IMG/VR virus record: IMGVR_UViG_3300040801_003693
Coordinates: 1-64,000 of that record
From: a virus
Reading direction: 5' to 3' (one strand)
Length of the DNA: 64,000 nucleotides
Shown here piece by piece: positions 1 to 64,000 of the stretch. The notes beneath the pieces were generated by a model. The model did not search any database. It saw only the letters and a list, made by a program, of their open reading frames with translations, and was not told where the DNA came from. Numbering within the stretch: the stretch's first letter is position 1; the number at the start of each line of letters is the position of its first letter. The position numbers and the translations under genes were made by a program.

Positions 1-125
1 ACTGTTAATGAAATAATATTTTACATTATCTCCTTGAGTTGCTTCCAATTCCATTTTTAAACTCTTGTATAATCTATTTTGCTTACAAAGTTAATGATTT
101 TTAATTGAGTATTCAAAATACTTTT

Positions 126-608
126 TTAAATCAGAAATTTTTTTGATAAATTAAAGTATTCTATGGTTTCTTTCATACTTACGCTTCTTGTCCTTAATAC
201 TTTATTAACCTTATCTCTGTTAATTTTATTGTCTTTAGTCTGATGCTTATTTATTACCTCACTTAATTTTGAATCAATATAATGTTTGTCGCCGAAAGTT
301 ACACAAAATTTATTCTCTATTATTTTAAATCTAGTAATAAACCGTATTAGATTTAATTGATTTATTCCCTCCTTAAAGATTTTACTAATACTTAATTTTT
401 CTTTATGATCCGTATAAACTTTATAAAATTGTATAGAATAGGGTTTACCAGAAATTAAAAAAGAACTTTGATCATCTTGAGTTTTACAAGTATAAAAAAA
501 GTTTATATCGTAAATTAAAGTCCTATCCGTTTTGTTACATAATTCTTTTCCTTCATTATTCAGATGTAAATATAGAAAATCATCCAAAGAAAATTCTTTA
601 TAATTCAT
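126..608 (-). CDS. hypothetical protein
   Basis: 160-aa ORF overlapping the upstream gene in an operon; no recognised motif. Confidence 0.6.
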   Translation of the reverse strand: MNYKEFSLDDFLYLHLNNEGKELCNKTDRTLIYDINFFYTCKTQDDQSSFLISGKPYSIQFYKVYTDHKEKLSISKIFKEGINQLNLIRFITRFKIIENKFCVTFGDKHYIDSKLSEVINKHQTKDNKINRDKVNKVLRTRSVSMKETIEYFNLSKKFLI

Positions 609-1071
609 TTAACACTGCTCTGTACTTATTTATTCTACTTAGTAACTTAGTAAAAGGTATCTCTCTTATATCTTTTTCCACATCTATATAAAAATGTTTT
701 TCTAAATAAAATATTCCTCTCGGTTTTCTTTTCCCTTCAACTATTTGAAATGGAGAGTTATTATATACAATATTAGGATATTCTATGCTAAATTCTAATT
801 GCTCAAATAAAATTAATACTTCCCAAGAATCTTTATTCTTTAAATCATTTATGATTACTTTAGATACGATGTCATTAAGAAGTTGCGAATACTTTTCATT
901 CAACTTTTTTCCTAAGCTAACTCCTGTAGAATTCATTTGTAGATAGCCTGGATTAGGATAAAGGTCAAAATCCAGGTTAAAGTTTAATTTTAAAAGGCTA
1001 ATTTGTGATTCATCTATTGAATACAAGAATAAAGTTACAGCCTCAACTAGGTGAGTTTTTATTTCAGACAA
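598..1071 (-). CDS. hypothetical protein
   Basis: 157-aa ORF coupled to both neighbours. Confidence 0.6.
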   Translation of the reverse strand: MSEIKTHLVEAVTLFLYSIDESQISLLKLNFNLDFDLYPNPGYLQMNSTGVSLGKKLNEKYSQLLNDIVSKVIINDLKNKDSWEVLILFEQLEFSIEYPNIVYNNSPFQIVEGKRKPRGIFYLEKHFYIDVEKDIREIPFTKLLSRINKYRAVLNEL

Positions 1072-2279
1072 ATAATCTCTCCAGTTTTTTTATATTCATC
1101 GTTTGAATTATAATACTTTATGTCTTCTGTCATCACCCATAAAATTTTACTCCTTGATTCTTCAGGATAAATTCCAAATCCATCTGTAAAATAAACAATT
1201 AATTTACAGTCTTTGTTTAATTCTTTTACAGCAGGTCTGAAGTCAGTTCCTCCTCCTCCTTTCGGCGGGTATTTAGTTGAGATATTCTTTTTAAAACTTT
1301 CTTTAGCCGGAATATTATATATACTTAATACCTCTGCATCACTATACACTAATTTAATAAAAGGTCTAACGCTTTTTTGGATTTTATCTATCTGGGTAAT
1401 AAACTGAGATAAGATTTTACTATCAATAGAACCTGACGTATCTATGACTACTCCTATTTTTGAAATAACTTCTTCTTTCCTTGTCCCAGGAAGAAAAGTT
1501 TTTCCATATAAATCTCCCATTCTCTTACTTGGTCTTTCATAATTACAAATAATTTTGCTTGAACTAACTTCTCCCTTGATTTTTCTTTTTAATAACTGTT
1601 TCCAATCTATTTTTACAGATTCTTTATCTATATCAAAATCTTTAAATATATTTTTAGTTTTTTCATCTGACATCAACTTCCCAAACAATTCAGAATTGTC
1701 TTGATTAATTACGTCCCGTAAATTATTAGGAATATCTTCTTCTTTAAAATACTTATGTGATTCATTCTCCAGAATAATATCCCCTTTTAGAACATCTTTT
1801 TGTTCTTCTCCCTCACCTTCTTTTTTTACAGGGTAATTTTCTTCTTTTAAATATTGGTATAACTTCTCAACATTATATCCTTTTAAAGAGTATATAGTAT
1901 TAAAAAGATTTTCATTTAAAGTTGCCAAATTCATACTACATTTTGGTAGAGTATATCTGATTCCCTTTAAAATTATTTCATTAATAATTACATCGGCAGC
2001 TATATTCCATAATTCCTGCTCCCTTTCCTTTTTTAACTTTCTTGTACAGTGCTGAAGAGCTATGTGCAAAGCTTCATGAATGAGGATTGCTCTTCTTTCT
2101 GTACTTTCAAATTTAAAATATTCTTCACCTACAAAAATAATTTTTCCATTTGTAGCTGCTATTGGAATTTCATTTGTAATTACAATTGGAACCCATAAAA
2201 ACACTGAACTAAATCCTTGATAACTACTAATTATATCAATCTTATCTCTTTGAATTACTTTCTTTTTTCCTGTTAACAT
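1059..2279 (-). CDS. VWA-like domain metallopeptidase (DUF2201 type), MoxR partner
   Basis: AATNG...HEALH zincin motif, WNIAADVIIN, C-terminal VWA MIDAS DTSGS, GGGTDF and YFTDG. Confidence 0.85.
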   Translation of the reverse strand: MLTGKKKVIQRDKIDIISSYQGFSSVFLWVPIVITNEIPIAATNGKIIFVGEEYFKFESTERRAILIHEALHIALQHCTRKLKKEREQELWNIAADVIINEIILKGIRYTLPKCSMNLATLNENLFNTIYSLKGYNVEKLYQYLKEENYPVKKEGEGEEQKDVLKGDIILENESHKYFKEEDIPNNLRDVINQDNSELFGKLMSDEKTKNIFKDFDIDKESVKIDWKQLLKRKIKGEVSSSKIICNYERPSKRMGDLYGKTFLPGTRKEEVISKIGVVIDTSGSIDSKILSQFITQIDKIQKSVRPFIKLVYSDAEVLSIYNIPAKESFKKNISTKYPPKGGGGTDFRPAVKELNKDCKLIVYFTDGFGIYPEESRSKILWVMTEDIKYYNSNDEYKKTGEIICLK

Positions 2280-2355
2280 TTTTTTACTCTGAGTATGTTT
2301 GTGAATAATTTGAAAAGGGAACTACACACATTACAAAAATTCGGCAAAAATATTT

Positions 2356-3456
2356 TTATTGTTCTGACATCTTTAAGTATTTTTGATAGGACTCATTATC
2401 AAAAATACTACCCATTAAACTTAACTTCTTTGGACCTTCCATATTTTTATATTTATTTAACAACATAGATATTCCTAATGTAGTTATTTCCAAACCTTGT
2501 TCGTGTTCCGATTCTCCAATAGCTACCATAATATCTATTACAGCTTCTAAGTTTTCTTCCTCATTAACAAAGTTAACCAAACGATACACAAGACCATAAA
2601 GACCATAAATACTTTTAATACTATTGATAATACCAAGTCTTTTTTTTGAATTGCTTTGAAATAAGACCGTTATATCAGGAGTTTCTTTTAGTTCCTGAAG
2701 AGTATGCACAAATTCGGCGTAGGCTATTTTACCTATCCTACCTCTAATCAAATCTTCAAGTAAAGAAAAGTCGTTTGGATTATCATTACTGTTCAGAAAA
2801 TCAGAAACAGTTTTCCATGACCGGGGAGAAGGAATAATAGTAGATGTGTCCTCTTCTTTTGACTCGACTATTGAACCCTGTGAATCTAAGAACTCTGGCT
2901 TTAATTTTATAAAAGTTAATACTGCTTCATGCAGCTTATTTTTACTAGCCCATTTCAGCCAAGTTTCTACAGAGGAGTCAACAAGGATATGAGTAAATCT
3001 ATCTTTGAGTGCTGCTCCCATCTCAAACAAGTTGTCTAGGTCTTCATTGTAATTTCCGGCTGCTATTACTAACCAGTCTTTTGGAAGAATATAATCGCCA
3101 ATTCTTCGATCTAGAATTAATTGAAATGCAGCCGTTTGTAATCTTTGGTCTGCGTGGGGTAGTTCGTCTAAAAATAGAATTCCCTGACCTTCTGTTGGGA
3201 GAAAATCTGGGGTAAGCCAAGTAGTTGTATGTTGCTCATGATTAAAGAAAGGTAGTCCTTTTAAATCTTCTGGTGCCATTTGACTTAAACGAACATCAAT
3301 TAATTCTATCTTTTGATTTTTGCAAAACTCTTTTACGATTGTAGATTTACCAATACCAGGATTGCCCCAAATAATAGCTGGCTCTTTAGTCTTATATAAA
3401 ATAGGGATAAGCTGCTGTAACTTTTCTGTATTGATTGGATTAGTATTAATTTCCAT
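2356..3456 (-). CDS. MoxR-family AAA+ ATPase
   Basis: Walker A GNPGIGKS, Walker B LFLDE, AAGN, ALKDRF, SPRSW; adjacent to the VWA protein. Confidence 0.9.
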   Translation of the reverse strand: MEINTNPINTEKLQQLIPILYKTKEPAIIWGNPGIGKSTIVKEFCKNQKIELIDVRLSQMAPEDLKGLPFFNHEQHTTTWLTPDFLPTEGQGILFLDELPHADQRLQTAAFQLILDRRIGDYILPKDWLVIAAGNYNEDLDNLFEMGAALKDRFTHILVDSSVETWLKWASKNKLHEAVLTFIKLKPEFLDSQGSIVESKEEDTSTIIPSPRSWKTVSDFLNSNDNPNDFSLLEDLIRGRIGKIAYAEFVHTLQELKETPDITVLFQSNSKKRLGIINSIKSIYGLYGLVYRLVNFVNEEENLEAVIDIMVAIGESEHEQGLEITTLGISMLLNKYKNMEGPKKLSLMGSIFDNESYQKYLKMSEQ

Positions 3457-3489
3457 ATTGTTCTCTTGTGTTTAGTGTTTAGATTGAAT

Positions 3490-3990
3490 TTAGATCCACA
3501 TTTTGTTTAGGCTGTATAGCAACCAATACAAAGTCTCTTCTTTGAAATCTTCGTCTACTTTTCCTTTTTTTATTTCTTCTAACTCTTTAATTATCCCTGT
3601 TGTTGCGGGGGATAATCTTAATGTATCTTCAAATAAAAAGTCATCTTCTTGCTTTTGTAAGAATTGGTTTCCACATTTTAAGTTATTGATTACATAGTTT
3701 TCACTATCTAACCTTGTATAATTGAATAACTTTTTGATTGTTATTCTTTTCTTGATAGTTTCCATTTGATCGGTTTCTAACGGATACCTTCCTATTTCTT
3801 CTTTGTACTTTTCATAACTCTCAACAGGATATACTAATTGTGACAACTGAGCATATTCCTGCGTTGCTCTTTCAAACTTTAGATAGCTAGAATGTTTCTT
3901 GTCGATTTGAAACACTACTCTTATCTGATATATTTCTTGTTTTTTATCACAAGCGTAAATCAAAGTTTTAATCTTACTGCTATTGCTCAT
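3490..3990 (-). CDS. hypothetical protein
   Basis: 166-aa ORF. Confidence 0.6.
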   Translation of the reverse strand: MSNSSKIKTLIYACDKKQEIYQIRVVFQIDKKHSSYLKFERATQEYAQLSQLVYPVESYEKYKEEIGRYPLETDQMETIKKRITIKKLFNYTRLDSENYVINNLKCGNQFLQKQEDDFLFEDTLRLSPATTGIIKELEEIKKGKVDEDFKEETLYWLLYSLNKMWI

Positions 3991-4002
3991 ATATCTATAT
4001 AA

Positions 4003-4051
4003 TAAAATTAATAACGCAGTTAGACATTGCCTTAACCGCGTTATTAATTTT
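4003..4051. terminator. long intergenic hairpin
   Basis: taaaattaataacgc...gcgttattaatttta inverted repeat between two genes. Confidence 0.6.
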
Positions 4052-4433
4052 ATAAGTATTTGTTTATATCTTCTAAAATATTGTCTCGCTCTTGGGATAT
4101 ATCTGTTTGAGAAAAGTTTTCTGCACTCATCGGCTGAACTACAGTAGAAGCAGCGGGGTCAAAGGCAGAAACAAAACTAGATGGTTGAAGCAGGTCGTTG
4201 AACTGTTCTTCCAATTGTTGTTCCTGCTGTGGCTGAGGTGCAGTTGAAAGATAAGCTGTATTGACAGACTGTTTAATAGGAGATAGTTTTATTAACTCTT
4301 GAAATGAATTTTCTTTTCTAATTCCAATTGAATTATAAATTTGGTATATCTCTTTCAATCCTTCTACCAATTCTTTCTCTTCTTCAATTAATTCCTTTAC
4401 CGTCATGTCCTCTACTGATTTCTTCTTACCCAT
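4050..4433 (-). CDS. hypothetical acidic/Gln-rich protein
   Basis: 127-aa ORF overlapping the recA stop. Confidence 0.6.
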   Translation of the reverse strand: MGKKKSVEDMTVKELIEEEKELVEGLKEIYQIYNSIGIRKENSFQELIKLSPIKQSVNTAYLSTAPQPQQEQQLEEQFNDLLQPSSFVSAFDPAASTVVQPMSAENFSQTDISQERDNILEDINKYL

Positions 4434-5436
4434 AATATTTCATTTCCTCTTTTAATTTTGTTAATACTTCTGGATTATTTTCTAACTCTGCTTTTAAGGA
4501 TTGCTCCCCTTGAACTTTTAGATTTTGATATTCGTACCAAGCACCTTTCTTTATAATAATCTCTTTCCTTATCCCCTGGCGAATAATATCTTTTAATATA
4601 TCTATCCCTGCTATCTGAGTCCCATCCTCTGCTGTATAAGGAAATAATATATCTATCTCCGCCGTAGCAAAAGGAATAGCACATTTATTCTTTACTGTTT
4701 TTAATGTACTAACTATTCCTATTTCTTTCCCCGCTTCTTTAATCACCTGCTTACTAATTCTAATAATTACGCTAGACCAATACTTCAATGCGTTCCCTCC
4801 TGTCGGTGATTCAGAAGGTCCGTACATTTGCATTGTCGCTCTCACTTGATTAATTAACACTATAGTACATTTGTTTCTATCTGCATGAACTGCTAATTCC
4901 GGAAGTATTTTTGATAAGTACCTAGCAATTATTGCCATAGTAGATTCATCTACTTTCTTTTCTTGAGTCTCTTTTGGTAATAATCCAGAGATAGAGTCTA
5001 ACACTATTAAATCTACTACTTCCGACTTAACTAAATCTCTAATCGCCTCTAAAGACTCCTCTGCACTACTTGGCTTCAATAACATTAAGTTGTTTACATC
5101 CACTCCGCACATTGAAGCAAACTTCGTATCGTAAGCAGCCTCTGAATCAATCAGCGCACAAATCTTTCCTTGCTCTTGCAATGACTTTATAAACTGAGTG
5201 CTAATTAAAGATTTTCCACTACTCTCTGGTCCATACATTTGTACTATCCTACCCTCTGGTAGTCCTCCACCCAGCATATAATCAATTGAGAAGCATCCTG
5301 TAGAAATAAATCTAATGCTTGCTGGAGTGCTGTTATTATTATTTATTCCATAATAATTATCTCCATACTTTTTTACCATCAAGCTTTCTAACTTTTTTAA
5401 TTTAGAAGCTATGTCTGAATTGTTTTCTTCACTCAT
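4426..5436 (-). CDS. recA: RecA/UvsX recombinase
   Basis: ISTG...LGGGLPEGRI, GPESSGKS, LIVLDS, INQVR, GGNALKY, VKNK. Confidence 0.95.
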   Translation of the reverse strand: MSEENNSDIASKLKKLESLMVKKYGDNYYGINNNNSTPASIRFISTGCFSIDYMLGGGLPEGRIVQMYGPESSGKSLISTQFIKSLQEQGKICALIDSEAAYDTKFASMCGVDVNNLMLLKPSSAEESLEAIRDLVKSEVVDLIVLDSISGLLPKETQEKKVDESTMAIIARYLSKILPELAVHADRNKCTIVLINQVRATMQMYGPSESPTGGNALKYWSSVIIRISKQVIKEAGKEIGIVSTLKTVKNKCAIPFATAEIDILFPYTAEDGTQIAGIDILKDIIRQGIRKEIIIKKGAWYEYQNLKVQGEQSLKAELENNPEVLTKLKEEMKYYG

Positions 5437-5681
5437 AATTTATCTACTTGTTGTATTGAAGAATCATTGTGCAAATCCCAATATTCTAATAACGATAATT
5501 TCTTTATGTATGTTTTTTCATCTACTCCACTTTCTCCTGCCCAATAAAAATAAGTTATTTCATACAACTTTTTAGGAAGTAACTCGTGTAATTTTCTACC
5601 CATCGCAGTAGCAGTTAACTTATCATGCAAATTTATCTGTATATTAAAAATTAAATTACCAACATAATTTTTAATCTTCAT
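5433..5681 (-). CDS. hypothetical protein
   Basis: 82-aa ORF coupled to recA. Confidence 0.55.
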   Translation of the reverse strand: MKIKNYVGNLIFNIQINLHDKLTATAMGRKLHELLPKKLYEITYFYWAGESGVDEKTYIKKLSLLEYWDLHNDSSIQQVDKL

Positions 5682-6237
5682 TATTTATCATTTCCATAAA
5701 ACTTTCTAAACTTAAATTTACGTAACTTCCTTCCTCACTTGAAATTATTCCTATATCTACCCTTTGATTCTTTGCTTTCTCCCATTCTTTTTTTGTTAAT
5801 GAATATATATTCCTATTGTTAAATCTAGTCTTATGTTCTACTCCATAACTAATCCCATTGATTATTACTCTGCCATCACCATCCCCTTTAAACCTTCCAC
5901 TTCCAAAAGTCTGTTCTATGTTGTTACTCTTCAATATTTGTTTTTCTTTCTTCTTTCCTTGGCGATTATATCTTTTTCCAGATAAGTAAGAAGCAGATTC
6001 TTTTTTTATTCTAGAAACTTCTCTTACTGACTGTCTATTTTTATCTTTCAACAAAATAAAACAAGGGTGTTTTTTGTAAGATAATTCTGGACTGCCGTGC
6101 GGATGAGGAACATATAAAAAATCTCTATTGCTTTCTTCTTTTGCTTTACATCGGTTGCACTTTAAATGTTGATTTACACAGTTATTCCTAAAAACTTGCG
6201 GACAATTTACGAACTCTTCTTTGATATCATCAAACAT
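5671..6237 (-). CDS. PD-(D/E)XK nuclease, Holliday-junction-resolvase-like, with N-terminal Cys cluster
   Basis: GSG...GDGD...VEHK catalytic pattern; C-x7-C-x6-CxxC; lies next to recA. Confidence 0.6.
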   Translation of the reverse strand: MFDDIKEEFVNCPQVFRNNCVNQHLKCNRCKAKEESNRDFLYVPHPHGSPELSYKKHPCFILLKDKNRQSVREVSRIKKESASYLSGKRYNRQGKKKEKQILKSNNIEQTFGSGRFKGDGDGRVIINGISYGVEHKTRFNNRNIYSLTKKEWEKAKNQRVDIGIISSEEGSYVNLSLESFMEMINNED

Positions 6238-6260
6238 AATAAATTCTATTTCATATTTAT

Positions 6261-6686
6261 ATGGCTAATTCTATTGACTTCTCTTACGCAATTTCTATTT
6301 CAACTAATTCAACCAGTGGTTCTGCATTAAATAATAAGTTACAAGACAGTACTAATATTACCGATCAAAATCTAAACAATTCTATCTCTGGAGGTCAGGT
6401 ATATAAAACTAATCTTAAACTAGAACCGAACACTTTTAACAGTCTTAACTTAGCTAATTTAGGTATAACATTTATTAAGTCTTTATATATAAAAAGTTCG
6501 GAGTTATTAGAGATTACAATAACTCCAAACTTTGATAATTTTTCTTCCAATCTACTTAATTGTTATAGTACTCTGATAGAATTTGGAGATGATAATAATA
6601 ATGTTTCATCCGTAAATAAGAATATTAAGATAGCTAATAAAGGACAGACTATTAGCGATGTCTATTTGCTTATTGTTGGGATTTAA
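6261..6686 (+). CDS. hypothetical, possibly virion structural protein
   Basis: 141 aa, Asn/Ser/Ile-rich, isolated on the + strand. Confidence 0.5.
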   Translation: MANSIDFSYAISISTNSTSGSALNNKLQDSTNITDQNLNNSISGGQVYKTNLKLEPNTFNSLNLANLGITFIKSLYIKSSELLEITITPNFDNFSSNLLNCYSTLIEFGDDNNNVSSVNKNIKIANKGQTISDVYLLIVGI

Positions 6687-6687
6687 A

Positions 6688-6918
6688 TTACCACTCTTCA
6701 TCTATTACTCCTACATATATTGCTACACTTTTATTATGCAGAGATATTGAATTTGTAAATAACTTCATTCCCGGCTCTACTGAAGTTTTAATCCTAATCT
6801 TCTCGTCTGGATTCAAATTCATTTTGTTTATCTCTTCTATGTCAGAATATATTTTTAAAGGATGATTATAAATATTAACTATTTCAAACTCATAATACTT
6901 CTCAAAGTTGGATTCCAT
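6688..6918 (-). CDS. hypothetical protein
   Basis: 76-aa ORF. Confidence 0.5.
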   Translation of the reverse strand: MESNFEKYYEFEIVNIYNHPLKIYSDIEEINKMNLNPDEKIRIKTSVEPGMKLFTNSISLHNKSVAIYVGVIDEEW

Positions 6919-7297
6919 TTTTATTTATTCTATATAGTTCAGTCAATAACTCTTCCTTAAATATATTATTATTGCTTATCCATTCTTCACAATTAATAAT
7001 ATTAAAATCAATTATAACTATCTCCTTAATAATCTTTATAGGCTGATTGAAATTATCTATGGCAATATTTTTTAATTCGCCTTCATTCATACATCTTTTT
7101 AAAATTATCCAGGGCTGAGTGTTTCTATTCTCAATCGGTGTTACTAGTGAATAAGCGATCGATTTAACAATCGAACTCATGCCTTTTTTTAGTCTTAAAC
7201 AATGTTCTAATTTTAGAAGAGTTAATTCTTTAAAAGGAGGAGGAACAAAGAATCCCCTCTCTAATCCTTTTAAATATAATGGGGATTCTCTTTTCAT
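6902..7297 (-). CDS. hypothetical protein
   Basis: 131-aa ORF. Confidence 0.55.
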   Translation of the reverse strand: MKRESPLYLKGLERGFFVPPPFKELTLLKLEHCLRLKKGMSSIVKSIAYSLVTPIENRNTQPWIILKRCMNEGELKNIAIDNFNQPIKIIKEIVIIDFNIINCEEWISNNNIFKEELLTELYRINKNGIQL

Positions 7298-7318
7298 TAA
7301 TTTTATTTTAAGTTAAGA

Positions 7319-8908
7319 TTAAGACCTATCCAAGAATTCTTCTAGACTATTAGGATTTGGTTTTTTTATCCTGTTTTTTAAGTAGAAAAAGAATAAATTA
7401 GTATCGGCTAATAACTCCAACCATTCATAAACATGAACTCTATAATTGATATGTCCTCCTGGGCGAGTACGTAAATTAATAATGTATTGAAAGTCATCTA
7501 TATCTCCACTAAAAATATATTTAGTACTATGAGCATGAGGAAGCGTATATCTTATATATTCTAACAGTTCATTCTTTTCTAAATACTTAGAGGCTAATTT
7601 ATACCACTCTTTAATCTTTTTATAGGTTTCATCTAAATGATAGCTATACTCTGTTTCTAATTTAGAAGATTCTAAATATTTACATAATATATATTCAGGA
7701 TTTGATATCTCTTTTTCTATATCAAATGAGTTTTCAAATAAAGGAATAAATTTACCTATGCTTCGATGTCTATTTAAATCTTTTAAAGAACCTAAGTCGG
7801 TATATCCTTCAATGTTTATATCTCCACTACACAATAGACTTTTACCCTGTAATCGATCGTCAAAGTTCTCTACTATACATGAAGCAATTTTGTATAATAC
7901 ACTATCAAAATAAGTATAATAATATTCATTACTATATTTGTTAGGATATATTAATTTTAATAATTTTCTAATAACTAAATTAAAATTTCCTTTAACAAGT
8001 CTACAATTAGGCGAATAATTGATAGAGGTTAATACTTTACTATCTAATAAATCTTTATGAAAATATGAAAGTAGTTTTTCTATTACTAAATTTCTGTTGT
8101 TCTTTTCTACATATCTAATCAGTCCCGGACTCTCAGGAATATATCCTTGGTTACTCAAATGTTTATTAGGGTCTGTTAGTATTTCTTGAATAAGAATTGC
8201 TATATCCGCATCTAATTGTTGATCGCTGCTTAGCAGTCTAGAAATTTCCTTACTCCAGTTTCTTGCATTCATTAAAGCTGCTACATTTGTATTAACTCCC
8301 ATTGGAATTAATTGTCTGGTGCAGTCTAATGTTCTACTCTCAATAACTTTTGCATGAATTTCTGTATCTAAATTATACTTTTTAACTAGAAAATCTCTTG
8401 TCGGCAAAATCATTTCTCTGTATTTTGCCATTTGAATATTCATTATGTTTTCATATTTAAGCTCTAAATCTTCTAGAATTTCTTCTTCATTTATTTTAGA
8501 ACTTAATTTCATTACAGGAAATTCGTAATGCTTAAAGTCTTGATATCTTGTACTTCTTTCTTGTCCTGATACTAAATTATTGTTATACCAAAACATTTGA
8601 GCCGTAATCATAGGAATATTCTCTAAACAGAGAAATATATCAGCCATGTCCGCCACACTTGTGTGCCCATACCCATGAAATATATTAGCCAATCTTTCGT
8701 CAGCATTGATATTTTTATCCGATATCTCTTCAGCTATTTCTATAATCGACTTGTCAGAACGAGAATACCTGGCTCCTAAGTATGCTTTAATTGCGGCTGT
8801 TGCTCTAGCTGGATTTTGAAGTAAAGCAAATACTTTATTTCTATTTACATTACTGTCCTCATTTGATACTGAAGCTATGCTTAACTGAGAAATGTAATTG
8901 TACTGCAT
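7319..8908 (-). CDS. thyX: FAD-dependent thymidylate synthase, long tandem-domain ThyX
   Basis: YGHTSVAD, QERSTRY, DLNRHRS, LRTRPGGH motifs. Confidence 0.85.
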   Translation of the reverse strand: MQYNYISQLSIASVSNEDSNVNRNKVFALLQNPARATAAIKAYLGARYSRSDKSIIEIAEEISDKNINADERLANIFHGYGHTSVADMADIFLCLENIPMITAQMFWYNNNLVSGQERSTRYQDFKHYEFPVMKLSSKINEEEILEDLELKYENIMNIQMAKYREMILPTRDFLVKKYNLDTEIHAKVIESRTLDCTRQLIPMGVNTNVAALMNARNWSKEISRLLSSDQQLDADIAILIQEILTDPNKHLSNQGYIPESPGLIRYVEKNNRNLVIEKLLSYFHKDLLDSKVLTSINYSPNCRLVKGNFNLVIRKLLKLIYPNKYSNEYYYTYFDSVLYKIASCIVENFDDRLQGKSLLCSGDINIEGYTDLGSLKDLNRHRSIGKFIPLFENSFDIEKEISNPEYILCKYLESSKLETEYSYHLDETYKKIKEWYKLASKYLEKNELLEYIRYTLPHAHSTKYIFSGDIDDFQYIINLRTRPGGHINYRVHVYEWLELLADTNLFFFYLKNRIKKPNPNSLEEFLDRS

Positions 8909-9063
8909 TTTTATCCTTGTATAAATTTGTTATATATCTTATCACCAATTTACACCAAGTTTAATTTTAACAATAGATGAATGTTTTTCTTTACAAAAAT
9001 AATAATATCTAAATCTTTAAATTTGTATAAATGGGTTTATCTCCCCGGAGGAAGATACTGTGT

Positions 9064-9582
9064 TTAATAGTTCTCTAATAGAGTTTTATATACCTCTATT
9101 AATTTGTCTAAATCAAAATACAGTTCATCGCTATTGTCTGAACATACTCTTTCATCTTCAATATGTTCTAATAGCTTATTAAATACTTGCTGTTTCTGTT
9201 CGGGACTTAATTGTGATACACAATTGCTTTCTAAATAAGTTTTAAATTGTGGCTTATCTGGAAATATATACATTAAGTCATGAGCTTCTTGTACTATATC
9301 CTCAATTGTTTTTCCATCATTCCATTGTCCAAAAGAATAATCCATAAGTTCTTTTGTCAACTGTTCATCAAAGAAAGGAAAATATTCTTGTGCAATGCTT
9401 AGATAATCTTCTTCTGAAAATCCTAAATCATAATATTGACTTACTTCCGTATCTATTATTTCTTTAATAACATCTTCAACTATTTTGTTGCATTCTGAAT
9501 CTTCTATGCTTGGCTTTAACTCTTTTATTAAAAAAGACAATTTGGCTGTGATTGAATTAATAATTTCTGTTTTATTCTTCAT
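9064..9582 (-). CDS. hypothetical, paralog of 10515..11027
   Basis: YDLGFSEEDY...FFDEQLTKELMDY shared with YELGFDVYDY...FFDLELTIELMDY. Confidence 0.7.
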   Translation of the reverse strand: MKNKTEIINSITAKLSFLIKELKPSIEDSECNKIVEDVIKEIIDTEVSQYYDLGFSEEDYLSIAQEYFPFFDEQLTKELMDYSFGQWNDGKTIEDIVQEAHDLMYIFPDKPQFKTYLESNCVSQLSPEQKQQVFNKLLEHIEDERVCSDNSDELYFDLDKLIEVYKTLLENY

Positions 9583-9587
9583 GAAAT

Positions 9588-10118
9588 TTAATCAATGTTG
9601 GATGTAATTAAATTATTAATATCTGTTTGGTCTAATTCCTTTTTGTCCTCTAACTGAATTTTTAATGTGCGCTCTATCTTTTTTAATTCCCCCTCAGTTA
9701 TATCATTTATTCTATAATAATTGTTTAGAATAAATATTATATCTTCCATTGTCCACCGGGGAGAAGAAATATTAACTTCGTTATTATTTAAAATATAATC
9801 AGAAATTATAGAGGTATAAAAACTTTCAATAGAAAGGTTCTTACTCTTTAGATCTTGTAAAATTTTTACGCATTGACTTTTAGAAAGGAATATTCCTCTA
9901 CCCAATGCAAACTTTTGAATATATTCTTCATTAATAATAAAGTTAAAGGTTTCATTTAAAGCTTTAGTTACAATTCTATACAATAAATCTTTAGAAACAA
10001 CGCTTAACTTAAGTTCTTTGTTTAAAGCGGTGGTTATATCTTCAGCCAAGTTGTTATATACTTGCTTTTTTAAACCTATTACTTCGCCAGTTTCTGCTAC
10101 CATAATATCTAGATCCAA
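9588..10118 (-). CDS. hypothetical protein
   Basis: 176-aa ORF. Confidence 0.6.
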   Translation of the reverse strand: MDLDIMVAETGEVIGLKKQVYNNLAEDITTALNKELKLSVVSKDLLYRIVTKALNETFNFIINEEYIQKFALGRGIFLSKSQCVKILQDLKSKNLSIESFYTSIISDYILNNNEVNISSPRWTMEDIIFILNNYYRINDITEGELKKIERTLKIQLEDKKELDQTDINNLITSNID

Positions 10119-10294
10119 GATTCTCCTTTGAGTGATGAGTTCTTCATTAATTCTGAGACTAATTGTTCTCTTGCTAACATAAGCTTAAAAGTACTTTTAG
10201 CAATTTCAATAGCTTGTTCTCTTGAAGCCTTATCTAACTTCTGATTAAAGTCAGCCAGTTGAAATTGCTTTTCTAATGAAAGTTTAGATTCCAT
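10109..10294 (-). CDS. nblA: phycobilisome degradation protein NblA
   Basis: LSLEKQFQL...SREQA...LML...LMK signature in 61 aa. Confidence 0.9.
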   Translation of the reverse strand: MESKLSLEKQFQLADFNQKLDKASREQAIEIAKSTFKLMLAREQLVSELMKNSSLKGESWI

Positions 10295-10342
10295 AATTAA
10301 ATAAATATAGTTGTTACGTAGTTTAGTCTAATGCAAGATCAA

Positions 10343-10492
10343 TTAATCTTCTTCAGTGAATCCTAAATCAAAAATATCCTTAATATGTTTAAATAATAAT
10401 GAATGTATTTCAGCACTATTATCACTGTTGATTAATCCATATTTATTCAGTTCATTATAAATTAATTCCACTGCTTTATCTTTTGTATGCAT
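10343..10492 (-). pseudogene. 49-aa truncated paralog of 10515..11027 (not in ORF track)
   Basis: MHTKDKAVELIYNELNKYGLINSDNSAEIHSLLFKHIKDIFDLGFTEED* aligns with MHIKITAVNKIYQELIKQNLISRENS...IYELGF. Confidence 0.7.
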
Positions 10493-10514
10493 AGTATACG
10501 CTATATAATTTTGT

Positions 10515-11027
10515 TTAAATTAAACTAATTAATTTTTGTTTAACTTCCTCTATACAAAAATTACCAAAACAATCAAAAGGATTTCTTTTTGCTTTAGCTA
10601 TAAATTGTTTTACTGCCAAACTTATTTCTGTTTTAGAAGCAGAAGGATATACCTCTTCAATCCAAATAGAAAATAGGTTAAAAAAGAATGTAGGTCTATT
10701 ATATAAATGACTGTTCAAAATGTAATCATAAATAAAATTATTTATGTGTTCGTCTATTTCATCCCAAGCATTGATTCTTTCTCCCCCATCTAATTGATTA
10801 CAAGCGTAATCCATTAATTCTATTGTAAGTTCTAGATCAAAAAAATCATATCCTTTCTGTTGATGTAAATATGTATAATAATCATATACATCAAATCCTA
10901 GTTCGTATATTTCTTCTATGTTTTTTAATACAATATTATAAACATTTCTACTGTTCTCCCTGGAGATTAAATTCTGTTTTATCAGTTCTTGATATATCTT
11001 ATTAACTGCTGTTATTTTTATATGCAT
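10515..11027 (-). CDS. hypothetical, paralog of 9064..9582
   Basis: shared motif block described for 9064..9582. Confidence 0.7.
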   Translation of the reverse strand: MHIKITAVNKIYQELIKQNLISRENSRNVYNIVLKNIEEIYELGFDVYDYYTYLHQQKGYDFFDLELTIELMDYACNQLDGGERINAWDEIDEHINNFIYDYILNSHLYNRPTFFFNLFSIWIEEVYPSASKTEISLAVKQFIAKAKRNPFDCFGNFCIEEVKQKLISLI

Positions 11028-11743
11028 TATTCGTATCTTTCTAATATATGTGAAATAATTGTATGCCGCTGTATATCTTGTCTATTAAACTGAACTATAC
11101 CAACATCCTCTACTCCCTGGAGACGATGTACTGCATCTAATAATCCATTGTTGAGTCCATATTTAATATCTAAGTCACATTGTTTAATATCACCAATCAA
11201 AATCATTTTTGAATTCTGACTTATTCTTGTAAGCAGAGCTTTTATCGTAGAGCCTATACAGTTCTGGGCTTCGTCTACAATGACAATTGCATTTTTAAAA
11301 GAGCGACCTCTGACCATACTTACAGGAAGTATTTCTATCCTACCAGATTCAATTAAATATTTAGCCGTACCCTCTTCAATAAATTCAATTAAGTTATCTA
11401 GTACTGGATAAGCAAGAGGTAAAATCTTTTCAATCAATCCTCCGGGTAAGAATCCCAAGTCTTTTTCTTGAGACATCGAGACGTTTGCTCTAATATAAAA
11501 TATTTTATTAATTTCAGAAGATTCTGAGTTGATCAGCTTAACTGCTTCGTGAAGTGCAATTAAACTTTTACCAGTACCAGCGCAACCAAATCCGATTGTA
11601 ATTGTATTTCTTTTAATTGATTTAACAAATAAGGATTGATTTATCGTTTTAGGTTTTATGTAAGAGATAGTGGATATCTTTCCTTTTGTAGATTCCACAG
11701 GCTGAATATCATTTGTTTCTACTCTTCTTTTTTTTGATGACAT
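11027..11743 (-). CDS. phoH: PhoH-family ATPase
   Basis: GCAGTGKS, LGFLPG, RGRSF, VDEAQN, LTRI, GDIKQCD. Confidence 0.95.
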   Translation of the reverse strand: MSSKKRRVETNDIQPVESTKGKISTISYIKPKTINQSLFVKSIKRNTITIGFGCAGTGKSLIALHEAVKLINSESSEINKIFYIRANVSMSQEKDLGFLPGGLIEKILPLAYPVLDNLIEFIEEGTAKYLIESGRIEILPVSMVRGRSFKNAIVIVDEAQNCIGSTIKALLTRISQNSKMILIGDIKQCDLDIKYGLNNGLLDAVHRLQGVEDVGIVQFNRQDIQRHTIISHILERYE

Positions 11744-11860
11744 AGCTTTAACAATGTATTTGCTTTTAAGCTATCATCTATTCTTATAGCTATTCTGCTC
11801 AATAATTATTCAATAAAAGTTAGAGAATTAACTTAGTTAATACACGTTTAATATTATTTA

Positions 11861-12937
11861 ATGTCCCAAATAATTAAAAGAAGTTTAATTGATAGACCGC
11901 TAACTTGCGACGAGTATGACGCTAATTTAGACGCTACTTTAGACAGAAGTAATCATACTGGAACTCAAAGTGCCTCGACTATTTATGATTTAAAAGAATA
12001 CGTCGAAGCATATGATTTTATTCAAGATTTAAAATCCTGTTGTACAAATCTTCAAACTGAATTAGCAGAATTAAAAGAAGATATTTTTGGTGAAGGGGAG
12101 ATTGCTAACCTTATAGAGCAGATAAGACAGCAGTTGCAATCGGCTGTGGATGATATTCTTGCTGACGTAGAGGGTTTTTTAAACAGATTAGATAAAGTTG
12201 AGGGTGCAGTTAGTACTTTAACTGCCGATTTACATAATACAAATCTTACTTTAAATAGTTCAATCGCAAATTTAGATCGTAGAATTAATTCTAAAGCAGA
12301 CATAAATTCTCCTACTTTCACTGGTTCTCCTAGAGTTCCCACTCCGCCGAGGGAATGTAATGATACTGTTGCAGTTAACTGTGAATGGGTAAGATTGTTT
12401 GCACTTCCTATAGGAACTATTATTATGTTTCCGGGGCAGAATCTTCCAGATGATTCTTGGAGAATATGTAATGGTGCTGAATTAGATCGTAATGAGTTTG
12501 CAGCTTTATTTGCAATTATGGGCACTACTTATGGGAACGGTAATACAAATACTACTTTTAATCTTCCTAATATGCAGGGTAGATTCCCTACTGGTGCAGG
12601 AGGTAGTACTTGGGGTAATTTTAATTTAGGGCAAGTAGGAGGTGAAGCTGTAAAATCTCTAACCGTTGCTCATCTTCCCAATCACTCTCACGAGCTTACT
12701 ATAGATACCAGTCAGAGAGATGATGAAAGGGCTGCTAATCATTATCATAATAAAGGTAAGACTGATAATAGAATTGAAAAGTTTGATATGGATACTAATG
12801 AAAGAAGTGATCCTGTTAATATTAAATATGCTGAAGCACATCATTATAATTTCTCTATTCAGTCAACTGGAGGTTCTCAACCCTTCGCTATTCTCCCTCC
12901 TTTCTTTGTAATTAATTACATTATCAAAGCAAAATAA
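11861..12937 (+). CDS. tail fibre protein with tail-collar domain
   Basis: N-terminal RPLTCDEYDANL, coiled coil, SPTFTGSP, collar motif LPIGTII...WRICNG...TYGNG...FNLPNMQGRF, C-terminal PPFFVINYIIKA. Confidence 0.9.
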   Translation: MSQIIKRSLIDRPLTCDEYDANLDATLDRSNHTGTQSASTIYDLKEYVEAYDFIQDLKSCCTNLQTELAELKEDIFGEGEIANLIEQIRQQLQSAVDDILADVEGFLNRLDKVEGAVSTLTADLHNTNLTLNSSIANLDRRINSKADINSPTFTGSPRVPTPPRECNDTVAVNCEWVRLFALPIGTIIMFPGQNLPDDSWRICNGAELDRNEFAALFAIMGTTYGNGNTNTTFNLPNMQGRFPTGAGGSTWGNFNLGQVGGEAVKSLTVAHLPNHSHELTIDTSQRDDERAANHYHNKGKTDNRIEKFDMDTNERSDPVNIKYAEAHHYNFSIQSTGGSQPFAILPPFFVINYIIKAK

Positions 12938-12945
12938 CGGGTATA

Positions 12946-12999
12946 GGTATAAGTTTTACTTTTGCGATCGCGCTAAGTGCGTTAAGTAAAACTTATACC
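12946..12999. terminator. bidirectional hairpin between convergent genes, HIP1 in loop
   Basis: ggtataagttttactt / aagtaaaacttatacc 16-bp arms; GCGATCGC at 12964-12971. Confidence 0.7.
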
Positions 13000-13052
13000 C
13001 TTGAGATTAATACTTATACAACTAGAACTATCAAGTTCTTTTTATACCTGTG

Positions 13053-13397
13053 TTAATCCTTAATTACAGTCCACCCATCAGAGTTAGTTTTGGATTTACC
13101 GTGATATAGGTTATAGAATCTTGTAGAATTTCTACCATAAATATCTTTGGTAAAAGCTCTAAGATTAGTTACACTAATTTTAGCCCCGCTAGGAGATACA
13201 AGTTCATATTCTTTAGCAAGAAGATGTTCGTGTCCCGCTTTGAATTTAGAATCTTTAATTGGAGGATAATACACTAATCTAGAGCCATCTTCGGCATAAA
13301 ATACTTGTGGATTATTAACTGATCTGAGCAAAGGTTTGATCGCAGACAAGGCTATATTTACTTCTTTAATTGTACCTATGTTTTTCTTCTTTCTCAT
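13053..13397 (-). CDS. hypothetical basic protein, possible NUMOD-like DNA-binding C-terminus
   Basis: EYELVSPSG...VTNLRAF...LYHGK...GWT resembles homing-endonuclease DNA-binding modules. Confidence 0.4.
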   Translation of the reverse strand: MRKKKNIGTIKEVNIALSAIKPLLRSVNNPQVFYAEDGSRLVYYPPIKDSKFKAGHEHLLAKEYELVSPSGAKISVTNLRAFTKDIYGRNSTRFYNLYHGKSKTNSDGWTVIKD

Positions 13398-13401
13398 AGT
13401 G

Positions 13402-13830
13402 TTAGTTATTTAAGGGCTTAAATTCAGTGTAATCTTGAGAGCAATGTACTTTCTTTAAATTATCCATACTCGACCAGGTTTCTAATGAGTAGGGATAAAC
13501 TCTCCAATAAACAATGGCATATCCGTTGCTAAATTCAACTATATCCGCTACCTGACCAACTTTTGTTAATCCATACATATCTTTAGTATGGTTTAGCACA
13601 TATCTTTTAGGATATTCTTCTTCCTCCGGGGAGGAGATAAAAATACTGCTACCTTCATGACCGTGTACTTTAATAGCAGACTCAAGATTTTGATGAATTA
13701 CACAGCTAGGATTGTCTCCCAACCAAGTCATTACAAATCTTGAGTCGTCTAGAATCACACCTTCAACTACTCTACCCGTTCCTGAAACACCTGTTACATC
13801 AGTGTTTCTCTGCATATAATATCTTTCCAT
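13402..13830 (-). CDS. phage hypothetical protein with internal duplication
   Basis: RYYMQRNTDVTGVSGTGRVVEG repeated as RYVLNHTKDMYGLTKVGQVAD. Confidence 0.65.
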   Translation of the reverse strand: MERYYMQRNTDVTGVSGTGRVVEGVILDDSRFVMTWLGDNPSCVIHQNLESAIKVHGHEGSSIFISSPEEEEYPKRYVLNHTKDMYGLTKVGQVADIVEFSNGYAIVYWRVYPYSLETWSSMDNLKKVHCSQDYTEFKPLNN

Positions 13831-13838
13831 TTATTTAA

Positions 13839-16220
13839 TTACCTAATTGGACAAGCACCTGTAGAACAGGATGGATCTGTTGGTTCGTATTGTTCGTATT
13901 CTGTCTCTGTTTCAAATTTAGCTATTAGTTGTAACAATGCTTCTTTATTCAACCGAGGATTCTTTTTAACTAACTCTTGATAATCTTCTTCTGAACACGT
14001 TTCAAACGGCATATTTGGATAAGGACTATCGCTAGAATCAAATCTAGGTAAGAAAGAAATTCCTACTACATAATCCCAGTTTTTATATACCCACTCTGTA
14101 ACTTTTTCCCATTCATTAGGAGATACAGATACGGTTATACTACAATTATGATCCACATAGTTTTCCATCATTATTTTATAGCGTTCCAACTGCGAGATAG
14201 CACTTTCATCAATGCTTTTAAAAGCGGCTGTAGTTTTTACTGGAAATGTAAATACCCAAGTATCGCATTCAGGAGCGTGTAAATTATCTCCTTGATTATT
14301 TTCGGGTACGGGGGTGTAGCCCATTTCTAATAATGCTTTAGCAATAGGATCATATTTATTAATTCTAATTCTGCGCTTATAAAAAGGTGCATAAGGTGCA
14401 TGAATACCACTACTAACAGAAGGAAGGTTAGAAATTGTGCCCTCTGGTTTAATAGTAGTAATTAATAAAGCTTTATTAATACCCATCTCTTCATGATACT
14501 TGTCAGCCTCTTCTCTCATTAATTTTCTAGTTGTAGAGAGAGTAGTTGTAATAGGCGTAGTATTGTAATCTACAATAAACTGTGGTTCCTTTTCTGAAAT
14601 AGAAGTATCCACACGAATCTTGTCCCAGCCTAATAAATTAATTGCATCAACAATTCCTGTAATAGAAACTCCTAATAACCTATCTTTCTTCTGAGTTTTA
14701 TCCCAACTCTTTTTGAACATATCTAGGTTTGTGATTCTAGAACACATTCTTACTGCTAATCTTGCTGCTTTTTGGAATCCTATGTAATCAAATTCTCCCC
14801 CCGGCGTAACAAACTTTGGTAAAGGAATTGTGACCAAGTTACAGGTTTGTTCTGACCTTAAGAGTATCTCCGCACACGGATTCAATCCTTCATAGAAAGG
14901 TCTACGCTTACTTGCAGCTTCTTTATTTACAAATCCTGGTTCGCCATTGTTCTTAATGCTTTCAAAGATTTCTTTAAGCTTTTCAAGACTAGGCTTTTGT
15001 TGGAAGTGTACGGAGTTATTTGACATTGTACGTGACGATCGCAAATGTGCTTTGCTTTCATCAGTGTATAAATCTAACTTAGCATTGATAAAATCATCAT
15101 CAATAATATCACCGAGGCTTAATAATGAACTGCGACGGACTCCTCCGCTGACAACGCCTTCGGCGATAAAGTTAGCAATATCCATTGCTTGTACGGAACT
15201 TAACCTACAAAAATCAGGTTTAGAAATTATTGATAGTTTGTTTAAAGCTTTCTCAATCCTTCCTAAACTTGATTCTTTTTTGTCACCCACAATGGTATTA
15301 TGAATCTTCTCAAACATTCTTTGTAAAGATTCAGGTCCGGAAGCTCTACCTCCAAAACCTTTGATTCTTTCTCCTTTAGGACGAACGTTATCGTACACAA
15401 AAGTAATTTCTTCAACATGGCGATCGCAATGTAAATACAGGTATAACTTTAGTGCGTTTACCCATCCTGTTTTGGAATCACCGATATTAATTGTTACTCT
15501 AATTCTCGAAGGTTGCAATCTAATATCATTCCAAAGCTGTCTGATAAAGGGTAATTTAGAGCCTAATTTTTTAACTCCTTTTGTGCAGTCTAAAATATTG
15601 CAGCATTTAGCATTGTTATCTTTGAGAAATTCTTCCCCAACTACAATGGAGCTTGTCTCGTCAAAAGAAATAGTTGTATGCTCATCTCTAACTTGCTTAG
15701 GTAAGGAATCATAAGGCTTATGATGAACTTTTAATGCTCTGTTGAACCAAGGAAGAGAGTTAATGTGCTTATTCTCTACACTAAACCCAACTCCAACGCC
15801 CAGCAATAACGCATAAAATATATCAACAAAAGCTTCAATACCATCAATAGTTCTAAAACTACAGTTAAATTGAGCTAAGCCATCTACTGCGGGAACTCCA
15901 CCAACCCATAAAGTTCTACCGCTAGGAAAAACCTTTTGATTAAACATATAATCATATAGTTCTTCTGCTTCTTGTTTTAATTCATAAAAAGAAGCATCTC
16001 CTTTATATAACGACATAGAGTATTCAACTACTCTACAAACTGTTTCTGCCCAGGTTTCCCTCCTCCGGAGAGAAGGAATATAGCGACTATAAGTACGCAA
16101 ATATACTATATAACCTAAGTCACTACCAAATGGTGCATCTTTTTCTAAATAGGGTTGTAAGAAAGAAGCATTTAAGTATTTAGGATCAATAATTTCAGCA
16201 ATGTAATCAAGATTTGACAT
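13839..16220 (-). CDS. nrdJ: class II adenosylcobalamin-dependent ribonucleotide reductase (monomeric RTPR type)
   Basis: PSGRTLW, FNC, GGVRRS, NPCAEI, CNL, TTIKPEGT, C-terminal CSTGACP. Confidence 0.93.
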   Translation of the reverse strand: MSNLDYIAEIIDPKYLNASFLQPYLEKDAPFGSDLGYIVYLRTYSRYIPSLRRRETWAETVCRVVEYSMSLYKGDASFYELKQEAEELYDYMFNQKVFPSGRTLWVGGVPAVDGLAQFNCSFRTIDGIEAFVDIFYALLLGVGVGFSVENKHINSLPWFNRALKVHHKPYDSLPKQVRDEHTTISFDETSSIVVGEEFLKDNNAKCCNILDCTKGVKKLGSKLPFIRQLWNDIRLQPSRIRVTINIGDSKTGWVNALKLYLYLHCDRHVEEITFVYDNVRPKGERIKGFGGRASGPESLQRMFEKIHNTIVGDKKESSLGRIEKALNKLSIISKPDFCRLSSVQAMDIANFIAEGVVSGGVRRSSLLSLGDIIDDDFINAKLDLYTDESKAHLRSSRTMSNNSVHFQQKPSLEKLKEIFESIKNNGEPGFVNKEAASKRRPFYEGLNPCAEILLRSEQTCNLVTIPLPKFVTPGGEFDYIGFQKAARLAVRMCSRITNLDMFKKSWDKTQKKDRLLGVSITGIVDAINLLGWDKIRVDTSISEKEPQFIVDYNTTPITTTLSTTRKLMREEADKYHEEMGINKALLITTIKPEGTISNLPSVSSGIHAPYAPFYKRRIRINKYDPIAKALLEMGYTPVPENNQGDNLHAPECDTWVFTFPVKTTAAFKSIDESAISQLERYKIMMENYVDHNCSITVSVSPNEWEKVTEWVYKNWDYVVGISFLPRFDSSDSPYPNMPFETCSEEDYQELVKKNPRLNKEALLQLIAKFETETEYEQYEPTDPSCSTGACPIR

Positions 16221-16228
16221 ATTAATTA

Positions 16229-16867
16229 TTAATTAGGGGGTAAGAATTTTTCGGTATAGTTTTTCCAATAAGTAATAGAAACATTTTCTCCTTTTTCAGC
16301 ATGAATAGAAGCTTCATAACGAAGACATTCAAACAGATATGCGGAGAGTCTATTAAGAATAGACGAATGTTTTTCTACTTGTTTAATTAGGTGGGGATTT
16401 TGCATTAAAAAGTTTGTAATTGCTTCGCTATACCACCATTCGATATAGTTACTTTCTAACTTTCTAATTGAAATTCTCACCTTATCCATATTAATGAATT
16501 TAATATTAGATTGCATTGTAAAGTCTATACAATCTTCATTAATCTGTTTAAGGTTTAATATTTTTAAATCCAGGTATTCTAAAAGTTGGGAAGGAAATTG
16601 GTACTTATTTCCATCACCTCTTTTGTAGCAAAAAGAGGCTAAAGAGAATAAGTTTTGATTTAACCAGTTAAGTACGTAATTGAGATTAGGATTATATATA
16701 TCATGAACAGATAATAATCGTTGAATATCATTACGAACTTCTTCTATAGACCCTTGTACCCTACAAGCAGGAGAGTCTTTTCTTAAATAAATTCCTTCCA
16801 ACAAATTAGAATAACCAAAATCTCCGCTGCCAGGTTTATAGACAGCGGTCATTCTACTTTTATTCAT
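16229..16867 (-). CDS. PduO-type ATP:cob(I)alamin adenosyltransferase-like protein
   Basis: N-terminal VYKPGSGDFGYSNL...RKDS...QGSIEE and C-terminal RKLE...LNRLSAYLF match the PduO/MMAB pattern (YTxxGDxGxT...K...GxxDE; RRxER; LNRLSDxLF). Confidence 0.75.
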   Translation of the reverse strand: MNKSRMTAVYKPGSGDFGYSNLLEGIYLRKDSPACRVQGSIEEVRNDIQRLLSVHDIYNPNLNYVLNWLNQNLFSLASFCYKRGDGNKYQFPSQLLEYLDLKILNLKQINEDCIDFTMQSNIKFINMDKVRISIRKLESNYIEWWYSEAITNFLMQNPHLIKQVEKHSSILNRLSAYLFECLRYEASIHAEKGENVSITYWKNYTEKFLPPN

Positions 16868-16885
16868 TTGTCACTTTTGTAAAGA

Positions 16886-17083
16886 TTATAAGTTAGCTAA
16901 TATTTGAGATAGGCTAGATATAATATTAGCTATCTCATTTTTAATAATAGTTCTGTTTCCTTTTCTAGGAAATTTGTATAGAAGATGATGCAAATTAGTA
17001 TGCTGAGTTTTTAGCAATTCAAACCAGCGAATTGAATTTGCATCCATTTCTTCTCTTCGATGGTTTAGTTCCTCTTTTGCCAT
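16886..17083 (-). CDS. hypothetical protein
   Basis: 65-aa ORF in operon. Confidence 0.5.
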   Translation of the reverse strand: MAKEELNHRREEMDANSIRWFELLKTQHTNLHHLLYKFPRKGNRTIIKNEIANIISSLSQILANL

Positions 17084-17084
17084 A

Positions 17085-17393
17085 TTAACTAGAGCTAGGA
17101 ACGGGGAACATATCTACAATATTATTTAGAGAGTTTTGAACAGGATAGATTTTTAGTTTGGGAACGCTAATCTTTTTACTCTCATCAAAATAATCTAAAA
17201 TTGCGATATAGCTTTTATCTTCATAACGAACGGCAGTTGCTCTTTTAATATTAGAAGAGTCATCTGCGTATCTGGCTTCCAGTCCCATTCTTTTACTATT
17301 TATATCTGTTAGTTTCTTTTCTAGCTTTTGAGCTTCAACACTCAACTGAATAATCTCGACTAGTATTGACTGATACTGAGTACTCATTATCAT
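17085..17393 (-). CDS. hypothetical protein
   Basis: 102-aa ORF. Confidence 0.55.
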   Translation of the reverse strand: MIMSTQYQSILVEIIQLSVEAQKLEKKLTDINSKRMGLEARYADDSSNIKRATAVRYEDKSYIAILDYFDESKKISVPKLKIYPVQNSLNNIVDMFPVPSSS

Positions 17394-17448
17394 TTTAAAA
17401 TAATTGGACTTGGATTTAAATAAATAAATAATAGTAGTAAAATAATAA

Positions 17449-18237
17449 CTATTTTACTTTGGTTCTTTTACATATTGTTCTTTCTTCAATAGGAAGATCG
17501 AATTCTTTAATGTCTAAAATTGGATTAGACAGGGCACGTTCAATAGATTCTTTTGCTTCTTTGTACGTTTCAAAAATAAACTCTTCAAATGTTATACCAT
17601 CTTTAGGGTCATAGTTGATTTTATAATATTCTACATCTCCTAAATGTTCTAATGCTCCATCAGTATAAGCAGAAGGTTTTCCTTCATGATTATAATAACA
17701 TTCAATTATCTCACCTGTCGAAAGAATTCTATAGTTCCAAGTCATAATACTTTGTTTGTTTCTTACTTTTGTTAATGCATTATAAACAATATTATAGACT
17801 TGATTGTAAATATTTGGGTTATATGCAGAAACTCTATTACCTGCAATGTTTAAGATTGTAATATCATTTTTAATAATCCAATTCTCAAGCTGCTTTGCTG
17901 AAGGGTTTTTAATTAACAATTTGTTATGCTCCAAGCATTTCTTAATAGTTAATTTACATCCAGGACTTTTTAAATATCCAAATATTGCAGTTCCATTACT
18001 ATCTACAACGTTCTTTTCCGTCCTGGGAGGATAAGAATAATCATCGCTTTCTCTTAATTCATACTTAGTTTTTAATTCTAAGTTAACACCATCATTACCA
18101 TCATACATACATACCCTATAATTCTTAGGAGCAGTACCCCCAGTGCAATATCCTAAATCATATGCTGCGGTTAAACCTGCGAGGTCTGCTCCATTTTGTC
18201 CCCCAGATATTACTCGATATAAAACCATTTTTAACAC
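17449..18237 (-). CDS. SLOG-superfamily (putative Mo-carrier/YpsA-like) protein fused to an extra C-terminal domain
   Basis: VISGGQNGADLAGL...GGTAP...YPPRTEKNV.DS.GT...LNIAGNR; second module starts at MTWNYRIL. Confidence 0.75.
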   Translation of the reverse strand: MLKMVLYRVISGGQNGADLAGLTAAYDLGYCTGGTAPKNYRVCMYDGNDGVNLELKTKYELRESDDYSYPPRTEKNVVDSNGTAIFGYLKSPGCKLTIKKCLEHNKLLIKNPSAKQLENWIIKNDITILNIAGNRVSAYNPNIYNQVYNIVYNALTKVRNKQSIMTWNYRILSTGEIIECYYNHEGKPSAYTDGALEHLGDVEYYKINYDPKDGITFEEFIFETYKEAKESIERALSNPILDIKEFDLPIEERTICKRTKVK

Positions 18238-18587
18238 CTAATTGTTTTTCTTTTAAATACTTCTGCATTAGCTACGGTCGTTAACAAACATTGTCTGTTT
18301 TGAAAATCTCTTTCTAATTTGTAATCAATAAATTCACAGGTAATATAATTCTTAACATTTTTAAACTCGCTGCTATTCCCTAAAAGCATAGCAACTAGTT
18401 TATGAGAAACGAATACATTCTTTCCCTCTACAAACCTGACATAGATTACGTAAGCCCATATCTCAATTTTCCATACCAACTTCTTTTTATAACTATAATG
18501 TTTTTGAAATGCTTTTAATATCCTTTGTAGATATTTAACTTTTTCTGAAGTTTTCCTTTGCTCGTATCGGCTGCTGTATGATTTCAT
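18231..18587 (-). CDS. hypothetical protein
   Basis: 118-aa basic ORF. Confidence 0.55.
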   Translation of the reverse strand: MKSYSSRYEQRKTSEKVKYLQRILKAFQKHYSYKKKLVWKIEIWAYVIYVRFVEGKNVFVSHKLVAMLLGNSSEFKNVKNYITCEFIDYKLERDFQNRQCLLTTVANAEVFKRKTIRC

Positions 18588-18590
18588 TAA

Positions 18591-18776
18591 TTAAAATTCT
18601 TTGTTAATTATTTTCCCCCCTTCCGGAGGAAGAGAGTTGAAGTGCTTTCTAATAGCTACTCTATCTAAACGTTTTTGTTTTTTAGTGTAATAGTAAGTTC
18701 TATCTATTAACTCTTCCAGATCTATTTCTTTTAGATATTGATCTGGATCTAATTCATTCTGTTTCTGTGTATTCAT
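18591..18776 (-). CDS. hypothetical protein
   Basis: 61-aa ORF. Confidence 0.5.
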   Translation of the reverse strand: MNTQKQNELDPDQYLKEIDLEELIDRTYYYTKKQKRLDRVAIRKHFNSLPPEGGKIINKEF

Positions 18777-18806
18777 AATTTTTAATTAAATATTTTAGAT
18801 GTATGA

Positions 18807-19262
18807 CTAAAATTGATTAGCTTTGTATTTTACTATTACCACATTTTCGTCAATTAATTCTTCTTCTATAATCTTAACTATAATTTTCCAATCTCCTCCC
18901 CCTAAACCCGCACCGATAAACGGCAATCCAATTCTACTACCTGAAAATTTATTCTTAATCTCTTTCAGACAGCTTCTTAATGCATCATAATCTGTATGCT
19001 TTCCTGAACCATAATTATACTGAGTATAACAGTTAACTACTGTTATACAGTTATCTATAACGGCACAACTAATAGTTCCTAACTTATTTCTACTTCCTCT
19101 TTGAGTTTTTAAATCCGCTTGATAAGCCTCTGGAAAACTATTTTTAATTTGTTTAGCGATACCTCCTCCCATAACCTGATAGCAGTTGCAGCCATGAGCA
19201 ATTACATCAAACTTGCCTTGTTTGGCAAGAGTAATTAAGTTTCCTTCTATATATTGAATCAT
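18807..19262 (-). CDS. macrodomain (ADP-ribose binding/hydrolase) protein
   Basis: IAHGCNC...MGGGIA...NCYTQ...PFIGAGLGGGDW. Confidence 0.9.
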   Translation of the reverse strand: MIQYIEGNLITLAKQGKFDVIAHGCNCYQVMGGGIAKQIKNSFPEAYQADLKTQRGSRNKLGTISCAVIDNCITVVNCYTQYNYGSGKHTDYDALRSCLKEIKNKFSGSRIGLPFIGAGLGGGDWKIIVKIIEEELIDENVVIVKYKANQF

Positions 19263-19336
19263 GCTTTTAGTTTTATAAGTAATAATATATTCCTCTCCGA
19301 GGAGAAAATACTTTCAGGAGAGGAATATTAACAATA

Positions 19337-19807
19337 TTAATTCATTGTTAAGTTTTTACACCCAGAGATAATTAACGCTAAGTTATTTGTATCGTTAACC
19401 ATTTTATTCATGTTCACATAAACGGGAGGGATGAAATTTTTCCAATAGCATCCCGGATATCCATCTGAATGAGGATAATGAAAACCAATCCAGTAAAGAT
19501 TTGGGTCTATCATTATTTGATTAATAAAGCAGGCGCAATGTAAATTTATTTCTATCTTTCCATACCTTTCATTTATTTGCTTTTTAACAATTTCTAATGG
19601 TTTTTGATAAAAAGAGTGGTTAGATTTAACTCCGACGTAGCCACAAAGATTTCCCATTGAGGGCATTCTTTTAATAACACAGCTAACATCAATTTCTTTT
19701 AAATCCCAGCTTCTAAAATCAGGTTCCCATTTCCATGCCCCTTGATGCCATTTCTTTTTTACTTCGCTGTCTAAAACGCTTTGAGTAATGTTTAATTCTG
19801 TTAGCAT
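19337..19807 (-). CDS. phage hypothetical protein
   Basis: W.WEPD...GNLCGYVGV...H...WIGF pattern. Confidence 0.6.
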   Translation of the reverse strand: MLTELNITQSVLDSEVKKKWHQGAWKWEPDFRSWDLKEIDVSCVIKRMPSMGNLCGYVGVKSNHSFYQKPLEIVKKQINERYGKIEINLHCACFINQIMIDPNLYWIGFHYPHSDGYPGCYWKNFIPPVYVNMNKMVNDTNNLALIISGCKNLTMN

Positions 19808-19812
19808 AATAT

Positions 19813-20847
19813 TTAAATTGAAACTGTAACTTGATTTTGATTTTGACGAATGTAACTACGATTAATGTCAGTAGTTAATTCTGATAGTTCGGTAAAAGCT
19901 TTTCTTGCTAATGCAGACTTACTTCCGAATAGTAAAGAATTAGTTGCAACTGAACTATTTTTTGTTTTTCTTCCATAATGCTGACTAAACTCTGTCACAG
20001 CATTAAATAATCCCCAAGGAGTATTTTGAGAAGTAATAAAATTGCTTCCTTTTGCTCCACCTAAATAAAGTTTTAAGATTTCTGAAACTCTTTTTGGTTG
20101 CTTGCTTAGGTCGGTTTTTGAAGGTTGCTGCCAGTTCATATTGTCTGGTTCCCCAAAGCTTTTAATTATATAAGCATAAGCTGTCTCAATATCAATATTA
20201 GTCTGCGACATTTGATAAAAAGAATCTTCTGTCTCTTCAAAAATATTTATTGATTCTTTCAACGCTTTCTCAATCATAGTTTTGTCTATGTTGCTGTTGC
20301 TATGATTAATTATACTTTGATTCCCTTTTACTTTTGCAATCATTCCGTTTAAACAAACCAGTCTCCAAAATAATACTGAACTTTTTAATCCAAATCCTTT
20401 TCTATGAGAGTTTTCAAGGATTAAATAACCATCTACTGGATCTTTCTCAAATTTTGCATCTCTATCTATTACTGTTCTTTTATTTATATCTACAATTCCA
20501 AAGATTTTCTCTCCGTTATTAACGCTTCCAATCCTTAGCAAAGGAAAGCCTGTCTCTTCACTAAAGTTTAATAAGCTTTGAACTATATCAATGTTCTGTA
20601 CGGGATTAAACTTATAGGCTGTTCCATAGTTAATTTCAGGTTTATCCTCTCTATAAATTACACTTTGCTCTTTATCTAATATATATTCTTCTTCTCCTCC
20701 GGAGGGAGAGTATATTAAGTTAGTAGTATTAACTCTCCAATCTAAGTTTGCTTTTACTAACAGTTTTTCTGCTGTTTCTCCTTCATAAATAGTTCCGAAT
20801 GCCAGGCTAGATTCTTGCTTTGAAGTTCCTTCAATATAATCTGTCAT
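19813..20847 (-). CDS. DUF932-family protein
   Basis: ANLDWRV, PVQN, NGEKIF, NSH, RLVCLNG, TPWGLFNAVTE. Confidence 0.8.
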   Translation of the reverse strand: MTDYIEGTSKQESSLAFGTIYEGETAEKLLVKANLDWRVNTTNLIYSPSGGEEEYILDKEQSVIYREDKPEINYGTAYKFNPVQNIDIVQSLLNFSEETGFPLLRIGSVNNGEKIFGIVDINKRTVIDRDAKFEKDPVDGYLILENSHRKGFGLKSSVLFWRLVCLNGMIAKVKGNQSIINHSNSNIDKTMIEKALKESINIFEETEDSFYQMSQTNIDIETAYAYIIKSFGEPDNMNWQQPSKTDLSKQPKRVSEILKLYLGGAKGSNFITSQNTPWGLFNAVTEFSQHYGRKTKNSSVATNSLLFGSKSALARKAFTELSELTTDINRSYIRQNQNQVTVSI

Positions 20848-20935
20848 ACTTTAATTTATTCCTTTAATTACAAATAAAAGGAGAAAAGTAACACTACTCT
20901 TCTCCTTGAATTTGTAAATATTTTTGTCAAACAGT

Positions 20936-21202
20936 TTAAAAAACTTTGATGGAAGATGTTACTTCTTTGACTCTATTCTCTAATTCTTTTTTTAGTAAGC
21001 TTTTTACTTCTGAAGCAGTGGTTTCTTCTCCTCTCTTATTTTGAATAATAAGATACTGATCAAATTCCGATTCTATTGGATGAAAATTTGTATAAATATC
21101 CTCTGCCTCTTCCCTTGTTAAATTTCTTCTCCTGTTATAAAAATCAAAATTATCTTTTGCTGCATTCAAAGTTATTTTCCATACTTCCCAATTACTTTCC
21201 AT
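20936..21202 (-). CDS. hypothetical protein
   Basis: 88-aa ORF. Confidence 0.55.
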   Translation of the reverse strand: MESNWEVWKITLNAAKDNFDFYNRRRNLTREEAEDIYTNFHPIESEFDQYLIIQNKRGEETTASEVKSLLKKELENRVKEVTSSIKVF

Positions 21203-21432
21203 TTCTGCTTCCTTCTAGATGTTTTTAGTAAGAAATAAGGATGTTTTTGGTATTAACATCCTTTAAATATGAGGGTGGTTGTGGTAGAGTTACTTAACTC
21301 TTTTATACATTAGACACCGTAATCTATAACTTGTCAAGTCCCAAATTTGGTTTTAGCTCTTGAACATTTGTTAAAATAGATTCTAATCAAAAGTATATAA
21401 AGCTGAGGCATCCTTACTACCGAGACTTTTTT

Positions 21433-21846
21433 ATGACTAGAGCAAAACGTAATATAAATATAAAAGCCGAACAAGTAAGTTTAATTGAAGCGTTACCGGG
21501 GTCTGGTAGTTTTACATCTAAAGTTCATGATCTCATTGATGAAGCTGTTGTTAATCGAAAAAAGCAAGGTCACATAAACGTAACTAACGTACTTAGCTTT
21601 TTACCCAATTGGACTGAAGCAGAAATCTGGACTTTAATTATTGAATCTATTAGCTTTCTTCATCAAAGAGAAGTTATAGCGAGTGATAATACCGATACTA
21701 AAGTAGTAGAATCATTAAGAAATATTATGTCTGGGATTAAAGTTTCCAATGCTGACCAAGCCATGTTAGCCTATAAATTAGGGATAGAGTCAGAAAGTAT
21801 TCCCCGACTTATTGAGTGCTTTGTGGAGGCAAAGAAAAGTGCGTGA
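21433..21846 (+). CDS. putative ribbon-helix-helix regulator
   Basis: RNINIKAEQVSLIEAL...SKVHDLIDEAV strand-helix-helix pattern; divergent from the flanking operon. Confidence 0.4.
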   Translation: MTRAKRNINIKAEQVSLIEALPGSGSFTSKVHDLIDEAVVNRKKQGHINVTNVLSFLPNWTEAEIWTLIIESISFLHQREVIASDNTDTKVVESLRNIMSGIKVSNADQAMLAYKLGIESESIPRLIECFVEAKKSA

Positions 21847-22528
21847 TACAGTTTTTAAATATTACCTGCATCCGTTGACCTTAGAGGATTTAGTTATAAA
21901 GCCTTATAAACCTCTGAAAACAATGACTGAGACTCAAATGTTTTTAGAAGAAAAAGCGGACGAGATAATAATAAAACTTAATTTATCAGGAAAGAAAAAA
22001 GCGCTACTTTGGTATGAAGGGGCGGATCATCCTTTAATACTCAGAAAAGAGATGATAAATAATATCAAAATACAGGGGTATTCAATAGATATGAATAACA
22101 GTGAATCAAATTTGAGTGTACCAGTGGAAGTTCAAATTGCAGATATGGCTTTAACTCCCACAATCATTAATTTGTTGCAGGAAATGGTAATTTTTCCTGA
22201 GCGTAAGCATGGGCTGGTTAGAGTTGCTGACCAAAGACAAGTTGCAATGGTCAGCACTTTTACACCACACCTAACTAATTATACTCCAAAATTAGCGGTA
22301 CAAAAAAGTCGTTACGATTATTGGCTTCCACAATATTTAGATGAGTTTCTAAAAGTATCTAAACAGGAACTTACACCTAATTCCAAAGCATCTAAATTAG
22401 AATTTGCTTATCATGTAAGCGAAGATTTAAATGGTCCAGAAGGAAGATTTGTAGGAAGTTTTAAGTTAATTAAAGATGAGTTAGATAATTATTATCACTT
22501 TGTAACTTCATTGGAAACTCCTCAGTAA
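21812..22528 (+). CDS. hypothetical protein, possible PAS-like C-terminus; start uncertain
   Basis: 238-aa ORF coupled to the putative regulator. Confidence 0.5.
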   Translation: MSALWRQRKVRDTVFKYYLHPLTLEDLVIKPYKPLKTMTETQMFLEEKADEIIIKLNLSGKKKALLWYEGADHPLILRKEMINNIKIQGYSIDMNNSESNLSVPVEVQIADMALTPTIINLLQEMVIFPERKHGLVRVADQRQVAMVSTFTPHLTNYTPKLAVQKSRYDYWLPQYLDEFLKVSKQELTPNSKASKLEFAYHVSEDLNGPEGRFVGSFKLIKDELDNYYHFVTSLETPQ

Positions 22529-22530
22529 TC

Positions 22531-22558
22531 TTATCTTTTCTCCGAGGAGAAAAGATAA
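22531..22558. terminator. perfect hairpin between convergent genes
   Basis: ttatcttttctcc-ga-ggagaaaagataa. Confidence 0.7.
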
Positions 22559-22571
22559 TTAAATATATCCA

Positions 22572-24971
22572 TTAACTTAAGGGTTGATGGATATATTTAT
22601 AAGATTCTAAGTATTCAGCAATACTCTCTATAAATTCATAACCTTGATTTAAATTCGATCCTATATGATAAGGATATTGTAATTTAAATAGATAAATCAA
22701 CAAAGGGTATTTTTGAAGGATAAAAGATAAGTCTTTAATAAACGTTGTATCTAATAAATTTATGTCTATTAGATATGGAAACGCTTCTAAATGATTTACT
22801 ATATTGGACTCATAATTATCATTGTTTTCTTCTTCAATTATTTTCCTATAATAGTTAGATAAAAGATTTTGTCCTATTCTCATAGAGTCCTTTAATCCTT
22901 TATTATTTAGAGATTCTTCATGCTGTATTGTCACAGATTGAAATCTAGGAATAAAATCAATCAAATCTTTTATCTCTTTAAAAGTACTTAAACCTAAATT
23001 TATTTTTAAACTCATTAAATAGTTTAAAAATTGTAGTTTGTAAACACTGGATATTTTCTGGTTTGTAATATAAAGAAAAAAAGCTTTATTGATTACTGCT
23101 TCATCGTCTTCACCTAACATTTTTAATTCTTTTCTTAATATATCTAAATATTCTTCTTTTATTACTTTGTCGAAAGGACTTAGATTATATTTTTCAATTC
23201 GACTTTCTTGACCTTCTCTAATTAATACACAAGTTCTTTTCTCTTTATCTAAAGTGTTGTAGAAAGCTGAAATTTTCGCAGCGCTGATTGATGTATCGAT
23301 TTGATTCCATTCTAAATCTTTATCTTTGCCTAATAAAAAGTAATCTTGTGTAAACTTTTTATTAGGTAATGAAATATAAGTCGCATTTTCTAAAGATTTA
23401 GTTGAAACCTTTATATTATGACTAATGTCTCTTAATGTATAGCTACTTATAAATTTCTTCAAAACCGTGCATCCCAAAGTCAAACCGCTAGTATCCCTTT
23501 CTTTTCTAGCCCTATAACTCTTAGTCTGCTTTTCACAGTATTGAGATAGTCTTTTTATTCCTGTTCGTGCTAAATTAGGTTCAATACGACATACTTCTTC
23601 AATTGTGTTGATTCCTTTACTTTCGAGTAAATAAACTACTAAGTTTGTTTTGTAGGGAGTTTTATCAAATAACTTCTCCTTCAACTGGTTCTCAATACGT
23701 AATTTTGTCTCTCTTATATCTTTAAAAAGAATAATTACTTTTGTATTTATGCGATAATCAATATCAGTTTCACCTTTTAGTGCTGTAAACTTTAAATTAT
23801 TCCCTTTTTTACTATAGACTATTTTTGAGAGTTTACATTTTTTTGCACCGGAATTAAGTATATTTAAATGCAATGAGACTAGTGAGGAAGATGAATCTCT
23901 TGATGAAAATGCATAAAGATATAATTTAAACGGCGTAAAAATATCTCTTATTTCTTCGCTGTTTTCTATAATCAGGGCACAATAAGAGCAGTAAATTGAG
24001 CATAGAAAATTAATTTTACTTTCATAATTGATCTTCTCTTCTAACGTAGAGAAAAACCTGTTTTTGAGTTCTTTGTAAATCTCTTTCGCCTTATTTAAAA
24101 TCAACTGAGCATTTTCTTCACTGTATTCTATTGATTCTCTAGACGGAACCAGTTTTATCTCTGGAATTTTTATTAGAATTGGCATATTAAATACCGCCCA
24201 ATAATCTTCTTTACTCTGATTATCAAGGAAAAAGTTATCACATTTATATTCTATTTCCGAGACTAAAAGTCTTGAATCATTCTCGGTAGTATTCGAGTCT
24301 AAAAGAATATAATTTTCTGTTTCTTGTAAATATTCATGCTCATGCTGTTTTTTTAAATAATCACGGTCGCCATGCAAAATAGGTTTCACCGACCACCATC
24401 TGATTAATTTTATAAATTCTGTAAGGAAGTTGCACTTGTCCCACTTTTTAATATTTATATCTATTTCTATTAAAGTTCCTTGCTCTCCGGGGGAAGCGTC
24501 TATTTCATACACCCTATCTACTTTACAATCATTATCTTCTGTCAAGTAGCAATTATAAAAATATTTCTTCCCTTTTGATATTGTTGTTATTTGAAAGTTA
24601 TCCGTAATAGCAAAGGCACATTTAGATCCTAGCCCAAATGTGCCTGTTGTTTTATTATCTGCTCTTTTAGTTGAGCTTCCATAAGAACTAAAAACATTTG
24701 CCATTAGTTCAGGAGAAATTCCTTTACCATTATCTTTTACTGAGAAAACATTTCCTGCATTTTCACCTACTCCCGGCAGTTTTACTTTAATAGGTATATC
24801 TGCTTTTCCATTTTCAATATTAGCATCTCTGGCGTTACAACAATACTCTCTTAAAACGGCTAATACCTTATTACTATAGAGCTTATCTCTTAGTAAGGAT
24901 ATGATAAATTCTGTCTGACTAGAATCAATACGAAAATCTGAACTTACTGGAATTGACTGTTCGTTATTCAT
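22572..24971 (-). CDS. rIIA-like protein with GHKL (HATPase) domain
   Basis: LYSNK...REYCCNARDA, DNGKGI, YGSSTK, GTFGLGSK, GT, LVPSRESI. Confidence 0.75.
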   Translation of the reverse strand: MNNEQSIPVSSDFRIDSSQTEFIISLLRDKLYSNKVLAVLREYCCNARDANIENGKADIPIKVKLPGVGENAGNVFSVKDNGKGISPELMANVFSSYGSSTKRADNKTTGTFGLGSKCAFAITDNFQITTISKGKKYFYNCYLTEDNDCKVDRVYEIDASPGEQGTLIEIDINIKKWDKCNFLTEFIKLIRWWSVKPILHGDRDYLKKQHEHEYLQETENYILLDSNTTENDSRLLVSEIEYKCDNFFLDNQSKEDYWAVFNMPILIKIPEIKLVPSRESIEYSEENAQLILNKAKEIYKELKNRFFSTLEEKINYESKINFLCSIYCSYCALIIENSEEIRDIFTPFKLYLYAFSSRDSSSSLVSLHLNILNSGAKKCKLSKIVYSKKGNNLKFTALKGETDIDYRINTKVIILFKDIRETKLRIENQLKEKLFDKTPYKTNLVVYLLESKGINTIEEVCRIEPNLARTGIKRLSQYCEKQTKSYRARKERDTSGLTLGCTVLKKFISSYTLRDISHNIKVSTKSLENATYISLPNKKFTQDYFLLGKDKDLEWNQIDTSISAAKISAFYNTLDKEKRTCVLIREGQESRIEKYNLSPFDKVIKEEYLDILRKELKMLGEDDEAVINKAFFLYITNQKISSVYKLQFLNYLMSLKINLGLSTFKEIKDLIDFIPRFQSVTIQHEESLNNKGLKDSMRIGQNLLSNYYRKIIEEENNDNYESNIVNHLEAFPYLIDINLLDTTFIKDLSFILQKYPLLIYLFKLQYPYHIGSNLNQGYEFIESIAEYLESYKYIHQPLS

Positions 24972-24995
24972 TTAAAAATCCTTCTGCTTTCAGTC

Positions 24996-25232
24996 TTAAA
25001 ATGTTAATTTTTGATTTAAATTTATTGTTTTATACAATATCAAATTAACCTTTTTTCTTACCCATGTTGCCCCCTTTTTTTTATGATGCTTTTTTAATAT
25101 TTTATCTAGTCTGAATGTTTGCTCCTTCTGGATTAAACTAATTCTTTTTATTATTTTGTCTAAGGTTTTTATGACTATAATAGTTGCATCAAAAATTACA
25201 GAATTACAACCTTTATGTATTTTTTTAATCAT
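24996..25232 (-). CDS. hypothetical basic protein
   Basis: 78-aa ORF coupled to the upstream gene. Confidence 0.45.
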   Translation of the reverse strand: MIKKIHKGCNSVIFDATIIVIKTLDKIIKRISLIQKEQTFRLDKILKKHHKKKGATWVRKKVNLILYKTINLNQKLTF

Positions 25233-25765
25233 AATTTATATTTTTTTATTACTTCTTTTAAATCAATTGAATATTTTTTAATAGGTAATATTTGTGACTC
25301 TTCTAGTACTCCGGCTCCTGCTTTTAAATATATAAATTCCTTCTCTACAAAATCTGCATCTCCTACTGGTTCTTTTTCTATAAATTTAAATAAATACCTA
25401 ACTGAATCTCTCATCACATTATTATTTATAATATACCTATAACCAGGCAATACTATTGTCTCTACGAACAACTCTGGGTTAAATAAAAACATTATTGCCT
25501 CTGCTTCATAATACATTACTGCCGATTTCCAATTTACTCTTTGATGTATACTTCCTTTTTTTATATACTCCTCTGAAGTAATAATTATTCTTATTCTATT
25601 TTGATGACATAGATTATTTAAGCTAACCTTGTTGATTATACTCCAGTTTCCTATCTCTGGTAAATAGTTTATTCTGGAATTAATTAACAAGTTTAACGCT
25701 TCTATTCCTGACAAAGTTTTTAAGGCAGGTTTGTTTAATAAATATAATACTTCAGATTCATCCAT
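25229..25765 (-). CDS. hypothetical protein
   Basis: 178-aa ORF. Confidence 0.6.
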   Translation of the reverse strand: MDESEVLYLLNKPALKTLSGIEALNLLINSRINYLPEIGNWSIINKVSLNNLCHQNRIRIIITSEEYIKKGSIHQRVNWKSAVMYYEAEAIMFLFNPELFVETIVLPGYRYIINNNVMRDSVRYLFKFIEKEPVGDADFVEKEFIYLKAGAGVLEESQILPIKKYSIDLKEVIKKYKL

Positions 25766-26384
25766 TATAATACTTAGACCAATAATTATTTAGTGCATTC
25801 ATCTTTGACCTATGAAAATCTGCCGCCCCTACTTTCTTAAACCTACGCTTCCACCCTAATGGCAATCTATACTTCTTATTCACCTCTACTAATATACATC
25901 TATCTATCAACATTGATATCACTTTACAACTACTCTCTCTATATCCTGCCCTTCGGAGTAACGTCATTAGCTGTTCACTACTAAAATATCTGTTTTTACA
26001 ATTTGCTATTGTTCTTATTATTTCTAAATTACCCTCTCTCAATCCAAACCATTTACTTTCTATATTTCTATTTATACATCTACTTAATATCTTTTTTATT
26101 GATTTACCTTTAAAGTCTGTTTCTACGCCATACTTGTACAACAATCCTACTTCTAAATAACTTAATTTCTTTAACTCTTTTAAACCTATCTTTATATAAC
26201 TTACATCTTTTAGAGAATACTCTTTTATCCCCTCTATCATTTCTAACTTACATCTATTTCTCTTCTCCAATAACAAACCCTTCTCTTCTCTATTTAAACT
26301 ATACGGGTTTCTTCCTCCTACTAAATAACTCAACTCCGAGAGCAAATTACACTCTTTTAAATCAAACTCTTTCTTATACCTCAT
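25758..26384 (-). CDS. hypothetical basic protein, possible winged-helix C-terminus
   Basis: 208 aa; helical pattern followed by LVEVNKKYRL. Confidence 0.5.
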   Translation of the reverse strand: MRYKKEFDLKECNLLSELSYLVGGRNPYSLNREEKGLLLEKRNRCKLEMIEGIKEYSLKDVSYIKIGLKELKKLSYLEVGLLYKYGVETDFKGKSIKKILSRCINRNIESKWFGLREGNLEIIRTIANCKNRYFSSEQLMTLLRRAGYRESSCKVISMLIDRCILVEVNKKYRLPLGWKRRFKKVGAADFHRSKMNALNNYWSKYYNG

Positions 26385-26748
26385 CTTTATAGCTTTTCTT
26401 CTTTCTTCCCATTGATGGATTTGTCATCCATATCCCTGCTGAATTACCTAATAACCCCCATGCTGTACCTTTGTCTGGCTGCCTTTCATCTACTATTATC
26501 CACGTAGATAATCCCGCTATTAATAAACTATACCCAATTTTCATTAATCTATCTTCTAAATACTCTTCACCTTCTATCTGTGTTTCATCTTTACCTCTTC
26601 CTTTTTTACTATCACCCCTTTTTTCATATTCACTTTTTCCCTTTTCTTTTACCTCCTCATATTCTTCCTCACATTCCTCATCTTCTCTGTAATGCAGGTC
26701 AGTGCGTGTTATCTCTACTTTCTCCTTTCTGTATTCTTTATTCTCCAT
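26374..26748 (-). CDS. small membrane protein with charged N-terminus
   Basis: E/K-rich N-terminus, then two short hydrophobic segments. Confidence 0.55.
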   Translation of the reverse strand: MENKEYRKEKVEITRTDLHYREDEECEEEYEEVKEKGKSEYEKRGDSKKGRGKDETQIEGEEYLEDRLMKIGYSLLIAGLSTWIIVDERQPDKGTAWGLLGNSAGIWMTNPSMGRKKKSYKDEV

Positions 26749-26894
26749 TGTTACCTATCTCCGTATTTACACTTATTTATACACTAAGTATCACATGAGG
26801 GTACTTTAACAGATTTAAATAGGTAAAATTTGATTATTATTTGTTATATTTTAGATAACCTATAAGCTCCATTTATCTTTTACACCAGTTACCA

Positions 26895-26940
26895 TAAAAC
26901 TAAGTCTATGGTAATTAAATTTACCATAGACTTAGTTTTA
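26895..26940. repeat. perfect 20-bp inverted repeat
   Basis: taaaactaagtctatggtaa-N6-ttaccatagacttagtttta. Confidence 0.85.
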
Positions 26941-26985
26941 TATTTACTAGGGTAAAAAGCAAAAGTTGTTGGCTTGTTAATAAGT

Positions 26986-27201
26986 TTAACTTATCCCCAC
27001 TATATCTTTCGCTTTAAAGTAAACAGTTTGTTTTTTATACTGCGCTTGAATAATAACTTCTTCTGGGTCAATTTGATCGTCAAAGTTTATGATGGATGCA
27101 GGAAAAGTTACTTCTACTATCTCTCCGACATCTATGACTATAGTAGAGTTTTTTACGAGGTGTTCTGTTATTCTCAAAGTTTTACATTTCATTAGCATCA
27201 A
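26986..27201 (-). CDS. hypothetical protein
   Basis: 71-aa ORF on the dominant strand. Confidence 0.5.
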   Translation of the reverse strand: MMLMKCKTLRITEHLVKNSTIVIDVGEIVEVTFPASIINFDDQIDPEEVIIQAQYKKQTVYFKAKDIVGIS

Positions 27202-27683
27202 TTTTAATAATGGTTTTAAATGTTTCTACTTGTTGTTTAATAGTTGTCTTATTACTTCTTCTACTGAATTAATTTTGGTGCTGTCCATATTTTTATTCTG
27301 ATTATTAATGGTGCTGTCCGGGTACAAAAACTATTTTAAAATTAAATAAAAAATAAATAAATTTTGGGTTAAAGAGTAATCACAAATTAATGCCTGTGAT
27401 TACTCTTTAACTAGACTCTCATAATATCCTTATTTGCTAGATACCAGTCTCTTTCTCTCAGATAAATTAATGCTTCTTCAAACAATTCGTTAGAATAATC
27501 CTCGATATATTGTTCTAACGAATATGTTTTGGGTTCTTCTAAAACTCTCTTCTCATATTGATTTTGCCAGTATTCAATCGTTGATTAATGAAGACGGCGA
27601 ATAAATTCGCGGTTTGCGAAATTCCACCCCGCTATGAATAGTCGGGGCTATCTTTCTCCCACTTATAATTGAATATTCTTATT

Positions 27684-28706
27684 CTAAATCCCAATTAAAT
27701 TTATTAAAGGGATTATGCTGATACTAATCAAAGAAAGTTCTTTGTCTGCTTCTGAATACTTCATTAATCTATGAAGCATTAATCCAATTGCAATCAGAAC
27801 AAATCCAATGGTTCCTTGAAAGTGGCAAATAAATGCTACACAAAGAAATACGCTAAATAGACTAAGAGTTTTGTTTTGTTGATCTTCTTCATTGTTAAGA
27901 AGTGTTAAGTAGATAATTCCAGTTAGGGCGACGCTAATGAATAGCATACCAATGATTGCGACAGAAGAGAATTCTATACCACTTATCATAGAAGCATTAC
28001 CGCTGCGGGCACCACCACCGCTTAGAACTAGAGCTAAAGCTAATATTGAGCCTGCTGCTTCACTATGGGATTGAGCTAGTTCAATATCAATATTTTTTGT
28101 TAGGAGCGCTTTACAGGCGGCTCTGTGAGGAATACCCCAAAATAAGCCACCAATTATTCCACAAGCAATCCCTACAATACTAATCGAATCATTTCTTTCT
28201 ACTTCTACAACTAAATCATTATGAACTTTTTTAAATCTTAATGATTCAAGTATTTGAGGTATTCCATAGATAACCATTACCATGCATAAAACATTATTAG
28301 TATTTGGTAATCTAGAAAATATTATTCCAGATATTGCGAATATAATAGCAGTAAGAACAGCAGCATTTCTATTTTTACTTTCTGAAATGATTATAACCCA
28401 CATACATACTGCTAATGCAGCACCTATAAATATTAGTGGAGTAGATAACTTCAATATTGATATCCTTCCCAGGAGGAGGATAAAAGATAAAGTTAAAGTC
28501 ATTACTGTTTTTACAAAGAGAAAGCTCCAACGATTCTCTCTTTTAATGCTAATAATATTAAAAGCTTCTATTACTAATATTTGATAAACGCTTATTGTAC
28601 TGTTACTGAATAAATTAAGTAAAAGAAATATTGAAGAAATTCCTTTTACTCTAGAATTAATTATTCCTAGCAGTATTCCCGTTAGCAGTCCTACTACTAG
28701 TTCCAT
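27684..28706 (-). CDS. polytopic membrane protein, weakly TctA/tricarboxylate-permease-like
   Basis: about 10 hydrophobic segments; GLLTGILLGI and GIIGGLFWGI repeats. Confidence 0.45.
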   Translation of the reverse strand: MELVVGLLTGILLGIINSRVKGISSIFLLLNLFSNSTISVYQILVIEAFNIISIKRENRWSFLFVKTVMTLTLSFILLLGRISILKLSTPLIFIGAALAVCMWVIIISESKNRNAAVLTAIIFAISGIIFSRLPNTNNVLCMVMVIYGIPQILESLRFKKVHNDLVVEVERNDSISIVGIACGIIGGLFWGIPHRAACKALLTKNIDIELAQSHSEAAGSILALALVLSGGGARSGNASMISGIEFSSVAIIGMLFISVALTGIIYLTLLNNEEDQQNKTLSLFSVFLCVAFICHFQGTIGFVLIAIGLMLHRLMKYSEADKELSLISISIIPLINLIGI

Positions 28707-28732
28707 TATTAATTTCCTGATTAAATTAGTTT

Positions 28733-29296
28733 TTAATTGATTGAGATAATATTGCGATCGCCATCATGTTTAATGGTATTTATTTCTCCCATCTTTAAAG
28801 TGAGGGCGTGTCTTTTGCTACCAATGTATCTAACATTACCAATTGTTAACACTAGCATTTCTGCGGTATGGTAGTAGGAAATATTTGCGTTTGTTATTGT
28901 AGATGTAACTTCAAATATTTCTCCCATTTCTCCATTGGAATCAATTACGGAATAATCTTTCTTAACGTTACTGATGTTAGATATAAGACCATTCTTTAGA
29001 TTACCAGAAAAAGAAACTCTTTCACCAATAAAGTTTAAGTTTTTTAATCTGTGAGGAGTTCCAATAGCAACAGCAGAACATCCGTATTGTCCAGAAGAAA
29101 TGGTAACAATTCTTTGTCCAATATCGTTAGGAACAACATTAGTAACAATTCCTTTAAAGCTACCTCTTATCTCTCCCTCGGTGGGAAGGTCACATAAAGA
29201 ACCACCATTCAAATTATTACTTGAATCCTTTGAGCTTAGAATTAGAATTAATCCTAATAAAACTCCACCAAAACATAAACCAAATTTAGTGTTCAT
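28733..29296 (-). CDS. secreted or membrane-anchored hypothetical protein
   Basis: N-terminal hydrophobic helix followed by a beta-rich body. Confidence 0.55.
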   Translation of the reverse strand: MNTKFGLCFGGVLLGLILILSSKDSSNNLNGGSLCDLPTEGEIRGSFKGIVTNVVPNDIGQRIVTISSGQYGCSAVAIGTPHRLKNLNFIGERVSFSGNLKNGLISNISNVKKDYSVIDSNGEMGEIFEVTSTITNANISYYHTAEMLVLTIGNVRYIGSKRHALTLKMGEINTIKHDGDRNIISIN

Positions 29297-29367
29297 CTTG
29301 TTAATTTAAATCATGGTTTAGAAATAAATAATGTAAGGGTCGTTATCCTTACATTATTTATTGTTTA

Positions 29368-29883
29368 TTACTTACTGTTAACTGTTAAGGGTGCAAGTTT
29401 AACAGTTGAATTTTGAGATAGGTCTACCATTCTATTGATGATATCAATAGCGGAGATAGATTCAACTTTATCCTTTTCAGGAATTTGTGCAGTTCCGATA
29501 TTTTGGATAAAACTAATATGTGAAGCAAAAATCTTTGCGTAAACAAAGAGCGTGCTTTTAACTCTTTTGCTTCTGTGTTTGGGATTAAAGAAGATATGTG
29601 AAGCATCTAATGTAATTTCATATCTTTCCCCACTTTTCATATCTGTAACTAATTTAGAAGAAAAAGATTCCTCTTCAATTAAATATGAAATTTCTAAAAT
29701 AGCTTGAATTTCTGTTAACCCTTTCTTCTGTACTATTGGGTTTGATCTAAACCATTCATCATTAAAACGAAAGGTTTCAATTAATAACCGACAAGAACCA
29801 TACACAGGTTTTTCTCTTTGACTTACCTGTGCCTCATTTTTACATTGAATATTATTCAAACATCTACCGCGAACTAGCATCAT
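29368..29883 (-). CDS. hypothetical protein
   Basis: 171-aa ORF. Confidence 0.55.
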   Translation of the reverse strand: MMLVRGRCLNNIQCKNEAQVSQREKPVYGSCRLLIETFRFNDEWFRSNPIVQKKGLTEIQAILEISYLIEEESFSSKLVTDMKSGERYEITLDASHIFFNPKHRSKRVKSTLFVYAKIFASHISFIQNIGTAQIPEKDKVESISAIDIINRMVDLSQNSTVKLAPLTVNSK

Positions 29884-30292
29884 AATTTTTCCTAAAACTT
29901 TCTTTTATTACTTCAGTTGCTTTGAGCCGAGCATTCTTAACTTTCAAAGGAGAAATGCGGCTTTCCAAATAATTATTCAACTCAGGATTCCTTCCTGATA
30001 AATAATTCACAACTATATACCACCTGTCCAAATTATTTAAAATAAATATTGGATAATTATTTTTAAGAAGATTCTTCTCAATATGGTGGCATAAGGTTGT
30101 CTCTGATATTGCAATCTCTTCTATGACAGAATTAACTGCATTAATCGCTTCAAGTTTTTCTTCTGGCGTTGTAAACAAAGATAGAAATATACTGTAGAAC
30201 AAATATTCCCTTGCATATACTTCTATCTTTTCTGCTGATACATAAGATTCTTCATCTCCCAGGAGACGAAGAACTTTATTAATTGAATTCAT
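29864..30292 (-). CDS. hypothetical protein
   Basis: 142-aa ORF. Confidence 0.55.
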   Translation of the reverse strand: MNSINKVLRLLGDEESYVSAEKIEVYAREYLFYSIFLSLFTTPEEKLEAINAVNSVIEEIAISETTLCHHIEKNLLKNNYPIFILNNLDRWYIVVNYLSGRNPELNNYLESRISPLKVKNARLKATEVIKESFRKNYDASSR

Positions 30293-30345
30293 ACTATTAC
30301 TAAAAGGTTTTCAATTTAAATTGAATAGTAATAGTATAAACATTT

Positions 30346-30924
30346 TTACTTAACAGTTTTCTTGCGACCCGATTTAACCACAGCTTTTTCTTCCACTTCT
30401 TTACTACCCTGCTTGACTAAACCAAGTCTGCGGGCTACTGCTTCTCTTAAAGACTCTTTCTTCTGAACGTTAGCAATTTCTGCTGCTTCAGAAGTAATAT
30501 CATTAAGATCGTCCTCCATTACAATATCGTCTGGCTCTTCTACTTCTAAAAATGTAACTCTATTAATAATCACGTTCAAAGATTTGTGCCCCCTTTCTGG
30601 ATGAATCCCTTCAACAGGTCTTCCTAATTTACGACATTCAAACACTAACCCGATTAAAGGATTAGTTCCAGCATTAGCATAGTACTCTGCTACTTCTGCT
30701 TCTACAGTTTCAAAATCATCCTGAGCAATCATTACGGTACAAGTTATCCCATAATATGAGTCCCCTATATTTTTGGTTTCTACACCTGAAGAGGTACGAA
30801 CTTTTTGAGTTTGCTCTGCATCATAAATAGTTCCAGTTAAAGTAATAGAACCATCTTTTGCTTTACCAAAACTTAGAGTTTCTTTATTGTTGTGCTTGAT
30901 GCATTGGATAGATACGGTAGCCAT
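30346..30924 (-). CDS. hypothetical, probable distant paralog of 31054..31485 (OB-fold-like)
   Basis: LEVEE...EDDLNDITSEAAEI vs VEVEE...EEDLEILKEAAAI. Confidence 0.55.
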   Translation of the reverse strand: MATVSIQCIKHNNKETLSFGKAKDGSITLTGTIYDAEQTQKVRTSSGVETKNIGDSYYGITCTVMIAQDDFETVEAEVAEYYANAGTNPLIGLVFECRKLGRPVEGIHPERGHKSLNVIINRVTFLEVEEPDDIVMEDDLNDITSEAAEIANVQKKESLREAVARRLGLVKQGSKEVEEKAVVKSGRKKTVK

Positions 30925-31053
30925 AGTTTCAGTTCCTTTTAGTTAAATAAACATTCTTTCATTATGAAACGAGGTAAATAATTATATTTACCTCGTTAAA
31001 CAGTTATAAAGTTGACCATAAAACTACAGCAAACTTTATATCTATTTGATTAA

Positions 31054-31485
31054 CTAAACCACTTCTCCTAATAATAAATCTAGGATTACATTGAACCATT
31101 TCTTCTGAGGCTTAACTGAACAATTCTTTTTGTTCTGATTTCTTCCCTCACTAGTTATTGCAGCGGCTTCTTTTAATATCTCTAAATCTTCTTCATTCCA
31201 AATACTTTCCTCTACTTCTACTCTACTGAAGTAAGGAATGATGCGTAATGTATCTGAAATGTTTACTATTTTCTGAAACTCTACTACTAAATCGACTTCG
31301 TACTCTCGACCCGCAGCAGCAGCCTGAAAAGAATATTCAAACTCTTTCCTTTTAAATTTTGCAACATATATTATATATGTTACCTTATCTAATCTTGCCT
31401 TAAAATAACTTTTCCCTGACTTACTCACCTCCATTTTGGGTAAGTAGTTCTCTTCTAACACTAACTTAAATCTTAAATTTTCCAC
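31054..31485 (-). CDS. hypothetical, probable distant paralog of 30346..30924
   Basis: shared block described for 30346..30924. Confidence 0.55.
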   Translation of the reverse strand: MENLRFKLVLEENYLPKMEVSKSGKSYFKARLDKVTYIIYVAKFKRKEFEYSFQAAAAGREYEVDLVVEFQKIVNISDTLRIIPYFSRVEVEESIWNEEDLEILKEAAAITSEGRNQNKKNCSVKPQKKWFNVILDLLLGEVV

Positions 31486-31855
31486 TAAACTTGCTCCAAT
31501 TAAATAATTCTAAATATTTTTTACATCTTTGCAATAATAATTCATATTGCATTCTCAATGTCTTGAAATAAAATAAAAAGTAATTCTCCTCCAGTTGCTC
31601 TGTATAACCCTTATTTGTTAATATCAATTCATTAATAACAACAGCAAGAAAGTTATAAACTATTATTACTAATTTACTTACTCTTTTAATTCCCTCCCAG
31701 GAGACGAGGATGATATAAGTAAACACTACACTAAGTATATAAAAGGTCTTTAATAAAAACCTTGCAGTAGCTAGAGCATCTTCAATATAACTATCAATGC
31801 TTTCGTCATTTAATAGCTCTGCTTTACTTTGATGATAAAATGTTGAAGTAATCAT
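31466..31855 (-). CDS. hypothetical membrane protein
   Basis: two hydrophobic segments. Confidence 0.55.
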   Translation of the reverse strand: MITSTFYHQSKAELLNDESIDSYIEDALATARFLLKTFYILSVVFTYIILVSWEGIKRVSKLVIIVYNFLAVVINELILTNKGYTEQLEENYFLFYFKTLRMQYELLLQRCKKYLELFNWSKFSGKFKI

Positions 31856-31947
31856 GTTATTATTTGTTGTTGATTATTGGTTTCTTAAAGCCATTAAGTA
31901 AATTACTGGCTTTAAGAAAGAGTGGTATTTCCACTCTTAAAATGTTT

Positions 31948-32223
31948 TTAAACTTTAACAGAGCGCGAAGTCTGCGGCATGGAGTACTCCACGCCGCGAG
32001 CTTCGCAAAGTATTTCTATTGCTTTCATGTACATCTCTTGATATTCTTCCCTAAAACTACTAGGGAGTTCTCTTCCTACAATTGCCATCATAATTGGCAT
32101 ACAGTTCTCCCCTTTAGCCAATTCTAAAAGCTGATTCTCAACTTGTGCATTGTTTAAATTTCCCAAAGCAATTAATAAGTTTCTCATGATTGTTAAATTG
32201 AATGTATTCCGTATTGTTTTCAT
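31948..32223 (-). CDS. hypothetical protein
   Basis: 91 aa, flanked by hairpins. Confidence 0.55.
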   Translation of the reverse strand: MKTIRNTFNLTIMRNLLIALGNLNNAQVENQLLELAKGENCMPIMMAIVGRELPSSFREEYQEMYMKAIEILCEARGVEYSMPQTSRSVKV

Positions 32224-32317
32224 AAGACCATTAACCTAAATTAATAGTCTTAAGAAAGAGTGAGTAAATAACTCCCACTCATTAATTACCGCAGGATTAC
32301 TAAATATCAATATTTAA

Positions 32318-32590
32318 TTAAAAATTTATATCTAAAGCTAATTCCAATTCATATCCTCTCTTTTCAGCTTCACATTGCTTTATAACATTATTGAAACTAG
32401 ATAACAACTTCCTCTCTACTCTACTTGCTTCTTGATAACTAACATTGAAAACTCTACCATAAGATGTAAATATCCTATAGTAACTATTTGACTTTCCACG
32501 ACCAAGATTGTATTCCATATTAACTCTTTCTATTAAAAAGTTTTCAACCAATACTTTCTTTCCACTCAAACATTTAATTAAGGTATACAT
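32318..32590 (-). CDS. hypothetical protein
   Basis: 90 aa, flanked by hairpins. Confidence 0.55.
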   Translation of the reverse strand: MYTLIKCLSGKKVLVENFLIERVNMEYNLGRGKSNSYYRIFTSYGRVFNVSYQEASRVERKLLSSFNNVIKQCEAEKRGYELELALDINF

Positions 32591-32702
32591 GGCAGTTTTA
32601 AATTTAGGTAAACATTAAGAAAGCTTTTAATATATAATTAAAAGCTTTAGTACTGTTTATTAAATTAAAGGTAGCAGCTAAATTGCTACCTCAAACATAT
32701 TC

Positions 32703-33137
32703 TTAAGTCTGCTCTTTTATCTCTAAATTAAAATTATAATCACAAACTTTTTTATTAAATCTATTTTGAATCTCAGTCGCCTTTTCTCTATCTTCTATGG
32801 AAGAATACAACTCTTCCAACCTTGTACTTCCATTAACTAAATAAGAGGCTAAAATAAATATCTTCTCAGCATGATCTGCTATAAATTTATTCTCTGAACA
32901 TTCTAATGTATCAGCTATGACACCTATCGTCTGACCAAAGGCTAAACCTCTTGCTCTTGCTATTGTAATTAAAGCTAAATAGTTTTTACTAGCTTCTTTT
33001 CTTTCTTCCCCCGGAAGAAAATGATTTATAAAAATTGCTCTACAAAGAGCTAACCTCCGATGATATTCTGAGTGCCCCACCGGATTCTGTGCTAGTAGTC
33101 TTGGATTCAGTTTCTCTCTGAAGGTTTGCATTTGCAT
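32703..33137 (-). CDS. hypothetical protein, start uncertain
   Basis: 144 aa; overlaps 33040..33240 by 98 nt. Confidence 0.5.
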   Translation of the reverse strand: MQMQTFREKLNPRLLAQNPVGHSEYHRRLALCRAIFINHFLPGEERKEASKNYLALITIARARGLAFGQTIGVIADTLECSENKFIADHAEKIFILASYLVNGSTRLEELYSSIEDREKATEIQNRFNKKVCDYNFNLEIKEQT

Positions 33138-33354
33138 TACCTTCTGTTAATAAGGATAAACGACTTAAATCTTCTACAGCAGAAAGTAGTACTATTGCAA
33201 ATTCTAACTCTGCTGCTTCATCTTTTACTTTATTATGCATGACTGAAAGATTTATTCCTCTTCTGTTACAAATCTTTACTTATTAAATTGCTGTCTTTGA
33301 AATTTACCAGAGGTAAAAATATTAGAGTTACCCCTCAAGGGGCAACTCTTTATT

Positions 33355-34008
33355 TTATACTTCTTCTTCTTCTTTTACTTCTAAAACTTCGTTCTGTTGT
33401 TCTGCGGGTACTGATTCGTCTACTGTTTCCAGTTCTTCTTCTGTGACATTTCTAGTGGGGGCACCAGAAATTTGTACGGGCTTTTGTTTGGCTTTACGTT
33501 GTGCTAGTTCTAATTTGGTAAGTCTAGAAGCATAACGTGTTTTGACAACTTTACTACGATCGAGTACTTTAGTTACCTGTGAACCATCTTCATCAGTATT
33601 AATGATGCAGTTGGAAAGTGACTCGATGGGATTTCCAGGAGTACCGTCAGGTAGTACTACATCCTCTTTTACTGCAAAGAAACCTAATACACTGACTAAT
33701 GTAAAAGGATTCTTCTTGCAAAAAGTTTGTAGTTTGCGGGCTTCACGACGATCGATACCAAATACGTTTATTACTTTCTTTGGAACGCCGTCTTCTGTAG
33801 CTTGATATCTAGCTTTGATCCAGGTACGGATACTTCCGTCTCCATACTCTCTGCTTTTGATTTCATCTACTGTGAGCCATAGCTCGTCATAGGTTTCTTC
33901 AACGTACTCGTCTAAATCCTCTAACTCCAATTCTTCATCAAGGATTTGCGCCTCAGTTTCAGAATTAGTAGTTACAGCAGCTAGATTTTGCTTGTTGTTG
34001 TTAGCCAT
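33355..34008 (-). CDS. putative single-stranded DNA-binding (OB-fold) protein with acidic termini
   Basis: KVINVFG...ARKLQTFCKK...LVSVLG resembles the SSB core (VxxWGxxAExxxxYxxKGxxVxVxG); tail EVKEEEEV. Confidence 0.45.
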   Translation of the reverse strand: MANNNKQNLAAVTTNSETEAQILDEELELEDLDEYVEETYDELWLTVDEIKSREYGDGSIRTWIKARYQATEDGVPKKVINVFGIDRREARKLQTFCKKNPFTLVSVLGFFAVKEDVVLPDGTPGNPIESLSNCIINTDEDGSQVTKVLDRSKVVKTRYASRLTKLELAQRKAKQKPVQISGAPTRNVTEEELETVDESVPAEQQNEVLEVKEEEEV

Positions 34009-34086
34009 GATGTTATTAGTTATTAGTTAAGGTGTATAGATTTGTCTGCTCCGTTTTGAGTCGGGAGCTTGACTAAAGAATTTCTT

Positions 34087-34306
34087 CTCTATCACTTGCA
34101 TCATGAATTAAGATTCAGGACACAAGAATAGAGAGTTAATCCTCTACCATTTGCATCATGAATTCGGATTCACGAATTAAGAGTAATGAATTAACTCTCT
34201 ATCACTTGCATCATGAATCATGAATCAAGAATAAAGAATTATTCCTCTATCACTTGAATCATGAATCATGAATAAAGAATTATCTCTACACATTTGAATC
34301 ATGAAT
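34087..34306. repeat. five degenerate 22-bp direct repeats
   Basis: ctctatcacttgcatcatgaat-like units at 34087, 34142, 34197, 34245, 34284 (periods 55, 55, 48, 39). Confidence 0.85.
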
Positions 34307-34309
34307 CTC

Positions 34310-34326
34310 CCCGCCCGAAGGGCGGG
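34310..34326. other. GC hairpin with GAA triloop
   Basis: cccgccc-gaa-gggcggg, perfect 7-bp stem. Confidence 0.8.
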
Positions 34327-34399
34327 TTATTCTTAGGGAGTAAAGTATAATGCTTAAATTGTTTGGGTAAAAACTAATGCCCAAATATAATTATTTATT

Positions 34400-34540
34400 T
34401 GATTACTTATTGAAGTCGGGTTCAATCAAGTAATTGTTTATACAAGATCCAATTCATTAGAGTCTGGTCTAATTAAAATAAATCAGTATATTGTCTCTAT
34501 AGAGTAGAATTATTACAGAGTCGGGTCCGTAGATAATTTA
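34400..34540. repeat. three hairpins sharing a GTCGGG/GTCTGG loop
   Basis: attgaa-GTCGGG-ttcaat; attaga-GTCTGG-tctaat; tacaga-GTCGGG-tccgta, with extended AT stems on the first and third. Confidence 0.7.
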
Positions 34541-34623
34541 AGTTAACCTAGAACAATAAAACTGTCAAGATTAAGAGACGGTTAATAATTATACAAATAC
34601 ATTAGTTGTAGATTACCTCAATA

Positions 34624-34653
34624 AAAAAGGGGGGATATAATATCCCCCCTTTT
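34624..34653 (-). terminator. intrinsic terminator
   Basis: A-run, ggggggata-taa-tatccccc, T-run hairpin downstream of the 34695 gene. Confidence 0.8.
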
Positions 34654-34694
34654 ACTTAGCGGTACTTAAACCTCCAAAACTTTACTTCTAACAT

Positions 34695-35864
34695 TTACAA
34701 ATTGTCAAGATCAAATTCATCATCATCATCATCATCATCATCCTCTGAAGTAGAAACAGTAGTAGTAATTACTGTTGTAGTAACAGTAGATTCAGTATAA
34801 ACAGTAGTATCAAGAGTTTCCTCATCAATACTATTGAATAAATCTTCAAAAGACATTTCTTCCTCCACGGGAGAAGATTGTTCTACTACAGTTTCCTCTA
34901 ATGGTTTCTCTACAGTAGACTCAACTACAGTTTTCTCCTTAGATTCCTCAATAGCAGATTCAATTACAGTTTCCTCCTCTTGCTCACGAAGTCTTTTGTC
35001 TTCATGAAGCTTTTTCATTAGGTCTAGAAAACCTTTACTTTCAAGTGGAGATATCTTTTTTGCTTCAGAAGTTTCAACTTTCTTCCCATTAAAAGCAATC
35101 CGATCGCCACTGGTTTCAATCTCCCTTACTAATTTTTCACCTCCAGTAATAAGTTCAGCATGAAGAATGTCCCGTAGCATCAATCGCAAATCTATTCCTT
35201 CATTCTTAGAGTTTTCTTTGAATCTGTCGATCATATCTCTTATGTCTACTAAGAATTGAAACTGGATATATTTGCTGTTATTAATTAACTCACACATAAC
35301 CTCCCAAGATTTCTTTTGCAACATTCTAGATTGGTTATTTGTTAAACTGCTAGAACTCCTTCCTGCTTTTGCAGTGTAAGGTTTAACGAGTTTAGCTAAG
35401 AAACTTACAGGAATATCTATACGCCAGTTAAGCTTACGGTTTGCAAGTTCAGGCATAAATATTCCAGCATTCTCATACTGGGCAAGACAGATTTCTCCAC
35501 CCTGTTTTTCTATTCCATAACCATTGGAATGGACTAACATAGGAGTTTCAAATCCTTCTTTGTTACTTCTAGTGAAATAACCCTGAAAACCCCGATAGGT
35601 AGTAGCACCCGTTTTGTTATACAGACTTAATTGGGCACGAGAAATAGATAGGATTAAAAGCTTTCCATGCTCTCTTAGCTCTTCTTTGTCTAACACCTCC
35701 GCTTTATCGATATAATAGTTAAATAATTCCTCATGTGAAAGAGGAGTTACTTTAAGTTCAGCTTCTGCTTGAACAGAGTTATCAACCTTACTATTATTAG
35801 TAGCAGGAGTAACAGTGTTGTTATTTTTAGCAGAGTTGTTAGCGAAATAGTTGCTTAAAGACAT
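34695..35864 (-). CDS. acidic-tailed hypothetical protein, paralog of 41220..42125
   Basis: start moved to MSLSNYF after the AAGGAAAA leader; GYFTRSNKEGFETP...LNWRIDI vs GFITKSGKAGIQTP...INWKFNL; ends DDDEFDLDNL. Confidence 0.7.
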   Translation of the reverse strand: MSLSNYFANNSAKNNNTVTPATNNSKVDNSVQAEAELKVTPLSHEELFNYYIDKAEVLDKEELREHGKLLILSISRAQLSLYNKTGATTYRGFQGYFTRSNKEGFETPMLVHSNGYGIEKQGGEICLAQYENAGIFMPELANRKLNWRIDIPVSFLAKLVKPYTAKAGRSSSSLTNNQSRMLQKKSWEVMCELINNSKYIQFQFLVDIRDMIDRFKENSKNEGIDLRLMLRDILHAELITGGEKLVREIETSGDRIAFNGKKVETSEAKKISPLESKGFLDLMKKLHEDKRLREQEEETVIESAIEESKEKTVVESTVEKPLEETVVEQSSPVEEEMSFEDLFNSIDEETLDTTVYTESTVTTTVITTTVSTSEDDDDDDDDEFDLDNL

Positions 35865-36000
35865 TATGATTTTCCTTTTGATAAGTGTGTTAAGGATTAA
35901 CCTCACCAAAAGAAAAAGGGGACATAAGTCCCCTTTTTTTATTAATTACTTACGTAAAGCTCGACGGGGGAATCTTCCCTCGTCAGACTTTACAAATGCA

Positions 36001-37281
36001 TTACATATTATCGAATGCATCTGGCTCTTCATTATTATCAGAACCTTTTACCTTAGAACGTACAGAAACAATTCTATCCATATAGGATATAATCTTTCTA
36101 GTAGAAATTTCCATTAAAGAATCTCCACTAAAATGTTTTTGCACAAACTTTCGGTCGAGAAAGTTGATTAAAGCTTTCTTCTGCGCCTTGTGATGAATTG
36201 CACTTATACCAAGACCTTGTGCAGCACGACGATGAATCATACATAAGATAGCCAACTGTTTAACCTCTTCAGCATTAAATCCCGAAAAGGTATAAGCCAT
36301 TAGATTTGGACACTTCTTCTCATTGAAGTTTCCACGCTCTAATAACTTGGCGATCGCACACAAGTTAAACGCACATCTGATTAATTCAAATACCTCCGTA
36401 GTTTTACATTTGTCAGTCCAGTTTTTACCAAATACTGCTTTCCATTCTTCCTCCGGCGAAGAATAATTCTCGGACTTATACTCTCCACGATACTCAGCGC
36501 TGTACATATTAAACAAGAAAGTTAATATCTCTGGGTTCATACCACCCAAAGGACCCCCCTCATACTGTCCTAACTCAGCAGCAATAAAAGCATTTGGGAA
36601 TGCTTTCAAGTATTTGGTACCGAATTTTGTTTTTAGTTCAGCGGATTGAACTGTTAACCCGTGAAGAAACAGTAAAGCAGACATCATTCCAAAGGTTAGC
36701 GGAACACCCACTAGTTTGTAGTTAGTGACTGTTTTAGAAAGATTGTCCTCCAAATCTTTGCAAGTAAAAGCAGCACCAGGAATACCTCCCCATTTGCTAC
36801 AATCAATGCTATCTTTTTGGACATCATAATCCTTACTAGCTTTCTCTAACAGTTGTGTTAGAGTGAGCCATTTTGTAGATACGCATTTCTTTGTATCTTT
36901 AGGACTTTGATAATAATCCCCAAATATTTCCCAATTCTCCGGAGAGCCGTGGATAATATGTGAAGCACGTATACCGTGGATACTTCCTTTGGGAGCTAAT
37001 CTTTCTGCTGTCTTTGTAATGAATATATCCTCTAACTCTTCATTTGAAATACACTGCATACTATTCTCAAGCATATCGTCAATTTTAAATTCAGAATGCC
37101 GCTTTAGTTCTGGTGCGGCTGATTCTTCTTCTAAATCAAACATCCATTCGTCAACAAAATTATCGATTGCTACTTGAGCATTTACCTCACCTAGAGGATT
37201 TTCTAAATGTGTAGCAAAGTTATTAATTAAGTCTTCAAAGGATTCGGAAGAGTTGTTGGAATTGTTATCGTGATTAGACAT
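36001..37281 (-). CDS. hypothetical, candidate RNAP-associated subunit
   Basis: 426 aa in the RNAP-like cluster; ends PDAFDNM. Confidence 0.65.
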   Translation of the reverse strand: MSNHDNNSNNSSESFEDLINNFATHLENPLGEVNAQVAIDNFVDEWMFDLEEESAAPELKRHSEFKIDDMLENSMQCISNEELEDIFITKTAERLAPKGSIHGIRASHIIHGSPENWEIFGDYYQSPKDTKKCVSTKWLTLTQLLEKASKDYDVQKDSIDCSKWGGIPGAAFTCKDLEDNLSKTVTNYKLVGVPLTFGMMSALLFLHGLTVQSAELKTKFGTKYLKAFPNAFIAAELGQYEGGPLGGMNPEILTFLFNMYSAEYRGEYKSENYSSPEEEWKAVFGKNWTDKCKTTEVFELIRCAFNLCAIAKLLERGNFNEKKCPNLMAYTFSGFNAEEVKQLAILCMIHRRAAQGLGISAIHHKAQKKALINFLDRKFVQKHFSGDSLMEISTRKIISYMDRIVSVRSKVKGSDNNEEPDAFDNM

Positions 37282-37333
37282 TGTAATTTTCCTTTTGTGT
37301 TAAATTTTATGTACGTTTAACCGTACTCAAAAA

Positions 37334-37446
37334 AAGAGGGAGACTAAACAATTAACAATTATCAATTAACAATTATCAATGTAAGAATTATTTTCCTTTA
37401 TTGTTAATTGTTTACTGTTTATTGTTAATTGTTTTATCTCCCTCTT
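37334..37446. repeat. STRR-like heptamer palindrome inside a terminator hairpin
   Basis: aagagggaga (CAATTAA/CAATTAT)n ... (TTGTTAA-type)n tctccctctt. Confidence 0.85.
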
Positions 37447-37486
37447 AATTGCTAGTAATAAAATTTACTAGCAATCGTTACAAAAA

Positions 37487-38785
37487 CTACATATCGTCTG
37501 GGTCGAATTGAGCTTCACCACTTGTACCTACACGATTAACGAGGGCACAACGGTTAAAGATTTTAGTAACTTTATCCACCGCACGCTCAAACAAATGCAG
37601 TTTCATTCCCTTATATTCGATAAGAGAAATACCAGTAGCAAGCGCTGCTAAACCAGAACGTATATCATCTCCCTGGTGTTGAGGAAATGATACAATACCA
37701 AAATAATTTAGCAGTCTATAAAGTTCTACTACCGCCTGGGGAGACGATGCATTACTTATCTCAAAACCTATACCTCCTGTTGAGTGATATTTAAAGTTGA
37801 TATCAAGCATTCCATCTTTGGAATACTCAATACATTCATTGAAAGTAGATTTGTTCCCATACATTTGTATAGGAGTTGCAAGGTTAGTACCCTTTTGTCT
37901 TAGTAAGTAACCAAAACTTTTACGAGTCAAACCAGACTTAAGTAACCCAACGAGCATATTACCCCACAAGTCGTGAGATTCCATGAGGAACCCAAAATAA
38001 TTTTCAGGTGTAGTTTCGTTGTCTACATTTGCGATGTAGTATCTATTACGAGGTACAAAAGCGGGATTAATTATCTCAAAAGAATTAGCATCCCAACGCA
38101 ACCAAATCAGATAACCAAAGCTTGTGATAGCAAAGATATCTGGATCTTTTGGATCTACTTTTACCGCAATGGATTTAAAGTAATCTCTCCACATTTGATA
38201 GGGAAGATTCATAATCTGAGAGCGAACCAAGTCCGCATTCGTGATTAAACTTACTTTCTTAGCAGCAATACATTCGGGAACTTTTTCAGGAAGCTCCTTA
38301 ATGATAATTACTCCTTCCTCTGCGGCTTCTTCGTAGCCATAGATTACTTGGGCATTCATACCTTCAAAGAATGCTGTCTCTGCATTTTTATCGGCATTCT
38401 CATCTAGCCAATAAAGTTTATGTTCAACCCAAGCTTCGACAATTGCTGGTGGAACTAAGTATCCTTTCTCCGCTTTGACTATTTCCATCCATCGCAGAAC
38501 AGCGTTAAGCTTAGCTATCCCTGTTTCTTCTAAAAGTTTAGGATCGCAAAACTGAGAAAAGATTTCATAGTCAATAGGAGTGTAAGACATTTCCACTCTT
38601 TCAGCCTTCATTTCTTCGGGCTGGTCTTCGTCGTATTCTACAGGTAAATCCATGAACAACCCATACCACCATGCTTCTAAAGCAGTGATGTCTATACTAC
38701 CTTCATCAAAGCGATCCATAATTGAGTCATATAGATCGACTAAAGTTTCAGCAATACCGTTAGATTGATTGTCTAAGTTAGCCAT
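37487..38785 (-). CDS. hypothetical, candidate RNAP-associated or C-terminal subunit
   Basis: start moved to MANLDNQ (GGAG SD); LFERAVDKVTK; ends QFDPDDM. Confidence 0.65.
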   Translation of the reverse strand: MANLDNQSNGIAETLVDLYDSIMDRFDEGSIDITALEAWWYGLFMDLPVEYDEDQPEEMKAERVEMSYTPIDYEIFSQFCDPKLLEETGIAKLNAVLRWMEIVKAEKGYLVPPAIVEAWVEHKLYWLDENADKNAETAFFEGMNAQVIYGYEEAAEEGVIIIKELPEKVPECIAAKKVSLITNADLVRSQIMNLPYQMWRDYFKSIAVKVDPKDPDIFAITSFGYLIWLRWDANSFEIINPAFVPRNRYYIANVDNETTPENYFGFLMESHDLWGNMLVGLLKSGLTRKSFGYLLRQKGTNLATPIQMYGNKSTFNECIEYSKDGMLDINFKYHSTGGIGFEISNASSPQAVVELYRLLNYFGIVSFPQHQGDDIRSGLAALATGISLIEYKGMKLHLFERAVDKVTKIFNRCALVNRVGTSGEAQFDPDDM

Positions 38786-38834
38786 GTGTTTCTCCAATAT
38801 ATTTGTTTATGTGCGGTTTAATGCACTCAGAAAA

Positions 38835-38943
38835 AAAGGGGGTAATCAATTAACAATAACCAGTAAACAATTAACAATGAAGAAAAATTTTTCTTGCATT
38901 GTTTATTGTTCATTGATAATTGTTAATTGGTTTGTCCCCCTTT
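38835..38943. repeat. STRR-like heptamer palindrome inside a terminator hairpin
   Basis: ggggg...caattaa caataac cagtaaa caattaa caatgaa...inverted copy...ccccc. Confidence 0.85.
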
Positions 38944-38965
38944 ATAACTAACGCGCTCACTATCT

Positions 38966-41050
38966 TTATTTCAATCTAACTGTTGCTTGTTCTGCTACAG
39001 TATGACTGGTGTTAGGATATAGTTTGCGGAATAATCTTGGTACGCTTTTGATACACTCTAAATTCTTAGGATTTTTCACCCAAGACATTAGTGCATCAAT
39101 ACTCAAGAAGTTACAAAGATCGCCGTCGTCATCTCCGTTGTTACCTCCGTACCACTCGATTGCAGGCACCGTCAGACAAGCTTTAGCAACTAACTGTTTA
39201 TCCCTAACGATGTCAGGAAACTCGCAGTATTCTGTTGCAGGACCAACTATTTTAACTACTGCAAATAAATAGCTGGGATTTGGGTTACGCCATACTAATA
39301 GACGCTTACCTTGAAGCTTGCCAGCCCAAGGATCGTTGGAAGCAAGATAAACCTCACCTTCAGTTACCCAACTGGCTTCAATACCACGAACCTTCATCGT
39401 GTATACCCGCTTACCACTCTTAGTAGCGTTCTTTAGCGGAGTGTTTCTCCCTTCCCCAAACTCGTCGTCTCCTACTACGCTCTGCTTGCAACAGCTAACG
39501 TAAATGTTCAACAACTGGTCTCGGGTAGAAGTCCAGTCTTTTGGACGGTCATCAGGATGTACACCATAATGTCTTATGATATCCACAATACACTTAGCAA
39601 CTAAATTTACACCTCCTTCGGGAGTTAATCCCATGATTTTTGCTAACTCAGTAGAAACCCAAACATCATAACCACCCCCATGAGTAATTACTAAATTGTT
39701 TGGTGCAGCTTTTAAAATACTGCTAATAGAAGACGCATCCTCAAATTCAACGTAGTTTTTATCAGTCCAATAAGTAGCTCCCTTGGGAGTTTTCTCATAG
39801 GCAACGTCGAGAAGAATTGACATCTCCCTTTCGTTCTGATAGCCTGTAGCTTTTAAAGCCAAGCCTAAATCGTTATTGATATTATGGATGGACTGCAAAC
39901 CTTCCCAATAAATCTTACCGGAACCGTTAGAAGAACGGTTTTCCTCAGTCAAAGACAGTTCAGTTGTAGTATGATGCATACCAAAGATTGCGTCTCCGGT
40001 AATAAACATATAGTTTCCACAAAACGAAACGTTCTGTTTCCCCTCATACTGCTTTTTAAGAACAGTAATAAATTCGTCACGGAAGTAACGAACTCCTACA
40101 ACTTTACGAGTTGAAGCGTCAATGAACTGATTAATTTCTCCGATTTGCTTATTGGTAGGAAATGAAGTAATACCAGATGCTCCTTCTACATCTACTTCAC
40201 GAATCTTCATTACCGAACTTTCTCCAGTCATGCAGTACTTAGTGGAAGCCCAAAGCTGTTTAGAAATTTGAGAACCTTTGATTCCCTCCGAACCAACAGC
40301 AACTTTTACGTGGGGTATACGTACAGCAGTTTCGTTCAGAATATTTTGAACGTTTGTAAAATGTTCCCCGATAGATTCGTAGAGTACGAACCCACCATAA
40401 TCCATTAAATCCTCCAAGTTTTTACAAATTGGATTGGGAACAAAACACATTTTGGCAGCTTCACCCGCAACTTTTTGGTTATTGCAGTTACGTGTAATAT
40501 GCTTACCAATGACGCGCAATCTTAACTGACCGCTGGAACTACCCTTCTCAAAATCTAAATCAGTATATTTTATTTGTGGCAACGCTGTAATTAGGAATTC
40601 AAAATCTTCTCCTTTACTATATTGAGCGGCGTTAACAAATGTTCCCGTACCCAATAAGTCTTCTTGAAATATTTTGTCCCCTGGCTTTAATACGTCACCA
40701 ACACGTACCAAATACTTGATACGTGAGCGAACTGCTTTAAGTCTTTCATCCCACTCCATCTTCGGATCTAAATTCCAAACAGAAAGTTGAAACTTAAGAT
40801 TTGCCTCGATTTCATGAAATTCAGTACCAGCAAAGTACACTGACCCAGATACTCCAGGATTTAAAATCGCTTGCAGGTTATAAGAAATAACTGTGCTTCT
40901 ATGTGCCCCCTTCTGACACACAGTCTCTTCTTCAGACTCAAATACTATTGGTGCTTCAACCCCAATGGTACTTTGTGTTGCGGATAATCTGTTGAGACCA
41001 TCTGCTAATTGAGCAGCGGATAAAGAAGCGATTTGTTTGATGTAGCTCAT
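38966..41050 (-). CDS. compact single-chain two-barrel RNA polymerase-like protein
   Basis: LLVWRNPN...NNGDDDGD (beta' RxP and DxDGD), plus beta-like VRVGDVLKPGDKIF and NQKVAGEAAK upstream. Confidence 0.7.
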   Translation of the reverse strand: MSYIKQIASLSAAQLADGLNRLSATQSTIGVEAPIVFESEEETVCQKGAHRSTVISYNLQAILNPGVSGSVYFAGTEFHEIEANLKFQLSVWNLDPKMEWDERLKAVRSRIKYLVRVGDVLKPGDKIFQEDLLGTGTFVNAAQYSKGEDFEFLITALPQIKYTDLDFEKGSSSGQLRLRVIGKHITRNCNNQKVAGEAAKMCFVPNPICKNLEDLMDYGGFVLYESIGEHFTNVQNILNETAVRIPHVKVAVGSEGIKGSQISKQLWASTKYCMTGESSVMKIREVDVEGASGITSFPTNKQIGEINQFIDASTRKVVGVRYFRDEFITVLKKQYEGKQNVSFCGNYMFITGDAIFGMHHTTTELSLTEENRSSNGSGKIYWEGLQSIHNINNDLGLALKATGYQNEREMSILLDVAYEKTPKGATYWTDKNYVEFEDASSISSILKAAPNNLVITHGGGYDVWVSTELAKIMGLTPEGGVNLVAKCIVDIIRHYGVHPDDRPKDWTSTRDQLLNIYVSCCKQSVVGDDEFGEGRNTPLKNATKSGKRVYTMKVRGIEASWVTEGEVYLASNDPWAGKLQGKRLLVWRNPNPSYLFAVVKIVGPATEYCEFPDIVRDKQLVAKACLTVPAIEWYGGNNGDDDGDLCNFLSIDALMSWVKNPKNLECIKSVPRLFRKLYPNTSHTVAEQATVRLK

Positions 41051-41101
41051 GTAATTTTCCTTTTTATGAATTCCGGATTTGTTCCGGTATGACTCAATAA
41101 A

Positions 41102-41212
41102 AAGGGGGATTAGTCAATTAACAATGACCAGTAAACAATTAACAATGAAGAATAATAGTTCTTACATTGTTTATTGTTAATTGATAATTGTTAATTGTTT
41201 ATCTTCCCCCTT
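41102..41212. repeat. STRR-like heptamer palindrome inside a terminator hairpin
   Basis: ggggg...caattaa caatgac cagtaaa caattaa caatgaa...inverted copy...ccccc. Confidence 0.85.
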
Positions 41213-41219
41213 CTAAAAA

Positions 41220-42125
41220 TTACATATTATCTAAATCACTTTCTTCCTCCGTTAATTCATTAAATAAAGACTGTATCTCTGCATCAATATATTCTATTTT
41301 TATATTTGATTCAAAGTTATTTAAATCAAGTTCTCTTGAAGATTCAATTACAGTTTCTTCTTCCTCTATTTCTAATCTCCTTTTTAGATGGTCTGTAACT
41401 TTTACTTTATTGACATAATCATTTGATTCTTCTACAACTCTTCCTTTCATTCTGTCCATAACAGAGCTAGGTCTATCTACCTTATGGATATAATCATCCC
41501 CCGGAGAGACAAGCTTTATTGCATATATCTCTGGTTTAGATATAAATACAGTAAATGCTTGGGTTGTTTTACCGTTTGCTAGTGGAATAGTTTTTAGTTC
41601 TCCTACACCTTTTGAAGAATCCGCAGATTTTACAACCATCATTTGAATCTGTAACTTCTTACGAGCAGTTACATACTCGTAAAATTTACGCCACAGATTT
41701 CCTTCTCCTTGAACGGTAGTTTTTTCTATGCCTAACATTTCTCTAATTAGAGGGGCAGAAAGATTAAACTTCCAGTTAATTGGAATCCCATGTAGCTCAG
41801 AATTATGGGATTCTAAGTTTCTAGAGATATCATCAAATTCTGTTAGTTCAATTTTTCCTTCTGAGTTGGGTTGTATTCCCCATCCTCTCCAAGAAGTTAG
41901 GAATGGAGTTTGAATTCCCGCTTTTCCTGATTTAGTTATAAACCCATTGTTTACAGTAACGGTTGTCCCACCAGTACTAGACGACTTTTGCTCCGGTCCT
42001 GATAATGATAAGGTCAGTACAAATCCGTTCTCTTTCACCCAGGAGCGATCGCACTCTTGTGTAAGGTCAACTAAGTTGTTAAAAATTTCTTGTAAAGACC
42101 ATTTACCGTTCTTTGAAATAGCCAT
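41220..42125 (-). CDS. acidic-tailed hypothetical protein, paralog of 34695..35864
   Basis: start moved to MAISK (GAGGG SD after the leader hairpin); ends EEESDLDNM. Confidence 0.7.
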   Translation of the reverse strand: MAISKNGKWSLQEIFNNLVDLTQECDRSWVKENGFVLTLSLSGPEQKSSSTGGTTVTVNNGFITKSGKAGIQTPFLTSWRGWGIQPNSEGKIELTEFDDISRNLESHNSELHGIPINWKFNLSAPLIREMLGIEKTTVQGEGNLWRKFYEYVTARKKLQIQMMVVKSADSSKGVGELKTIPLANGKTTQAFTVFISKPEIYAIKLVSPGDDYIHKVDRPSSVMDRMKGRVVEESNDYVNKVKVTDHLKRRLEIEEEETVIESSRELDLNNFESNIKIEYIDAEIQSLFNELTEEESDLDNM

Positions 42126-42465
42126 AGTATATCCCTCTTTTTTATTTGCTCTAGACTTGTCAAATAAAAAGGGAACGGATTTTATGTTTGTCTTCATAAT
42201 AAAAACTATCTGGGTAGCAGCGTTATCTGTCGCTGTATTAATAAGTAATTTATTTGTTAGTCTTTTATACTTGTTTTTTGTAACAAAGAACAACTAGCAA
42301 TATTACTTAAATATTTTTATTATTTACTCAGATAATTTTATTCCTGTGTATGTATACTTAAGTATGTATACTTTTTATGTATTTTAAACTTCAATATTTA
42401 AGTAGGGGTATAGAATACTTATGGAACGAATTATTTTATACCTCACTCACATTATATTAAATTTT

Positions 42466-42915
42466 CTATATAAAAGAATAAGCCCAAAGGAGTATATTTA
42501 GTTCGTTTGCACGTAATAGTTTTGGGTCTATGTAAGCTTGCGAACAAGATCTCATCTCTACTCTTTCTGCGTGTTCTCCTCCTAAGTAAACACATATATT
42601 TTTACCTTCAGCTTTTGCAAAATTTATTTTACCGCAAGCATCTTCTCCAAAAGGAGATTTGCTTTTATACGAAGATGGTAAATAACAACTTACTACCCAA
42701 TTTGCTTCATCAGCAGCAAATCTAAATTGCTCAAAGTCTTCATGATGAATAAAGACCATTACTCCTATCTCCCCCGTCTCTAAATTTTTTACTCCTAGTT
42801 CACAATATTCTTTCCCCTTGGCAGGATAAAAATATTTACCTACCACTACTTGAAACTTTTTAATTTCTGAAGTTACATTGATGCGATTGTTTTTGATCTC
42901 GTTAAATAATTTCAT
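42466..42915 (-). CDS. cassette protein, hypothetical
   Basis: 149 aa with its own leader. Confidence 0.65.
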   Translation of the reverse strand: MKLFNEIKNNRINVTSEIKKFQVVVGKYFYPAKGKEYCELGVKNLETGEIGVMVFIHHEDFEQFRFAADEANWVVSCYLPSSYKSKSPFGEDACGKINFAKAEGKNICVYLGGEHAERVEMRSCSQAYIDPKLLRANELNILLWAYSFI

Positions 42916-42978
42916 TTCTTTTCTTTGTATTATTTGTACAAAGAAAAAGGGGAGACATTGCCCCCTAATTAATATAAA

Positions 42979-43464
42979 TTAGATATCTAAATATTTTTCA
43001 ATTTGATAATCTTTTTTTAAACAATATTCATTTTTCATCACATCTTGAATTAGTTCTGACATTAAATAAATATTATTCTGATTGCTGAATGCTTGAGCTT
43101 CTTCTAACCACAAACTTTTCTTATAATTACTCTCAATAAAAGGAGTTATTTCTTGCGAAGAAAAAGTTATCTTTTTGTTGTTTCTTAAGAGAAAGTATTG
43201 GAATGCATGAATTAATTCATGCAGAAAAGTTGAGTATGAAGGTCTACGATATAAAAATATCGTCCCAATATAGTCCTCAAACTTTTCCCAGTTTTGAATA
43301 AACTTACCGTTTAAGTTATTTTTAATATAACTAGTATTAATTTTTATTCTAAACTGATAATTTGTTAAATAATAAATATCAGCTAGCAAGTTTATCTCAT
43401 CCTTATTTAAACATCTACAATCCAAAGAAATATGTACAAAATCTAAAGAATGTTCGTTAGCCAT
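42979..43464 (-). CDS. cassette family A: HExxH zincin-like metalloprotein
   Basis: TFLHELIHAFQ...EEAQAFSNQ. Confidence 0.7.
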   Translation of the reverse strand: MANEHSLDFVHISLDCRCLNKDEINLLADIYYLTNYQFRIKINTSYIKNNLNGKFIQNWEKFEDYIGTIFLYRRPSYSTFLHELIHAFQYFLLRNNKKITFSSQEITPFIESNYKKSLWLEEAQAFSNQNNIYLMSELIQDVMKNEYCLKKDYQIEKYLDI

Positions 43465-43535
43465 GTTAAATCCTTTTGTATTTTGGTTACAAAAGAAAAG
43501 GGGGCAATGCCCCCAGTAATACTGTTAAACTTTCC

Positions 43536-44396
43536 TTAACTTTCTATTTGTTTCTGGATAGAACTTCTAAACTGCAATGGTATACTATCCAAATGTTTTG
43601 TGGCTAATTCTTTGGCAAAATCTAAATCAATGTTATTTTGCCTACAATATTTTTGTATTGGTTTGTCATGATATTCTTTGACAATTCTAGAATTATAGGA
43701 TAACGCTTTACCATTACCTACTGTTCCTAAATACAAAGCTACAAAATCATTTTTTCTGTTTGGTTTTCCAGACAATCTAAAAGCCCAAGATTGTTTGGGA
43801 TATAGTAAATTGTATTTTGGAATTTTACTGTAGACATCTGGTCGAGGTTGATTCATTGCTAACCTAGCATAACAAGGGTCTATATTCAAAGACTTGAAAT
43901 CCTTTTTAAATTCTTTTGAATTTATATTTCTACTTATATCAAAAGCTCTTACTCCTCCGGGGGTAAGATATACTTTCCATAAACTATTATGTTGTTTTGT
44001 ATAAGCAATAAGTCTTTTGTAAACATCCCCAACATTCTTGATTGTGATGCTAGTTGGATGATGAGTGTCTTCTGGAAAATCCCAGTCTCCCATTGGAATA
44101 GAAGAAGTAGAAACAAACTCTACAAATTTACCTTTTGGTAATCCACATATTTCTTCCCCTACCCGTTTTCTGCTTGGTATCCATTCTACTCTGTATATTA
44201 CTCCGGGTTCCAATAACTTTCTTGGAACTGCTACATCGGCAGGTGTTAAAAAATGATTAAATTTGATACTATTTTTTATTTTATATTTTCTATTTTCGTA
44301 AATGTGTTGAGATAATGAATAAGCGGTGTTTATAACCTTGTGGTCAAGATTGTTGTTTATGATTTGGTTCGCATTAATTAAAAAGTTGTAGCTCAT
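43536..44396 (-). CDS. cassette protein, possible AEP/primase-like fold
   Basis: start moved to MSYNF; MGDWD, YLTPGGVR, IDPCY, RLSGKP resemble AEP motifs I-III. Confidence 0.45.
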   Translation of the reverse strand: MSYNFLINANQIINNNLDHKVINTAYSLSQHIYENRKYKIKNSIKFNHFLTPADVAVPRKLLEPGVIYRVEWIPSRKRVGEEICGLPKGKFVEFVSTSSIPMGDWDFPEDTHHPTSITIKNVGDVYKRLIAYTKQHNSLWKVYLTPGGVRAFDISRNINSKEFKKDFKSLNIDPCYARLAMNQPRPDVYSKIPKYNLLYPKQSWAFRLSGKPNRKNDFVALYLGTVGNGKALSYNSRIVKEYHDKPIQKYCRQNNIDLDFAKELATKHLDSIPLQFRSSIQKQIES

Positions 44397-44458
44397 GGCT
44401 TTTTCTTTGTATTGTTTAGTACAAAGAAAAAGGGGCATAAGCCCCCAATAGAAATTAA

Positions 44459-44824
44459 TTACAGCAATTCTATTACTGAATACTTGTTGTTCATAACCAG
44501 TAACCAAGATGGATGTGATTGCAAACTTTTCATAAACCAATCTCTAACTTTTTCCCATCCAGGGAAGTAAGATAGGTTTTCACTTATCTCCCAGTATTTA
44601 TGTATTTCATACCATGAGTATCCTATCAAACCTAACTGAAAGGATATTATAAGAATCTCTTCCCCCGGAGAGACACCTAGTTTGGTATAGATATGTGTAG
44701 CATCATGAACTTCTTCGCTACGCAGTTTTGTTTTATCCCAGTCATACTGAGCATCTAATCCATTGCGATCGCGAAACTGTTTAGCTAATTTTGCAACGTG
44801 TTTCTTTGCTTGACGATTATTCAT
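44459..44824 (-). CDS. cassette family B: HDxxH-x10-E (Coq4-like motif) protein
   Basis: HDATHIYTKLGVSPGEE. Confidence 0.7.
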   Translation of the reverse strand: MNNRQAKKHVAKLAKQFRDRNGLDAQYDWDKTKLRSEEVHDATHIYTKLGVSPGEEILIISFQLGLIGYSWYEIHKYWEISENLSYFPGWEKVRDWFMKSLQSHPSWLLVMNNKYSVIELL

Positions 44825-44888
44825 TTAAATTTCTCCTTAGTTGGAAGTGAGTCAACTAAGAAGAAAAAAGGGAGTATGAATAAATCAA

Positions 44889-44972
44889 CTATCTATACGC
44901 ACAATCATTATTATTTTTCATCTTCAAACTCATTATTCCATCTGAACAAAATCTTATTTTATAATTCTTCAT
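44889..44972 (-). CDS. 27-aa micro-cassette ORF (not in ORF track)
   Basis: MKNYKIRFCSDGIMSLKMKNNNDCAYR* preceded by AAGGAAAAATA and a leader-type hairpin. Confidence 0.45.
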   Translation of the reverse strand: MKNYKIRFCSDGIMSLKMKNNNDCAYR

Positions 44973-45048
44973 TATTTTTCCTTTTTGAGTTGAGTACCTT
45001 CTAAAGCTAAAAGGGAGTATTCTTTTAGCAGAAACGTTGGGCTTGACT

Positions 45049-45549
45049 TCAACAGAAACAGACCTTATTGCTTATCCTTTTTCTAAACAAATTGCTAATA
45101 TTTTTAAAGAAGTTGTCAGCTACTTCTACTACAGGTAATTCAATGTTGCCTATCAATACCATTCTCTCCCAGGAGGAAAGAACTAATCCAAGAAAGCTTT
45201 TGAATAAAGCTATAACATAATCTATATTATGTTCGTTGCTATATGCTTGAGCTTCTATTTCCCAATTACGTTTGTTGTAGTAGTTTTTAATCTCCTTGGT
45301 TATTTTTCCTTTGATGTTTAATTCTATACCCAGATTTTTATCTAAGTAATCTTGAAGTGCGTGTATTGCTTCATGAACAAATGTTGTCCAGGAAGTTTTC
45401 TTTTTGAGGATTATACTTTTAATTGAATGATCGTAACAGCCTTGGATTCTTTTATCTTTCATTACTATATCTTTCCACTCTACTGATACACCTATTTTGC
45501 GTACTAGTTTTAGCAAGGTATTTAGTTTTGTTTTAGGTAAATTTTTCAT
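45049..45549 (-). CDS. cassette family A: HExxH zincin-like metalloprotein
   Basis: start moved to MKNLPK; QGCYD...TFVHEAIHALQ...EIEAQAYSNE. Confidence 0.75.
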   Translation of the reverse strand: MKNLPKTKLNTLLKLVRKIGVSVEWKDIVMKDKRIQGCYDHSIKSIILKKKTSWTTFVHEAIHALQDYLDKNLGIELNIKGKITKEIKNYYNKRNWEIEAQAYSNEHNIDYVIALFKSFLGLVLSSWERMVLIGNIELPVVEVADNFFKNISNLFRKRISNKVCFC

Positions 45550-45739
45550 TGTCTTTTCCTTTGTATTATTTGTACAAAGAAAAAGGGAGAAGTTTACTGG
45601 AGAGAATATCTTCCTAGTAAACTTCGGAGGAAACATATCTTAATAATTTAGAAAGAAATACCTTTGGGTTGAACGATTTACTTATAGAGAGTATTTATGT
45701 TAAGTTGGTAGGAAATAAAATATTATCTAAATAAGGATC

Positions 45740-45904
45740 ATGATTGGTTTTCTTATCTACTTAGCATTGATATTTTTATTGACTACAATTATTACTCCAA
45801 TTTGTAGTAGTACAATAGACGTTTTTTGGAAAGATATACTCATTGGAATTATTGTAGGAATAGTCTCTATTGTTGGATATTTGAAAGGAAAGGATGTTTT
45901 CTAA
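45740..45904 (+). CDS. 54-aa two-TM membrane peptide, antisense to the array (not in ORF track)
   Basis: TAAGGA-tc-ATG; MIGFLIYLALIFLLTTII...DILIGIIVGIVSIVGYLKGKDVF*; followed by a bidirectional hairpin at about 45914-45933. Confidence 0.55.
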   Translation: MIGFLIYLALIFLLTTIITPICSSTIDVFWKDILIGIIVGIVSIVGYLKGKDVF

Positions 45905-45944
45905 ATTATATATAAAAGGGGATTATCCCCTTTTATATATAATT

Positions 45945-46367
45945 TTACATTAAACAAGCTTGAACTGAACCTAGAATAGCCGTTAGTTTTTTAGATTCTT
46001 GAGTTGTACCTTGACGACACTTCTCAAATAAATCTTGAAATGAAACTGTGTTTAGTAATTCAAAAGAATAACCAGTAACAGAAACTAACATAGACTCTTC
46101 TACGTTCTTTTTCAACAAGTCAATCCAAGCCACATTTTCAGAATGCAATTCGTAGTAGTCTACAGGTTCTAATGAAGAGACTAAATAATCTACTGTAGCA
46201 GACCAAGTTGCGGACATATCACTAATGCTGAAGATTAAATTATCTCCATCCCAACGGAATGAAGATACTTCAATCGGCAATGACATATCTACTTTTATAG
46301 GTAGTCCTTCTACCATTACAGTAGTAGACAAACTATTTGCAGGATTAACAAATACTAAATCAAACAT
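45945..46367 (-). CDS. cassette family D hypothetical protein
   Basis: MFDLVFVNPANSLSTTVMVEGLP...WDGDNL. Confidence 0.7.
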   Translation of the reverse strand: MFDLVFVNPANSLSTTVMVEGLPIKVDMSLPIEVSSFRWDGDNLIFSISDMSATWSATVDYLVSSLEPVDYYELHSENVAWIDLLKKNVEESMLVSVTGYSFELLNTVSFQDLFEKCRQGTTQESKKLTAILGSVQACLM

Positions 46368-46443
46368 GGATTTCTCCTTTATGAATTAAAGTTCAATAAA
46401 GAAGAAAAAGGGGGAGCGATAATACTCCCCAGCTTTCATAACC

Positions 46444-46830
46444 CTAAGCTTTATATGTCATTACTTCTATATACATATCCCTGTTTCTCTTTGAAGGGTT
46501 TGAGTTGTATGTAAAATCGTTTTGATGTATTTTGCTAGAGACAAATCCTAACTTCTCATACACACTCTTTCTATAATTCTCTCCTCCATCCAGACTATGA
46601 GCCTGACAAAAGATTGAATCATATTGATTTTTTTTAATAAACTCATTCCACTTACTATAAAGAAACTTACTTATGTAATATCTTTCTTTCTTAGAAAGAT
46701 AAGGATTAAAGTCAAAACTATTGTTTACTTTAAATTGAACGGAATAAACGCCTTCGCTAACTAAAGTAAATGTAATCTCAACTATGTTTCCTAAAATATC
46801 TTTCTCAAAAGTAATTTGTTTTAAATGCAT
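46444..46830 (-). CDS. cassette family C: GNAT-like small protein
   Basis: FKVNNSFD...CQAH..DGGENYRKSVYEKLGF. Confidence 0.65.
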   Translation of the reverse strand: MHLKQITFEKDILGNIVEITFTLVSEGVYSVQFKVNNSFDFNPYLSKKERYYISKFLYSKWNEFIKKNQYDSIFCQAHSLDGGENYRKSVYEKLGFVSSKIHQNDFTYNSNPSKRNRDMYIEVMTYKA

Positions 46831-46860
46831 TGCAACCCTTTTATTATTGACGAATAAACA

Positions 46861-46941
46861 TCAATAAAAAGGGCGACATTTGACACGGGAGGCAATTTCA
46901 GGAGGAAGATTCTTCCTGAAAGGTCTGATATCCTTTTTCAT
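46861..46941 (-). CDS. 26-aa micro-cassette ORF (not in ORF track)
   Basis: MKKDIRPFRKNLPPEIASRVKCRPFY* with a complete canonical leader at 46942-46981. Confidence 0.5.
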   Translation of the reverse strand: MKKDIRPFRKNLPPEIASRVKCRPFY

Positions 46942-46999
46942 TTTCTTGAATTAAACATCAAGAAAAAAGGGATTGCTCCCTTAATTCATAAATAATTAT

Positions 47000-47428
47000 T
47001 TATAGTCCACCATACACACACTCAATAGTCTCTTCTTGACAAGGAGTTCTAGGTGCGAAGGCAATAGTAAGTATTGGAAAAGTCAGTACTAATACTATTA
47101 TGAGAACCTGTAATATAAAACCTTTACTCCATATAGACTCTGGAGCATAAGTTAATATTTCAGGTTCGCTTGCCCAACCCTCAGAGGGAACTGGTTGATG
47201 ATCGACCAACTCCGGCTCTAAAAGTTGTATGAGGTACTGTAAGGTGTGAACCCATGCCTCACGACTTTCTTTATTTGGGTGTTCTATTTGGACAATCAAG
47301 TCGTTATTTTCCCAATGATATTCAACAATATCAATAGGTAAAGAGACTGGAACGTCAACAGGTACACCTTCAACAAAGATTGTGTTGGATAAGGACTTTT
47401 GGCAGTTGTTAAATACTAGTGTAAACAT
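47000..47428 (-). CDS. cassette family D hypothetical protein with C-terminal TM helix
   Basis: MFTLVFNNCQKSLSNTIFVEGVP; ILQVLIIVLVLTFPILTIAF. Confidence 0.7.
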   Translation of the reverse strand: MFTLVFNNCQKSLSNTIFVEGVPVDVPVSLPIDIVEYHWENNDLIVQIEHPNKESREAWVHTLQYLIQLLEPELVDHQPVPSEGWASEPEILTYAPESIWSKGFILQVLIIVLVLTFPILTIAFAPRTPCQEETIECVYGGL

Positions 47429-47501
47429 GAGATTTTTCCCTTGTAAAGTGCAATAAAAAAGGGAAAATAATAAAGGGTGATATTAAATCACCCTCTAAAA
47501 A

Positions 47502-47864
47502 TTAATTTAGAAGAAGCTGTACCTCTTTCCAAAACTCATCATCAAACTCAGGAAGTTTGTTTTTATTGTCTTTCCATACTTGAATGAAATGATTGTATTC
47601 TTCAACAATTAAAGCTTCTGGAAATATAATATTGTAATCAAACAACATTTGAATTCCACAATAAACTTTGTTCAATTCTTCATAGTCTTTATAACCCTGT
47701 TCTAAAAGAACAACCATTATTTCTTCTTTATAGGAAGGACCTAAATTGAAGAACACATGAACCATATCATGCTTTATTGCCTGCAATACTTTTGGAACTG
47801 ATAAGTTGTGCTTTTCCAACCACACTTTATAATCAGCAACAAAATACATAGCGTCAGTAGTCAT
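47502..47864 (-). CDS. cassette family B: HDxxH protein
   Basis: HDMVHVFFNLGPSYKEE. Confidence 0.7.
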   Translation of the reverse strand: MTTDAMYFVADYKVWLEKHNLSVPKVLQAIKHDMVHVFFNLGPSYKEEIMVVLLEQGYKDYEELNKVYCGIQMLFDYNIIFPEALIVEEYNHFIQVWKDNKNKLPEFDDEFWKEVQLLLN

Positions 47865-47931
47865 TATAATTTTCCTTTGTTAGTAGAAATCAACAAAAGA
47901 AAAAAGGGAGACATTGCTCCCCCTCATTTAT

Positions 47932-48351
47932 TTATCTAAGACTGTTTAGAAACGCTTCCCTTCTTTCTACATAAAAGTTAAACTCATTGACAAATCTCCA
48001 AGGTATTTCTACCACTTTGTCATATAAAAACAGTACGTGCTTTTTGATAAACATATACTGCTCTTGAGTTAAGACTTCCCCTTTGCTTTCTATTTTATAG
48101 AAGTCATTTACATAATCATATGAAATAACATTTTCCATGCCATAATTTTGGGCGTACTCTATAAGAGATACTACTGTCTCTCCAAAAGGAGAAACACCCA
48201 TGTCGCAAAGAGTATGCATCATATCATGATACAAAAATCTATTATCCCCAGCAGGGATTTGAAGGTTATGCTTTTCAATCCAGTCGTAGTAGCACTGCAC
48301 TACTTCCAATACATCATTGTCTTTAACTAGATTAAATTTTGCGTTAGTCAT
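47932..48351 (-). CDS. cassette family B: HDxxH protein
   Basis: HDMMHTLCDMGVSPFGE. Confidence 0.7.
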   Translation of the reverse strand: MTNAKFNLVKDNDVLEVVQCYYDWIEKHNLQIPAGDNRFLYHDMMHTLCDMGVSPFGETVVSLIEYAQNYGMENVISYDYVNDFYKIESKGEVLTQEQYMFIKKHVLFLYDKVVEIPWRFVNEFNFYVERREAFLNSLR

Positions 48352-48409
48352 TGCTTTTCTTGAAGATAAACATCAAGAAAAAAGGGCGACAATTAAGCCG
48401 CCTTTAAAA

Positions 48410-48829
48410 TTAAACTTTATTTAACTCTTTATGAACCTTCACCCAAAAATGTTTAGGACGATGGTGTAGATGAATCCGAATGATTGGTAAAGCATATCTA
48501 TATCTTTTGACAATAGATATGTAAACACTATTCTTCATCTCCGAGGAGGGAAAAGAAAGAATGGAGTTTAATTGTTTGTAGACCGCTTCTACAAACTCTT
48601 TACGATGAACGCTTACGCATCCATACTCAATCTCTAACTCTATAAGCCTTATAGCTACCTCTTCCTCTGGAGAAGTAGAGAACTGACTAAGAACATGATA
48701 GAAATCATGCTCTCTCAATTCTTTATTATTTGCTTTAGGCAAATCAATTTTGTTTTTACTTAACCAAACTTTATAGTCGGATACATAAGAATCAATTTGC
48801 AAGTTAGCTTGAACATCTTTAATATTCAT
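48410..48829 (-). CDS. cassette family B: HDxxH protein
   Basis: HDFYHVLSQFSTSPEEE. Confidence 0.7.
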   Translation of the reverse strand: MNIKDVQANLQIDSYVSDYKVWLSKNKIDLPKANNKELREHDFYHVLSQFSTSPEEEVAIRLIELEIEYGCVSVHRKEFVEAVYKQLNSILSFPSSEMKNSVYISIVKRYRYALPIIRIHLHHRPKHFWVKVHKELNKV

Positions 48830-48904
48830 TATTGTTTTCCTTGAAGTTAAACATCAAGAAAAAAGGGTGATTATATGCCACCCTTTTAAAACACTCTCAC
48901 GTTT

Positions 48905-49441
48905 TTAATAAATACCGAAATCCTCCATTATTTTGTTTACTAAATTATGATACTTAACCAAATCGCTACCCATGATTTTATTTGTTAAATAGACTACGTG
49001 ACAATATTTATACTCTTCCCACAATATTTTGTAGGCTTTAGTAAGATCCTTTGTCTTTTTTAAGACTTCTGAAATCTGGTAGTCTAACTCCCATTCTTCA
49101 TATATGTCTAATGTGTCTGTATTGATATCGTACTCCGAACCAAGATGAATCATTTCCCCGCTAGAGGAATAGAAACTAAACCCGGCTTTTTTAAACATTC
49201 TAGTCCTTTCAACTTGTCTTTCATCTCCGGAGAAAGGTATACACTTTAAATAAGCAAAACTATTATTCATCTTAAAATCTTTAAAAGAATTTAATATAAA
49301 CCTAGTAATTGCTATTTTAGATTTTACCTCCCCCATTGAATATGACCCGTTTACTTGAACGCAGACTGTATAAGAGTTATCAAAGTTAGGTTTAAAACTT
49401 AACTTTACGTTATCGCCACAAACATTATTTAAATAAAGCAT
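48905..49441 (-). CDS. cassette family C: GNAT-like protein
   Basis: VQVNGSY...AITRFI...CIPF..DE...ERTRMFKKAGF. Confidence 0.65.
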   Translation of the reverse strand: MLYLNNVCGDNVKLSFKPNFDNSYTVCVQVNGSYSMGEVKSKIAITRFILNSFKDFKMNNSFAYLKCIPFSGDERQVERTRMFKKAGFSFYSSSGEMIHLGSEYDINTDTLDIYEEWELDYQISEVLKKTKDLTKAYKILWEEYKYCHVVYLTNKIMGSDLVKYHNLVNKIMEDFGIY

Positions 49442-49498
49442 TGTTTTTTCTTGAAATAAACATCAAGAAAAAAGGGCATAACGCCCTTATTATTAAAA

Positions 49499-49861
49499 TT
49501 ATTTTTTAGCTTTTAACTTCATCTTTATCTCCTCGGAGATGAATGCAATCTGTGTAGGCTTTTTATACTTGTATCTAAAACCCATTTTGTAATAAGCTTT
49601 TTTACGATACTCACCACCACCATCATCCTTGTGAGCCTCACAAGTAATGACATCAAAGTCAACTTCATCAATAAACAATTTCCAATGAACTAATAACCAT
49701 TTGGTAATAGCAAGCTTAGTTCTTTTTGGAATGTTTGGATTGATATCCAAACTATCATTTACTGTGAAGAATACTTCCCACACTTTCTTCTCCATCCGAA
49801 GAAAAGAGAAGTAAATGTGGTTGCCATCTATAATGGTTTCGTAATCTTTTAAATCGCACAT
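49499..49861 (-). CDS. cassette family C: GNAT-like protein
   Basis: start moved to MCDLK; FTVNDSLD...CEAHKDDGGGEYRKKAYYKMGF. Confidence 0.65.
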   Translation of the reverse strand: MCDLKDYETIIDGNHIYFSFLRMEKKVWEVFFTVNDSLDINPNIPKRTKLAITKWLLVHWKLFIDEVDFDVITCEAHKDDGGGEYRKKAYYKMGFRYKYKKPTQIAFISEEIKMKLKAKK

Positions 49862-49932
49862 AATCTTTTCCTTGAAAATAACTTCAAGAAAAAGAAATAA
49901 GGGTGACTTAATAATCACCTCTTATAGAAGAA

Positions 49933-50244
49933 TTATTTTCTATAACATCTAGCTATAGAATTCTCTTCTTCAAAACCTAACTTTTTATAAACCTTTTCTC
50001 TGTACTCTCCTTCTCCATCTTCTTGATAGGCATAACATCTGATAATATCAAACGTCTGATTACTTAAGAAATGTTTCCAACTAGTTAATAACCATCTTGT
50101 AATTTTAATTTTATTTAGTTTGGATATTGAAGGGTCTATATCGTAGTAACCATTTATTTTAAAATCTACAGAGTACTCTTTAGGTTGCCAGGATTCAAAA
50201 GAAAGAGATACATTTATTCCGTTGATATTAGTAGAGTAATTCAT
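49933..50244 (-). CDS. cassette family C: GNAT-like protein
   Basis: start moved to MNYSTN; FKINGYYD...CYAYQEDGEGEYREKVYKKLGF. Confidence 0.65.
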   Translation of the reverse strand: MNYSTNINGINVSLSFESWQPKEYSVDFKINGYYDIDPSISKLNKIKITRWLLTSWKHFLSNQTFDIIRCYAYQEDGEGEYREKVYKKLGFEEENSIARCYRK

Positions 50245-50301
50245 TGTTTTTCTTGATATAAACATCAAGAAATAAGGGCGAAATTGTCGCCCTTATTATT
50301 A

Positions 50302-50673
50302 TTAAAATACTTCTGTATAGATATTCTCTTCTTGAGAAATGAAACTCTCAGAGAAATATCCTAGATAACCTGTTCTTAAAACAGGAATAAACCCTAATTT
50401 TTTATATGCCTTTGTTCTATATTCTTTTTCTCCATCCTCTTTGTAAGGTATACAATATACCCACTCGAAGGTGTTAGAAGTAATAAAACTTTTCCAAACA
50501 TCTAACAGCCATTTGGTTATTAGATATTTATCTTTTTTAGACAAATTAGGATCTAAGTCGTGACTTCCATTAACTTTGAAATCTGCCATGTAACTATGGT
50601 TTTCGATTCCCGTTTTGAAAGTGAACACAACTTCGTTATCGTTAACAATTGTATTAAATTGAATAGTAGCCAT
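50302..50673 (-). CDS. cassette family C: GNAT-like protein
   Basis: start moved to MATIQF; FKVNGSHD...CIPYKEDGEKEYRTKAYKKLGF. Confidence 0.65.
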   Translation of the reverse strand: MATIQFNTIVNDNEVVFTFKTGIENHSYMADFKVNGSHDLDPNLSKKDKYLITKWLLDVWKSFITSNTFEWVYCIPYKEDGEKEYRTKAYKKLGFIPVLRTGYLGYFSESFISQEENIYTEVF

Positions 50674-50792
50674 AAGAATTTCTTCTTTGTTAATAAACAT
50701 CAACAAAGAAGAAAAAAATAAGGGAGACACTTTGACACAGGGCACAGCCCGTGTCAAAGTGTCGGTCGTGACATTACTGCCACCCTAAAGTA

Positions 50793-51161
50793 TTAAGCTG
50801 CTAATAGCTGATTGACTTTATCGAAGAATGTATAATTAAGCTCTACAAAATCTTTTGATAAGATATTATAAAACTTAACTAAACATTGATACTGTTCTCT
50901 ACTTAACTGTTCAGTTCCCTTAGAGATTTCTGAATAGTTAATAGCAGCAGTATCGTAGTCGAAAACAAATCCTTGTTCCACCATTGCGACTATACCTTCC
51001 TCCGGATAAGACACACCCAAGTCCGTTAGGACATGAACGTAATCGTGCATCCGAAAGAATTCACAGTCTGGTAAATCCAGATTATTCTTTTCCAACCACT
51101 TCAAATAAGCATCAACATAACCCTGTGGGTCGTTAGCTAAATGAAATTTAGTATTTAACAT
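50793..51161 (-). CDS. cassette family B: HDxxH protein
   Basis: HDYVHVLTDLGVSYPEE. Confidence 0.7.
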   Translation of the reverse strand: MLNTKFHLANDPQGYVDAYLKWLEKNNLDLPDCEFFRMHDYVHVLTDLGVSYPEEGIVAMVEQGFVFDYDTAAINYSEISKGTEQLSREQYQCLVKFYNILSKDFVELNYTFFDKVNQLLAA

Positions 51162-51225
51162 TGTTCTTGAATATAAACATCAAGAAAAAAGGGCAGCATT
51201 TCTACTACCCTTGTATACACAGTTC

Positions 51226-51873
51226 TTAATAATTGCATTCGCTAATATCTGGGGCTGTGCATGAATCCCAATAAACAGTATCTTCTACTGTAATATTGGG
51301 AGAAAAAGAACTAGTTTGAAGAAGGATCATAGCAACCAATCCAAAAAACCTAAACCGATTCAGATTAAATGGATATGCTCGAACAGAATTCCACGAAGTT
51401 ACCCTCGTGAAATTTGGTTGCTTGATTTGATAAACATTGTATCGACAATTAGGTTGCCTGTTACGTTGTTCTACCAAGCATTGCATTATCTGCAATACTA
51501 AATATGGATAGCTTTCTAAAGCTACAGCAGCATACTCTAATGCAGAGTATCTGTTGTCCCATATTTTCTTCAATTTTGAGATAGAAGGTTTTGCTATTCC
51601 CATTCTTTCGAGCAGGATATCAGCTTCTGCCACCGTCGCCAAACACCCGTATGCTTGAATCAAGTGAACACACTCATGCGTAAAAATCGTAATCCTTTCT
51701 TGAGGAGCGAGATTTTCGTAATCATAGATTACAATTTTTTTATAAAATGCATTATAAATTCCTGACGTTCCCTCACGCTTCCCTTCATATAGCAATTTAT
51801 GACCAAAATCATCCACGATAACTTTTGCAAAAGTTTCTTCTAATCTTTTTAATTCTTTAATTGATACGCTCAT
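51226..51873 (-). CDS. cassette family A: HExxH zincin-like metalloprotein
   Basis: SGIYN...IFTHECVHLIQ...LEYAA. Confidence 0.7.
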   Translation of the reverse strand: MSVSIKELKRLEETFAKVIVDDFGHKLLYEGKREGTSGIYNAFYKKIVIYDYENLAPQERITIFTHECVHLIQAYGCLATVAEADILLERMGIAKPSISKLKKIWDNRYSALEYAAVALESYPYLVLQIMQCLVEQRNRQPNCRYNVYQIKQPNFTRVTSWNSVRAYPFNLNRFRFFGLVAMILLQTSSFSPNITVEDTVYWDSCTAPDISECNY

Positions 51874-51943
51874 AGGATTTCTCCTTTGTTAATAAACAGC
51901 AACAAAGGAGAAAAAAAGGGCAGCATTACTGCCACCCTTAAAG

Positions 51944-52403
51944 TTATTCTCTTTCTAACTTAAACAAAAGCATTTGATATTCTACTCTAAACGAACTCTC
52001 CAAGTACTCTACCTGGCTAAGCTTATTTATCTTGGTTAGCCTATAGTTCATCATAGACATCAGTTGAGTCTTATCGTGAATAGATATCTCAGGACTGCTC
52101 ATGACACTATTAATGTCATAAATCTCAGCCCTCCAGGCTAATACTTGGTTCTCATTATTTGTTTTATCTGGATAGTTGAATCCTTGCGGATTCAAATTAT
52201 GCCGGAGAAAAGCAAACGAATGATGCCAAGCATTCTTAGCCTCTTCACTATTGTGTTCAACCTGGAAAACCAGGTTATCACCGGGAGCATTCATAGCTGA
52301 TGATATCGCTTGGTAGCGACATCTCTACTACTACTGGGTATCCCTCTACCATCACTGTGGTGGATAAGGACTTAGTGGGATTAATAAATACTAATGTAAA
52401 CAT
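51944..52403 (-). pseudogene. cassette family D gene split by a +1 frameshift near 52285
   Basis: MFTLVFINPTKSLSTTVMVEGYP...SYECSR* continues in the +1 frame as GDNLVFQVEH..E...AW, matching 45945 and 47000. Confidence 0.75.
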
Positions 52404-52609
52404 GAGGTTTCCCTTGTTCTTAAGTGCAATAAAAAAGGGACACTCAAGTTCAATTTGTATAAGTTTCTGTGCAGAAATCACGTCTGGGTGGGGGGTACCC
52501 ACACACAAATAAATTAGTTAAAATATCCGCAGCAACTTTTTTAAAATAGAAAGCTCTTGATTAATTTAGTAAACTGTAGCTATAGTATAAATAATAAATA
52601 TTATCTAAT

Positions 52610-53011
52610 ATGCAAGACTTTATAACCTACTCAGTTAATATGATTATTAAAATTGCTGAATACAAAAATCTCAAGGCAATTGATTTAATGATAGCTACTT
52701 TAGTAGAGGTAGCAGAAGATGATCTAATCGAAACTATATTAGCAGAAACTGCACAGTATCTTGAGAAAACAAATCCCAAATTGTGCAAGTGGTTTAAGAC
52801 TGAGATAGAACAATTATTTTATGGAGAAGAAGTAACAACTCCTCAAACAATTGAAGATTTGAAACATATACTTATAGATAGTAATTTTAAAGAAGGAGAG
52901 GATTTTATTATTAAAGAAGGATTAATTACAATGAATGATGAAGCGTTAATTCTAATCAATTCCAATTATGGATTGGAAAGTATAGAAGAACTTCTCTCTC
53001 CTAACCCCTAA
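52610..53011 (+). CDS. hypothetical protein
   Basis: 133 aa; first gene of the divergent + strand block. Confidence 0.6.
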   Translation: MQDFITYSVNMIIKIAEYKNLKAIDLMIATLVEVAEDDLIETILAETAQYLEKTNPKLCKWFKTEIEQLFYGEEVTTPQTIEDLKHILIDSNFKEGEDFIIKEGLITMNDEALILINSNYGLESIEELLSPNP

Positions 53012-53025
53012 CCTCAAGCCTATAC

Positions 53026-53256
53026 ATGAAAAATATTGTTTACTTAATTCGTATTTTTATTTTAAAGCAGAATATAGATTGGGAAATAAATTTCAATCAG
53101 ATGTGTTTAAAGTTTACTAAAGAAGGAAGTTTAATAATTAAAGCCAAGAAAGTAATTATGGATTATGAAGAGGGATATTTTGGAATGTACCCTTTAGAAA
53201 AAAATATAGAATTAGAATTAAAAGAGGATAATAAATGCTTGGTTACGGAGCGGTGA
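53026..53256 (+). CDS. hypothetical protein
   Basis: 76-aa ORF. Confidence 0.5.
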   Translation: MKNIVYLIRIFILKQNIDWEINFNQMCLKFTKEGSLIIKAKKVIMDYEEGYFGMYPLEKNIELELKEDNKCLVTER

Positions 53257-53495
53257 GATTAGGAGATAAAGTTTTATCTATTTGCCTCAAACCTAGTGGT
53301 CCTTTTATTAAAGGGTCTTCTAGAACTTTTATAGACGCTAGACCTGCAATTAGATTAGGAGACTTATCTATACCAGGCATAGCAATTACAGGATCTTCTA
53401 AAACTTTGATTGATGGAAGACCTGCGGTGCGACAAATAGATAGAGTTTTTTGTGGGGTAATAATATCAGCTTCGAGTAAAACTTATATAGGTTAA
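53235..53495 (+). CDS. PAAR-repeat tail spike tip protein
   Basis: three repeats AVRLGD / PAIRLGD / PAVRQID with GSS.T.ID spacers. Confidence 0.9.
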   Translation: MLGYGAVRLGDKVLSICLKPSGPFIKGSSRTFIDARPAIRLGDLSIPGIAITGSSKTLIDGRPAVRQIDRVFCGVIISASSKTYIG

Positions 53496-53499
53496 AAAT

Positions 53500-54336
53500 A
53501 TGTTTGATAATTCAATAATGGATTACAGTGTTTCAGATGTTCCGGAATTAACTAGTGCTGTTCTTGAAACTTATTATGAAGAATTAGAACAATATTGGGA
53601 AACAGGAGAACAATTAGCAGATGTTAATGGTAATCCTTATAGCAGAACATATACTATTTTAGAATTTATTCCGGATGAAGAAGTAGAGGTAATTAAAATA
53701 TTACTTCCTCAAAAGCGGGAAGAATATGATGATTTTGATTTTTATTATATTGTAAAGACTCATACTTATGAAACTATATACAGTTCTTCAATAGGTAACG
53801 TCTCTCCGGGGGAAGAGTTTCTTAGATGGAATAAAACTAAAAGTAAGTTAAGGAATGAATCTATTTGGACTCATAAGAAAGCTAAAACTTTAACTTATAG
53901 TAAACCTGGAGGTTTTTATTATCAAGGTCAAAGATTATTAGTTAATACCGGAAAATATATTGCTGCTTCTATAAAATCAACAATTGGAATAGAAGTTAAT
54001 TTTTTTAATCAGGATGAAGAAACAAGAATTCCGATTAAAAACTTAACGGACTTTTTTTTAAGTGGTAATTTAATTGAGATAGTTGTAGCGAGTAGTAATT
54101 CTATTACGCCCTTTAATTTAGAAATAACATTTTATGGGAAGAGGAAATGGTCTGCTTTATTACCAGGAGAACAAATATCTGAAGACATATTAATTCATCC
54201 AAATAATTTAGCTATTAAGGATAGATTGAAACCACCGGGGATGTCTTCTTTACCAGATAATTTTTGGAATAGTAAAGAATATCCGTTAAAATTTAAAAGA
54301 GATTTAACTTCAGGTAACGAAGCTAAATGGGTTTAG
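53500..54336 (+). CDS. hypothetical, probably virion/baseplate-associated
   Basis: 278 aa directly downstream of the PAAR gene. Confidence 0.55.
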   Translation: MFDNSIMDYSVSDVPELTSAVLETYYEELEQYWETGEQLADVNGNPYSRTYTILEFIPDEEVEVIKILLPQKREEYDDFDFYYIVKTHTYETIYSSSIGNVSPGEEFLRWNKTKSKLRNESIWTHKKAKTLTYSKPGGFYYQGQRLLVNTGKYIAASIKSTIGIEVNFFNQDEETRIPIKNLTDFFLSGNLIEIVVASSNSITPFNLEITFYGKRKWSALLPGEQISEDILIHPNNLAIKDRLKPPGMSSLPDNFWNSKEYPLKFKRDLTSGNEAKWV

Positions 54337-54653
54337 AGATTAAGGAGTATTTGAATTTAGATTTAGACGAGAACACTTTTATTCTACCTAAGAATAAAAA
54401 CTTAAAAATAAGTATTAGTTACAATTATTATTTAGAGTATGTAAGACTTCAGAAGGAATTAAAATTAACATCCCCCGCTTTAATGGTGGAGTTAATAGAA
54501 AATTACAAAGTAAATCATCCTCATCATTTAAAAAACATGAGAAGAGGAATACTAGCTAGAATTAATAGAGGAGTAGGATATGAATATATTCTACAGTTAA
54601 AGTTATTATATTATGCCCTTGGACATTTTTTAAAAAGGATAAGAGTTATATAA
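54327..54653 (+). CDS. hypothetical protein
   Basis: 108-aa coupled ORF. Confidence 0.55.
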   Translation: MGLEIKEYLNLDLDENTFILPKNKNLKISISYNYYLEYVRLQKELKLTSPALMVELIENYKVNHPHHLKNMRRGILARINRGVGYEYILQLKLLYYALGHFLKRIRVI

Positions 54654-54926
54654 ATGATATATTTATCGATTATTGATAATTTAAATTGTGAGGTATTGTC
54701 TACTGTAAATCCAATATTAGAGGAGTTGGATAATAGTAATATACAGTCAATAGAATTAGAAGAGTGGAAAGTGATATTAAAATTATTAGAAGAGGATGAA
54801 GAAACGAATAGAGAAACAGCAGCGGCGATTGTTTCTGATTTAATTAGAAACCAATTGGATAGATTTACCTGTGTAATTAATAATAGTGTTCCTTCAGATT
54901 TACCGGATGCATTCAATGAATATTAA
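54654..54926 (+). CDS. hypothetical acidic protein
   Basis: 90-aa ORF. Confidence 0.55.
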   Translation: MIYLSIIDNLNCEVLSTVNPILEELDNSNIQSIELEEWKVILKLLEEDEETNRETAAAIVSDLIRNQLDRFTCVINNSVPSDLPDAFNEY

Positions 54927-55284
54927 TTTAGAGGATTATAAAATATCCTATGAGGTGACAGTATTGCCCAACGTATTATATGCAGAATTAGTAAATGCAA
55001 AAACTCCTTTAGTGTTTGATAGTTTTTATATTCCAGAAGAGTTAAAAAATTTTGCGCTTGAATGTAGATTTATTCTTTACGACAAAGATGGAGGATGTGT
55101 AGAGTTTTCTAACAACATTACTTTGGAACAGCAAATAGTTTACACGTTAAATTTAGTTCCATTAAAGATGATACATAAATTATGTTCTTCAGTTAAAAAT
55201 CAATATTCAAAAGAATATCCTGTAATTGCGGGGTCTGATTCAATAGCAGATTCTTCTACGCTATCTTCTAATGATTCAACATAA
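54886..55284 (+). CDS. hypothetical protein, likely start 54916; overlaps the giant gene tail-to-tail
   Basis: 122-132-aa ORF. Confidence 0.5.
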   Translation: MFLQIYRMHSMNINLEDYKISYEVTVLPNVLYAELVNAKTPLVFDSFYIPEELKNFALECRFILYDKDGGCVEFSNNITLEQQIVYTLNLVPLKMIHKLCSSVKNQYSKEYPVIAGSDSIADSSTLSSNDST

Positions 55285-58200
55285 AGTGCTTGTTGAGTAG
55301 CACTACTGATTTCTTCATCTCCGGAGAAAGTAGAATAAGTAATATACTGAGTCATTCCATCTTCAGCGTACACTGCAACATCATCAACTGTATTCTGTTC
55401 ATCTGTTTGTCTTACTTCTCTAATATAATTTTCAGCGTGTTGTAAAGTAGTTTCTAATATAGAAGGTTGAGGGGAATCAACTATAAAGTTTTGTATTTGT
55501 TGACCAACCATCATTCCTAATATAGTAGATGCAATTGCACCAACTCCAGTGCTAATTATTCCTCTCATATTATTATATTTATCCATATCCAAAGACATCT
55601 TTGCCTGACCGAAAGGTGTCATTTTATTCATGAGTACATTACTAAAATATTCAGTACCGAACATACCGATAGCACTCATAGTCATTTCTCGTGCAGCTAA
55701 ACCTGCAATTGCCTTACCCGTATCACCATCACTATTAGCGATCGCCATTCTTGCTTTAAAAGCAGTACCGGATGCAACTTGAGCTACACCCCCAGCACCT
55801 TTGCTCATACCTTTGGTACCTAGCATATAAGATTTAACGTGCATAGCAGAACTAATAGAGTTACCCATTACCTGTTGGAATGCCTCTGGGTTAACTTCAC
55901 CAGAAGCCAGAGCCTGACCTGCCATAATAAGTGCGGGTAAGAAAACTAATTCAGCAGCGAGATCGGCGTTTCTTGTTCCGGCTAATTTACCAAAAGCAGA
56001 TTTAGAAGCTTTAGTATTTAGTCGAGGATTATGTCTTGTCGAATATCCTTGTTGAGATTCTTGAATAATTTGACGAGTTACTTCTTCCATTACATCTATA
56101 TCGGGGTCTGCAACACCTGCTGCTACTTTAGTTTGAATTTGTCTCTGAACTACATTTTTAGCTTCTTCTTGAGATAGTCCCATTGCAGTTAAATTCTTTA
56201 CCATACCTTCGGCAGTATAGGTTTTAGAAGGATTAAGATTATTAGTACCTTCATAGATTTTCATTACAGAGTTTGCCATTGCTCCAAACTGAGTAGAGTT
56301 TAATCTACTCATAATTAGTTCGCTTGAGCCTTCAGCAGATTGAATAAGCTGTTTGTAAAATTCCATTAGCTGCATTTTATCAGGGGCATTACTTAATCCT
56401 CCTTGCTCCATTAATTTTAAAAGTAATTCATCCGGTTGTAACTGATGGTTATTATCTTTACTTTTAAAAGTGGCTAACATAGAATTCATAAAATATGCCA
56501 TTGACTGAGGGGAAATCTTTCCTGCTGTTGCAAGCTGTACGTAAGCAGCACTTGTAGGGTCTTGAGAAATATCCATTGTAGAACTTTCCCCTTTAGAACC
56601 AGAACTCAGTTTACTTCTTACTTGATTGTAATTAGCAAACTCTACTAATTTCTCTCCTTTCTCCCCGGCAAAAGTTTCAATTGATTGCTTCATCTGAACG
56701 TACTGATGAGCGTGAAGCAATTTATCTTCTGTTGATATTTTACTGTAATGTTCTATTACATCTTTTCCTACTAAGCTTTTAAAACTTTCATAATATTCTT
56801 GCTGCTCGATGCTTAAGGTATCAAAGTAGTTTTTATCTCTAACAACTTCTTCCATACCTTGAACTAAATAATCTAATTTAGATTTTTCCTGTACCAATTC
56901 TGGACTATTTAAGTTCTTCATCAACATACTTTGCAAAGTTCTGCCTGTTGATTCTGCACTGTTCCAAGCTTTATTTTCTGCATCATAAGAAAGTTCTTGA
57001 CCTCTAGCTTTCTCAAATGCAAATGCTGTAGCTAAATTTAATAAATCTTGTTTAGTTTTATAAGATGCAACCAATGCCATTTTATTTACGTTCATTTCAT
57101 TGATTGGTTTATAATCAGAAGATACTGCGGTTTTAATACTAGTTGCAATTTCTCCTTGTTCATCTACAAATCCCAATCTTTTCATATAGTGTTTTTCTAC
57201 ATTGGAATCAGATATATTAATTTCAAATCTTCCCAAAACTTCTGCTTGAGCATTCTTATTCTTTTCATCTGTATATTCTGTCTTTAAAGTTTGTACTGTA
57301 TTAACTAATTTATCTAACTGCACTAAAGATTTTAATCCTGTACCAGGACCAAACTTACCTACAATTAAATCGATTATTCTTTCTCTATCTTCATCACTAT
57401 CTGCATTACGATAAGATTCAATGTCTTTATTAATTTCATTTAAAAATTCAACAGAATCTTTTGGCTTAATCGAATCTCGCATTAACTGATTTATAATTTG
57501 TAAGAATCCACCCATTTGCATAGAACGGGCACGTCCGGATTCAGCAGACTTCATCATATCAGTATAAGCATCCTCTCCCATATTTGCTTTTACCATATCT
57601 CCAATCTTCCCATCTGTATCGTTTTCCAATAAAAATGACAATGCTAAAAAAGGAGATTCAGTATATAACAAAGAAGCCATACTATTATACGTCTTGCCTA
57701 AAATCACAGAACCAGCTTGACCTAAAGTCTTGAGCATCATCTCCCACTGATCTGTATTTACTGCCGTACCCGCAGTACCTCTAGATTGATATTTAGATAA
57801 CTGTTCCCCAGCAGAAGTTGTAGAAAATATTCTTGTAACGTAGTCAGTAATACCTTCCTCTCCGGAGGAGACAGCCTGTTGTAAATCGGTTCTAATTTGC
57901 TCTCTATATTCAGGAGTAGATTCTAATAGTGATTTAGCAAAAGTGTTTTGTGGATCTTGTCCAATCAGCATTGTTTTAAATGCTTCATCATTCATTAAGG
58001 CTTCTTTATCTTGAGCAATACTAGTTACTGCTTGATGTAAAGGACGAATGTTATTAATAACATCTTCCATCCCTCCAAATAATCCTCTACCTTGCTCAAT
58101 TAAAGTAAACAGTGTTCCAGTATCCATACCTCCTAAAATCTTCTCATCTACTTTAAGATAATTGGAAACGTACTTGACGCTAGCCTTTCTCATCTCTTGC

Positions 58201-61200
58201 ATTGATGTAGATTTATTAGCTAGCTCTACTGAATGCTTTAAGTCATCTCTTTGCTGTACTAATCTAGAAATTTTAGTATCGGTCTTTTCTAATTCAGCTT
58301 GCATTATAGCTAGCTTTTCTGGATCTGTAGTTTGGGGTAGTCTCTGTTCTATTTTAGATTTACTTATTTCGTAGCGAGCAATTAATTGATTTGTTTGCTC
58401 TACTCTCAACTCAGTAGTTTTCATGTTACTAATAATTGCAGATACCGAGTCCCCATCAAAGTCTCCTCCTTGAGATTGATAAGGTCCTATTGGATTAATC
58501 ATTCCTAATGTCTGGTTTCTTTTACCAGAGAATCTAATTGATACCCCCATCTCTTCTAAAGAATTATCTAAATCTTCTAAATTAAAAACATTGTATTGAG
58601 TAAGTTTATTAATCTCAAAGTTTCCTAAAGGAGGAGATCTCCACATTTGAGTCTGTGATAAGTTTAAATTAGTAAAAGTATGAGTAATTAATGATTCTAA
58701 TCTTTGATTAATAGTTTTTAAATCTATCGGAGTAGCACTAGGGTTTAAATCTGTTTCTAACTGTGATACTCTACTATTAAACTTTTCAATATGAGAATTC
58801 ATTTGACTCTTCTTAAAAAAGTCTCCGTAATCTGCTTCTAATCTTTCTACATAATCTGATACTATCTTCTTAGTACTAGCAATTTTTGATTGAATAGTAT
58901 TCGCATCAATGTTAACTCTGTCTTGATGCATTTGATTTAAAAGCTTTGTAGTACCTTTTCTTAACTCCCCTTCTAGAGAACTAACTCTAAGTTTGGGAAC
59001 AAATGTATTACTACTTCCTAATTGCAATCCTTCTATTACAGTAGGAGTTTGTCTAAAATATCTTTCTTGAGAAGTAATATTTTTTAAAGTCTTTTTACTT
59101 AATACTTCATCTTTATTATTTCTAAATATAAACTCCTTCCCTGGAGAATTCATACTATTAACAGCCATGCTTTGCAACAAATGCATTTCGGATACTGCTG
59201 TTAGTCTTACATAGTAATCACCCTCTGCACTGTTAGCATTCCTTTTTAAACCTTGATAGTATTCAATTCTTTGTTCAATATCAGAAGCAATTTTCATTAA
59301 ATCAGAATCGTTTTCCGCACTTTGTATTCTAGATACTAAATGTTTTGATTCACTGACTAAAGTATTTAAATCGTAAGTACCTACTGGAGAAATACCTTGG
59401 TGTAACATTTTATATTGAGATTCAATCAACTTTCTTTCTGTTGAAATCCTACCTTTACGTCTTATTAAATTCTTACGTTGAGCTTCCAACTCTGGACTAA
59501 TTGAATTACCTCTAGCTAATCTTTCAACAGTTGATTCAGGAGTTTCTCCCACTGTTTTATTTGGACTTATATCTTCTAATTGTTTTGCAATGTTGTTTAG
59601 ATTCTTATCTACTTTTTTAATTCTTTTATCTAGTACTGCGATCGCCTTTAATCTATCTTCCGCTGCGGCTCCTCCAAACTTATTGAACAAAGCTTCGGGA
59701 CCAATTAGTGCTTTTTCTGGAACAAACAAAGAGGCAGCGGCTGTAAAAGTACTACCATCTAATCCTACTCTGGCACCAAATTGAGTTTGGAATCTAGAAT
59801 TAATTAATTCTGATTGAACTTCAATTGGAAAGTTAAGTGCTGTTTCTTGAAATGTTTCAATCTTCTTAGCCATATCTGAAGCAATCTCAAACTCTCCCGT
59901 TTCACTATCACTTAAATAAATTTTGTCTAATACTTGGTCTACATCACTACGAGCAGCTAATCCTTCCCACAATACTAATTGAGACTTAACTGTTTCTGCT
60001 ACAAATTCTCCATATTGATCCCCTAACACTTTAAGGTCATCAGGAGCTAGCGTAAAACTAGTAATAGTTCTCTTCTTATCAAACTTTACTTTATTACCTT
60101 CTACTACTAAATGCGGAAAAGAAAACGCCATGCGACTAGCACCAGTTACCTGCATTCCTTTAATTACCGCCTGGGAGTGAGATATATCTCCTAACTTGTT
60201 TTCTAACAATTTATACTGGGTAGAAATGTCTTCTAATTCACCCATTGTAGTTGAGAGTCCGATACTAACTGTAGCTTGTATTTGTCCTAACGTTGCTCCA
60301 CTTTTAATCTGAGTTATTAAAGACTTTGCATATTCACTATCTCTTGCAGCTATTAAAGATTTGTTTTTAGTATCTCCTTCTAATATTGTCAGCAGCATTT
60401 CTTTTTCTGAAGAGGAATATCTAAACCCAGCAGCAGAAGTAATCTCTTTTAATGTAGAGAATAAAGAGTACTTTCCTTTATATACTTTAAAATCTTGAGC
60501 AGTAATTACACCACTATCATAAAATCCGATAAACTGACTTTTAAAATAAGAACTTCTAGCAGTACTGCTAATTAAATCTACTGCTTCTAAATTATTAGTT
60601 GCAGCAATAAATTGAGTTTGAGAACCACCATATATAGAGCCAAGTACACTAGACAATACATTTCTTAATGCAGGTACGTTTCCTTTACTTAATGCTCCCG
60701 CTTGCGTACTGTATTCCTCTCCTACTAAATGTTGTGCTTCTAAATAAGCTTTGTTTCTAGAAGACATTGATACTTTAGATTGAGAACCAGCAGTAGAAGA
60801 AAACATACCTACTACTCTAGAATAATTAGCAATTCTATTTAAAATAGAACGAGCTTCTTTTCTCTTCTCTTCATTATCTAAATTATTTATATCTTCCCCG
60901 GCGATAAAAGCTAATTTGTTTAAAGTTACATCATCATCTAAGTTAGCTGCTTCAACTGCAATCTGGTCGGCTCCCATTAACTGTAAGGTTAAATCTATTC
61001 CTCCAGCAAGCATTCCTAATTCTCTACCACGACCAGAACTATCTAAATTTAAATAGCCATTTTTGATTATGTCTCCAGTAGGGTCACTGAGTAAATTACT
61101 GACTTTAGATTTTAATCTAACATCTGCTCCTCTTACTCCCGCTAAAGTATCGGCAATATCCTGCATTGATATGTAACCTAAAGTGCGAATGTTAATGTCA

Positions 61201-61760
61201 CTTACATCCGACTTCATTGAATTTATTAGCTGCTCTGCTATATCTATATCTGTAGGGTTTGTGCTGTCCCCCATTTTAGTTGTTAATGTTTTTAACTTAT
61301 ACATATCTGATAAATAGTTACCTAAACCAGCACCTGCTGATAGTCGGGTTAATTCACTTAATGCAGCTTGCTTTCCAGTTTGGTCAAACATCTCCGTACC
61401 AAAACTAAGCATTAAAGATGCAGCTAAAGTTTTACTATCGTTGTTTAGCAAAGCATCTTTATATATTTGTCTACCCCCTTTTGTATAACTTAATATTTGA
61501 GCGCCATGCTCAAACATATAAGATTTAAAGTTAGAAGGGTTTGCTACTCCTTGAATTTGTTCTATACCAATACTGCTACCGAGGAAAGCACCTTTTGAAT
61601 TACGGTTCCATGATTGAGCTATATCTCTAATAAAAGTTCCGTAGGCATAAATAGGAACACCTTTAAATAAACCACCCGCTTGAGATTCATTTCTTCCCCC
61701 TGCATAATTTACTTTTGTTCTGTCATAATTAATTTCTACTAAAATTTCATTCGACTGCAT
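55200..61760 (-). CDS. giant virion-type two-barrel RNA polymerase, catalytic part plus tape-measure-like C-terminus
   Basis: GGLFKG; MWRSPP...QGGDFDGD; later ILGKTYN and RDSIKP; A/G/M-rich hydrophobic C-terminal region. Confidence 0.75.
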   Translation of the reverse strand: MQSNEILVEINYDRTKVNYAGGRNESQAGGLFKGVPIYAYGTFIRDIAQSWNRNSKGAFLGSSIGIEQIQGVANPSNFKSYMFEHGAQILSYTKGGRQIYKDALLNNDSKTLAASLMLSFGTEMFDQTGKQAALSELTRLSAGAGLGNYLSDMYKLKTLTTKMGDSTNPTDIDIAEQLINSMKSDVSDINIRTLGYISMQDIADTLAGVRGADVRLKSKVSNLLSDPTGDIIKNGYLNLDSSGRGRELGMLAGGIDLTLQLMGADQIAVEAANLDDDVTLNKLAFIAGEDINNLDNEEKRKEARSILNRIANYSRVVGMFSSTAGSQSKVSMSSRNKAYLEAQHLVGEEYSTQAGALSKGNVPALRNVLSSVLGSIYGGSQTQFIAATNNLEAVDLISSTARSSYFKSQFIGFYDSGVITAQDFKVYKGKYSLFSTLKEITSAAGFRYSSSEKEMLLTILEGDTKNKSLIAARDSEYAKSLITQIKSGATLGQIQATVSIGLSTTMGELEDISTQYKLLENKLGDISHSQAVIKGMQVTGASRMAFSFPHLVVEGNKVKFDKKRTITSFTLAPDDLKVLGDQYGEFVAETVKSQLVLWEGLAARSDVDQVLDKIYLSDSETGEFEIASDMAKKIETFQETALNFPIEVQSELINSRFQTQFGARVGLDGSTFTAAASLFVPEKALIGPEALFNKFGGAAAEDRLKAIAVLDKRIKKVDKNLNNIAKQLEDISPNKTVGETPESTVERLARGNSISPELEAQRKNLIRRKGRISTERKLIESQYKMLHQGISPVGTYDLNTLVSESKHLVSRIQSAENDSDLMKIASDIEQRIEYYQGLKRNANSAEGDYYVRLTAVSEMHLLQSMAVNSMNSPGKEFIFRNNKDEVLSKKTLKNITSQERYFRQTPTVIEGLQLGSSNTFVPKLRVSSLEGELRKGTTKLLNQMHQDRVNIDANTIQSKIASTKKIVSDYVERLEADYGDFFKKSQMNSHIEKFNSRVSQLETDLNPSATPIDLKTINQRLESLITHTFTNLNLSQTQMWRSPPLGNFEINKLTQYNVFNLEDLDNSLEEMGVSIRFSGKRNQTLGMINPIGPYQSQGGDFDGDSVSAIISNMKTTELRVEQTNQLIARYEISKSKIEQRLPQTTDPEKLAIMQAELEKTDTKISRLVQQRDDLKHSVELANKSTSMQEMRKASVKYVSNYLKVDEKILGGMDTGTLFTLIEQGRGLFGGMEDVINNIRPLHQAVTSIAQDKEALMNDEAFKTMLIGQDPQNTFAKSLLESTPEYREQIRTDLQQAVSSGEEGITDYVTRIFSTTSAGEQLSKYQSRGTAGTAVNTDQWEMMLKTLGQAGSVILGKTYNSMASLLYTESPFLALSFLLENDTDGKIGDMVKANMGEDAYTDMMKSAESGRARSMQMGGFLQIINQLMRDSIKPKDSVEFLNEINKDIESYRNADSDEDRERIIDLIVGKFGPGTGLKSLVQLDKLVNTVQTLKTEYTDEKNKNAQAEVLGRFEINISDSNVEKHYMKRLGFVDEQGEIATSIKTAVSSDYKPINEMNVNKMALVASYKTKQDLLNLATAFAFEKARGQELSYDAENKAWNSAESTGRTLQSMLMKNLNSPELVQEKSKLDYLVQGMEEVVRDKNYFDTLSIEQQEYYESFKSLVGKDVIEHYSKISTEDKLLHAHQYVQMKQSIETFAGEKGEKLVEFANYNQVRSKLSSGSKGESSTMDISQDPTSAAYVQLATAGKISPQSMAYFMNSMLATFKSKDNNHQLQPDELLLKLMEQGGLSNAPDKMQLMEFYKQLIQSAEGSSELIMSRLNSTQFGAMANSVMKIYEGTNNLNPSKTYTAEGMVKNLTAMGLSQEEAKNVVQRQIQTKVAAGVADPDIDVMEEVTRQIIQESQQGYSTRHNPRLNTKASKSAFGKLAGTRNADLAAELVFLPALIMAGQALASGEVNPEAFQQVMGNSISSAMHVKSYMLGTKGMSKGAGGVAQVASGTAFKARMAIANSDGDTGKAIAGLAAREMTMSAIGMFGTEYFSNVLMNKMTPFGQAKMSLDMDKYNNMRGIISTGVGAIASTILGMMVGQQIQNFIVDSPQPSILETTLQHAENYIREVRQTDEQNTVDDVAVYAEDGMTQYITYSTFSGDEEISSATQQALYVESLEDSVEESAIESDPAITGYSFEY

Positions 61761-61895
61761 ATTAGCACCGAGTATTCTAACATCTCTTAGTACTTCTTTT
61801 GCATCTTCAAAGTAAAATGATGCAGCATTACTAGTTGCAGTACCTGTAGTAAAAGAAGGTTTAGACTGAACCTTTTCTATTAAGTTACTTGCTAC

Positions 61896-64000
61896 TCAAA
61901 ACTGGTTACGAGAATCTACTACTCTATCTTTTATATAATCTCCCGCAGCTTCATTCCATTTATATACCCAAGTTTTATTATCACTGCTATCAAACTGTAT
62001 TATCTCTCCGGAGGAGGCAAGTATGTTTTTAATAGCACTCCAGCTATCTACTCCTAATGCTTGTTGTAAATCGTCAGTAGATACTGTTGCTCTAAGTTTA
62101 CTGCCCTGATAACCTTTAACTGCACGATCTACAAAACCCTGTCGCATTCCACTGGAACCTCCGAATTCAGGGTTTGCATAATAGTAATCACTGTAAGCAC
62201 CTTCTAACTGCATCAGCATTACAGAAGGACCATAGCGTTGAGAAGAACCTAAGAATCCTCTTACGGCAGAAGCATGAGTATCTATACTTAATAATGTAGC
62301 TCTAAGTAATTCTGCTCCTACACCGTCATAGGTATCTTCTTCTCTAATTCCAAATTCAGTTGCTACTTGTTTTCTGATTGCTTCTAATTCTAAGGATAAC
62401 TCCGCACTTAATACAGGTGCTATCCTATCTGCATATAATGCACCTAAAGAATATTTAGTAAAGTTGAAATTATTTCTATATCCATCTGCTAATCCACCTT
62501 GAATATCTTTAACGTATAATTGTCTTAATTGATCTACAGTTTTAACCGTAGTTGTCTGACCCACGTTAGAAAATCTATTTGTATAAACCCCACTAAAATT
62601 ATCAACAATATCTTGATAACTTTGAGATAAATCTCTTAAAGGTCTAGAACCAATTACGTTTTTAATTCTTTGTGGAATTTGAGATGCTTTCTTTTTTTGG
62701 TCAAAGTAGAATTGCATTACAATTCCATCTTCTCCAGATAAGCTTTCCAACTGTTCTCTATAATCATCTGTTGTTTGTCTAGCAAAGTCGTCTCCTAAAA
62801 AAGCAATAGTTTTAAAATAACTCTCTGCTTCTTCTACTCTTAATATTGCTCCTACGTGAGCATCCTCTATAATTTTTAAAGAGGTAACATCTCCTGTTTT
62901 CTCATGCTTGTGATAAGGAAGCATATTATTTAAACCAAACTTAATACCTTCAAAATAATTTGATGTTTCTCTACTACCACCTCCTTCTGCAACTGCCATA
63001 TAAAGCAATTCACCCGTACCCAAATCTGAAGTAGCTCCAAAAGAAGCGGGAGTATTCATTAATGCAAATTTATTTAACGCTCCTACTCCTTCATATCCCG
63101 CTGTATTAATTACGTTAACAGTATCGTATCTTCTATCGTTAACTCCATATGCAGGTCTTTTTCTTCTTGCTTGCATTTTAGAATAAGTATTTGCCTGCCC
63201 GTATAACAAGAACGATTCAAACTTCTCTGTAGATAAATTCTTAATCGTTTTATTTAAATCTCTATTATATAAATAATCTTTTTGAGCAGAAACAAAATCA
63301 AATCTTACGTCTGCAAATGTATCGTCATCTCTACTCAATAATGTATTTAATCTGCCAATAATAGAATCTTCTGCCGATAAGTTAGCACCACCTAATAATA
63401 ATGCTTTACGAATGTCTACGTTATCCGTAGAAGCATAAGCTTTTATCTTATTAGTAATCTCTAATAATTCTGATAATCTACTTGTGTCCCCCGGCTTGAC
63501 ATTAGTTAAATTACGAATAGTTTGAGAAACATCTCCACTATCTTGTTTGTACTTAGCTTCAAACTGTGCTAATCCTAACAGCACTCTTTCTTTATCTATA
63601 CTAAGTAAACTGTTAATGTCTCCTGTAGAATCAAATATTCTATTTAAGTAATTAACGCTACCTGTAATTAAATTGTCATAGCTTTCCGTATTGACAGTGC
63701 TGTATCGTGTTACAAATTCATTCTTAGGAAATCTTACCAAGTTTAAATTAGCAGATTCAGATGCAACAGAAGCGATTAAAGATAGCGTGCTTTCTATAGG
63801 AGATAATGTTTCTCTTTGTCCTCTTCTAATTAAAACTTTATTTCCATTACGTTCAAAACCAGTAGCTATATCGCTGTTGGACATATTTACAAATTCTGTT
63901 TCACTGATTAATTTAGATTTGTTTATCTCTAATACAAAACCTTCACCTGCTCCAGAACCTGAAGATAAAGTTGTAAATTTATATTTTAATTGACTACCTC
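61896..64000 (-). CDS. upstream part of the same giant protein (5'-truncated by the window)
   Basis: frame open from the window edge to TGA at 61896-61898, then open again for 45 codons into the 55200..61760 ORF. Confidence 0.7.
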   Translation of the reverse strand, partial: GSQLKYKFTTLSSGSGAGEGFVLEINKSKLISETEFVNMSNSDIATGFERNGNKVLIRRGQRETLSPIESTLSLIASVASESANLNLVRFPKNEFVTRYSTVNTESYDNLITGSVNYLNRIFDSTGDINSLLSIDKERVLLGLAQFEAKYKQDSGDVSQTIRNLTNVKPGDTSRLSELLEITNKIKAYASTDNVDIRKALLLGGANLSAEDSIIGRLNTLLSRDDDTFADVRFDFVSAQKDYLYNRDLNKTIKNLSTEKFESFLLYGQANTYSKMQARRKRPAYGVNDRRYDTVNVINTAGYEGVGALNKFALMNTPASFGATSDLGTGELLYMAVAEGGGSRETSNYFEGIKFGLNNMLPYHKHEKTGDVTSLKIIEDAHVGAILRVEEAESYFKTIAFLGDDFARQTTDDYREQLESLSGEDGIVMQFYFDQKKKASQIPQRIKNVIGSRPLRDLSQSYQDIVDNFSGVYTNRFSNVGQTTTVKTVDQLRQLYVKDIQGGLADGYRNNFNFTKYSLGALYADRIAPVLSAELSLELEAIRKQVATEFGIREEDTYDGVGAELLRATLLSIDTHASAVRGFLGSSQRYGPSVMLMQLEGAYSDYYYANPEFGGSSGMRQGFVDRAVKGYQGSKLRATVSTDDLQQALGVDSWSAIKNILASSGEIIQFDSSDNKTWVYKWNEAAGDYIKDRVVDSRNQF

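Follow-up and report, generated by a model that had tools for sequence, protein, structure and literature searches.

We consider it probable that the 64,000-nt stretch of viral DNA analyzed here (the window) encodes two enzymes of the two-barrel type, a small polymerase split between genes and a giant one packaged in the virion, along with an array of insulated, duplicated genes upstream of the small-polymerase module. The DNA probably derives from a cyanophage of a microbial mat; its GC content is ~32%, versus 47 to 48% in related loci. A first-pass annotation, made from the letters of this DNA, had proposed two such polymerases and a hairpin-punctuated early region as an arrangement unreported in any cyanophage, and it is borne out in part, both as observation and as interpretation. 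We found no report of the arrangement in the published literature searched, yet it is also present, unannotated, in the Ma-LMM01 group and is not unique to this contig.

The small polymerase and its gene module

The small-polymerase module and the palindromes within it are laid out as follows.

38966 to 41050, minus strand: P0001, small polymerase core subunit, 694 aa (ORF, alignment, AlphaFold model, Foldseek, VIA-align)
39119 to 39133, minus strand: catalytic loop codons of P0001
36001 to 37281, minus strand: P0032, 426 aa, probable second subunit (C-terminal module; fusion in a relative, hhalign, complex prediction)
37487 to 38797, minus strand: P0030, 436 aa, function unassigned; by eye, the likely start is the ATG four codons in
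41220 to 42293, minus strand: P0031, 357 aa at most, with an uncertain start; P0033 paralogue with an acidic C-terminal tail
34695 to 35909, minus strand: P0033, likely start 35864; paralogue of P0031, with a long acidic tail
37334 to 37451, no strand: long palindrome, AT-rich and G/C-clamped, preceding P0032
38833 to 38943, no strand: long AT-rich palindrome, upstream of P0030
41095 to 41212, no strand: long AT-rich palindrome preceding P0001

A two-barrel RNA polymerase fold, which the first-pass annotation had proposed for this 694-aa product from its WRNP...DxDGD motifs, is well supported by the predicted structure of P0001, which matches QDE-1, cellular beta subunits, gp62, and gp96; we infer that the protein synthesizes RNA. 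Both the ORF and the motifs (WRNP at residues 587 to 590, GDDDGD at 639 to 644) were confirmed. The chain begins with a beta-like half, including a flap-like domain and a K-x6-K motif, and continues with a beta′-like barrel carrying RxP and GDDDGD. In an alignment of all 14 relatives from a scan of 1.84 billion representatives, R588, P590, G603, G639, D640, D642, G643, and D644 are invariant, and RxP...DxDGD is kept in 14/14 sequences. K-x6-K is retained in all eight full-length relatives; the putative roles of its two lysines are taken from the accessible text of PMC7824862.

The AlphaFold model of P0001 (pLDDT 81.4, pTM 0.73) gave 207 Foldseek matches in the PDB at E ≤ 0.001, the best 50 of which are all RNA polymerase subunits, nearly all second-largest (beta/Rpb2-type) and two beta′; the beta-type matches span ~380 columns at probability ~1.0. 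By VIA-align, the best single structural match is QDE-1 (Z 10.7, rmsd 6.3, 292 residues aligned over model positions 36 to 656), and further matches include ASFV RPB2 (Z 8.8), P74-26 gp62 (Z 8.3), and P23-45 gp96 (Z 6.9). The whole-model matches to QDE-1, gp62, and gp96 cover both barrels, namely, a beta′-type double-psi barrel carrying DxDxD (residues 548 to 651 match double-psi barrels at Z 7 to 7.5) and a second, beta-type barrel supplying two basic residues, in the segment (27 to 407) that aligns with beta/Rpb2 subunits. Residues 78 to 185 match beta-flap domains (Z 5.8 to 6.0, VIA-align). The small enzyme has no Pfam or PHROG annotation; the best BFVD match to its model falls in the second half of an uncharacterized protein of MaMV-DC (E 1.3e-16, 631 columns), which from segment size only we take to be the homologue of Ma-LMM01 gp064.

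QDE-1, the closest single structure, has both RNA- and DNA-dependent activity (accessible part of PMC9508822), and its rank is the point in favor of P0001 being an RNA-dependent polymerase or a replication primase instead of a transcriptase. We regard this as highly improbable, given that most of the matches are beta subunits of DNA-dependent polymerases, that the flap-like domain is missing from RdRP-type enzymes according to the available portion of PMC7824862, and that the characterized phage members P23-45 gp64 and gp96 transcribe DNA (PMC10770324, in the text accessible).

By sequence and model, a bridge helix and trigger loop are absent from the P0001 chain, where the 50 residues after the motif form short helices only; in QDE-1, gp64, gp96, and gp66, both elements follow the catalytic barrel on the same chain, as far as the accessible account in PMC10770324 goes. 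P0032 probably supplies the C-terminal module, which in single-chain relatives comes next after the catalytic barrel, and it is a candidate supplier of the two missing elements. In P0010, a 1146-aa relative, the C terminus (819 to 1076) matches P0032 residues 124 to 356 (BLASTP E 8e-9), and hhalign aligns this extension with P0032 at 92.3% over 225 columns. The gp064 family likewise matches P0001 (hhalign 94%, E 1.5e-7, 545 columns) and then, colinearly, P0032, with gp064 residues 1360 to 1663 aligned to P0032 residues 100 to 406 (hhalign 58.8%, 253 columns). A predicted P0001-P0032 complex scored 0.61 (best control, 0.00), a mark that 58 of 80 solved complexes attained, as did 2 of 110 mismatched pairs; the runs, which used our own alignments, shared no less than 64% of contacts, the pLDDT of the partner was 62 or more, and the predicted interface takes in residues 590 to 593 of the RxP strand. 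The Atlas model of P0032 is poor. The small polymerase would consist of at least two gene products, P0001 as a beta-like/beta′-like fusion and P0032 as the C-terminal module found at the end of gp064.

The palindromes before P0001 and the next two genes are ~100 to 120 nt long, in three copies 74 to 88% alike; P0030 and P0032 share this palindromic leader and the same acidic C-terminal tail. Because its own leader is an AT-rich palindrome, P0001 adjoins the cassette array described below and is not under the same leader.

The giant protein of the head-gene neighborhood

The giant frame, on the minus strand throughout, is divided as follows.

55200 to 61760, minus strand: C-terminal part, 2186 codons; R..P at 58629 to 58640 and DFDGD at 58449 to 58463, both invariant
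61761 to 61895, minus strand: stretch of 45 sense codons, in frame, that separates the TGA from the next ATG and is conserved in relatives
61896 to 61898, minus strand: single in-frame TGA interrupting the giant frame
61899 to 64000, minus strand: N-terminal ORF, 1467 codons (700 in the window), extending to 66299 outside it

In our view, the giant is most probably a virion-packaged polymerase delivered together with the DNA; we infer both its RNA synthesis and its packaging. The first-pass annotation had described an uninterrupted frame of more than 2,900 codons with WRSP and DFDGD; the motifs are present (WRSP at 1040 and DFDGD at 1100 to 1104 of the 2186-aa ORF), but one TGA splits the frame into 1467 and 2186 codons, which read through amount to 3,699. 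The 12 relatives, 10 of them 3514 to 3736 aa long, are single proteins whose homology is continuous across the stop position. The stop is present in this record, and gp080 of Ma-LMM01 is uninterrupted.

The putative polymerase assignment rests on an invariant R..P...DFDGD signature and one structural match between models. All 12 relatives carry DFDGD or, in one case, DWDGD, and R2554, P2557, G2559, N2595, T2597, L2598, P2603, D2613, D2615, G2616, and D2617 are invariant. The structural match is that of the BFVD model of segment 2 of a Ma-LMM01 "PLD phosphodiesterase domain-containing protein," judged by its size to be gp080, to the P0001 model (Foldseek E 2.7e-4, probability 1.0, 259 columns); most other entries in that list are RNA polymerase beta subunits. 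The earlier view of the giant as a two-barrel enzyme agrees with this beta′-type motif, but a structure prediction of residues 2001 to 3100 was poor (pLDDT 59.7, pTM 0.32, with pLDDT <50 at 553 to 622 of the folded part) and did not display two barrels; it has no barrel around the motif, and its only structural matches are coiled coils. When the giant was searched by profile against PDB sequences, Pfam, and the small family, the matches did not extend past 24 to 26 residues at the catalytic loop (hhalign with the small family, 26 columns only, 51%), and the second barrel was not located by sequence. These failed sequence tests carry little power, because the same tests also fail for P0001.

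Relative to the giant, the portal gene is ~3 kb away and the major head gene 12 kb. Its N terminus, outside the window, carries a conserved H-x-K...G-[ST]-x-N motif twice, in a region with no Pfam hit at E ≤ 0.1, and the UniProt name of the Ma-LMM01 homologue refers to a PLD domain. As we envisage it, a protein of ~3,700 residues from the head-gene neighborhood, with two PLD-type HKD motifs near its N terminus and a beta′-type catalytic loop near residue 2,600, would be packaged and enter with the DNA as a polymerase. The HKD motifs, a UniProt name that cites the PLD domain only, a model without a barrel, and profile matches that stop at the catalytic loop speak instead for the small enzyme being the only polymerase and the giant an internal virion or ejection protein bearing a PLD-type nuclease domain, its DFDGD binding metal in some other capacity. 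This appears unlikely to us: the R..P and the T-L-x3-N-P strand are invariant at beta′-like spacing among relatives of 24 to 38% identity, the same DFDGD occurs in P23-45 gp96, and the predicted gp080 segment 2 structure matches the P0001 model. Among five giant-bearing viral records, the P0001 profile was found in none and gp064 in three; one complete record has neither, and the giant/small pair is not universal.

Leaders, repeats, and the transcription program

42913 to 51935, minus strand: array of small-gene cassettes, each with a terminator-like hairpin and a hairpin covering the ribosome-binding site (structure scan, folding, shuffles)
51871 to 51935, 51159 to 51214, 50242 to 50298, 49859 to 49921, 49439 to 49492, 48827 to 48888, and 48349 to 48407, minus strand: first seven array leaders
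47862 to 47926, 47426 to 47498, 46939 to 46984, 46365 to 46432, 44394 to 44447, 43462 to 43516, and 42913 to 42968, minus strand: other seven array leaders
34071 to 34287, no strand: four tandem units of 48 to 55 nt, between the polymerase module and the gene at 33355 to 34008

A relaxed structure scan of the minus strand from 31.0 to 52.6 kb gave 35 candidates, 20 of which were dropped as weak, inside ORFs, or duplicates. Under our own criteria (intergenic, GC-rich first stem of at least 5 pairs, second stem of at least 8 pairs), 15 double-hairpin leaders were accepted, 14 at 42.9 to 51.9 kb and one before P0033 (35862 to 35939). Visual inspection alone added three more. Each of the 15 accepted leaders forms two neighboring hairpins when folded (z −3.6 to −7.1 versus shuffles), and in the minimum-energy folds of all 15 the 3′ arm of the second hairpin (stem of 8 to 14 pairs, loop of 4 to 16 nt) pairs the purine-rich ribosome-binding site before the start codon. 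Terminator-like sites, defined by a GC-rich stem and a T-run and at which termination itself is a prediction, number 51 in 33.0 to 52.7 kb, versus 9.6 ± 3.5 in shuffles. The array genes fall into paralogue families; an 11-nt core in the leader loop region is identical in seven copies and has one or two changes in three more, and the genes behind these leaders are 31 to 45% identical as proteins. The same architecture, in different sequence, occurs in 5 of 18 related viral loci (L004 to L007 and L011) and before gp064 to gp067 of Ma-LMM01. The first-pass annotation had given every gene of this region the same double-hairpin leader; the 15 leaders are real, but the polymerase genes have another.

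In the scheme we propose, each array gene would be insulated by a terminator-like hairpin whose T-run doubles as the 5′ arm of the second hairpin, pairing the ribosome-binding site. Read-through transcripts would be translationally silent, as in T4 gene e, the precedent for a leader that sequesters the ribosome-binding site (PMC3014915, accessible text), and each gene would be expressed from a start inside its own leader. A terminator T-run that masks the next ribosome-binding site would make a compact insulator, possibly useful in itself. Promoters would presumably lie within the leaders, and our assignment of genes to polymerases is likewise presumptive.

The first-pass annotation had the second hairpins as DNA hairpin promoters of the N4 kind, from which the injected giant would transcribe. 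In keeping with such a role, the hairpin structure is conserved where the stems differ, and the 11-nt core is kept though the downstream proteins have diverged. Likeness among leaders can, however, be inherited through gene duplication, and the long second stems and variable loops here include the ribosome-binding site, whereas N4 promoters are short hairpins of 5 to 7 pairs with 3-nt loops that serve a T7-like virion enzyme; N4-like promoters therefore seem improbable. By synteny with Ma-LMM01, the tandem repeats at 34071 to 34287 are better candidates for the earliest promoters, since a 42-bp repeat array holds the corresponding position, ahead of the early genes, in that phage. The earliest Ma-LMM01 genes by RNA-seq, gp054 to gp063 (accessible part of PMC5780444), sit downstream of gp064 and the tandem-repeat array and not among the double-hairpin-leader genes, which counts against the earlier description of the cassettes as an early region.

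Host transcription fits the leaders at least as well, because multisubunit polymerases respond to terminator-like hairpins with T-runs. The array could be read by the host polymerase, the first hairpin serving as a terminator and the second in a translational or stabilizing role, with the phage polymerases reserved for, e.g., late genes. The first hairpin is terminator-like in form, and in Ma-LMM01 the earliest genes lie elsewhere, sigma-70-like promoters precede all gene classes with no phage-specific motif, and host transcription is unchanged, at least in the accessible sections of PMC5780444. Weakly against host transcription, sigma-70-like matches show no enrichment in 33.0 to 52.7 kb (75 versus 75.3 ± 10.2), for a consensus that is that of E. 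coli, and leaders of 45 to 75 nt have no free room for a standard promoter. We judge this account somewhat unlikely. Tentatively, and with less confidence than we place in the two enzymes themselves, we suggest that the Ma-LMM01 lineage runs a two-polymerase program, with a DNA-delivered PLD-plus-polymerase of ~3,600 residues, a second polymerase (gp064, split here), and promoters inside leaders that silence read-through. If true, such a program would overturn what has been published for Ma-LMM01, namely, that the host sigma-70 enzyme is the only one it uses, its transcriptome having been interpreted as full dependence on the host polymerase.

Comparison with known systems

To our knowledge, single-chain two-barrel polymerases of phages are confined to a few systems (YonO, crAss-like gp66, and P23-45 gp64 and gp96). 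The enzymes described here would add a further, very divergent family, now in cyanophages, and the unusual build of the small one, with fused barrels, a flap-like domain, and the remainder on a second gene, bears on the cutting and joining of beta and beta′. As the first-pass annotation recognized, the pairing resembles that of Thermus phage P23-45, where gp96 is a tape-measure-fused virion RNA polymerase and gp64 a non-virion one (PMC10770324, accessible text): one very large structural-module protein has DFDGD, and one small enzyme is of the two-barrel type. Unlike in P23-45, the small enzyme is divided between P0001 and P0032 and includes a beta-flap-like domain, and the giant is not an annotated tape measure, has its motif near residue 2,600 rather than 779, and carries N-terminal HKD motifs. 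There is no sequence similarity to gp96 or gp64 outside the catalytic loop, and the nearest cultured relative is, in the literature accessible, described as T4-like.

Very large phage proteins that embed a polymerase and are thought to be delivered with the DNA include crAss-like phi14:2 gp66 and N4 gp50 (PMC10770324, in its accessible part), to neither of which do we claim homology for the giant. phi14:2 gp66 is not among the 50 VIA matches listed for P0001, which is no test of relatedness. N4 gp50 is a T7-like enzyme. The candidate here would belong to another superfamily, and its hairpins are not of the N4 type. The jumbo phages PhiKZ and AR9 likewise spread beta and beta′ functions over several small genes, and the non-virion beta-like chains of AR9 and PhiKZ match the P0001 model (Z 6.3 and 5.9, respectively); their beta and beta′ barrels are on separate chains, whereas here both are fused within 694 aa and only the C-terminal module is separate. 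The T4 gene e and I-TevI leaders have a mapped late promoter in the 5′ arm, compared with a predicted start only in the present leaders; here, in contrast to gene e, a terminator-like hairpin contributes its T-run as the 5′ arm, and no fewer than 15 genes have this design.

The counterparts in Ma-LMM01 are gp064 and gp080, both annotated as hypothetical, with homologues in MaMV phages. The giant's homologue, gp080 (phrog_31006), has 24% identity over 99% of the 2186-aa ORF, and gp064 is a single 1673-aa chain with ~745 additional residues at its N terminus; P0001 and P0032 are separate proteins here. The gene order is common to both phages: giant, divergent block, double-hairpin-leader genes, small polymerase, and tandem repeats. 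Microcystis aeruginosa is the culture host of Ma-LMM01 and the MaMV phages, and so the two-polymerase question is directly testable in these relatives.

The small polymerase and its predicted second subunit

Structure prediction and structure searches bear out the first-pass annotation's proposal that a 694-residue protein, P0001, is a two-barrel RNA polymerase. P0001 carries WRNP at residues 587 to 590 and GDDDGD at 639 to 644, and it is encoded in the following module:

34695-35909, minus strand, P0033, module neighbor
36001-37281, minus strand, P0032, probable second subunit
37334-37451, near-perfect AT-rich palindrome
37487-38797, minus strand, P0030, module neighbor
38833-38943, near-perfect AT-rich palindrome
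38966-41050, minus strand, P0001, small polymerase
41095-41212, near-perfect AT-rich palindrome
41220-42293, minus strand, P0031, module neighbor

P0001 has no match in Pfam, PHROGs, or PDB sequences by single-sequence and profile searches, tblastn against 50,697 phage records returned nothing, and a pattern scan of IMG/VR and metagenome contigs found no member of its family. Scanning 1.84 billion representatives exhaustively, without a profile, turned up 14 relatives, in whose alignment R588, P590, G603, G639, D640, D642, G643, and D644 are invariant; a K-x6-K pair near residues 193 to 200 is kept in all eight full-length relatives. With the alignment of relatives as input, AlphaFold produced a usable model (pLDDT 81.4, pTM 0.73). 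The matches listed by Foldseek against the PDB are nearly all second-largest polymerase subunits, drawn from archaea, eukaryotes, bacteria, and plastids and aligned over ∼380 columns, and those listed by a second, Foldseek-independent search include QDE-1 as the best match.

Table. Matches of the P0001 model, among those listed by the Foldseek-independent structure search
QDE-1 (best match): Z 10.7, rmsd 6.3, 292 aligned, model 36-656
Beta/Rpb2 subunits: Z 8.3-8.8, model 27-407
P74-26 gp62: Z 8.3, model 46-655
Plant RDR2: Z 7.5
P23-45 gp96: Z 6.9
Isolated double-psi barrels: Z about 7, residues 548-651
Beta-flap domains: Z 5.8-6.0, residues 78-185

These matches span both halves of the protein, and therefore two barrels are predicted in a single chain; their modeled order, beta-like and then beta′-like, is that of known single-chain enzymes. 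The structure search also places a flap-like insert in P0001, in contrast to RdRP/YonO-type enzymes, which have no flap domain according to the available text of PMC7824862. The P0001 chain stops only 50 residues beyond the catalytic aspartates, whereas a bridge helix and trigger loop follow the catalytic barrel in all single-chain enzymes compared in the available part of PMC10770324.

P0032, encoded two genes downstream of P0001, is the candidate second subunit. In a longer relative of P0001 (P0010, 1146 amino acids), the C-terminal extension matches P0032 (BLASTP E = 8e-9 in a small set; hhalign, 92.3% over 225 columns). The cultured Microcystis phage Ma-LMM01 encodes a 1673-residue protein, gp064, that is annotated as hypothetical and carries the motif RTP...GDADGD; its profile, built from four sequences, matches the P0001 family over 545 columns (94% probability, E = 1.5e-7, gp064 746-1373 to P0001 11-668) and runs on colinearly into P0032 (58.8%, gp064 1360-1663 to P0032 100-406). 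Complex prediction of P0001 with P0032 residues 105 to 405, with our own shallow alignments as input, gave a median score of 0.61 over three runs, whereas none of three controls exceeded 0.00; contacts agreed at 64% or more, and partner pLDDT was at least 62. Among solved complexes, 58 of 80 attain the mark set for this score, compared with 2 of 110 mismatched pairs. The predicted interface includes residues 590 to 593 of the RxP strand. The predicted complex supports binding of P0032 to P0001, and the models argue for a real small polymerase of unusual split build. Two P0032 homologues occur in a large collection, one on a 7,270-bp contig; the closest P0001 relative likewise lies on a 7,270-bp contig, a correspondence of size only. 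An ESM Atlas search with P0032 gave no usable match.

Other features also mark the module. The same palindrome of ∼100 to 120 nt, made of a 14-nt repeat and clamped by G/C runs, lies before each of P0001, P0030, and P0032, and after it comes a T-run and, as judged by eye, a small conserved hairpin; long AT-rich palindromes occur only before these three polymerase-module genes. Among 33 minus-strand ORFs at 28 to 53 kb, a similar acidic C-terminal tail is confined to P0030, P0031, P0032, and P0033, where it finishes hydrophobic-D-x-[DN]-[ML] (none of the 29 other ORFs does so), and this common tail may be a docking peptide. P0031 and P0033 are paralogues. A PHROGs search with 10 neighbors (P0030 to P0033 plus six genes at 33.4 to 46.4 kb, half of which belong to the cassette array) returned one weak match of unknown function.

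Among viral predicted structures (BFVD), the P0001 model best matches the second half of an uncharacterized MaMV-DC protein (E = 1.3e-16), taken from its size only to be the gp064 homologue. Further matches of the model are a pair of uncharacterized Acinetobacter phage vB_AbaM_ME3 proteins (E = 1e-9 and 1.9e-5) and a segment of a siphovirus "minor tail protein" (E = 1.2e-5), any of which may be another unannotated two-barrel polymerase.

The giant head-region protein

The other proposed two-barrel enzyme is a giant encoded on the minus strand:

55200-66299, minus strand, giant head-region protein with DFDGD motif
61896-61898, TGA cutting its frame

All 12 relatives of the giant retain DFDGD (as DWDGD in one), and with it an R..P that lies 59 residues before the motif and a T-L-x3-N-P strand that lies 10 residues before it. 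In spacing and pattern the motif is similar to that of beta′ subunits and to that of P0001. A model of 1,100 residues was poor (pLDDT 59.7), its fold-search matches being coiled coils only, and no profile comparison, whether with PDB sequences, by HMM and hhalign with P23-45 gp64 and gp96, or by hhalign of six giant pieces against the small-polymerase families, extended beyond the catalytic loop. The giant has no Pfam match, megablast of 55 to 64 kb against the 50,697 phage records returned nothing, and the Pfam RNAP families PF00623, PF05183, and PF00562 found nothing in the phage's own genome; these blanks in sequence searches weigh little because P0001 fails the same tests.

In the ESM Atlas, the giant core reached best scores of 0.84 to 0.87, under the 0.9 line, and one of these, a lead only, is an RdRP-named cluster. 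The single independent hint from structure is a BFVD search with the P0001 model that matched segment 2 of a Ma-LMM01 "PLD phosphodiesterase domain-containing protein" (E = 2.7e-4, probability 1.0, 259 columns), surrounded mostly by rows for polymerase beta subunits. Judged from its size (1187 residues), this segment would be one third of gp080, the Ma-LMM01 relative of the giant; if the thirds are equal, it would stop before the DFDGD loop, at the place expected for a beta-like barrel. The giant is probably a polymerase.

Both of the giant's ORFs match phrog_31006, whose profile length is that of gp080 (3562 amino acids), and the portal and major head genes are ∼3 and 12 kb away from the giant's gene, respectively. 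Hydrophobic segments in its C terminus pass the threshold here and in none of three relatives tested. No relevant virion proteomics on the Ma-LMM01 giant emerged from a literature search. Two motifs of the HKD type (H-x-K ... G-[ST]-x-N), both conserved, lie at giant residues about 320 to 360 and 600 to 625 (genome 64,350-65,400, outside the window); the HKD region has no Pfam match, and the Ma-LMM01 homologue is entered in UniProt as a PLD phosphodiesterase domain protein.

The giant had been described as one open frame, a description that did not hold: one TGA plus 45 codons part two in-frame ORFs, the first of 1467 codons and the second of 2186. Ten of its 12 relatives are single proteins of 3514 to 3736 residues, homology to them is continuous across the TGA and the 45 codons, and the residue at the TGA position is A, S, T, K, or E. 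The TGA may be a sequencing error, a recent nonsense mutation, or a true split, all three being possible because no other gene of the genome has a long TGA read-through, no suppressor tRNA is encoded (the genome having no detectable tRNA genes), and the base is not checkable from the reads: over 61400-62400 the run contigs comprise one of 158 nt that ends 4 nt short of the TGA at a depth of about 4. Genome-wide TGA recoding was rejected, the 19 other TGA stops having only short in-frame extensions. Beyond the window, at genome 94130-95431, one TAG separates a 106-codon ORF from 326 in-frame sense codons, which include a 323-codon ORF; this may be chance adjacency.

Double-hairpin leaders

The cassette genes at 42466-52508 form four paralogue families (e.g., 46444, 48905, 49499, 49933, and 50302), and those tested received no family assignment. 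At 33.0 to 52.7 kb there is a fivefold excess of terminator-like sites, and sigma-70-like matches to the E. coli consensus are not overrepresented there. Under strict settings, the whole genome has 43 terminator-like sites, and behind 17 of these come a second hairpin and ATG; 12 of the 17 lie on the minus strand at 42.9 to 51.9 kb, and the remaining five are dispersed over the plus strand, at least three inside ORFs. A relaxed scan with our own selection gave 15 leaders, each folding as two adjacent hairpins. Hairpin 1 is GC-rich and ends in a T-run, which with a few following pyrimidines forms the 5′ arm of hairpin 2; the 3′ arm is a purine-rich ribosome-binding site 2 to 14 nt short of the ATG. 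The leaders are thus real and conserved in design, though not shared by every gene of the region as first annotated, since P0001, P0030, and P0032 are preceded by palindromes instead.

An 11-nt core in hairpin 2 is identical in seven copies and has one or two changes in three more, all at 46.8 to 51.9 kb. The leaders are better kept than their genes because this core is near-identical despite protein identities of 23 to 62% within the four families; their conservation is by selection or conversion. A MAFFT alignment of the leaders was structurally inconsistent, and Rfam gave two subthreshold chance matches only. Several TTG/GTG ORF starts at 42466-52508 are probably wrong because the leaders put ATG further in. 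Of 18 related viral loci, five also show the two-hairpin architecture (L004, 6; L005, 6; L006, 4; L007, 2, one plausible; L011, 7). A known precedent for such masking is phage T4, where, according to the available text of PMC3014915, a hairpin before gene e and I-TevI masks the ribosome-binding site in read-through RNA and a promoter inside gives translatable RNA. Hairpin 2 would likewise mask the site in read-through RNA, and translatable RNA would arise from a promoter inside the leader.

Likely host and comparison with Ma-LMM01

The viral record spans 135,938 bp (estimated completeness, 78%; GC, ∼32%), the window being its first 64 kb. Its DNA is present only in one microbial-mat sample (four runs, all DNA contigs), and no RNA run containing the cassette array is listed. 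Positions 1 to 30000 hold replication and nucleotide genes among the following:

1059-3456, MoxR-like AAA protein and VWA/metallopeptidase partner
4426-5436, RecA
7319-8908, ThyX
11861-12937, tail-collar protein
13839-16220, class II ribonucleotide reductase
22572-24971, GHKL ATPase

Giant-protein matches occur in 10 of the 50,697 phage records (eight Microcystis phages, one "Cyanophage," and one Microcoleus phage); because these are the giant's nearest cultured relatives, the host is likely a cyanobacterium.

The arrangement had been put forward as possibly new for a cyanophage, and our literature search, with subscription journals outside it, found no paper joining Microcystis phages or cyanophages to two-barrel polymerases. 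Among five giant-bearing records, three have a gp064 homologue, none has a P0001-type protein, and one complete record has neither, so that the pair is not universal.

An injected giant polymerase had also been proposed to transcribe the cassettes. The available text of PMC5780444 on Ma-LMM01 RNA-seq reports sigma-70-like promoters for all gene classes without mentioning a phage polymerase, and places the earliest genes at gp054-gp063, directly after a repeat array. By synteny, the window's earliest genes would be 33355-34008 and those below, rather than the 42.9- to 52-kb array, and in this one respect, which genes are earliest, the Ma-LMM01 data speak against the cascade.

Tandem repeats occupy the same relative place in both phages (window 34071-34287, four units of 48 to 55 nt; Ma-LMM01 record 43271-43551, 6.7 units of 42 bp). 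Those of Ma-LMM01 directly precede its earliest genes. By eye, each unit seems to contain a short inverted repeat, and the repeats of both phages may be stacked early promoters. Ma-LMM01 also has the double-hairpin architecture, unrelated in sequence, before gp067, gp066, gp065, and gp064 and after gp064. Its gene order is the same as here: giant, divergent block, double-hairpin-leader genes, small polymerase, tandem repeats, and small genes.

Follow-up and report, generated by a model that had tools for sequence, protein, structure and literature searches.

Phage N4 uses hairpin promoters, and in phage T7 the early R sites, which have internal loops, are sites of endonucleolytic processing into monocistronic mRNAs; attC sites are defined by extrahelical bases. 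In phage T4, ribosome-binding sites (RBSs) are occluded by hairpins on read-through RNA (PMC2988022, in excerpt), and PeSL-mediated shuffling provides a precedent for the exchange of cassettes at joints (PMC2839356; PMC4122927, both in excerpt). The joints described below resemble the PeSLs of T4-type phages, but no sigma-70 promoter is evident here. No description of a two-hairpin joint was found in the literature searched.

The window, i.e., the whole stretch of 64,000 nt that was analyzed (positions 1 to 64,000 of record IMGVR_UViG_3300040801_003693), comes from a virus of cyanobacteria distantly related to Microcystis phage Ma-LMM01. On its minus strand, between 52.4 and 42.9 kb and once more at 35.9 kb, two-hairpin joints separate about twenty small genes (Table 1).

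Anatomy and number of the joints

Hairpin 1, a GC hairpin followed by a T-run, lies upstream of the gene, and the joint has a fixed spacing to both the upstream stop codon (4-21 nt from hairpin 1) and the ATG. The stem (4-12 bp), the loop (3-8 nt) and the sequence of hairpin 1 vary. Its T-run doubles as the 5' arm of hairpin 2, which is perfect, 7-16 bp long and has the purine-rich pre-start region as its 3' arm, stopping 2-6 nt before the ATG; the spacer is wholly base-paired apart from the loops. When the best hairpin with its end no more than 8 nt from the ATG was sought, with G-U pairs allowed, 17 of 17 curated starts (51873 to 42915) gave 7-16 contiguous pairs and a loop of 4-16 nt.

The initial annotation had reported more than 20 such cassettes, which is on the high side. 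A strict search that required a GC hairpin, a T-run, a hairpin 2 of ≥7 bp and an ORF of ≥40 aa retrieved 14 distinct leaders, and after curation 20 joints were clear, i.e., the 17 together with 35864 (hairpin 2 of 16 bp), the mini-ORF 46941 (8 bp) and 42125. Partial cases are 52403, with hairpin 2 only, and 41050, where a 9-bp long-range pairing (CCTTTTTAT/ATAAAAAGG) is possible; at 38785 and 37281 the terminator hairpins are AT-rich and very long, and the U-tract pairs with the RBS over just ~5 bp. The example given in that annotation, at 48829, is exact, and its five quoted stems are all present, four among the curated leaders and the fifth, TTTTATTTG/CAAATAAAA, at 42140-42169 before ATG 42125.

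The basal pairs of hairpin 2 are all pyrimidine in the 5' arm and all purine in the 3' arm. The inner 3-8 loop-proximal pairs belong to neither the U-tract nor the Shine-Dalgarno (SD) sequence and change on both sides. Since only half of the array genes (9/18) have a 4-mer SD core and few genes use an SD genome-wide (30/128), the 3' arm is often an A-rich region and not a true SD. The loop contains TGTTTA in 9 of 19 leaders, which agrees with its description as a frequent loop, and a motif of TGA, 2-3 nt and T(T/A)TA recurs across distant genomes; class 3 and 4 loops (CAAATAA, ACCAAAA, ACTCACTTC) do not contain it.

The loop of the 52403 leader is related to that of its paralogue 47428 (family D12), and the TGA of mini-ORF 46941 sits within hairpin 2 of the next joint. 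Gene 45549 is the first co-directional gene past an opposite-strand gene, and its terminator closes no upstream ORF, which hints that hairpin 1 may have a leader role itself.

Table 1. Positions of the joints and associated features in the window.
Feature	Position	Strand	Details
Promoter-like unit, array head	52486..52535	-	TTGCTG, 17 nt, AT-rich hexamer, palindrome GGGTACCC, C-run
First-gene leader, ATG 52403	52404..52440	-	lone hairpin 2 (TCCCTT/AAGGGA) with a long loop; GC terminator absent
Joint, ATG 51873	51874..51943	-	10-bp GC hairpin, T-run, 14-bp hairpin 2 TTTCTCCTTTGTTG/TAACAAAGGAGAAA, 4 nt; z -7.25
Joint, ATG 51161	51162..51225	-	hairpin 2 TTCTTGA/TCAAGAA; z -4.13
Joint, ATG 50673	50674..50792	-	38-nt palindrome (50763-50726) splits terminator; 16-bp hairpin 2; z -8.37
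Joint, ATG 50244	50245..50301	-	z -7.80
Joint, ATG 49861	49862..49932	-	14-bp hairpin 2; z -6.37
Joint, ATG 49441	49442..49498	-	11-bp hairpin 2; z -4.76
Joint, ATG 48829 (example of the initial annotation)	48830..48904	-	z -2.53
Joint, ATG 48351	48352..48409	-	z -4.37
Joint, ATG 47864	47865..47931	-	13-bp hairpin 2; z -4.11
Joint, ATG 47428	47429..47501	-	TTTTCCCTT/AAGGGAAAA, 16-nt loop; z -5.60
Joint, ATG 46941	46942..46982	-	only 27-codon mini-ORF downstream
Leader, ATG 46830	46831..46877	-	11-bp hairpin 2 CCTTTTTATTG/TAATAAAAGGG; hairpin 1 atypical
Joint, ATG 46367	46368..46443	-	12-bp hairpin 2, loop TGAACTTTAATTC; z -4.12
Joint, ATG 45549	45550..45625	-	lower-GC 10-bp hairpin 1, 13-bp hairpin 2
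Leader, ATG 44824	44825..44874	-	CTCCC, T-run, 14-bp hairpin 2; hairpin 1 not clear
Joint, ATG 44396	44397..44458	-	13-bp hairpin 2; z -5.69
Joint, ATG 43464	43465..43535	-	z -2.55
Joint, ATG 42915	42916..42978	-	z -3.16
Leader, ATG 42125 (gene start uncertain)	42126..42173	-	CCC, T-run, 10-bp hairpin TTTTTATTTG/CAAATAAAAA, 13 nt short of ATG
Very long AT-rich hairpin, ATG 41050 (694-aa gene)	41103..41216, approximate	-	AACAATTAACAAT-type units, G5/C5 cap, T-run
Second very long hairpin, ATG 38785	38833..38943	-	55-nt arms 75% complementary, T-run
Third very long hairpin, ATG 37281	37334..37446	-	54-nt arms 81% complementary, T-run
Joint, ATG 35864	35865..35938	-	11-bp GC hairpin, T-run, 16-bp hairpin 2 with G-U; z -6.76

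Controls and covariation

The hairpin pattern is not due to chance. Between 35000 and 54000, 42 terminator-like sites were counted compared to 9.1 ± 3.4 in 50 shuffles. With crude gene calls, a stem of at least 9 bp precedes 14 of 18 array genes and 9 of 128 other genes, one of which is 35864 and itself within the finding; among shuffled array upstream regions the count was 48/3600. All 15 whole intergenic leaders folded into two adjacent hairpins (z from -2.5 to -8.4), and only 0-4 of 200 shuffles each folded as well as the real leader. Direct reading, shuffles and the other genes thus agree that the leader of GC hairpin, U-tract and RBS hairpin is real.

The stems covary, as the initial annotation had stated when it proposed that structure and not sequence is conserved. 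The mean stem was 11.6 bp with a leader's own arms and 1.5 bp in 342 swapped arm pairs, and 31 distinct arm pairs were found among 32 leaders of five records, the loop-proximal pairs occurring as AT, TA, GC and CG. In alignment A7, which was fitted to the covariance model and contains 10 mirrored plus-strand rows, 95.9% of cells were paired compared to 87.2% after shuffling, a value reached by 0 of 500 shuffles; both sides had changed in 7 of 10 pairs (2.8 in shuffles), and slid partners paired in just 54-68% of cells.

Related phages and cassette exchange

The design is conserved in the lineage. In relatives it has other sequences (TTCCTTCTAG/CTAGGAGG). Five cultured Fukuivirus isolates (Ma-LMM01, MaMV-DC, MaMV-DH01, MaMV-CH02, and MaMV-DL02) carry 3-8 copies each, and in metagenomic relatives a joint precedes six consecutive genes in L010 and four in L012, while homologs of cassette families B and C also bear it in G005; shuffled genomes gave 0, 0, and 1 matches. 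Hairpin 2 ends 1-7 nt before the start codon in relatives, compared to 2-6 nt here. The design is kept in genomes in which the giant protein is 24-27% identical to that of this phage, and in distant relatives the pre-start pairing is kept through compensatory change.

The joints of relatives are always located downstream of a conserved promoter-like unit. The corresponding unit at the array head, a putative promoter, is present as a single copy in the 136-kb record and is homologous to 2-4 tandem units upstream of the arrays in Ma-LMM01, MaMV isolates, L010, and L012.

Both the number and the order of cassettes vary among isolates, and in relatives replacement, loss and insertion of cassettes break at joints: homology stops on the SD side of hairpin 2 and is restored from the next joint's T-run onward, with the breakpoints inside stretches of shared sequence. 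Within the array of this phage, which contains paralog families, the DNA repeats between 42.3 and 52.7 kb are nearly all leaders. Leaders show much higher conservation than the paralogous proteins, which are just 23-65% identical, and they are common to families B and C, which have no mutual similarity. Of the suggestion that the hairpins are single-stranded DNA recombination sites for cassette shuffling, the shuffling is thus supported, with gain and loss boundaries coinciding with joints and leaders common to unrelated families, and the integron-like site is not. Because a CCC-T-run-pyrimidine core is common to all joints, they could serve as sites of homologous recombination, which at the CCC-T-run core is the likely route of exchange, as for PeSLs.

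Proposed function and alternative readings

On balance, the joint is probably a portable intercistronic terminator combined with an RBS-occluding hairpin and a homologous recombination site. We infer termination by hairpin 1, translational repression by hairpin 2 and homologous recombination each from the sequence. Hairpin 1 and the U-tract would form a canonical intrinsic terminator closing the upstream cassette. The U-tract and the following pyrimidines may act as an anti-Shine-Dalgarno mimic, which would pair with the purine-rich initiation region of the next gene to give hairpin 2; because the RBS region is paired, the next RBS would be buried to 2-6 nt from the AUG on read-through RNA. 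A translation lock on read-through RNA was among the alternatives of the initial annotation and fits this anatomy, and the interpretation given there is partly supported overall.

With ~18 strong-looking terminators in series and one visible promoter-like unit, distal genes would be silenced unless another factor acts. Passage might be achieved by leaky termination, by ribosomes at the nearby stop codons, by processive antitermination or by a phage polymerase. The preferred reading itself supplies no factor for this, nor does it explain the shared loop motif. A hairpin that always masks the RBS would presumably also carry a cost unless some means of opening it exists, and among candidates for this the 78% complete record yielded no DEAD helicase, RNase III or sigma factor.

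The series of terminators would be overcome if each joint carried a promoter of its own, located in the hairpin 1 loop or within or near that of hairpin 2, as in a T4/PeSL-type composite; joint-initiated transcripts without the 5' arm (or the terminator) would then be translatable and read-through RNA locked. T4 I-TevI, I-TevII, I-TevIII, and segB are arranged exactly in this way (PMC2988022, in excerpt), and in PeSLs a terminator stem-loop is set inside a promoter (PMC2839356, in excerpt). The loops are AT-rich with a motif common across distant genomes, some loops in relatives with 48% GC read TATAAT or TATAAC, and the heptamer TGTTTAT occurs more often than expected between the genes of this genome (27 vs. 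8.2). However, sigma-70-like sites are at background (80 vs. 74.0 ± 7.3), and among the best 60 of the 80 just two, 48857-48828 and 47447-47418, touch a leader, their second hexamer lying on or past the ATG. Read by eye, a TAnnnT hexamer occurs in roughly half of the loops, class 3 and 4 loops lack the motif, and a start ~7 nt past the loop hexamer would lie within or beyond the SD, giving leaders just 3-12 nt long. A promoter within each joint is therefore considered unlikely.

It is quite improbable that the joints are start and/or stop signals for phage two-barrel RNA polymerases providing host-independent early transcription, with N4 or P23-45 as models. Candidates would be a giant, possibly virion-borne protein, whose ORF of roughly 3,700 codons contains GGDFDGD at 58469, and the 694-aa protein with NNGDDDGD at 39139 (DxDGD motifs); language-model neighbors of the latter are phage clusters, partly PF05183, matched with high confidence (27/30 matches). 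The array adjoins the giant gene downstream of the unique conserved unit, and in P23-45 a virion polymerase uses promoters of its own, and seven termination sites share a conserved 26-nt motif (10.1101/2022.12.01.518664, in excerpt). The polymerase identity, however, consists of motifs only, as Pfam, PHROGs, and PDB-profile searches returned nothing and the AlphaFold model failed (pLDDT 41). For the crAss-like virion enzyme, the regions upstream of early transcripts were found to share no motif (10.1101/2020.03.07.982082, in excerpt). Moreover, hairpin 1 bears every mark of a bacterial intrinsic terminator, and its variable stem, loop and sequence suit a terminator better than a promoter of fixed geometry.

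Equally improbable is cleavage of a polycistronic RNA at the joints by a host endonuclease (RNase III, E or J), which would yield monocistronic mRNAs bearing a hairpin at the 5' end and a protective one at the 3' end. One structured element per gene boundary would resemble the T7 early region, and pairing of the spacer outside the loops would protect U- and A-rich segments against nucleases that attack single strands. The joint stems, however, are short for RNase III-like processing (7-16 bp), perfect and without the internal loops of R sites, a phage RNase III was not found in the 78% complete record, and initiation-region pairing that stops 2-6 nt before the AUG would be left unexplained.

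More doubtful still is a by-product, in which a U-tract and a purine RBS are naturally complementary and close in a compact genome and the similarity is a trace of recent tandem duplication. The pyrimidine/purine basal pairs and the paralog families would be predicted by it, but covariation has already largely refuted it: the loop-proximal pairs change on both sides, nearly every arm pair is distinct (31/32), and long stems are rare before other genes. The design also outlasts the divergence of giant and paralogous proteins and is common to unrelated families.

It is very improbable that both hairpins form one termination unit with an incidental RBS overlap: although two-thirds of predicted intrinsic termination units in a genome survey are clusters of adjacent hairpins, mostly two (PMC8355165, in excerpt), what follows hairpin 2 is A-rich sequence and the ATG instead of a U-tract, the distance from its 3' end to the start codon is constrained here and in relatives, and at the first gene, 52403, hairpin 2 is present and hairpin 1 is missing. 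An integron-like role of the hairpins as attC-like single-stranded sites for a site-specific recombinase, as an array of apparently promoterless single-gene cassettes with a palindromic element each behind one promoter-like unit might suggest, is exceedingly improbable, given perfect stems without extrahelical bases, breakpoints within shared sequence as homologous exchange predicts, and a search of the 78% complete record that found no tyrosine recombinase (control positive in 14/14 genomes).

With the joint as a portable terminator, RBS-occluding hairpin and recombination site, each small ORFan would be insulated twice from its upstream neighbor, once by attenuating transcription and once by masking translation, and cassettes may be duplicated, lost, replaced and reordered at the joints.

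Anatomy and covariation of the joints

The window covers the first 64 kb of a 135,938-bp IMG/VR record. Between 52,403 and 34,695 all sizeable ORFs are located on the minus strand. Before nearly every gene from 51,873 to 42,915 on this strand the same layout could be identified: the stop codon, in most cases TAA, is followed after 4-21 nt by a GC-rich hairpin (hairpin 1), then by a T-run and a second hairpin (hairpin 2). The 5′ arm of hairpin 2 starts in the T-run, and its 3′ arm is formed by the purine-rich nucleotides directly before the ATG. This two-hairpin leader is here called a joint, and the run of small single-gene cassettes between 52.4 and 42.9 kb the array. At 17 gene starts curated by eye, hairpin 2 forms 7-16 uninterrupted pairs around a loop of 4-16 nt, ends 2-6 nt before the ATG and, folded alone, reaches -5.2 to -16.4 kcal/mol at 37 °C. 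It is stable and includes the Shine-Dalgarno (SD)/initiation region, as is the case for the hairpins of T4 that occlude the ribosome-binding site (RBS), such as those of e and soc. The initial description of the leader, a GC hairpin with a U-tract that is reused as the 5′ arm over the RBS, is therefore confirmed. The count of more than 20 cassettes depends on stringency, with 20 clear leaders, up to 24 when weak ones are included and only 14 with a strict automatic descriptor.

Hairpin 1 has a GC-rich stem of 4-12 bp and a loop of 3-8 nt, and the T-run begins 0-3 nt after the stem. This corresponds to the anatomy of intrinsic terminators (GC-rich stem of about 5-12 bp, loop of 3-8 nt, direct U-tract), and the distance of 4-21 nt from the stop codon corresponds to their position, except at 45549, where the joint lacks a co-directional upstream ORF, and at 44824, where hairpin 1 is unclear. 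From established knowledge, a GC hairpin with a U-tract just after a stop codon is expected to be an intrinsic terminator. Further occurrences of the design are listed in the table; before 41,050, 38,785 and 37,281 the pairing between U-tract and RBS is weak or long-range.

Coordinates of joints, genes and neighboring features in the window and in related phages
Feature	Position	Strand	Remark
Recurrence of the joint design	before ATG 35,864	minus	16 bp
Joint before 27-codon mini-ORF	46,941	minus	same design
Looser joint	before ATG 42,125	minus	
Leader of first array gene	52,403	minus	hairpin 2 only
Genes behind very long AT-rich hairpins	41,050; 38,785; 37,281	minus	G5/C5 caps, T-run
Promoter-like unit	52,535-52,486	minus	head of array
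First array gene	51944-52403	minus	two frames: 41 codons starting at 52403 and 116 codons ending at 51944
Cassette family B	50793-51161; 48410-48829; 47932-48351; 47502-47864; 44459-44824; locus L022 1638-2024	minus (window)	
Mini-ORF	46858-46941	minus	27 codons
Perfect palindrome	50726-50763	minus	38 nt, GACACTTTGACACGGG...
Lone opposite-strand ORF	45740-45938	plus	54 codons; bidirectional terminator at 45910-45938
Tandem repeats	34087-34307		units of 41-55 nt, 2.3-3.4 copies
Strong bidirectional terminators	34310-34326; 34626-34652		adjoin the tandem repeats
Giant ORF	55200-64000, to about 66300 of record	minus	about 3,700 codons; GGDFDGD at 58469
694-aa ORF	38966-41050	minus	NNGDDDGD at 39139, near C-terminus
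Long AT-rich inverted repeats	37334-37446; 38833-38943; about 41103-41216; record 69480-69557, 79940-80075		upstream of genes
Short ORFs of Ma-LMM01 (NC_008562.1; positions in locus L007)	33114-33233 (between gp067 and gp066); 34014-34166		39 and 50 codons

Both elements of the joint exceed chance. Terminator-like sites number 42, compared to 9.1 +/- 3.4 in shuffles. A start-proximal stem of at least 9 bp was found for 14 of the 18 array genes and for 9 of 128 other genes (crude gene calls), the gene at 35,864 being one of these nine, and 48 of 3600 shuffled array upstream regions reached this length. All 15 whole leaders that were folded formed two adjacent hairpins, with z-scores of -2.5 to -8.4, and a double-hairpin descriptor resulted in 0, 0 and 1 matches on three block-shuffled genomes.

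The arms of hairpin 2 fall into about nine complementarity classes, including CTTGA/TCAAG, TTTGTTG/TAACAAA, CTTTGTA/TACAAAG, CTTAGTTG/CAACTAAG, CTTTAT/ATAAAG and CCCTT/AAGGG. When arms were swapped between leaders, the mean stem length was 1.5 bp in 342 foreign combinations, compared to 11.6 bp for the own arms. A covariance model (R1), built from only three class-1 leaders, was used to scan the genome, a check that had been proposed with the original observation, and recovered the remaining arm classes on the minus strand of the array. In the alignment A7, which comprises 15 minus-strand leaders and 10 mirrored plus-strand rows and, being fitted to the model, leans towards it, 95.9% of the cells are paired compared to 87.2% in shuffles, a value that none of 500 shuffles reached. 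Changes on both sides were observed in 7 of 10 pairs of A7 (2.8 in shuffles), and sliding the partner by 1-3 columns lowered pairing to 54-68%. In a MAFFT alignment (A2) of 17 leaders, paired positions do not stay in their columns, which makes RNAalifold meaningless on it; covariation was read from the covariance-model alignment and from loop-anchored tables instead. Among 32 leaders pooled from five records, 31 distinct arm pairs were found; the basal pairs of hairpin 2 are always pyrimidine-purine, and AT, TA, GC and CG all occur at loop-proximal pairs. The earlier claim that the stems covary is thus borne out by the swap test and by A7, and it is structure rather than sequence that is conserved in the joints.

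Joints and cassettes in the window and in related phages

With R1, matches in the whole record (E <= 1) are confined to 46.9-51.2 kb, and the structure-only descriptor added two weak rows elsewhere, at 93,566 and 20,847. Almost all direct repeats within 42.3-52.7 kb are leaders. The cassette proteins form four small paralogue families with 23-65% identity. Families B and C are mutually dissimilar, yet they have near-identical leaders (for example at 49,441 and 48,351), which makes the leader a module with a spread or homogenisation of its own, apart from the genes. Pfam and PHROG searches with the cassette proteins revealed no firm family, Rfam gave 0 matches at the gathering score in the 64-kb window, and megablast of the array against GenBank phages gave no match. 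When viral contigs were scanned for the exact class-1 leader pattern, a single match resulted; it was located within a gene of a contig of higher GC content and was discarded as unrelated chance.

Several features of individual cassettes could be observed. Family B proteins have an HDxxH motif with an E about 10-12 residues later; the same HDxxH stretch gives a weak Pfam match to Coq4 (E 0.0011), and a homologue is present in record G005. Family D (51873, 45549 and 43464) carries an HExxH-like motif with weak matches to metallopeptidase families. The first array gene is split over two frames, while its paralogues at 47428 and 46367 are intact; a frameshift, a pseudogene or a sequencing error are the alternatives. 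The mini-ORF lies behind a complete joint, and its TGA falls within the 5′ arm and loop of the next hairpin 2, so that only here could a lock be opened by translation from upstream; possibly the mini-ORF is what remains of a deleted cassette. The palindrome is located inside an apparent copy of the terminator of the 51873 joint, has a related stretch at about 46885-46900, and is possibly a small mobile insert. The lone opposite-strand ORF, which interrupts the array and runs up to a bidirectional terminator, encodes a hydrophobic protein. Outside the array, the tandem repeats, rich in TGAATCATGAAT, occupy a long spacer upstream of the gene starting at 34008.

The window encodes RIIA-like, RNR and ThyX proteins. 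Along 99% of its length, the product of the giant ORF shares 24% identity with gp080 of Microcystis phage Ma-LMM01 and its MaMV relatives, and it also partly matches a Microcoleus phage protein. The phage is therefore a distant relative of the Fukuivirus cyanophages. The giant-protein alignment (A6) retrieved nine IMG/VR loci. R1 copies were found in none of the related loci L009, L013, L016 and L017, but since R1 was built from three class-1 leaders this says little, and joints in relatives were searched with the structure-only descriptor. Six consecutive small genes of locus L010 and four of L012 are preceded by joints, a single joint was identified in L009, and L013, the closest relative by giant protein (37% identity), has an unchanged gene order but only three weak joints. 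In G005, the record from which L009 derives, homologues of families B and C have joints that use other arms, TCTTCTGTT/AACAGGAGA and TTTTTCTTGTGC/GCACAAGGAGAA. Ma-LMM01 has three joints, at about 50.6-51.4 kb of NC_008562.1 and before ORFs of 39, 171 and 50 codons, and the isolates MaMV-DC, MaMV-DH01, MaMV-CH02 and MaMV-DL02 have 6, 8, 3 and 6. In the isolates, with arms TTCCTTCTAG/CTAGGAGGGA, TCCTTCTGG/CCAGGAGGA or TTCCTTG/CAAGGAG, a true AGGAGG Shine-Dalgarno is paired with the anti-SD-like run after the terminator T-run, and hairpin 2 ends 1-7 nt before the ATG. The 39- and 50-codon ORFs of Ma-LMM01, both behind complete joints, are unannotated in its record; the 50-codon ORF is kept in MaMV-DC, MaMV-DH01, MaMV-DL02 and L010.

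The arrays of all Fukuivirus records directly follow 2-4 tandem promoter-like units. In Ma-LMM01 these units occur only upstream of the array and nowhere else, and their homology to the single unit of the window, at 52,535-52,486, is recognisable. The unit was not found in L008, L009, L011 and L013-L017.

As no close relative of the window phage was found, cassette boundaries were mapped in relatives only. The DNA likeness between L010 and L012 covers hairpin 1, the T-run and hairpin 2 as far as the SD, after which ORFs of 112 and 656 codons, which look unrelated, diverge; the likeness returns at the T-run of the next joint, each ORF carrying its own terminator stem. In Ma-LMM01 a 39-codon ORF occupies the position of L010 cassettes of 107 and 44 codons, with breaks at joints, and the 248-codon cassette of L010, flanked there by a duplicated piece of the neighboring 49/50-codon cassette, is missing. 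Cassette number and order vary among the five isolates, and the leader TCCTTCTGG ... CCAGGAGGA precedes isolate ORFs of 112, about 250 and 697 codons. The comparison of cassette order between related phages suggested at the outset thus revealed replacement, loss and insertion that break at joints (L010, L012 and Ma-LMM01). The joints flank ORFans, and the same pattern of breaks is reported for the PeSLs (promoter-early stem-loops) of T4-type phages (PMC2839356; PMC4122927).

These breakpoints favor the cassette shuffling of the initial suggestion of single-stranded DNA hairpin recombination sites. A likeness to integron sites did not stand. Integron attC sites are imperfect palindromes with extrahelical bases, whereas the stems of the joints are perfect and contiguous and have no extrahelical bases. 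Integrons encode a tyrosine recombinase (IntI) beside their array; no match to the tyrosine recombinase family PF00589 was found in the record, which is judged 78% complete, while the control was positive in 14 of 14 genomes.

Predicted expression of the array and comparison with known systems

A perfect helix of 7-16 bp over about -20 to -3 would have to be melted before the 30S subunit could bind, so initiation would be lowered. Because the 3′ arm is transcribed past the termination point, hairpin 2 would be possible only on read-through RNA. With termination and, on read-through RNA, RBS occlusion, expression of the next cassette would therefore be blocked at two levels. Beyond its observed anatomy, conservation and breakpoints, the joint probably acts as such a two-level block, as predicted from its sequence. 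A comparable case is described for T4, where RBS-occluding hairpins silence cassette-like genes on upstream transcripts (PMC2988022, section 12).

Only one promoter-like unit could be seen at the array head, and a further transcription start must exist near 45.7 kb, after the opposite-strand gene; by reading of the sequence, no convincing promoter was found there. Sigma-70-like sites are not enriched (80 vs. 74.0 +/- 7.3 expected); among the 60 listed of these 80, two touch a leader, with the -10 on or after the ATG in both. No conserved hexamer pair was present in the alignments A2 and A3. How the terminators are passed has several candidate explanations: leaky termination that results in an expression gradient, ribosomes that halt at stop codons at a distance of only 4-21 nt from hairpin 1 and thereby suppress termination, a promoter concealed within the joint, processive antitermination, or a phage polymerase. 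Cyanobacteria, the host phylum, are not known to possess Rho. A loop motif (TGA, 2-3 nt, T(T/A)TA) is common to distant genomes, for example TGATGTTTA and TGAACTTTAATTC in the window and TGAATTTTAATC, TGATCTATAACC and TAGTTTATAATC in relatives, and TGTTTAT occurs 27 times in intergenic DNA of the genome compared to 8.2 expected. Motif and enrichment are the best hint that binding or a start may take place there. Two further mechanisms were rejected: translational coupling, in which upstream ribosomes open hairpin 2, because the stops lie 25-45 nt upstream of the 5′ arm except at the mini-ORF 46941, and a put-like antiterminator RNA, of which one copy per operon is needed while the joints occur once per gene.

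Two known systems each share part of the joint. According to the available text on PeSLs of T4-type phages (Arbiol et al., 2010, PMC2839356; Comeau et al., 2014, PMC4122927), these are short, conserved composite motifs that separate nearly all small ORFan genes of a hyperplastic region; as apparently in the joints, a G/C-capped terminator stem-loop is followed by the SD and ATG of the next gene, and where relatives differ by an indel or a replaced gene, the break falls at a motif. The definition of PeSLs, however, includes a strong early promoter of sigma-70 type with AT-rich region, -35 and -10 (PMC2839356), and as no such promoter is detectable in the joints, they fall outside this definition. 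The available text of PMC2839356 does not describe pairing between U-tract and SD, and the joints belong to a Ma-LMM01-like lineage with a cyanobacterial host and not with T4-like core genes.

The other system is formed by the RBS-occluding hairpins of T4 I-TevI, I-TevII, I-TevIII and segB and of Aeh1 mobE (PMC2988022, section 12), in which, as would be the case for the joints, the SD of a cassette-like gene is buried on upstream transcripts and read-through RNA stays untranslated. According to the same section, a late or middle promoter inside the hairpin region makes an unlocked RNA in T4, whereas none was found in the joints; moreover, in T4 the 5′ arm is not a terminator U-tract, and single genes are concerned rather than about 20 in a row. 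For a T4-like unlocked transcript no sigma-70-type site was found in the joints, and the conserved loop motif is present. By its sequence, the joint is predicted to work like a promoterless PeSL combined with an RBS lock of the T4 type, in which the terminator U-tract serves as the 5′ arm.

Processing sites like those of T7 early RNA share with the joints that one structured RNA element is present per gene pair. T7 and T3 have an RNase III site between each pair of early genes, with longer, irregular double hairpins, and cleavage of this type uses an irregular double-stranded region of about 20 bp. The stems of the joints are regular and 7-16 bp long; the joints combine a terminator with a perfect short stem and hide the RBS, which T7 sites do not do systematically. 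No phage RNase III was found in the 78% complete record.

Phage polymerase candidates and long hairpins

The giant ORF is continuous except for one in-frame TGA at 61896-61898, while its L013 homologue is uninterrupted with 3,703 codons; the TGA could be a true split, a case of read-through or recoding, or an assembly error. For the 694-aa protein only two database relatives were found (62% and 44% identity). Its language-model neighbors are phage clusters partly annotated as RdRP (PF05183). On a polymerase identity, searches with Pfam, PHROGs and a PDB profile were negative, as was a scan of the genome with PF05183. Searches of viral and metagenome contigs for related loci with this protein alone and with alignment A1, a search with the 2186-aa ORF alone, and tblastn of the 694-aa protein against phages gave no match; AlphaFold2 on a three-row alignment resulted in a pLDDT of 41. 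From its sequence features, the 694-aa protein is a possible minimal two-barrel RNA polymerase. Two phage polymerases are thus a lead, and the reading of the joints as their signals or as filters between them stays alive.

Hairpin promoters for a phage polymerase had been one of the initial suggestions. N4-type hairpin promoters have a 5-7 bp stem, a 3-nt loop and conserved bases at a fixed distance from the start, whereas hairpin 1 of the joints has stems of 4-12 bp, loops of 3-8 nt and no conserved loop base. In phage P23-45, virion and non-virion two-barrel RNA polymerases and a conserved motif at termination sites are described (10.1101/2022.12.01.518664). The window phage would possibly share two two-barrel polymerases and an early region with conserved motifs; in P23-45 these are sequence motifs mapped by cappable-seq, while in the joints it is structure that is conserved, and both polymerases of the window phage are putative.

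The long inverted repeats are built of AACAATTAACAAT / ATTGTTTATTG units, and three carry G5/C5 caps together with a T-run. Their arms measure 54-55 nt at 37.4 and 38.9 kb and 33-37 nt at 41.1 kb and are 75-85% complementary, and TTGTTTATTG has 8 intergenic copies compared to 1.1 expected. They may serve as a binding motif or as extra-long terminators. TerR of plasmid pLS20 has a 15-bp stem, and its length leads to resistance to antitermination (PMC10325885). The hairpins at 41.1, 38.9 and 37.4 kb share with TerR a U-tract, stems far above those of ordinary terminators and a location behind a series of ordinary, co-directional terminators, a likeness that serves as a lead only; they differ in their AT-rich, imperfectly complementary arms of a repeated motif, and the window phage is not known to have an antitermination system.

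A much more far-reaching and quite improbable reading is that the double hairpin is the punctuation of host-independent early transcription, with the joints as filters such that only a phage polymerase expresses the array. The injected giant DFDGD protein would start at the conserved unit at 52.5 kb and pass the ordinary terminators that stop the host polymerase, so that host read-through RNA would be terminated and locked; the extra-long hairpins at 41-37 kb would stop the phage enzyme before the gene of the 694-aa polymerase.

In the literature searched, no description of joints in Ma-LMM01-like phages was found, and the terms terminator, hairpin and stem-loop have 0 occurrences each in the Ma-LMM01 transcriptome paper. 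If the proposed function is true, a single U-tract would have two roles, as release signal of a terminator and as anti-SD arm, in about 20 copies and with compensatory change across a cyanophage lineage, a compact design that is not described in the searchable literature. The idea of PeSLs, with joints as seams for the shuffling of ORFans, would be extended from T4-type coliphages to the unrelated Ma-LMM01 group, in a form without the promoter thought to define them. Since joints are present in cultured Microcystis aeruginosa phages (Ma-LMM01, MaMV-DC and others) and an infection transcriptome is published, the mechanism would be directly testable, including the way in which serial terminators are passed in the host phylum of the bloom-former Microcystis aeruginosa.

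Follow-up and report, generated by a model that had tools for sequence, protein, structure and literature searches.

A two-barrel RNA polymerase-like core and its probable detached second part in an uncultured relative of Microcystis cyanophages

The window analysed here is a stretch of 64,000 nucleotides from the IMG/VR virus record IMGVR_UViG_3300040801_003693, a contig of 135,938 bp. One of its genes encodes a 694-aa protein (P0001) that the initial annotation regarded as polymerase-like. The locus raises the question of whether P0001 is the catalytic core of an RNA polymerase (RNAP), and if so, which gene supplies the rest of the enzyme. The relevant features are collected in Table 1. Family assignments do not provide the answer, as none of the proteins P0001-P0005 matches a family in Pfam, PHROGs or NCBIfam. 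For P0001, no Pfam entry is found at E<=1, PF05183 included, and PHROG yields no RNAP family; for 15 relatives, no Pfam entry is found at E<=0.1. Searches of the PDB by sequence, with the single protein and with profiles A2 and A4 of its family, return chance-level rows only.

Table 1. Coordinates of the features of the polymerase-like locus in the window.
Feature	Coordinates	Strand	Basis or remark
P0004, tail ...DDDEFDLDNL, possible accessory factor	34695..35867	-	Start 35867 predicted from RBS
P0003, 426 aa, probable second subunit	36001..37281	-	Homology to the part after DPBB-A in single-chain relatives
Palindrome copy 3	37333..37451	.	Upstream of P0003
P0002, 432 aa from ATG, role not assigned, possibly accessory subunit	37487..38785	-	Between the two putative polymerase genes
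Palindrome copy 2	38831..38946	.	Upstream of P0002
P0001, 694 aa, predicted catalytic core of a two-barrel RNA polymerase, beta-like half and beta'-like N-terminal half in one chain	38966..41050	-	ORF and translation
P0001 residues 653-694, short helical C-terminal tail	38969..39094	-	Secondary structure of model and charge count
P0001 residues 548-652, beta'-like double-psi beta-barrel (DPBB-A)	39095..39409	-	Isolated DPBB domains align
P0001 GDDDGD, residues 639-644, predicted DxDGD metal-binding triad D640/D642/D644	39119..39136	-	Conservation
P0001 WRNPNP, residues 587-592	39275..39292	-	Starts 52 aa before the Asp triad starts
P0001 residues 374-547, inter-barrel connector (clamp-like element), invariant HHTTTELSLTEEN loop at its start	39410..39931	-	Model position
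P0001 residues 27-373, beta/Rpb2-like region with second barrel (DPBB-B)	39932..40972	-	VIA and Foldseek
P0001 QKVAGEAAK, residues 192-200, lysine pair K193/K200	40451..40477	-	Conserved in alignment
Palindrome copy 1, ~110 nt, imperfect, G5 ... C5 and T run	41095..41212	.	Directly upstream of P0001
P0005, tail ...EEESDLDNM	41220..42128	-	Directly upstream of P0001; start 42128 predicted from upstream sequence

The 694-aa frame of P0001 is open and begins with an ATG preceded by AAAAGGAAAATTAC; the ribosome binding site is good. All strings that the initial annotation quoted from the protein are present in its translation, namely VRVGDVLKPGDKIF (residues 115-128), QKVAGEAAK, LLVWRNPN (residues 584-591) and NGDDDGD (residues 638-644). 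The last of these had been taken for a variant DDDGD active site. It is instead the canonical DxDGD motif, in which x is D, V, G, I, S or A among the relatives of P0001. In the 16-sequence family alignment (A2), residues R588, P590, G639, D640, D642, G643 and D644 are near-invariant; the R.P position reads RTP in gp064 of the cyanophage Ma-LMM01 (see below) and RMP in P0023 and P0024. Across the six frames of the contig, D.DGD occurs twice, against 0.29 expected for stop-free stretches of at least 100 aa. Taken together with the near-invariance in A2 and with a common chain end, this argues that the catalytic motif is more than a chance occurrence. Its spacing to the upstream RNP presumably resembles that of the motif pair of RNA-dependent RNA polymerases (RdRPs). 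In beta subunits, the GDK...NKG lysines are a conserved pair in DPBB-B. The lysines K193 and K200, kept in 8/8 A2 rows that cover them and also in the aligned gp064, are candidate counterparts of this pair.

P0001 stops soon after its catalytic motif, as the initial annotation had pointed out, with no bridge helix or trigger loop in the chain; the distance is 50 residues past D644 rather than about 45. The last 25 residues carry a net charge of +4. In 15/15 A2 rows covering the motif, down to 21% identity, the chain likewise ends ~35-50 residues beyond it, and the short form therefore appears to be a stable, selected architecture. Since P0001 has no bridge helix and no trigger loop, it is very probable that two or more genes encode the enzyme. 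This part of the earlier proposal holds, whereas the split point is not unusual: division of the enzyme immediately behind the beta' barrel (DPBB-A) is known and recurrent, being common to virion and non-virion RNAPs of jumbo phages and to cyanobacterial beta', according to the accessible part of PMC7598289.

A profile search of 1.84 billion representative sequences recovered 20 proteins of the P0001 family at E<=0.001. P0015 and P0019-P0021 comprise only the C-terminal ~335-350 aa, and some relatives are thus encoded by two genes, cut within the connector part. A TBLASTN search of 50,697 phage records with P0001 and P0011 gave no match, and no relative loci were found in viral contigs (profiles A1 and A3), metagenome contigs (A1 and P0011) or genome contigs (P0038). 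Four kin records were located via the major head protein; profile A2 matched none of them, but as they are 10-59% complete, the blanks say little. The public sequencing runs found are three DNA runs of one study, with no RNA run. The P0001-like family may already be among the 23 RNAP families of Chaban et al. 2024.

The AlphaFold2 model of P0001 has a pLDDT of 79.2 and a pTM of 0.71, with the catalytic loop (residues 637-643) below a pLDDT of 50. A Foldseek search of the PDB with this model yields 202 matches at E<=0.001; every one of the 50 listed is an RNAP large subunit, either beta/Rpb2 or beta', and the Rpb2/beta chains reach a probability of 1.00. In VIA comparisons, the N-terminal region matches the C-terminal halves, where the barrel lies, of ASFV RPB2 (Z 9.2, residues 28-371), Pol I A135 (Z 8.6, 27-369), vaccinia Rpo132 (Z 8.4, 27-374) and bacterial beta (Z 8.3, 27-392). 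Residues 418-658 match beta' counterparts in their N-terminal portions, namely Pol I A190 (Z 6.3), Pol II Rpb1 (Z 6.2) and archaeal A' (Z 6.0). Isolated DPBB domains superimpose on residues 548-652 with an rmsd of 2.5-3 A, among them the designed DPBB 7dww (Z 7.6, rmsd 2.5, 80 aligned residues) and the Cdc48/NSF N domains. In BFVD there are 31 matches at E<=0.001, headed by an uncharacterized protein of the phage MaMV-DC (E 2.4e-16, TMq 0.50, 632 columns) and followed by RNAP subunits of poxviruses and giant viruses. Because the model matches beta/Rpb2 over residues 27-373, beta' over 418-658 and QDE-1 over 36-657, P0001 is predicted to hold both catalytic barrels in one chain, a beta-type DPBB-B followed by a beta'-type DPBB-A with the DxDGD motif. 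The description of the protein as polymerase-like is thus borne out by the model and by the Foldseek, VIA and BFVD comparisons.

The best whole-chain match is QDE-1 (7y7p_A; Z 9.4, rmsd 5.5, 284 aligned residues), a score that is by itself modest, since models that have no true relatives often reach best Z values of 7-8. QDE-1 and plant RDR2 (ZmRDR2, Z 6.1) are eukaryotic RNAi RNA polymerases of family PF05183, which resemble P0001 in structure without a corresponding PF05183 match. QDE-1 differs from P0001 in that its one chain includes a bridge helix. YonO of SPbeta we take to belong with these enzymes as a near system. QDE-1 is an RNA/DNA-dependent RNAP, and P0001 could likewise be a two-barrel enzyme with a job other than transcription, such as a QDE-1-like RdRP, a primase-like enzyme that makes RNA for replication, or a DNA polymerase resembling PolD. 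Such a role would fit with the fact that the scanned ORFs of the 78%-complete contig include no recognised DNA polymerase, and with the acidic C-terminal tails of the flanking proteins, which resemble the tails of SSBs and other phage replication proteins. We nevertheless regard it as unlikely, as most structural matches of P0001 are DNA-dependent transcriptases from cells, poxviruses, giant viruses and phages. Moreover, the characterised phage two-barrel enzymes, P23-45 gp64 and gp96, are transcriptases according to the accessible text of PMC10770324. PolD is absent among the VIA matches listed (best 50), which carries no weight either way.

Among phage polymerases, P23-45 gp64 and its P74-26 counterpart gp62 (both non-virion), as well as the tail-tape-fused virion RNAP gp96 (PDB 8f5m, 8h2n), contain DPBB-B and then DPBB-A in one chain, as does P0001. 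VIA aligns P0001 with P74 gp62 (Z 7.9, rmsd 3.8, 183 aligned residues, 48-655) and with P23-45 gp96 (Z 6.9). In contrast to P0001, each of these enzymes has its bridge helix and trigger loop within one chain, as described in the available portion of PMC10770324, and there is no detectable sequence similarity. The jumbo-phage RNAPs of the phiKZ/AR9 type (PDB 7ogp, 7s00; the beta-like subunits align at Z 6.2 for the phiKZ and Z 6.7 for the AR9 non-virion enzyme) and cyanobacterial rpoC1/rpoC2 share with P0001 the split after the beta' barrel. However, the phiKZ/AR9 type has beta and beta' as distinct polypeptides and a split beta, whereas P0001 combines a beta-like and a beta'-N-like part without the N-terminal half of beta. 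P0001 is therefore not of the jumbo-phage type, for which separate beta-like and beta'-like polypeptides are diagnostic, because its barrels are fused.

Ma-LMM01 gp064 and its MaMV-DC homologue (phrog_30979, 'hypothetical protein'), the latter heading the BFVD matches, are homologous to P0001 over both barrels. Alignment of the two families with hhalign gives a probability of 98.95% (E 9.1e-18, 531 columns), with residues 43-654 of P0001 corresponding to residues 792-1362 of gp064, and gp064 contains the R.P...GDxDGD motif and the lysine pair as in P0001. In the contig, the gp064 profile (A5) matches P0001 only (E 5.1e-6); in the kin records, it matches one of the four (a 1410-aa open frame in G003). 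The major head protein of the contig is 49% identical to its counterpart in the Ma-LMM01 lineage, and the phage belongs to the same lineage. A direct hmmscan match between P0001 and phrog_30979 is not obtained, and by this comparison P0001 is best described as representing a sister family of the gp064 family rather than a member of it. The two differ in architecture, as gp064 is one chain of 1673 aa with an N-terminal extension of ~790 aa and the post-barrel part attached, whereas here two genes, with a third lying between, would encode core and post-barrel part. The literature searched on Ma-LMM01 draws no link between gp064 and a polymerase, and in it neither protein is treated or annotated as one. 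Titles and opening lines of the listed abstracts on phage DxDGD proteins revealed nothing that deals with this lineage, and the terms 'Microcystis', 'LMM01', 'cyanophage' and 'YP_851078' do not occur in the supplements of PMC10770324 other than the.7z and PDF files.

If P0001 is an incomplete enzyme, the remaining part should resemble what follows DPBB-A in single-chain relatives. The best candidate is P0003, which the initial annotation had listed third. One member of the P0001 family, P0012 (1146 aa), is a natural fusion, in which a P0001-like part, with GDIDGD ending at residue 740, is followed by a P0003-like stretch. A BLASTP comparison of P0003 with P0012 residues 819-1076 gives E 4e-10, and an HMM of the P0003 family scores 33.8 bits (E 2.1e-10) against P0012, whereas none of 273 reversed or shuffled decoys exceeds 2.4 bits. 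In an hhalign comparison, the P0003 family also aligns with the post-motif part of the gp064 family, beginning 15 residues past GDADGD (E 9.9e-5, probability 58%). Without P0012, the direct link to gp064 is weak (hhalign probability 3.8%, E 0.011; HMM 4.4 bits, E 0.18), and single-sequence P0012 against A5 gives nothing useful in hhalign. P0003 has homologues with 40-51% identity and conserved motifs T..NYK..GVP..FG and YEGGPLGGMNPE. For its homologue P0046, as for P0006, a homologue of P0001, a single Logan contig is recorded, in each case with 7270 bp, and because of this equal length the two are probably on the same contig. Folded on its own, P0003 gives a poor model (pLDDT 51.6); at E<=0.001 Foldseek finds no PDB match for it, and VIA aligns it best with helical proteins (GlyRS, Z 6.8), a row for the Pol V largest subunit at Z 4.0 being within noise. 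On sequence grounds, P0003 is most likely the missing rear part of the P0001 polymerase. It would then contain the bridge helix and trigger loop; for the bridge helix the one argument is colinearity, because the poor P0003 model has no RNAP match.

The initial annotation had placed the bridge helix in P0002 instead, on the basis of the string LFERAVDKVTK and its likeness to an AVDxxK motif, so that the enzyme would consist of P0001 and P0002, with or without P0003. The P0002 gene is directly downstream of the P0001 gene, has the same upstream palindrome as those of P0001 and P0003, and shares an acidic tail with P0003, P0004 and P0005. The string is indeed present, but it reads AVDKVTK, and an exact AVD..K has 0 matches in the six frames of the contig. 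Furthermore, the only homologue of P0002 is a 100%-identical fragment of itself, and no similarity is detected to P0012 (best E 1.6) or the gp064 family (hhalign probability 1.2%). In P0012, the Asp triad and the P0003-like stretch are only ~65 residues apart, too few to accommodate a P0002-like part. For P0002, the ESM Atlas model has a pLDDT of 0.33 and, like that of P0005, yields no usable match. Homology thus favours P0003 over P0002, and a bridge helix in P0002 seems distinctly unlikely.

The separation of the pieces could also be a sign of decay. P0001 would then be a decayed or non-catalytic remnant of a broken-up gp064-like gene, and the phage would depend on the host RNA polymerase alone. 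Ma-LMM01 and MaMV have one long gene where the contig has pieces separated by another gene, and in the transcriptomic study of Ma-LMM01, sigma70-like motifs are upstream of all gene classes, with no phage-specific motif in the accessible part of the report (PMC5780444). This explanation is very improbable, as the Asp triad, R.P motif and lysine pair of P0001 are intact and near-invariant, its open frame has a good ribosome binding site, its chain end is shared by distant homologues, and the homologues of P0003 are conserved as well.

We therefore consider it probable that P0001 is the core of a phage two-barrel RNAP, with P0003 acting in trans, and that the enzyme is DNA-dependent and non-virion and, without need of the host enzyme, transcribes a portion of the phage genome. 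In such an enzyme, the beta-like barrel with K193/K200 and the beta'-like barrel with the presumed Mg-binding residues D640/D642/D644 would face each other within one chain, in the barrel order of QDE-1 and the P23-45/P74-26 polymerases. P0001 would end at the recurrent split site, and P0003 would supply the bridge helix, the trigger loop and a C-terminal clamp element. P0002 and the paralogues P0004 and P0005 (BLASTP E 2e-13, 28% identity over 123 aa) might be accessory subunits; for P0005, hhalign finds nothing in the gp064 family. The assembly of P0001 with P0003, the template and the biological role are all deduced.

A repeat search of 34500-42500 finds just three copies of the ~110-nt palindrome, which precede P0001, P0002 and P0003 alone, a finding in favour of the proposed enzyme. 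The gene for the unrelated P0002 separates those of P0001 and P0003, an arrangement that counts against the pairing of the two.

Elsewhere in the window, a giant protein encoded at 55200-61760 contains the sequence WRSPP...GGDFDGD and probably carries a second polymerase module. Alignment of this region with A2 by hhalign covers just 25 columns around the motif (E 0.022), and a phmmer search of the PDB with the giant protein gives 0 matches. P23-45 has one virion and one non-virion enzyme, according to the part of PMC10770324 that is accessible, and by analogy, the contig may have one of each as well.

A more far-reaching proposal, to which we give a small but real chance, is that the five adjacent genes at 34695-42293 encode one transcription machine of novel design. 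P0001 has a basic tail, and the four other proteins end in an acidic peptide of the form F/L-D-x-D-N/D-M/L, by which P0002-P0005 might dock on P0001. P0003 would be the bridge-helix subunit and P0002 an orphan, while each gene of the 36-52 kb cassette array is preceded by hairpin elements that P0004 and P0005, as alternative specificity factors, would recognise. The second module in the giant protein would probably be injected. If all this were true, Ma-LMM01-like phages would be largely independent of the host RNA polymerase, contrary to current descriptions.

The phage studied here is uncultured and related to the Microcystis cyanophages, a group described as RNAP-free. In the accessible parts of PMC5780444 and PMC9927357, the cultured relatives are described as being without an RNA polymerase and dependent on host sigma70 throughout infection. 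Contrary to those descriptions, a two-barrel polymerase-like gene is present in the lineage, Ma-LMM01 (gp064) and MaMV-DC included, and probably also a second such module within a giant protein. This opens a question for a cultured phage system of a bloom-forming cyanobacterium, in which Ma-LMM01 displays temporal gene classes without changed host transcription. With its fused beta/beta'-N core and a detached beta'-C piece, the predicted enzyme would be an intermediate between single-chain and multisubunit phage polymerases. As fused forms (P0012, gp064) and further split forms (P0015, P0019-P0021) occur in one family, the family may be useful for studying how two-barrel polymerases tolerate fission and fusion.

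The 694-residue product of P0001 is very probably polymerase-like. Its AF2 model, built on a 16-row alignment of the family (A2), has a pLDDT of 79.2 and a pTM of 0.71. Foldseek returned 202 PDB matches with E<=0.001, the best 50 of which are all large RNA polymerase (RNAP) subunits, and the probability against Rpb2/β chains was 1.00. Among the 48,161 chains compared by VIA-align, the single-chain two-barrel polymerase QDE-1 took first place (Z 9.4, rmsd 5.5, 284 aligned, P0001 residues 36-657), followed by β/Rpb2 homologues over residues 27-392 (Z 8.3-9.2). β' homologues cover residues 418-658 (Z 6.0-6.3), and isolated double-psi β-barrel domains residues 548-652 (rmsd ~2.5 Å). The phage enzymes compared with the model scored Z 7.9 (P74 gp62), 6.9 (P23-45 gp96), 6.7 (AR9) and 6.2 (phiKZ). 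Best Z scores of 7-8 are frequent even where a model has no relatives, so it counts for more that two methods and many independent RNAP entries agree.

A BFVD search with the same model gave 31 matches with E<=0.001, with an uncharacterized protein of MaMV-DC in first place (E 2.4e-16, TMq 0.50) and two Acinetobacter phage ME3 proteins next. RNAP subunits of poxviruses and giant viruses are numerous below these, and the matches also include a "minor tail protein" and LEF-9 of baculoviruses/nudiviruses. In view of the Foldseek, VIA-align and BFVD matches, P0001 as modelled is a β-like barrel, a connector and a β'-like barrel fused in one chain, the domain order of single-chain two-barrel enzymes according to PMC10770324. 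The ME3 matches, A0A172Q0S6 (E 2.8e-10) and A0A172Q021_2 (E 2.9e-5), are both uncharacterized proteins of the Acinetobacter jumbo phage vB_AbaM_ME3, and their strong similarity to the model suggests that two-barrel polymerases may have gone unrecognised in this phage too.

The strings quoted in the initial annotation are all present in the translation, with WRNPNP at residues 587-592 and GDDDGD at 639-644. D.DGD matches twice in the six frames of the whole contig, against 0.29 expected. Residues R588, P590, G603, G639, D640, D642, G643 and D644 are near-invariant in A2. The second motif residue varies among the rows, so that the supposed variant DDDGD active site is a plain DxDGD. P0001 ends 50 residues past D644, and its last 25 residues carry a net charge of +4. 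All 15 motif-covering rows of A2 stop ~35-50 residues after the motif, and the short C-terminus is therefore the normal state of the family. In P0001 there is no space for the bridge helix/trigger loop region.

By database counts, the family is rare. A word-indexed search of 5.8 billion proteins gave 2 matches, and when 1.84 billion representatives were searched with a profile, 20 proteins had E<=0.001 (15 at <=1e-10, 7 at <=1e-30). None of the relatives from the profile search matched Pfam, and a PHROG (phrog_30979, function not assigned) was hit by P0023 and P0024 alone. The C-terminal half stands alone in P0015 and P0019-P0021 (335-350 aa) and N-terminal parts in P0017, P0022 and P0025; the family thus also occurs cut between the barrels. 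The Ma-LMM01 gp064 family (1331-1673 aa) is homologous to P0001 over both barrels (hhalign 98.95%, E 9.1e-18; P0001 43-654 corresponding to gp064 792-1362). Ma-LMM01 gp064 itself (NC_008562.1 43811-48832; 1673 aa, annotated "hypothetical protein") contains RTP...NEGDADGD.

P0003 is likely the detached rear part of P0001 and would supply the post-barrel region. The natural fusion P0012 (1146 aa, from the profile search) is P0001-like as far as GDIDGD, ending at residue 740, and its stretch beyond this motif resembles P0003 (BLASTP E 4e-10, 22% identity, 259 residues). An HMM of P0003 and its homologues P0046 and P0047 scored P0012 at 33.8 bits (E 2.1e-10), while none of 273 reversed or shuffled decoys exceeded 2.4 bits. 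In the gp064 family, ~140 residues past the P0001-like part match P0003 92-265 with E 9.9e-5 and probability 58% when the P0012 tail is in the P0003 profile, and with just E 0.011 and 3.8% without it. The closest homologues, P0046 for P0003 (51% identity) and P0006 for P0001 (62%), are each found on one Logan contig listed at 7270 bp, and the two contigs are probably the same. P0003 modelled alone reached a pLDDT of 51.6 and had no polymerase match in structure searches; it is therefore from colinearity that we infer a bridge helix in P0003.

The split had been considered unusual, but a cut directly after the β' barrel is a known shared site: PMC7598289 describes one that the virion and non-virion RNAPs of jumbo phages share in their β'-like subunits and that coincides with the cyanobacterial one. 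Here, in contrast, the pre-split piece is fused to the β-like barrel.

The initial annotation had proposed P0002 as the bridge-helix candidate, citing a string that resembles the AVDxxK motif. The string AVDKVTK is present, but exact AVD..K has 0 matches anywhere in the contig. P0002 has no Pfam, PHROG or NCBIfam family, no homologue was found beyond a fragment of P0002 itself, it lacks similarity to P0012 and gp064, and the fused relative has no space for a P0002-like part, all of which speaks against this placement. P0002 may nevertheless be part of the polymerase module, because palindrome copies precede only P0001, P0002 and P0003 and the acidic-tail pattern is common to the neighbours.

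The palindrome copies are 74-88% identical and consist of ~54-nt arms with repeated TTAACAAT words and G5/C5 at the borders; a T run, TGAGT and a small hairpin come next. The copies could be terminators, RNase III-type processing sites or operators. A loose acidic-tail pattern occurs in 5 of 150 contig ORFs (>=70 aa), 4 of them immediate P0001 neighbours: P0005 (...SDLDNM), P0002 (...FDPDDM), P0003 (...AFDNM) and P0004 (...FDLDNL). Only these four genes, which flank P0001 (34695-42293, minus strand), end in a common peptide of the form ..F/L-D-x-D-N/D-M/L. The P0003 homologues likewise have acidic and aromatic ends (...DDEFGGM, ...NEWEF). An attractive hypothesis is that the tails may be a common docking peptide. 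P0004 and P0005 are paralogues (BLASTP E 2e-13, 28% over 123 aa) with a shared EEETVIES stretch and long acidic tails, and matched no Pfam, PHROG or NCBIfam family. In the cassette array, a short GC-rich hairpin with T run precedes most small genes, followed by a second small hairpin (consensus CTTGATGTTTAnnTTCAAG) whose 3' arm extends into the ribosome-binding region; a search for the pattern gave 22 matches against 5.7 expected.

Features of the probable polymerase locus and other regions of the phage contig
Feature	Position	Strand	Description
P0001	38966-41050	-	694-aa ORF
P0002	37487-38785	-	gene between P0001 and P0003; initial bridge-helix candidate
P0003	36001-37281	-	candidate supplier of post-barrel part
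P0004	34695-35909	-	paralogue of P0005, one flank of polymerase genes
P0005	41220-42293	-	paralogue of P0004, other flank
Palindrome (~110 nt, AT-rich, imperfect; 3 copies)	37333-37451, 38831-38946, 41095-41212		upstream of P0003, P0002, P0001 only
Cassette array	42900-52300	-	small genes with hairpins
Giant protein, part 1	55200-61760	-	2186-aa ORF; motif at 58449-58466
Giant protein, part 2	61896-66299	-	1467-aa ORF upstream of 2186-aa ORF
DUF2201/MoxR pair	1059-2279, 2356-3456	-	adjoining genes

The only other D.DGD of the contig lies in the 2186-aa ORF, where WRSPP is followed ~55 residues on by GGDFDGD, a P0001-like spacing. This ORF and the 1467-aa ORF both match phrog_31006 (3562 positions), and the motif region is kept in 9/9 matched Microcystis-phage records, including Ma-LMM01 and MaMV (30% identity). 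A segment of the Ma-LMM01 "PLD phosphodiesterase domain-containing protein" matches the P0001 model in BFVD (E 1.8e-5), and hhalign aligned the ORF region with A2 over the motif alone. By analogy with P23-45 (PMC10770324), one may speculate that the giant protein is a second, virion-type two-barrel RNAP.

The virus record (135,938 bp, estimated 78% complete, G+C ~32%), whose initial 64 kb make up the window, belongs to a contractile-tailed phage. PHROG and Pfam scans found tail sheath, baseplate, portal and major head genes, together with RIIA, class II ribonucleotide reductase, ThyX, RecA/UvsX and PhoH, and no match to known RNAP families among the ORFs submitted. The major head protein shares 49% identity with its counterparts in the Microcystis phages Ma-LMM01 and MaMV (10 records). 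In the replication and nucleotide-metabolism part, a DUF2201 metallopeptidase/VWA-like protein adjoins a MoxR-type AAA ATPase.

None of the papers that our searches returned connects gp064 with a polymerase. The gp064/P0001 family may already figure in the alignments of Chaban et al., and its earlier recognition as a polymerase is therefore possible. The gp064 gene adjoins a 42-bp repeat array and the early genes gp054-gp063, named as early in PMC5780444. According to this paper, Ma-LMM01 has no phage transcription factors, σ70-like motifs lie upstream of all gene classes, and the origin of the three temporal classes is an open question. Among the functions that can be inferred for P0001, that of a non-virion transcriptase is the most probable.
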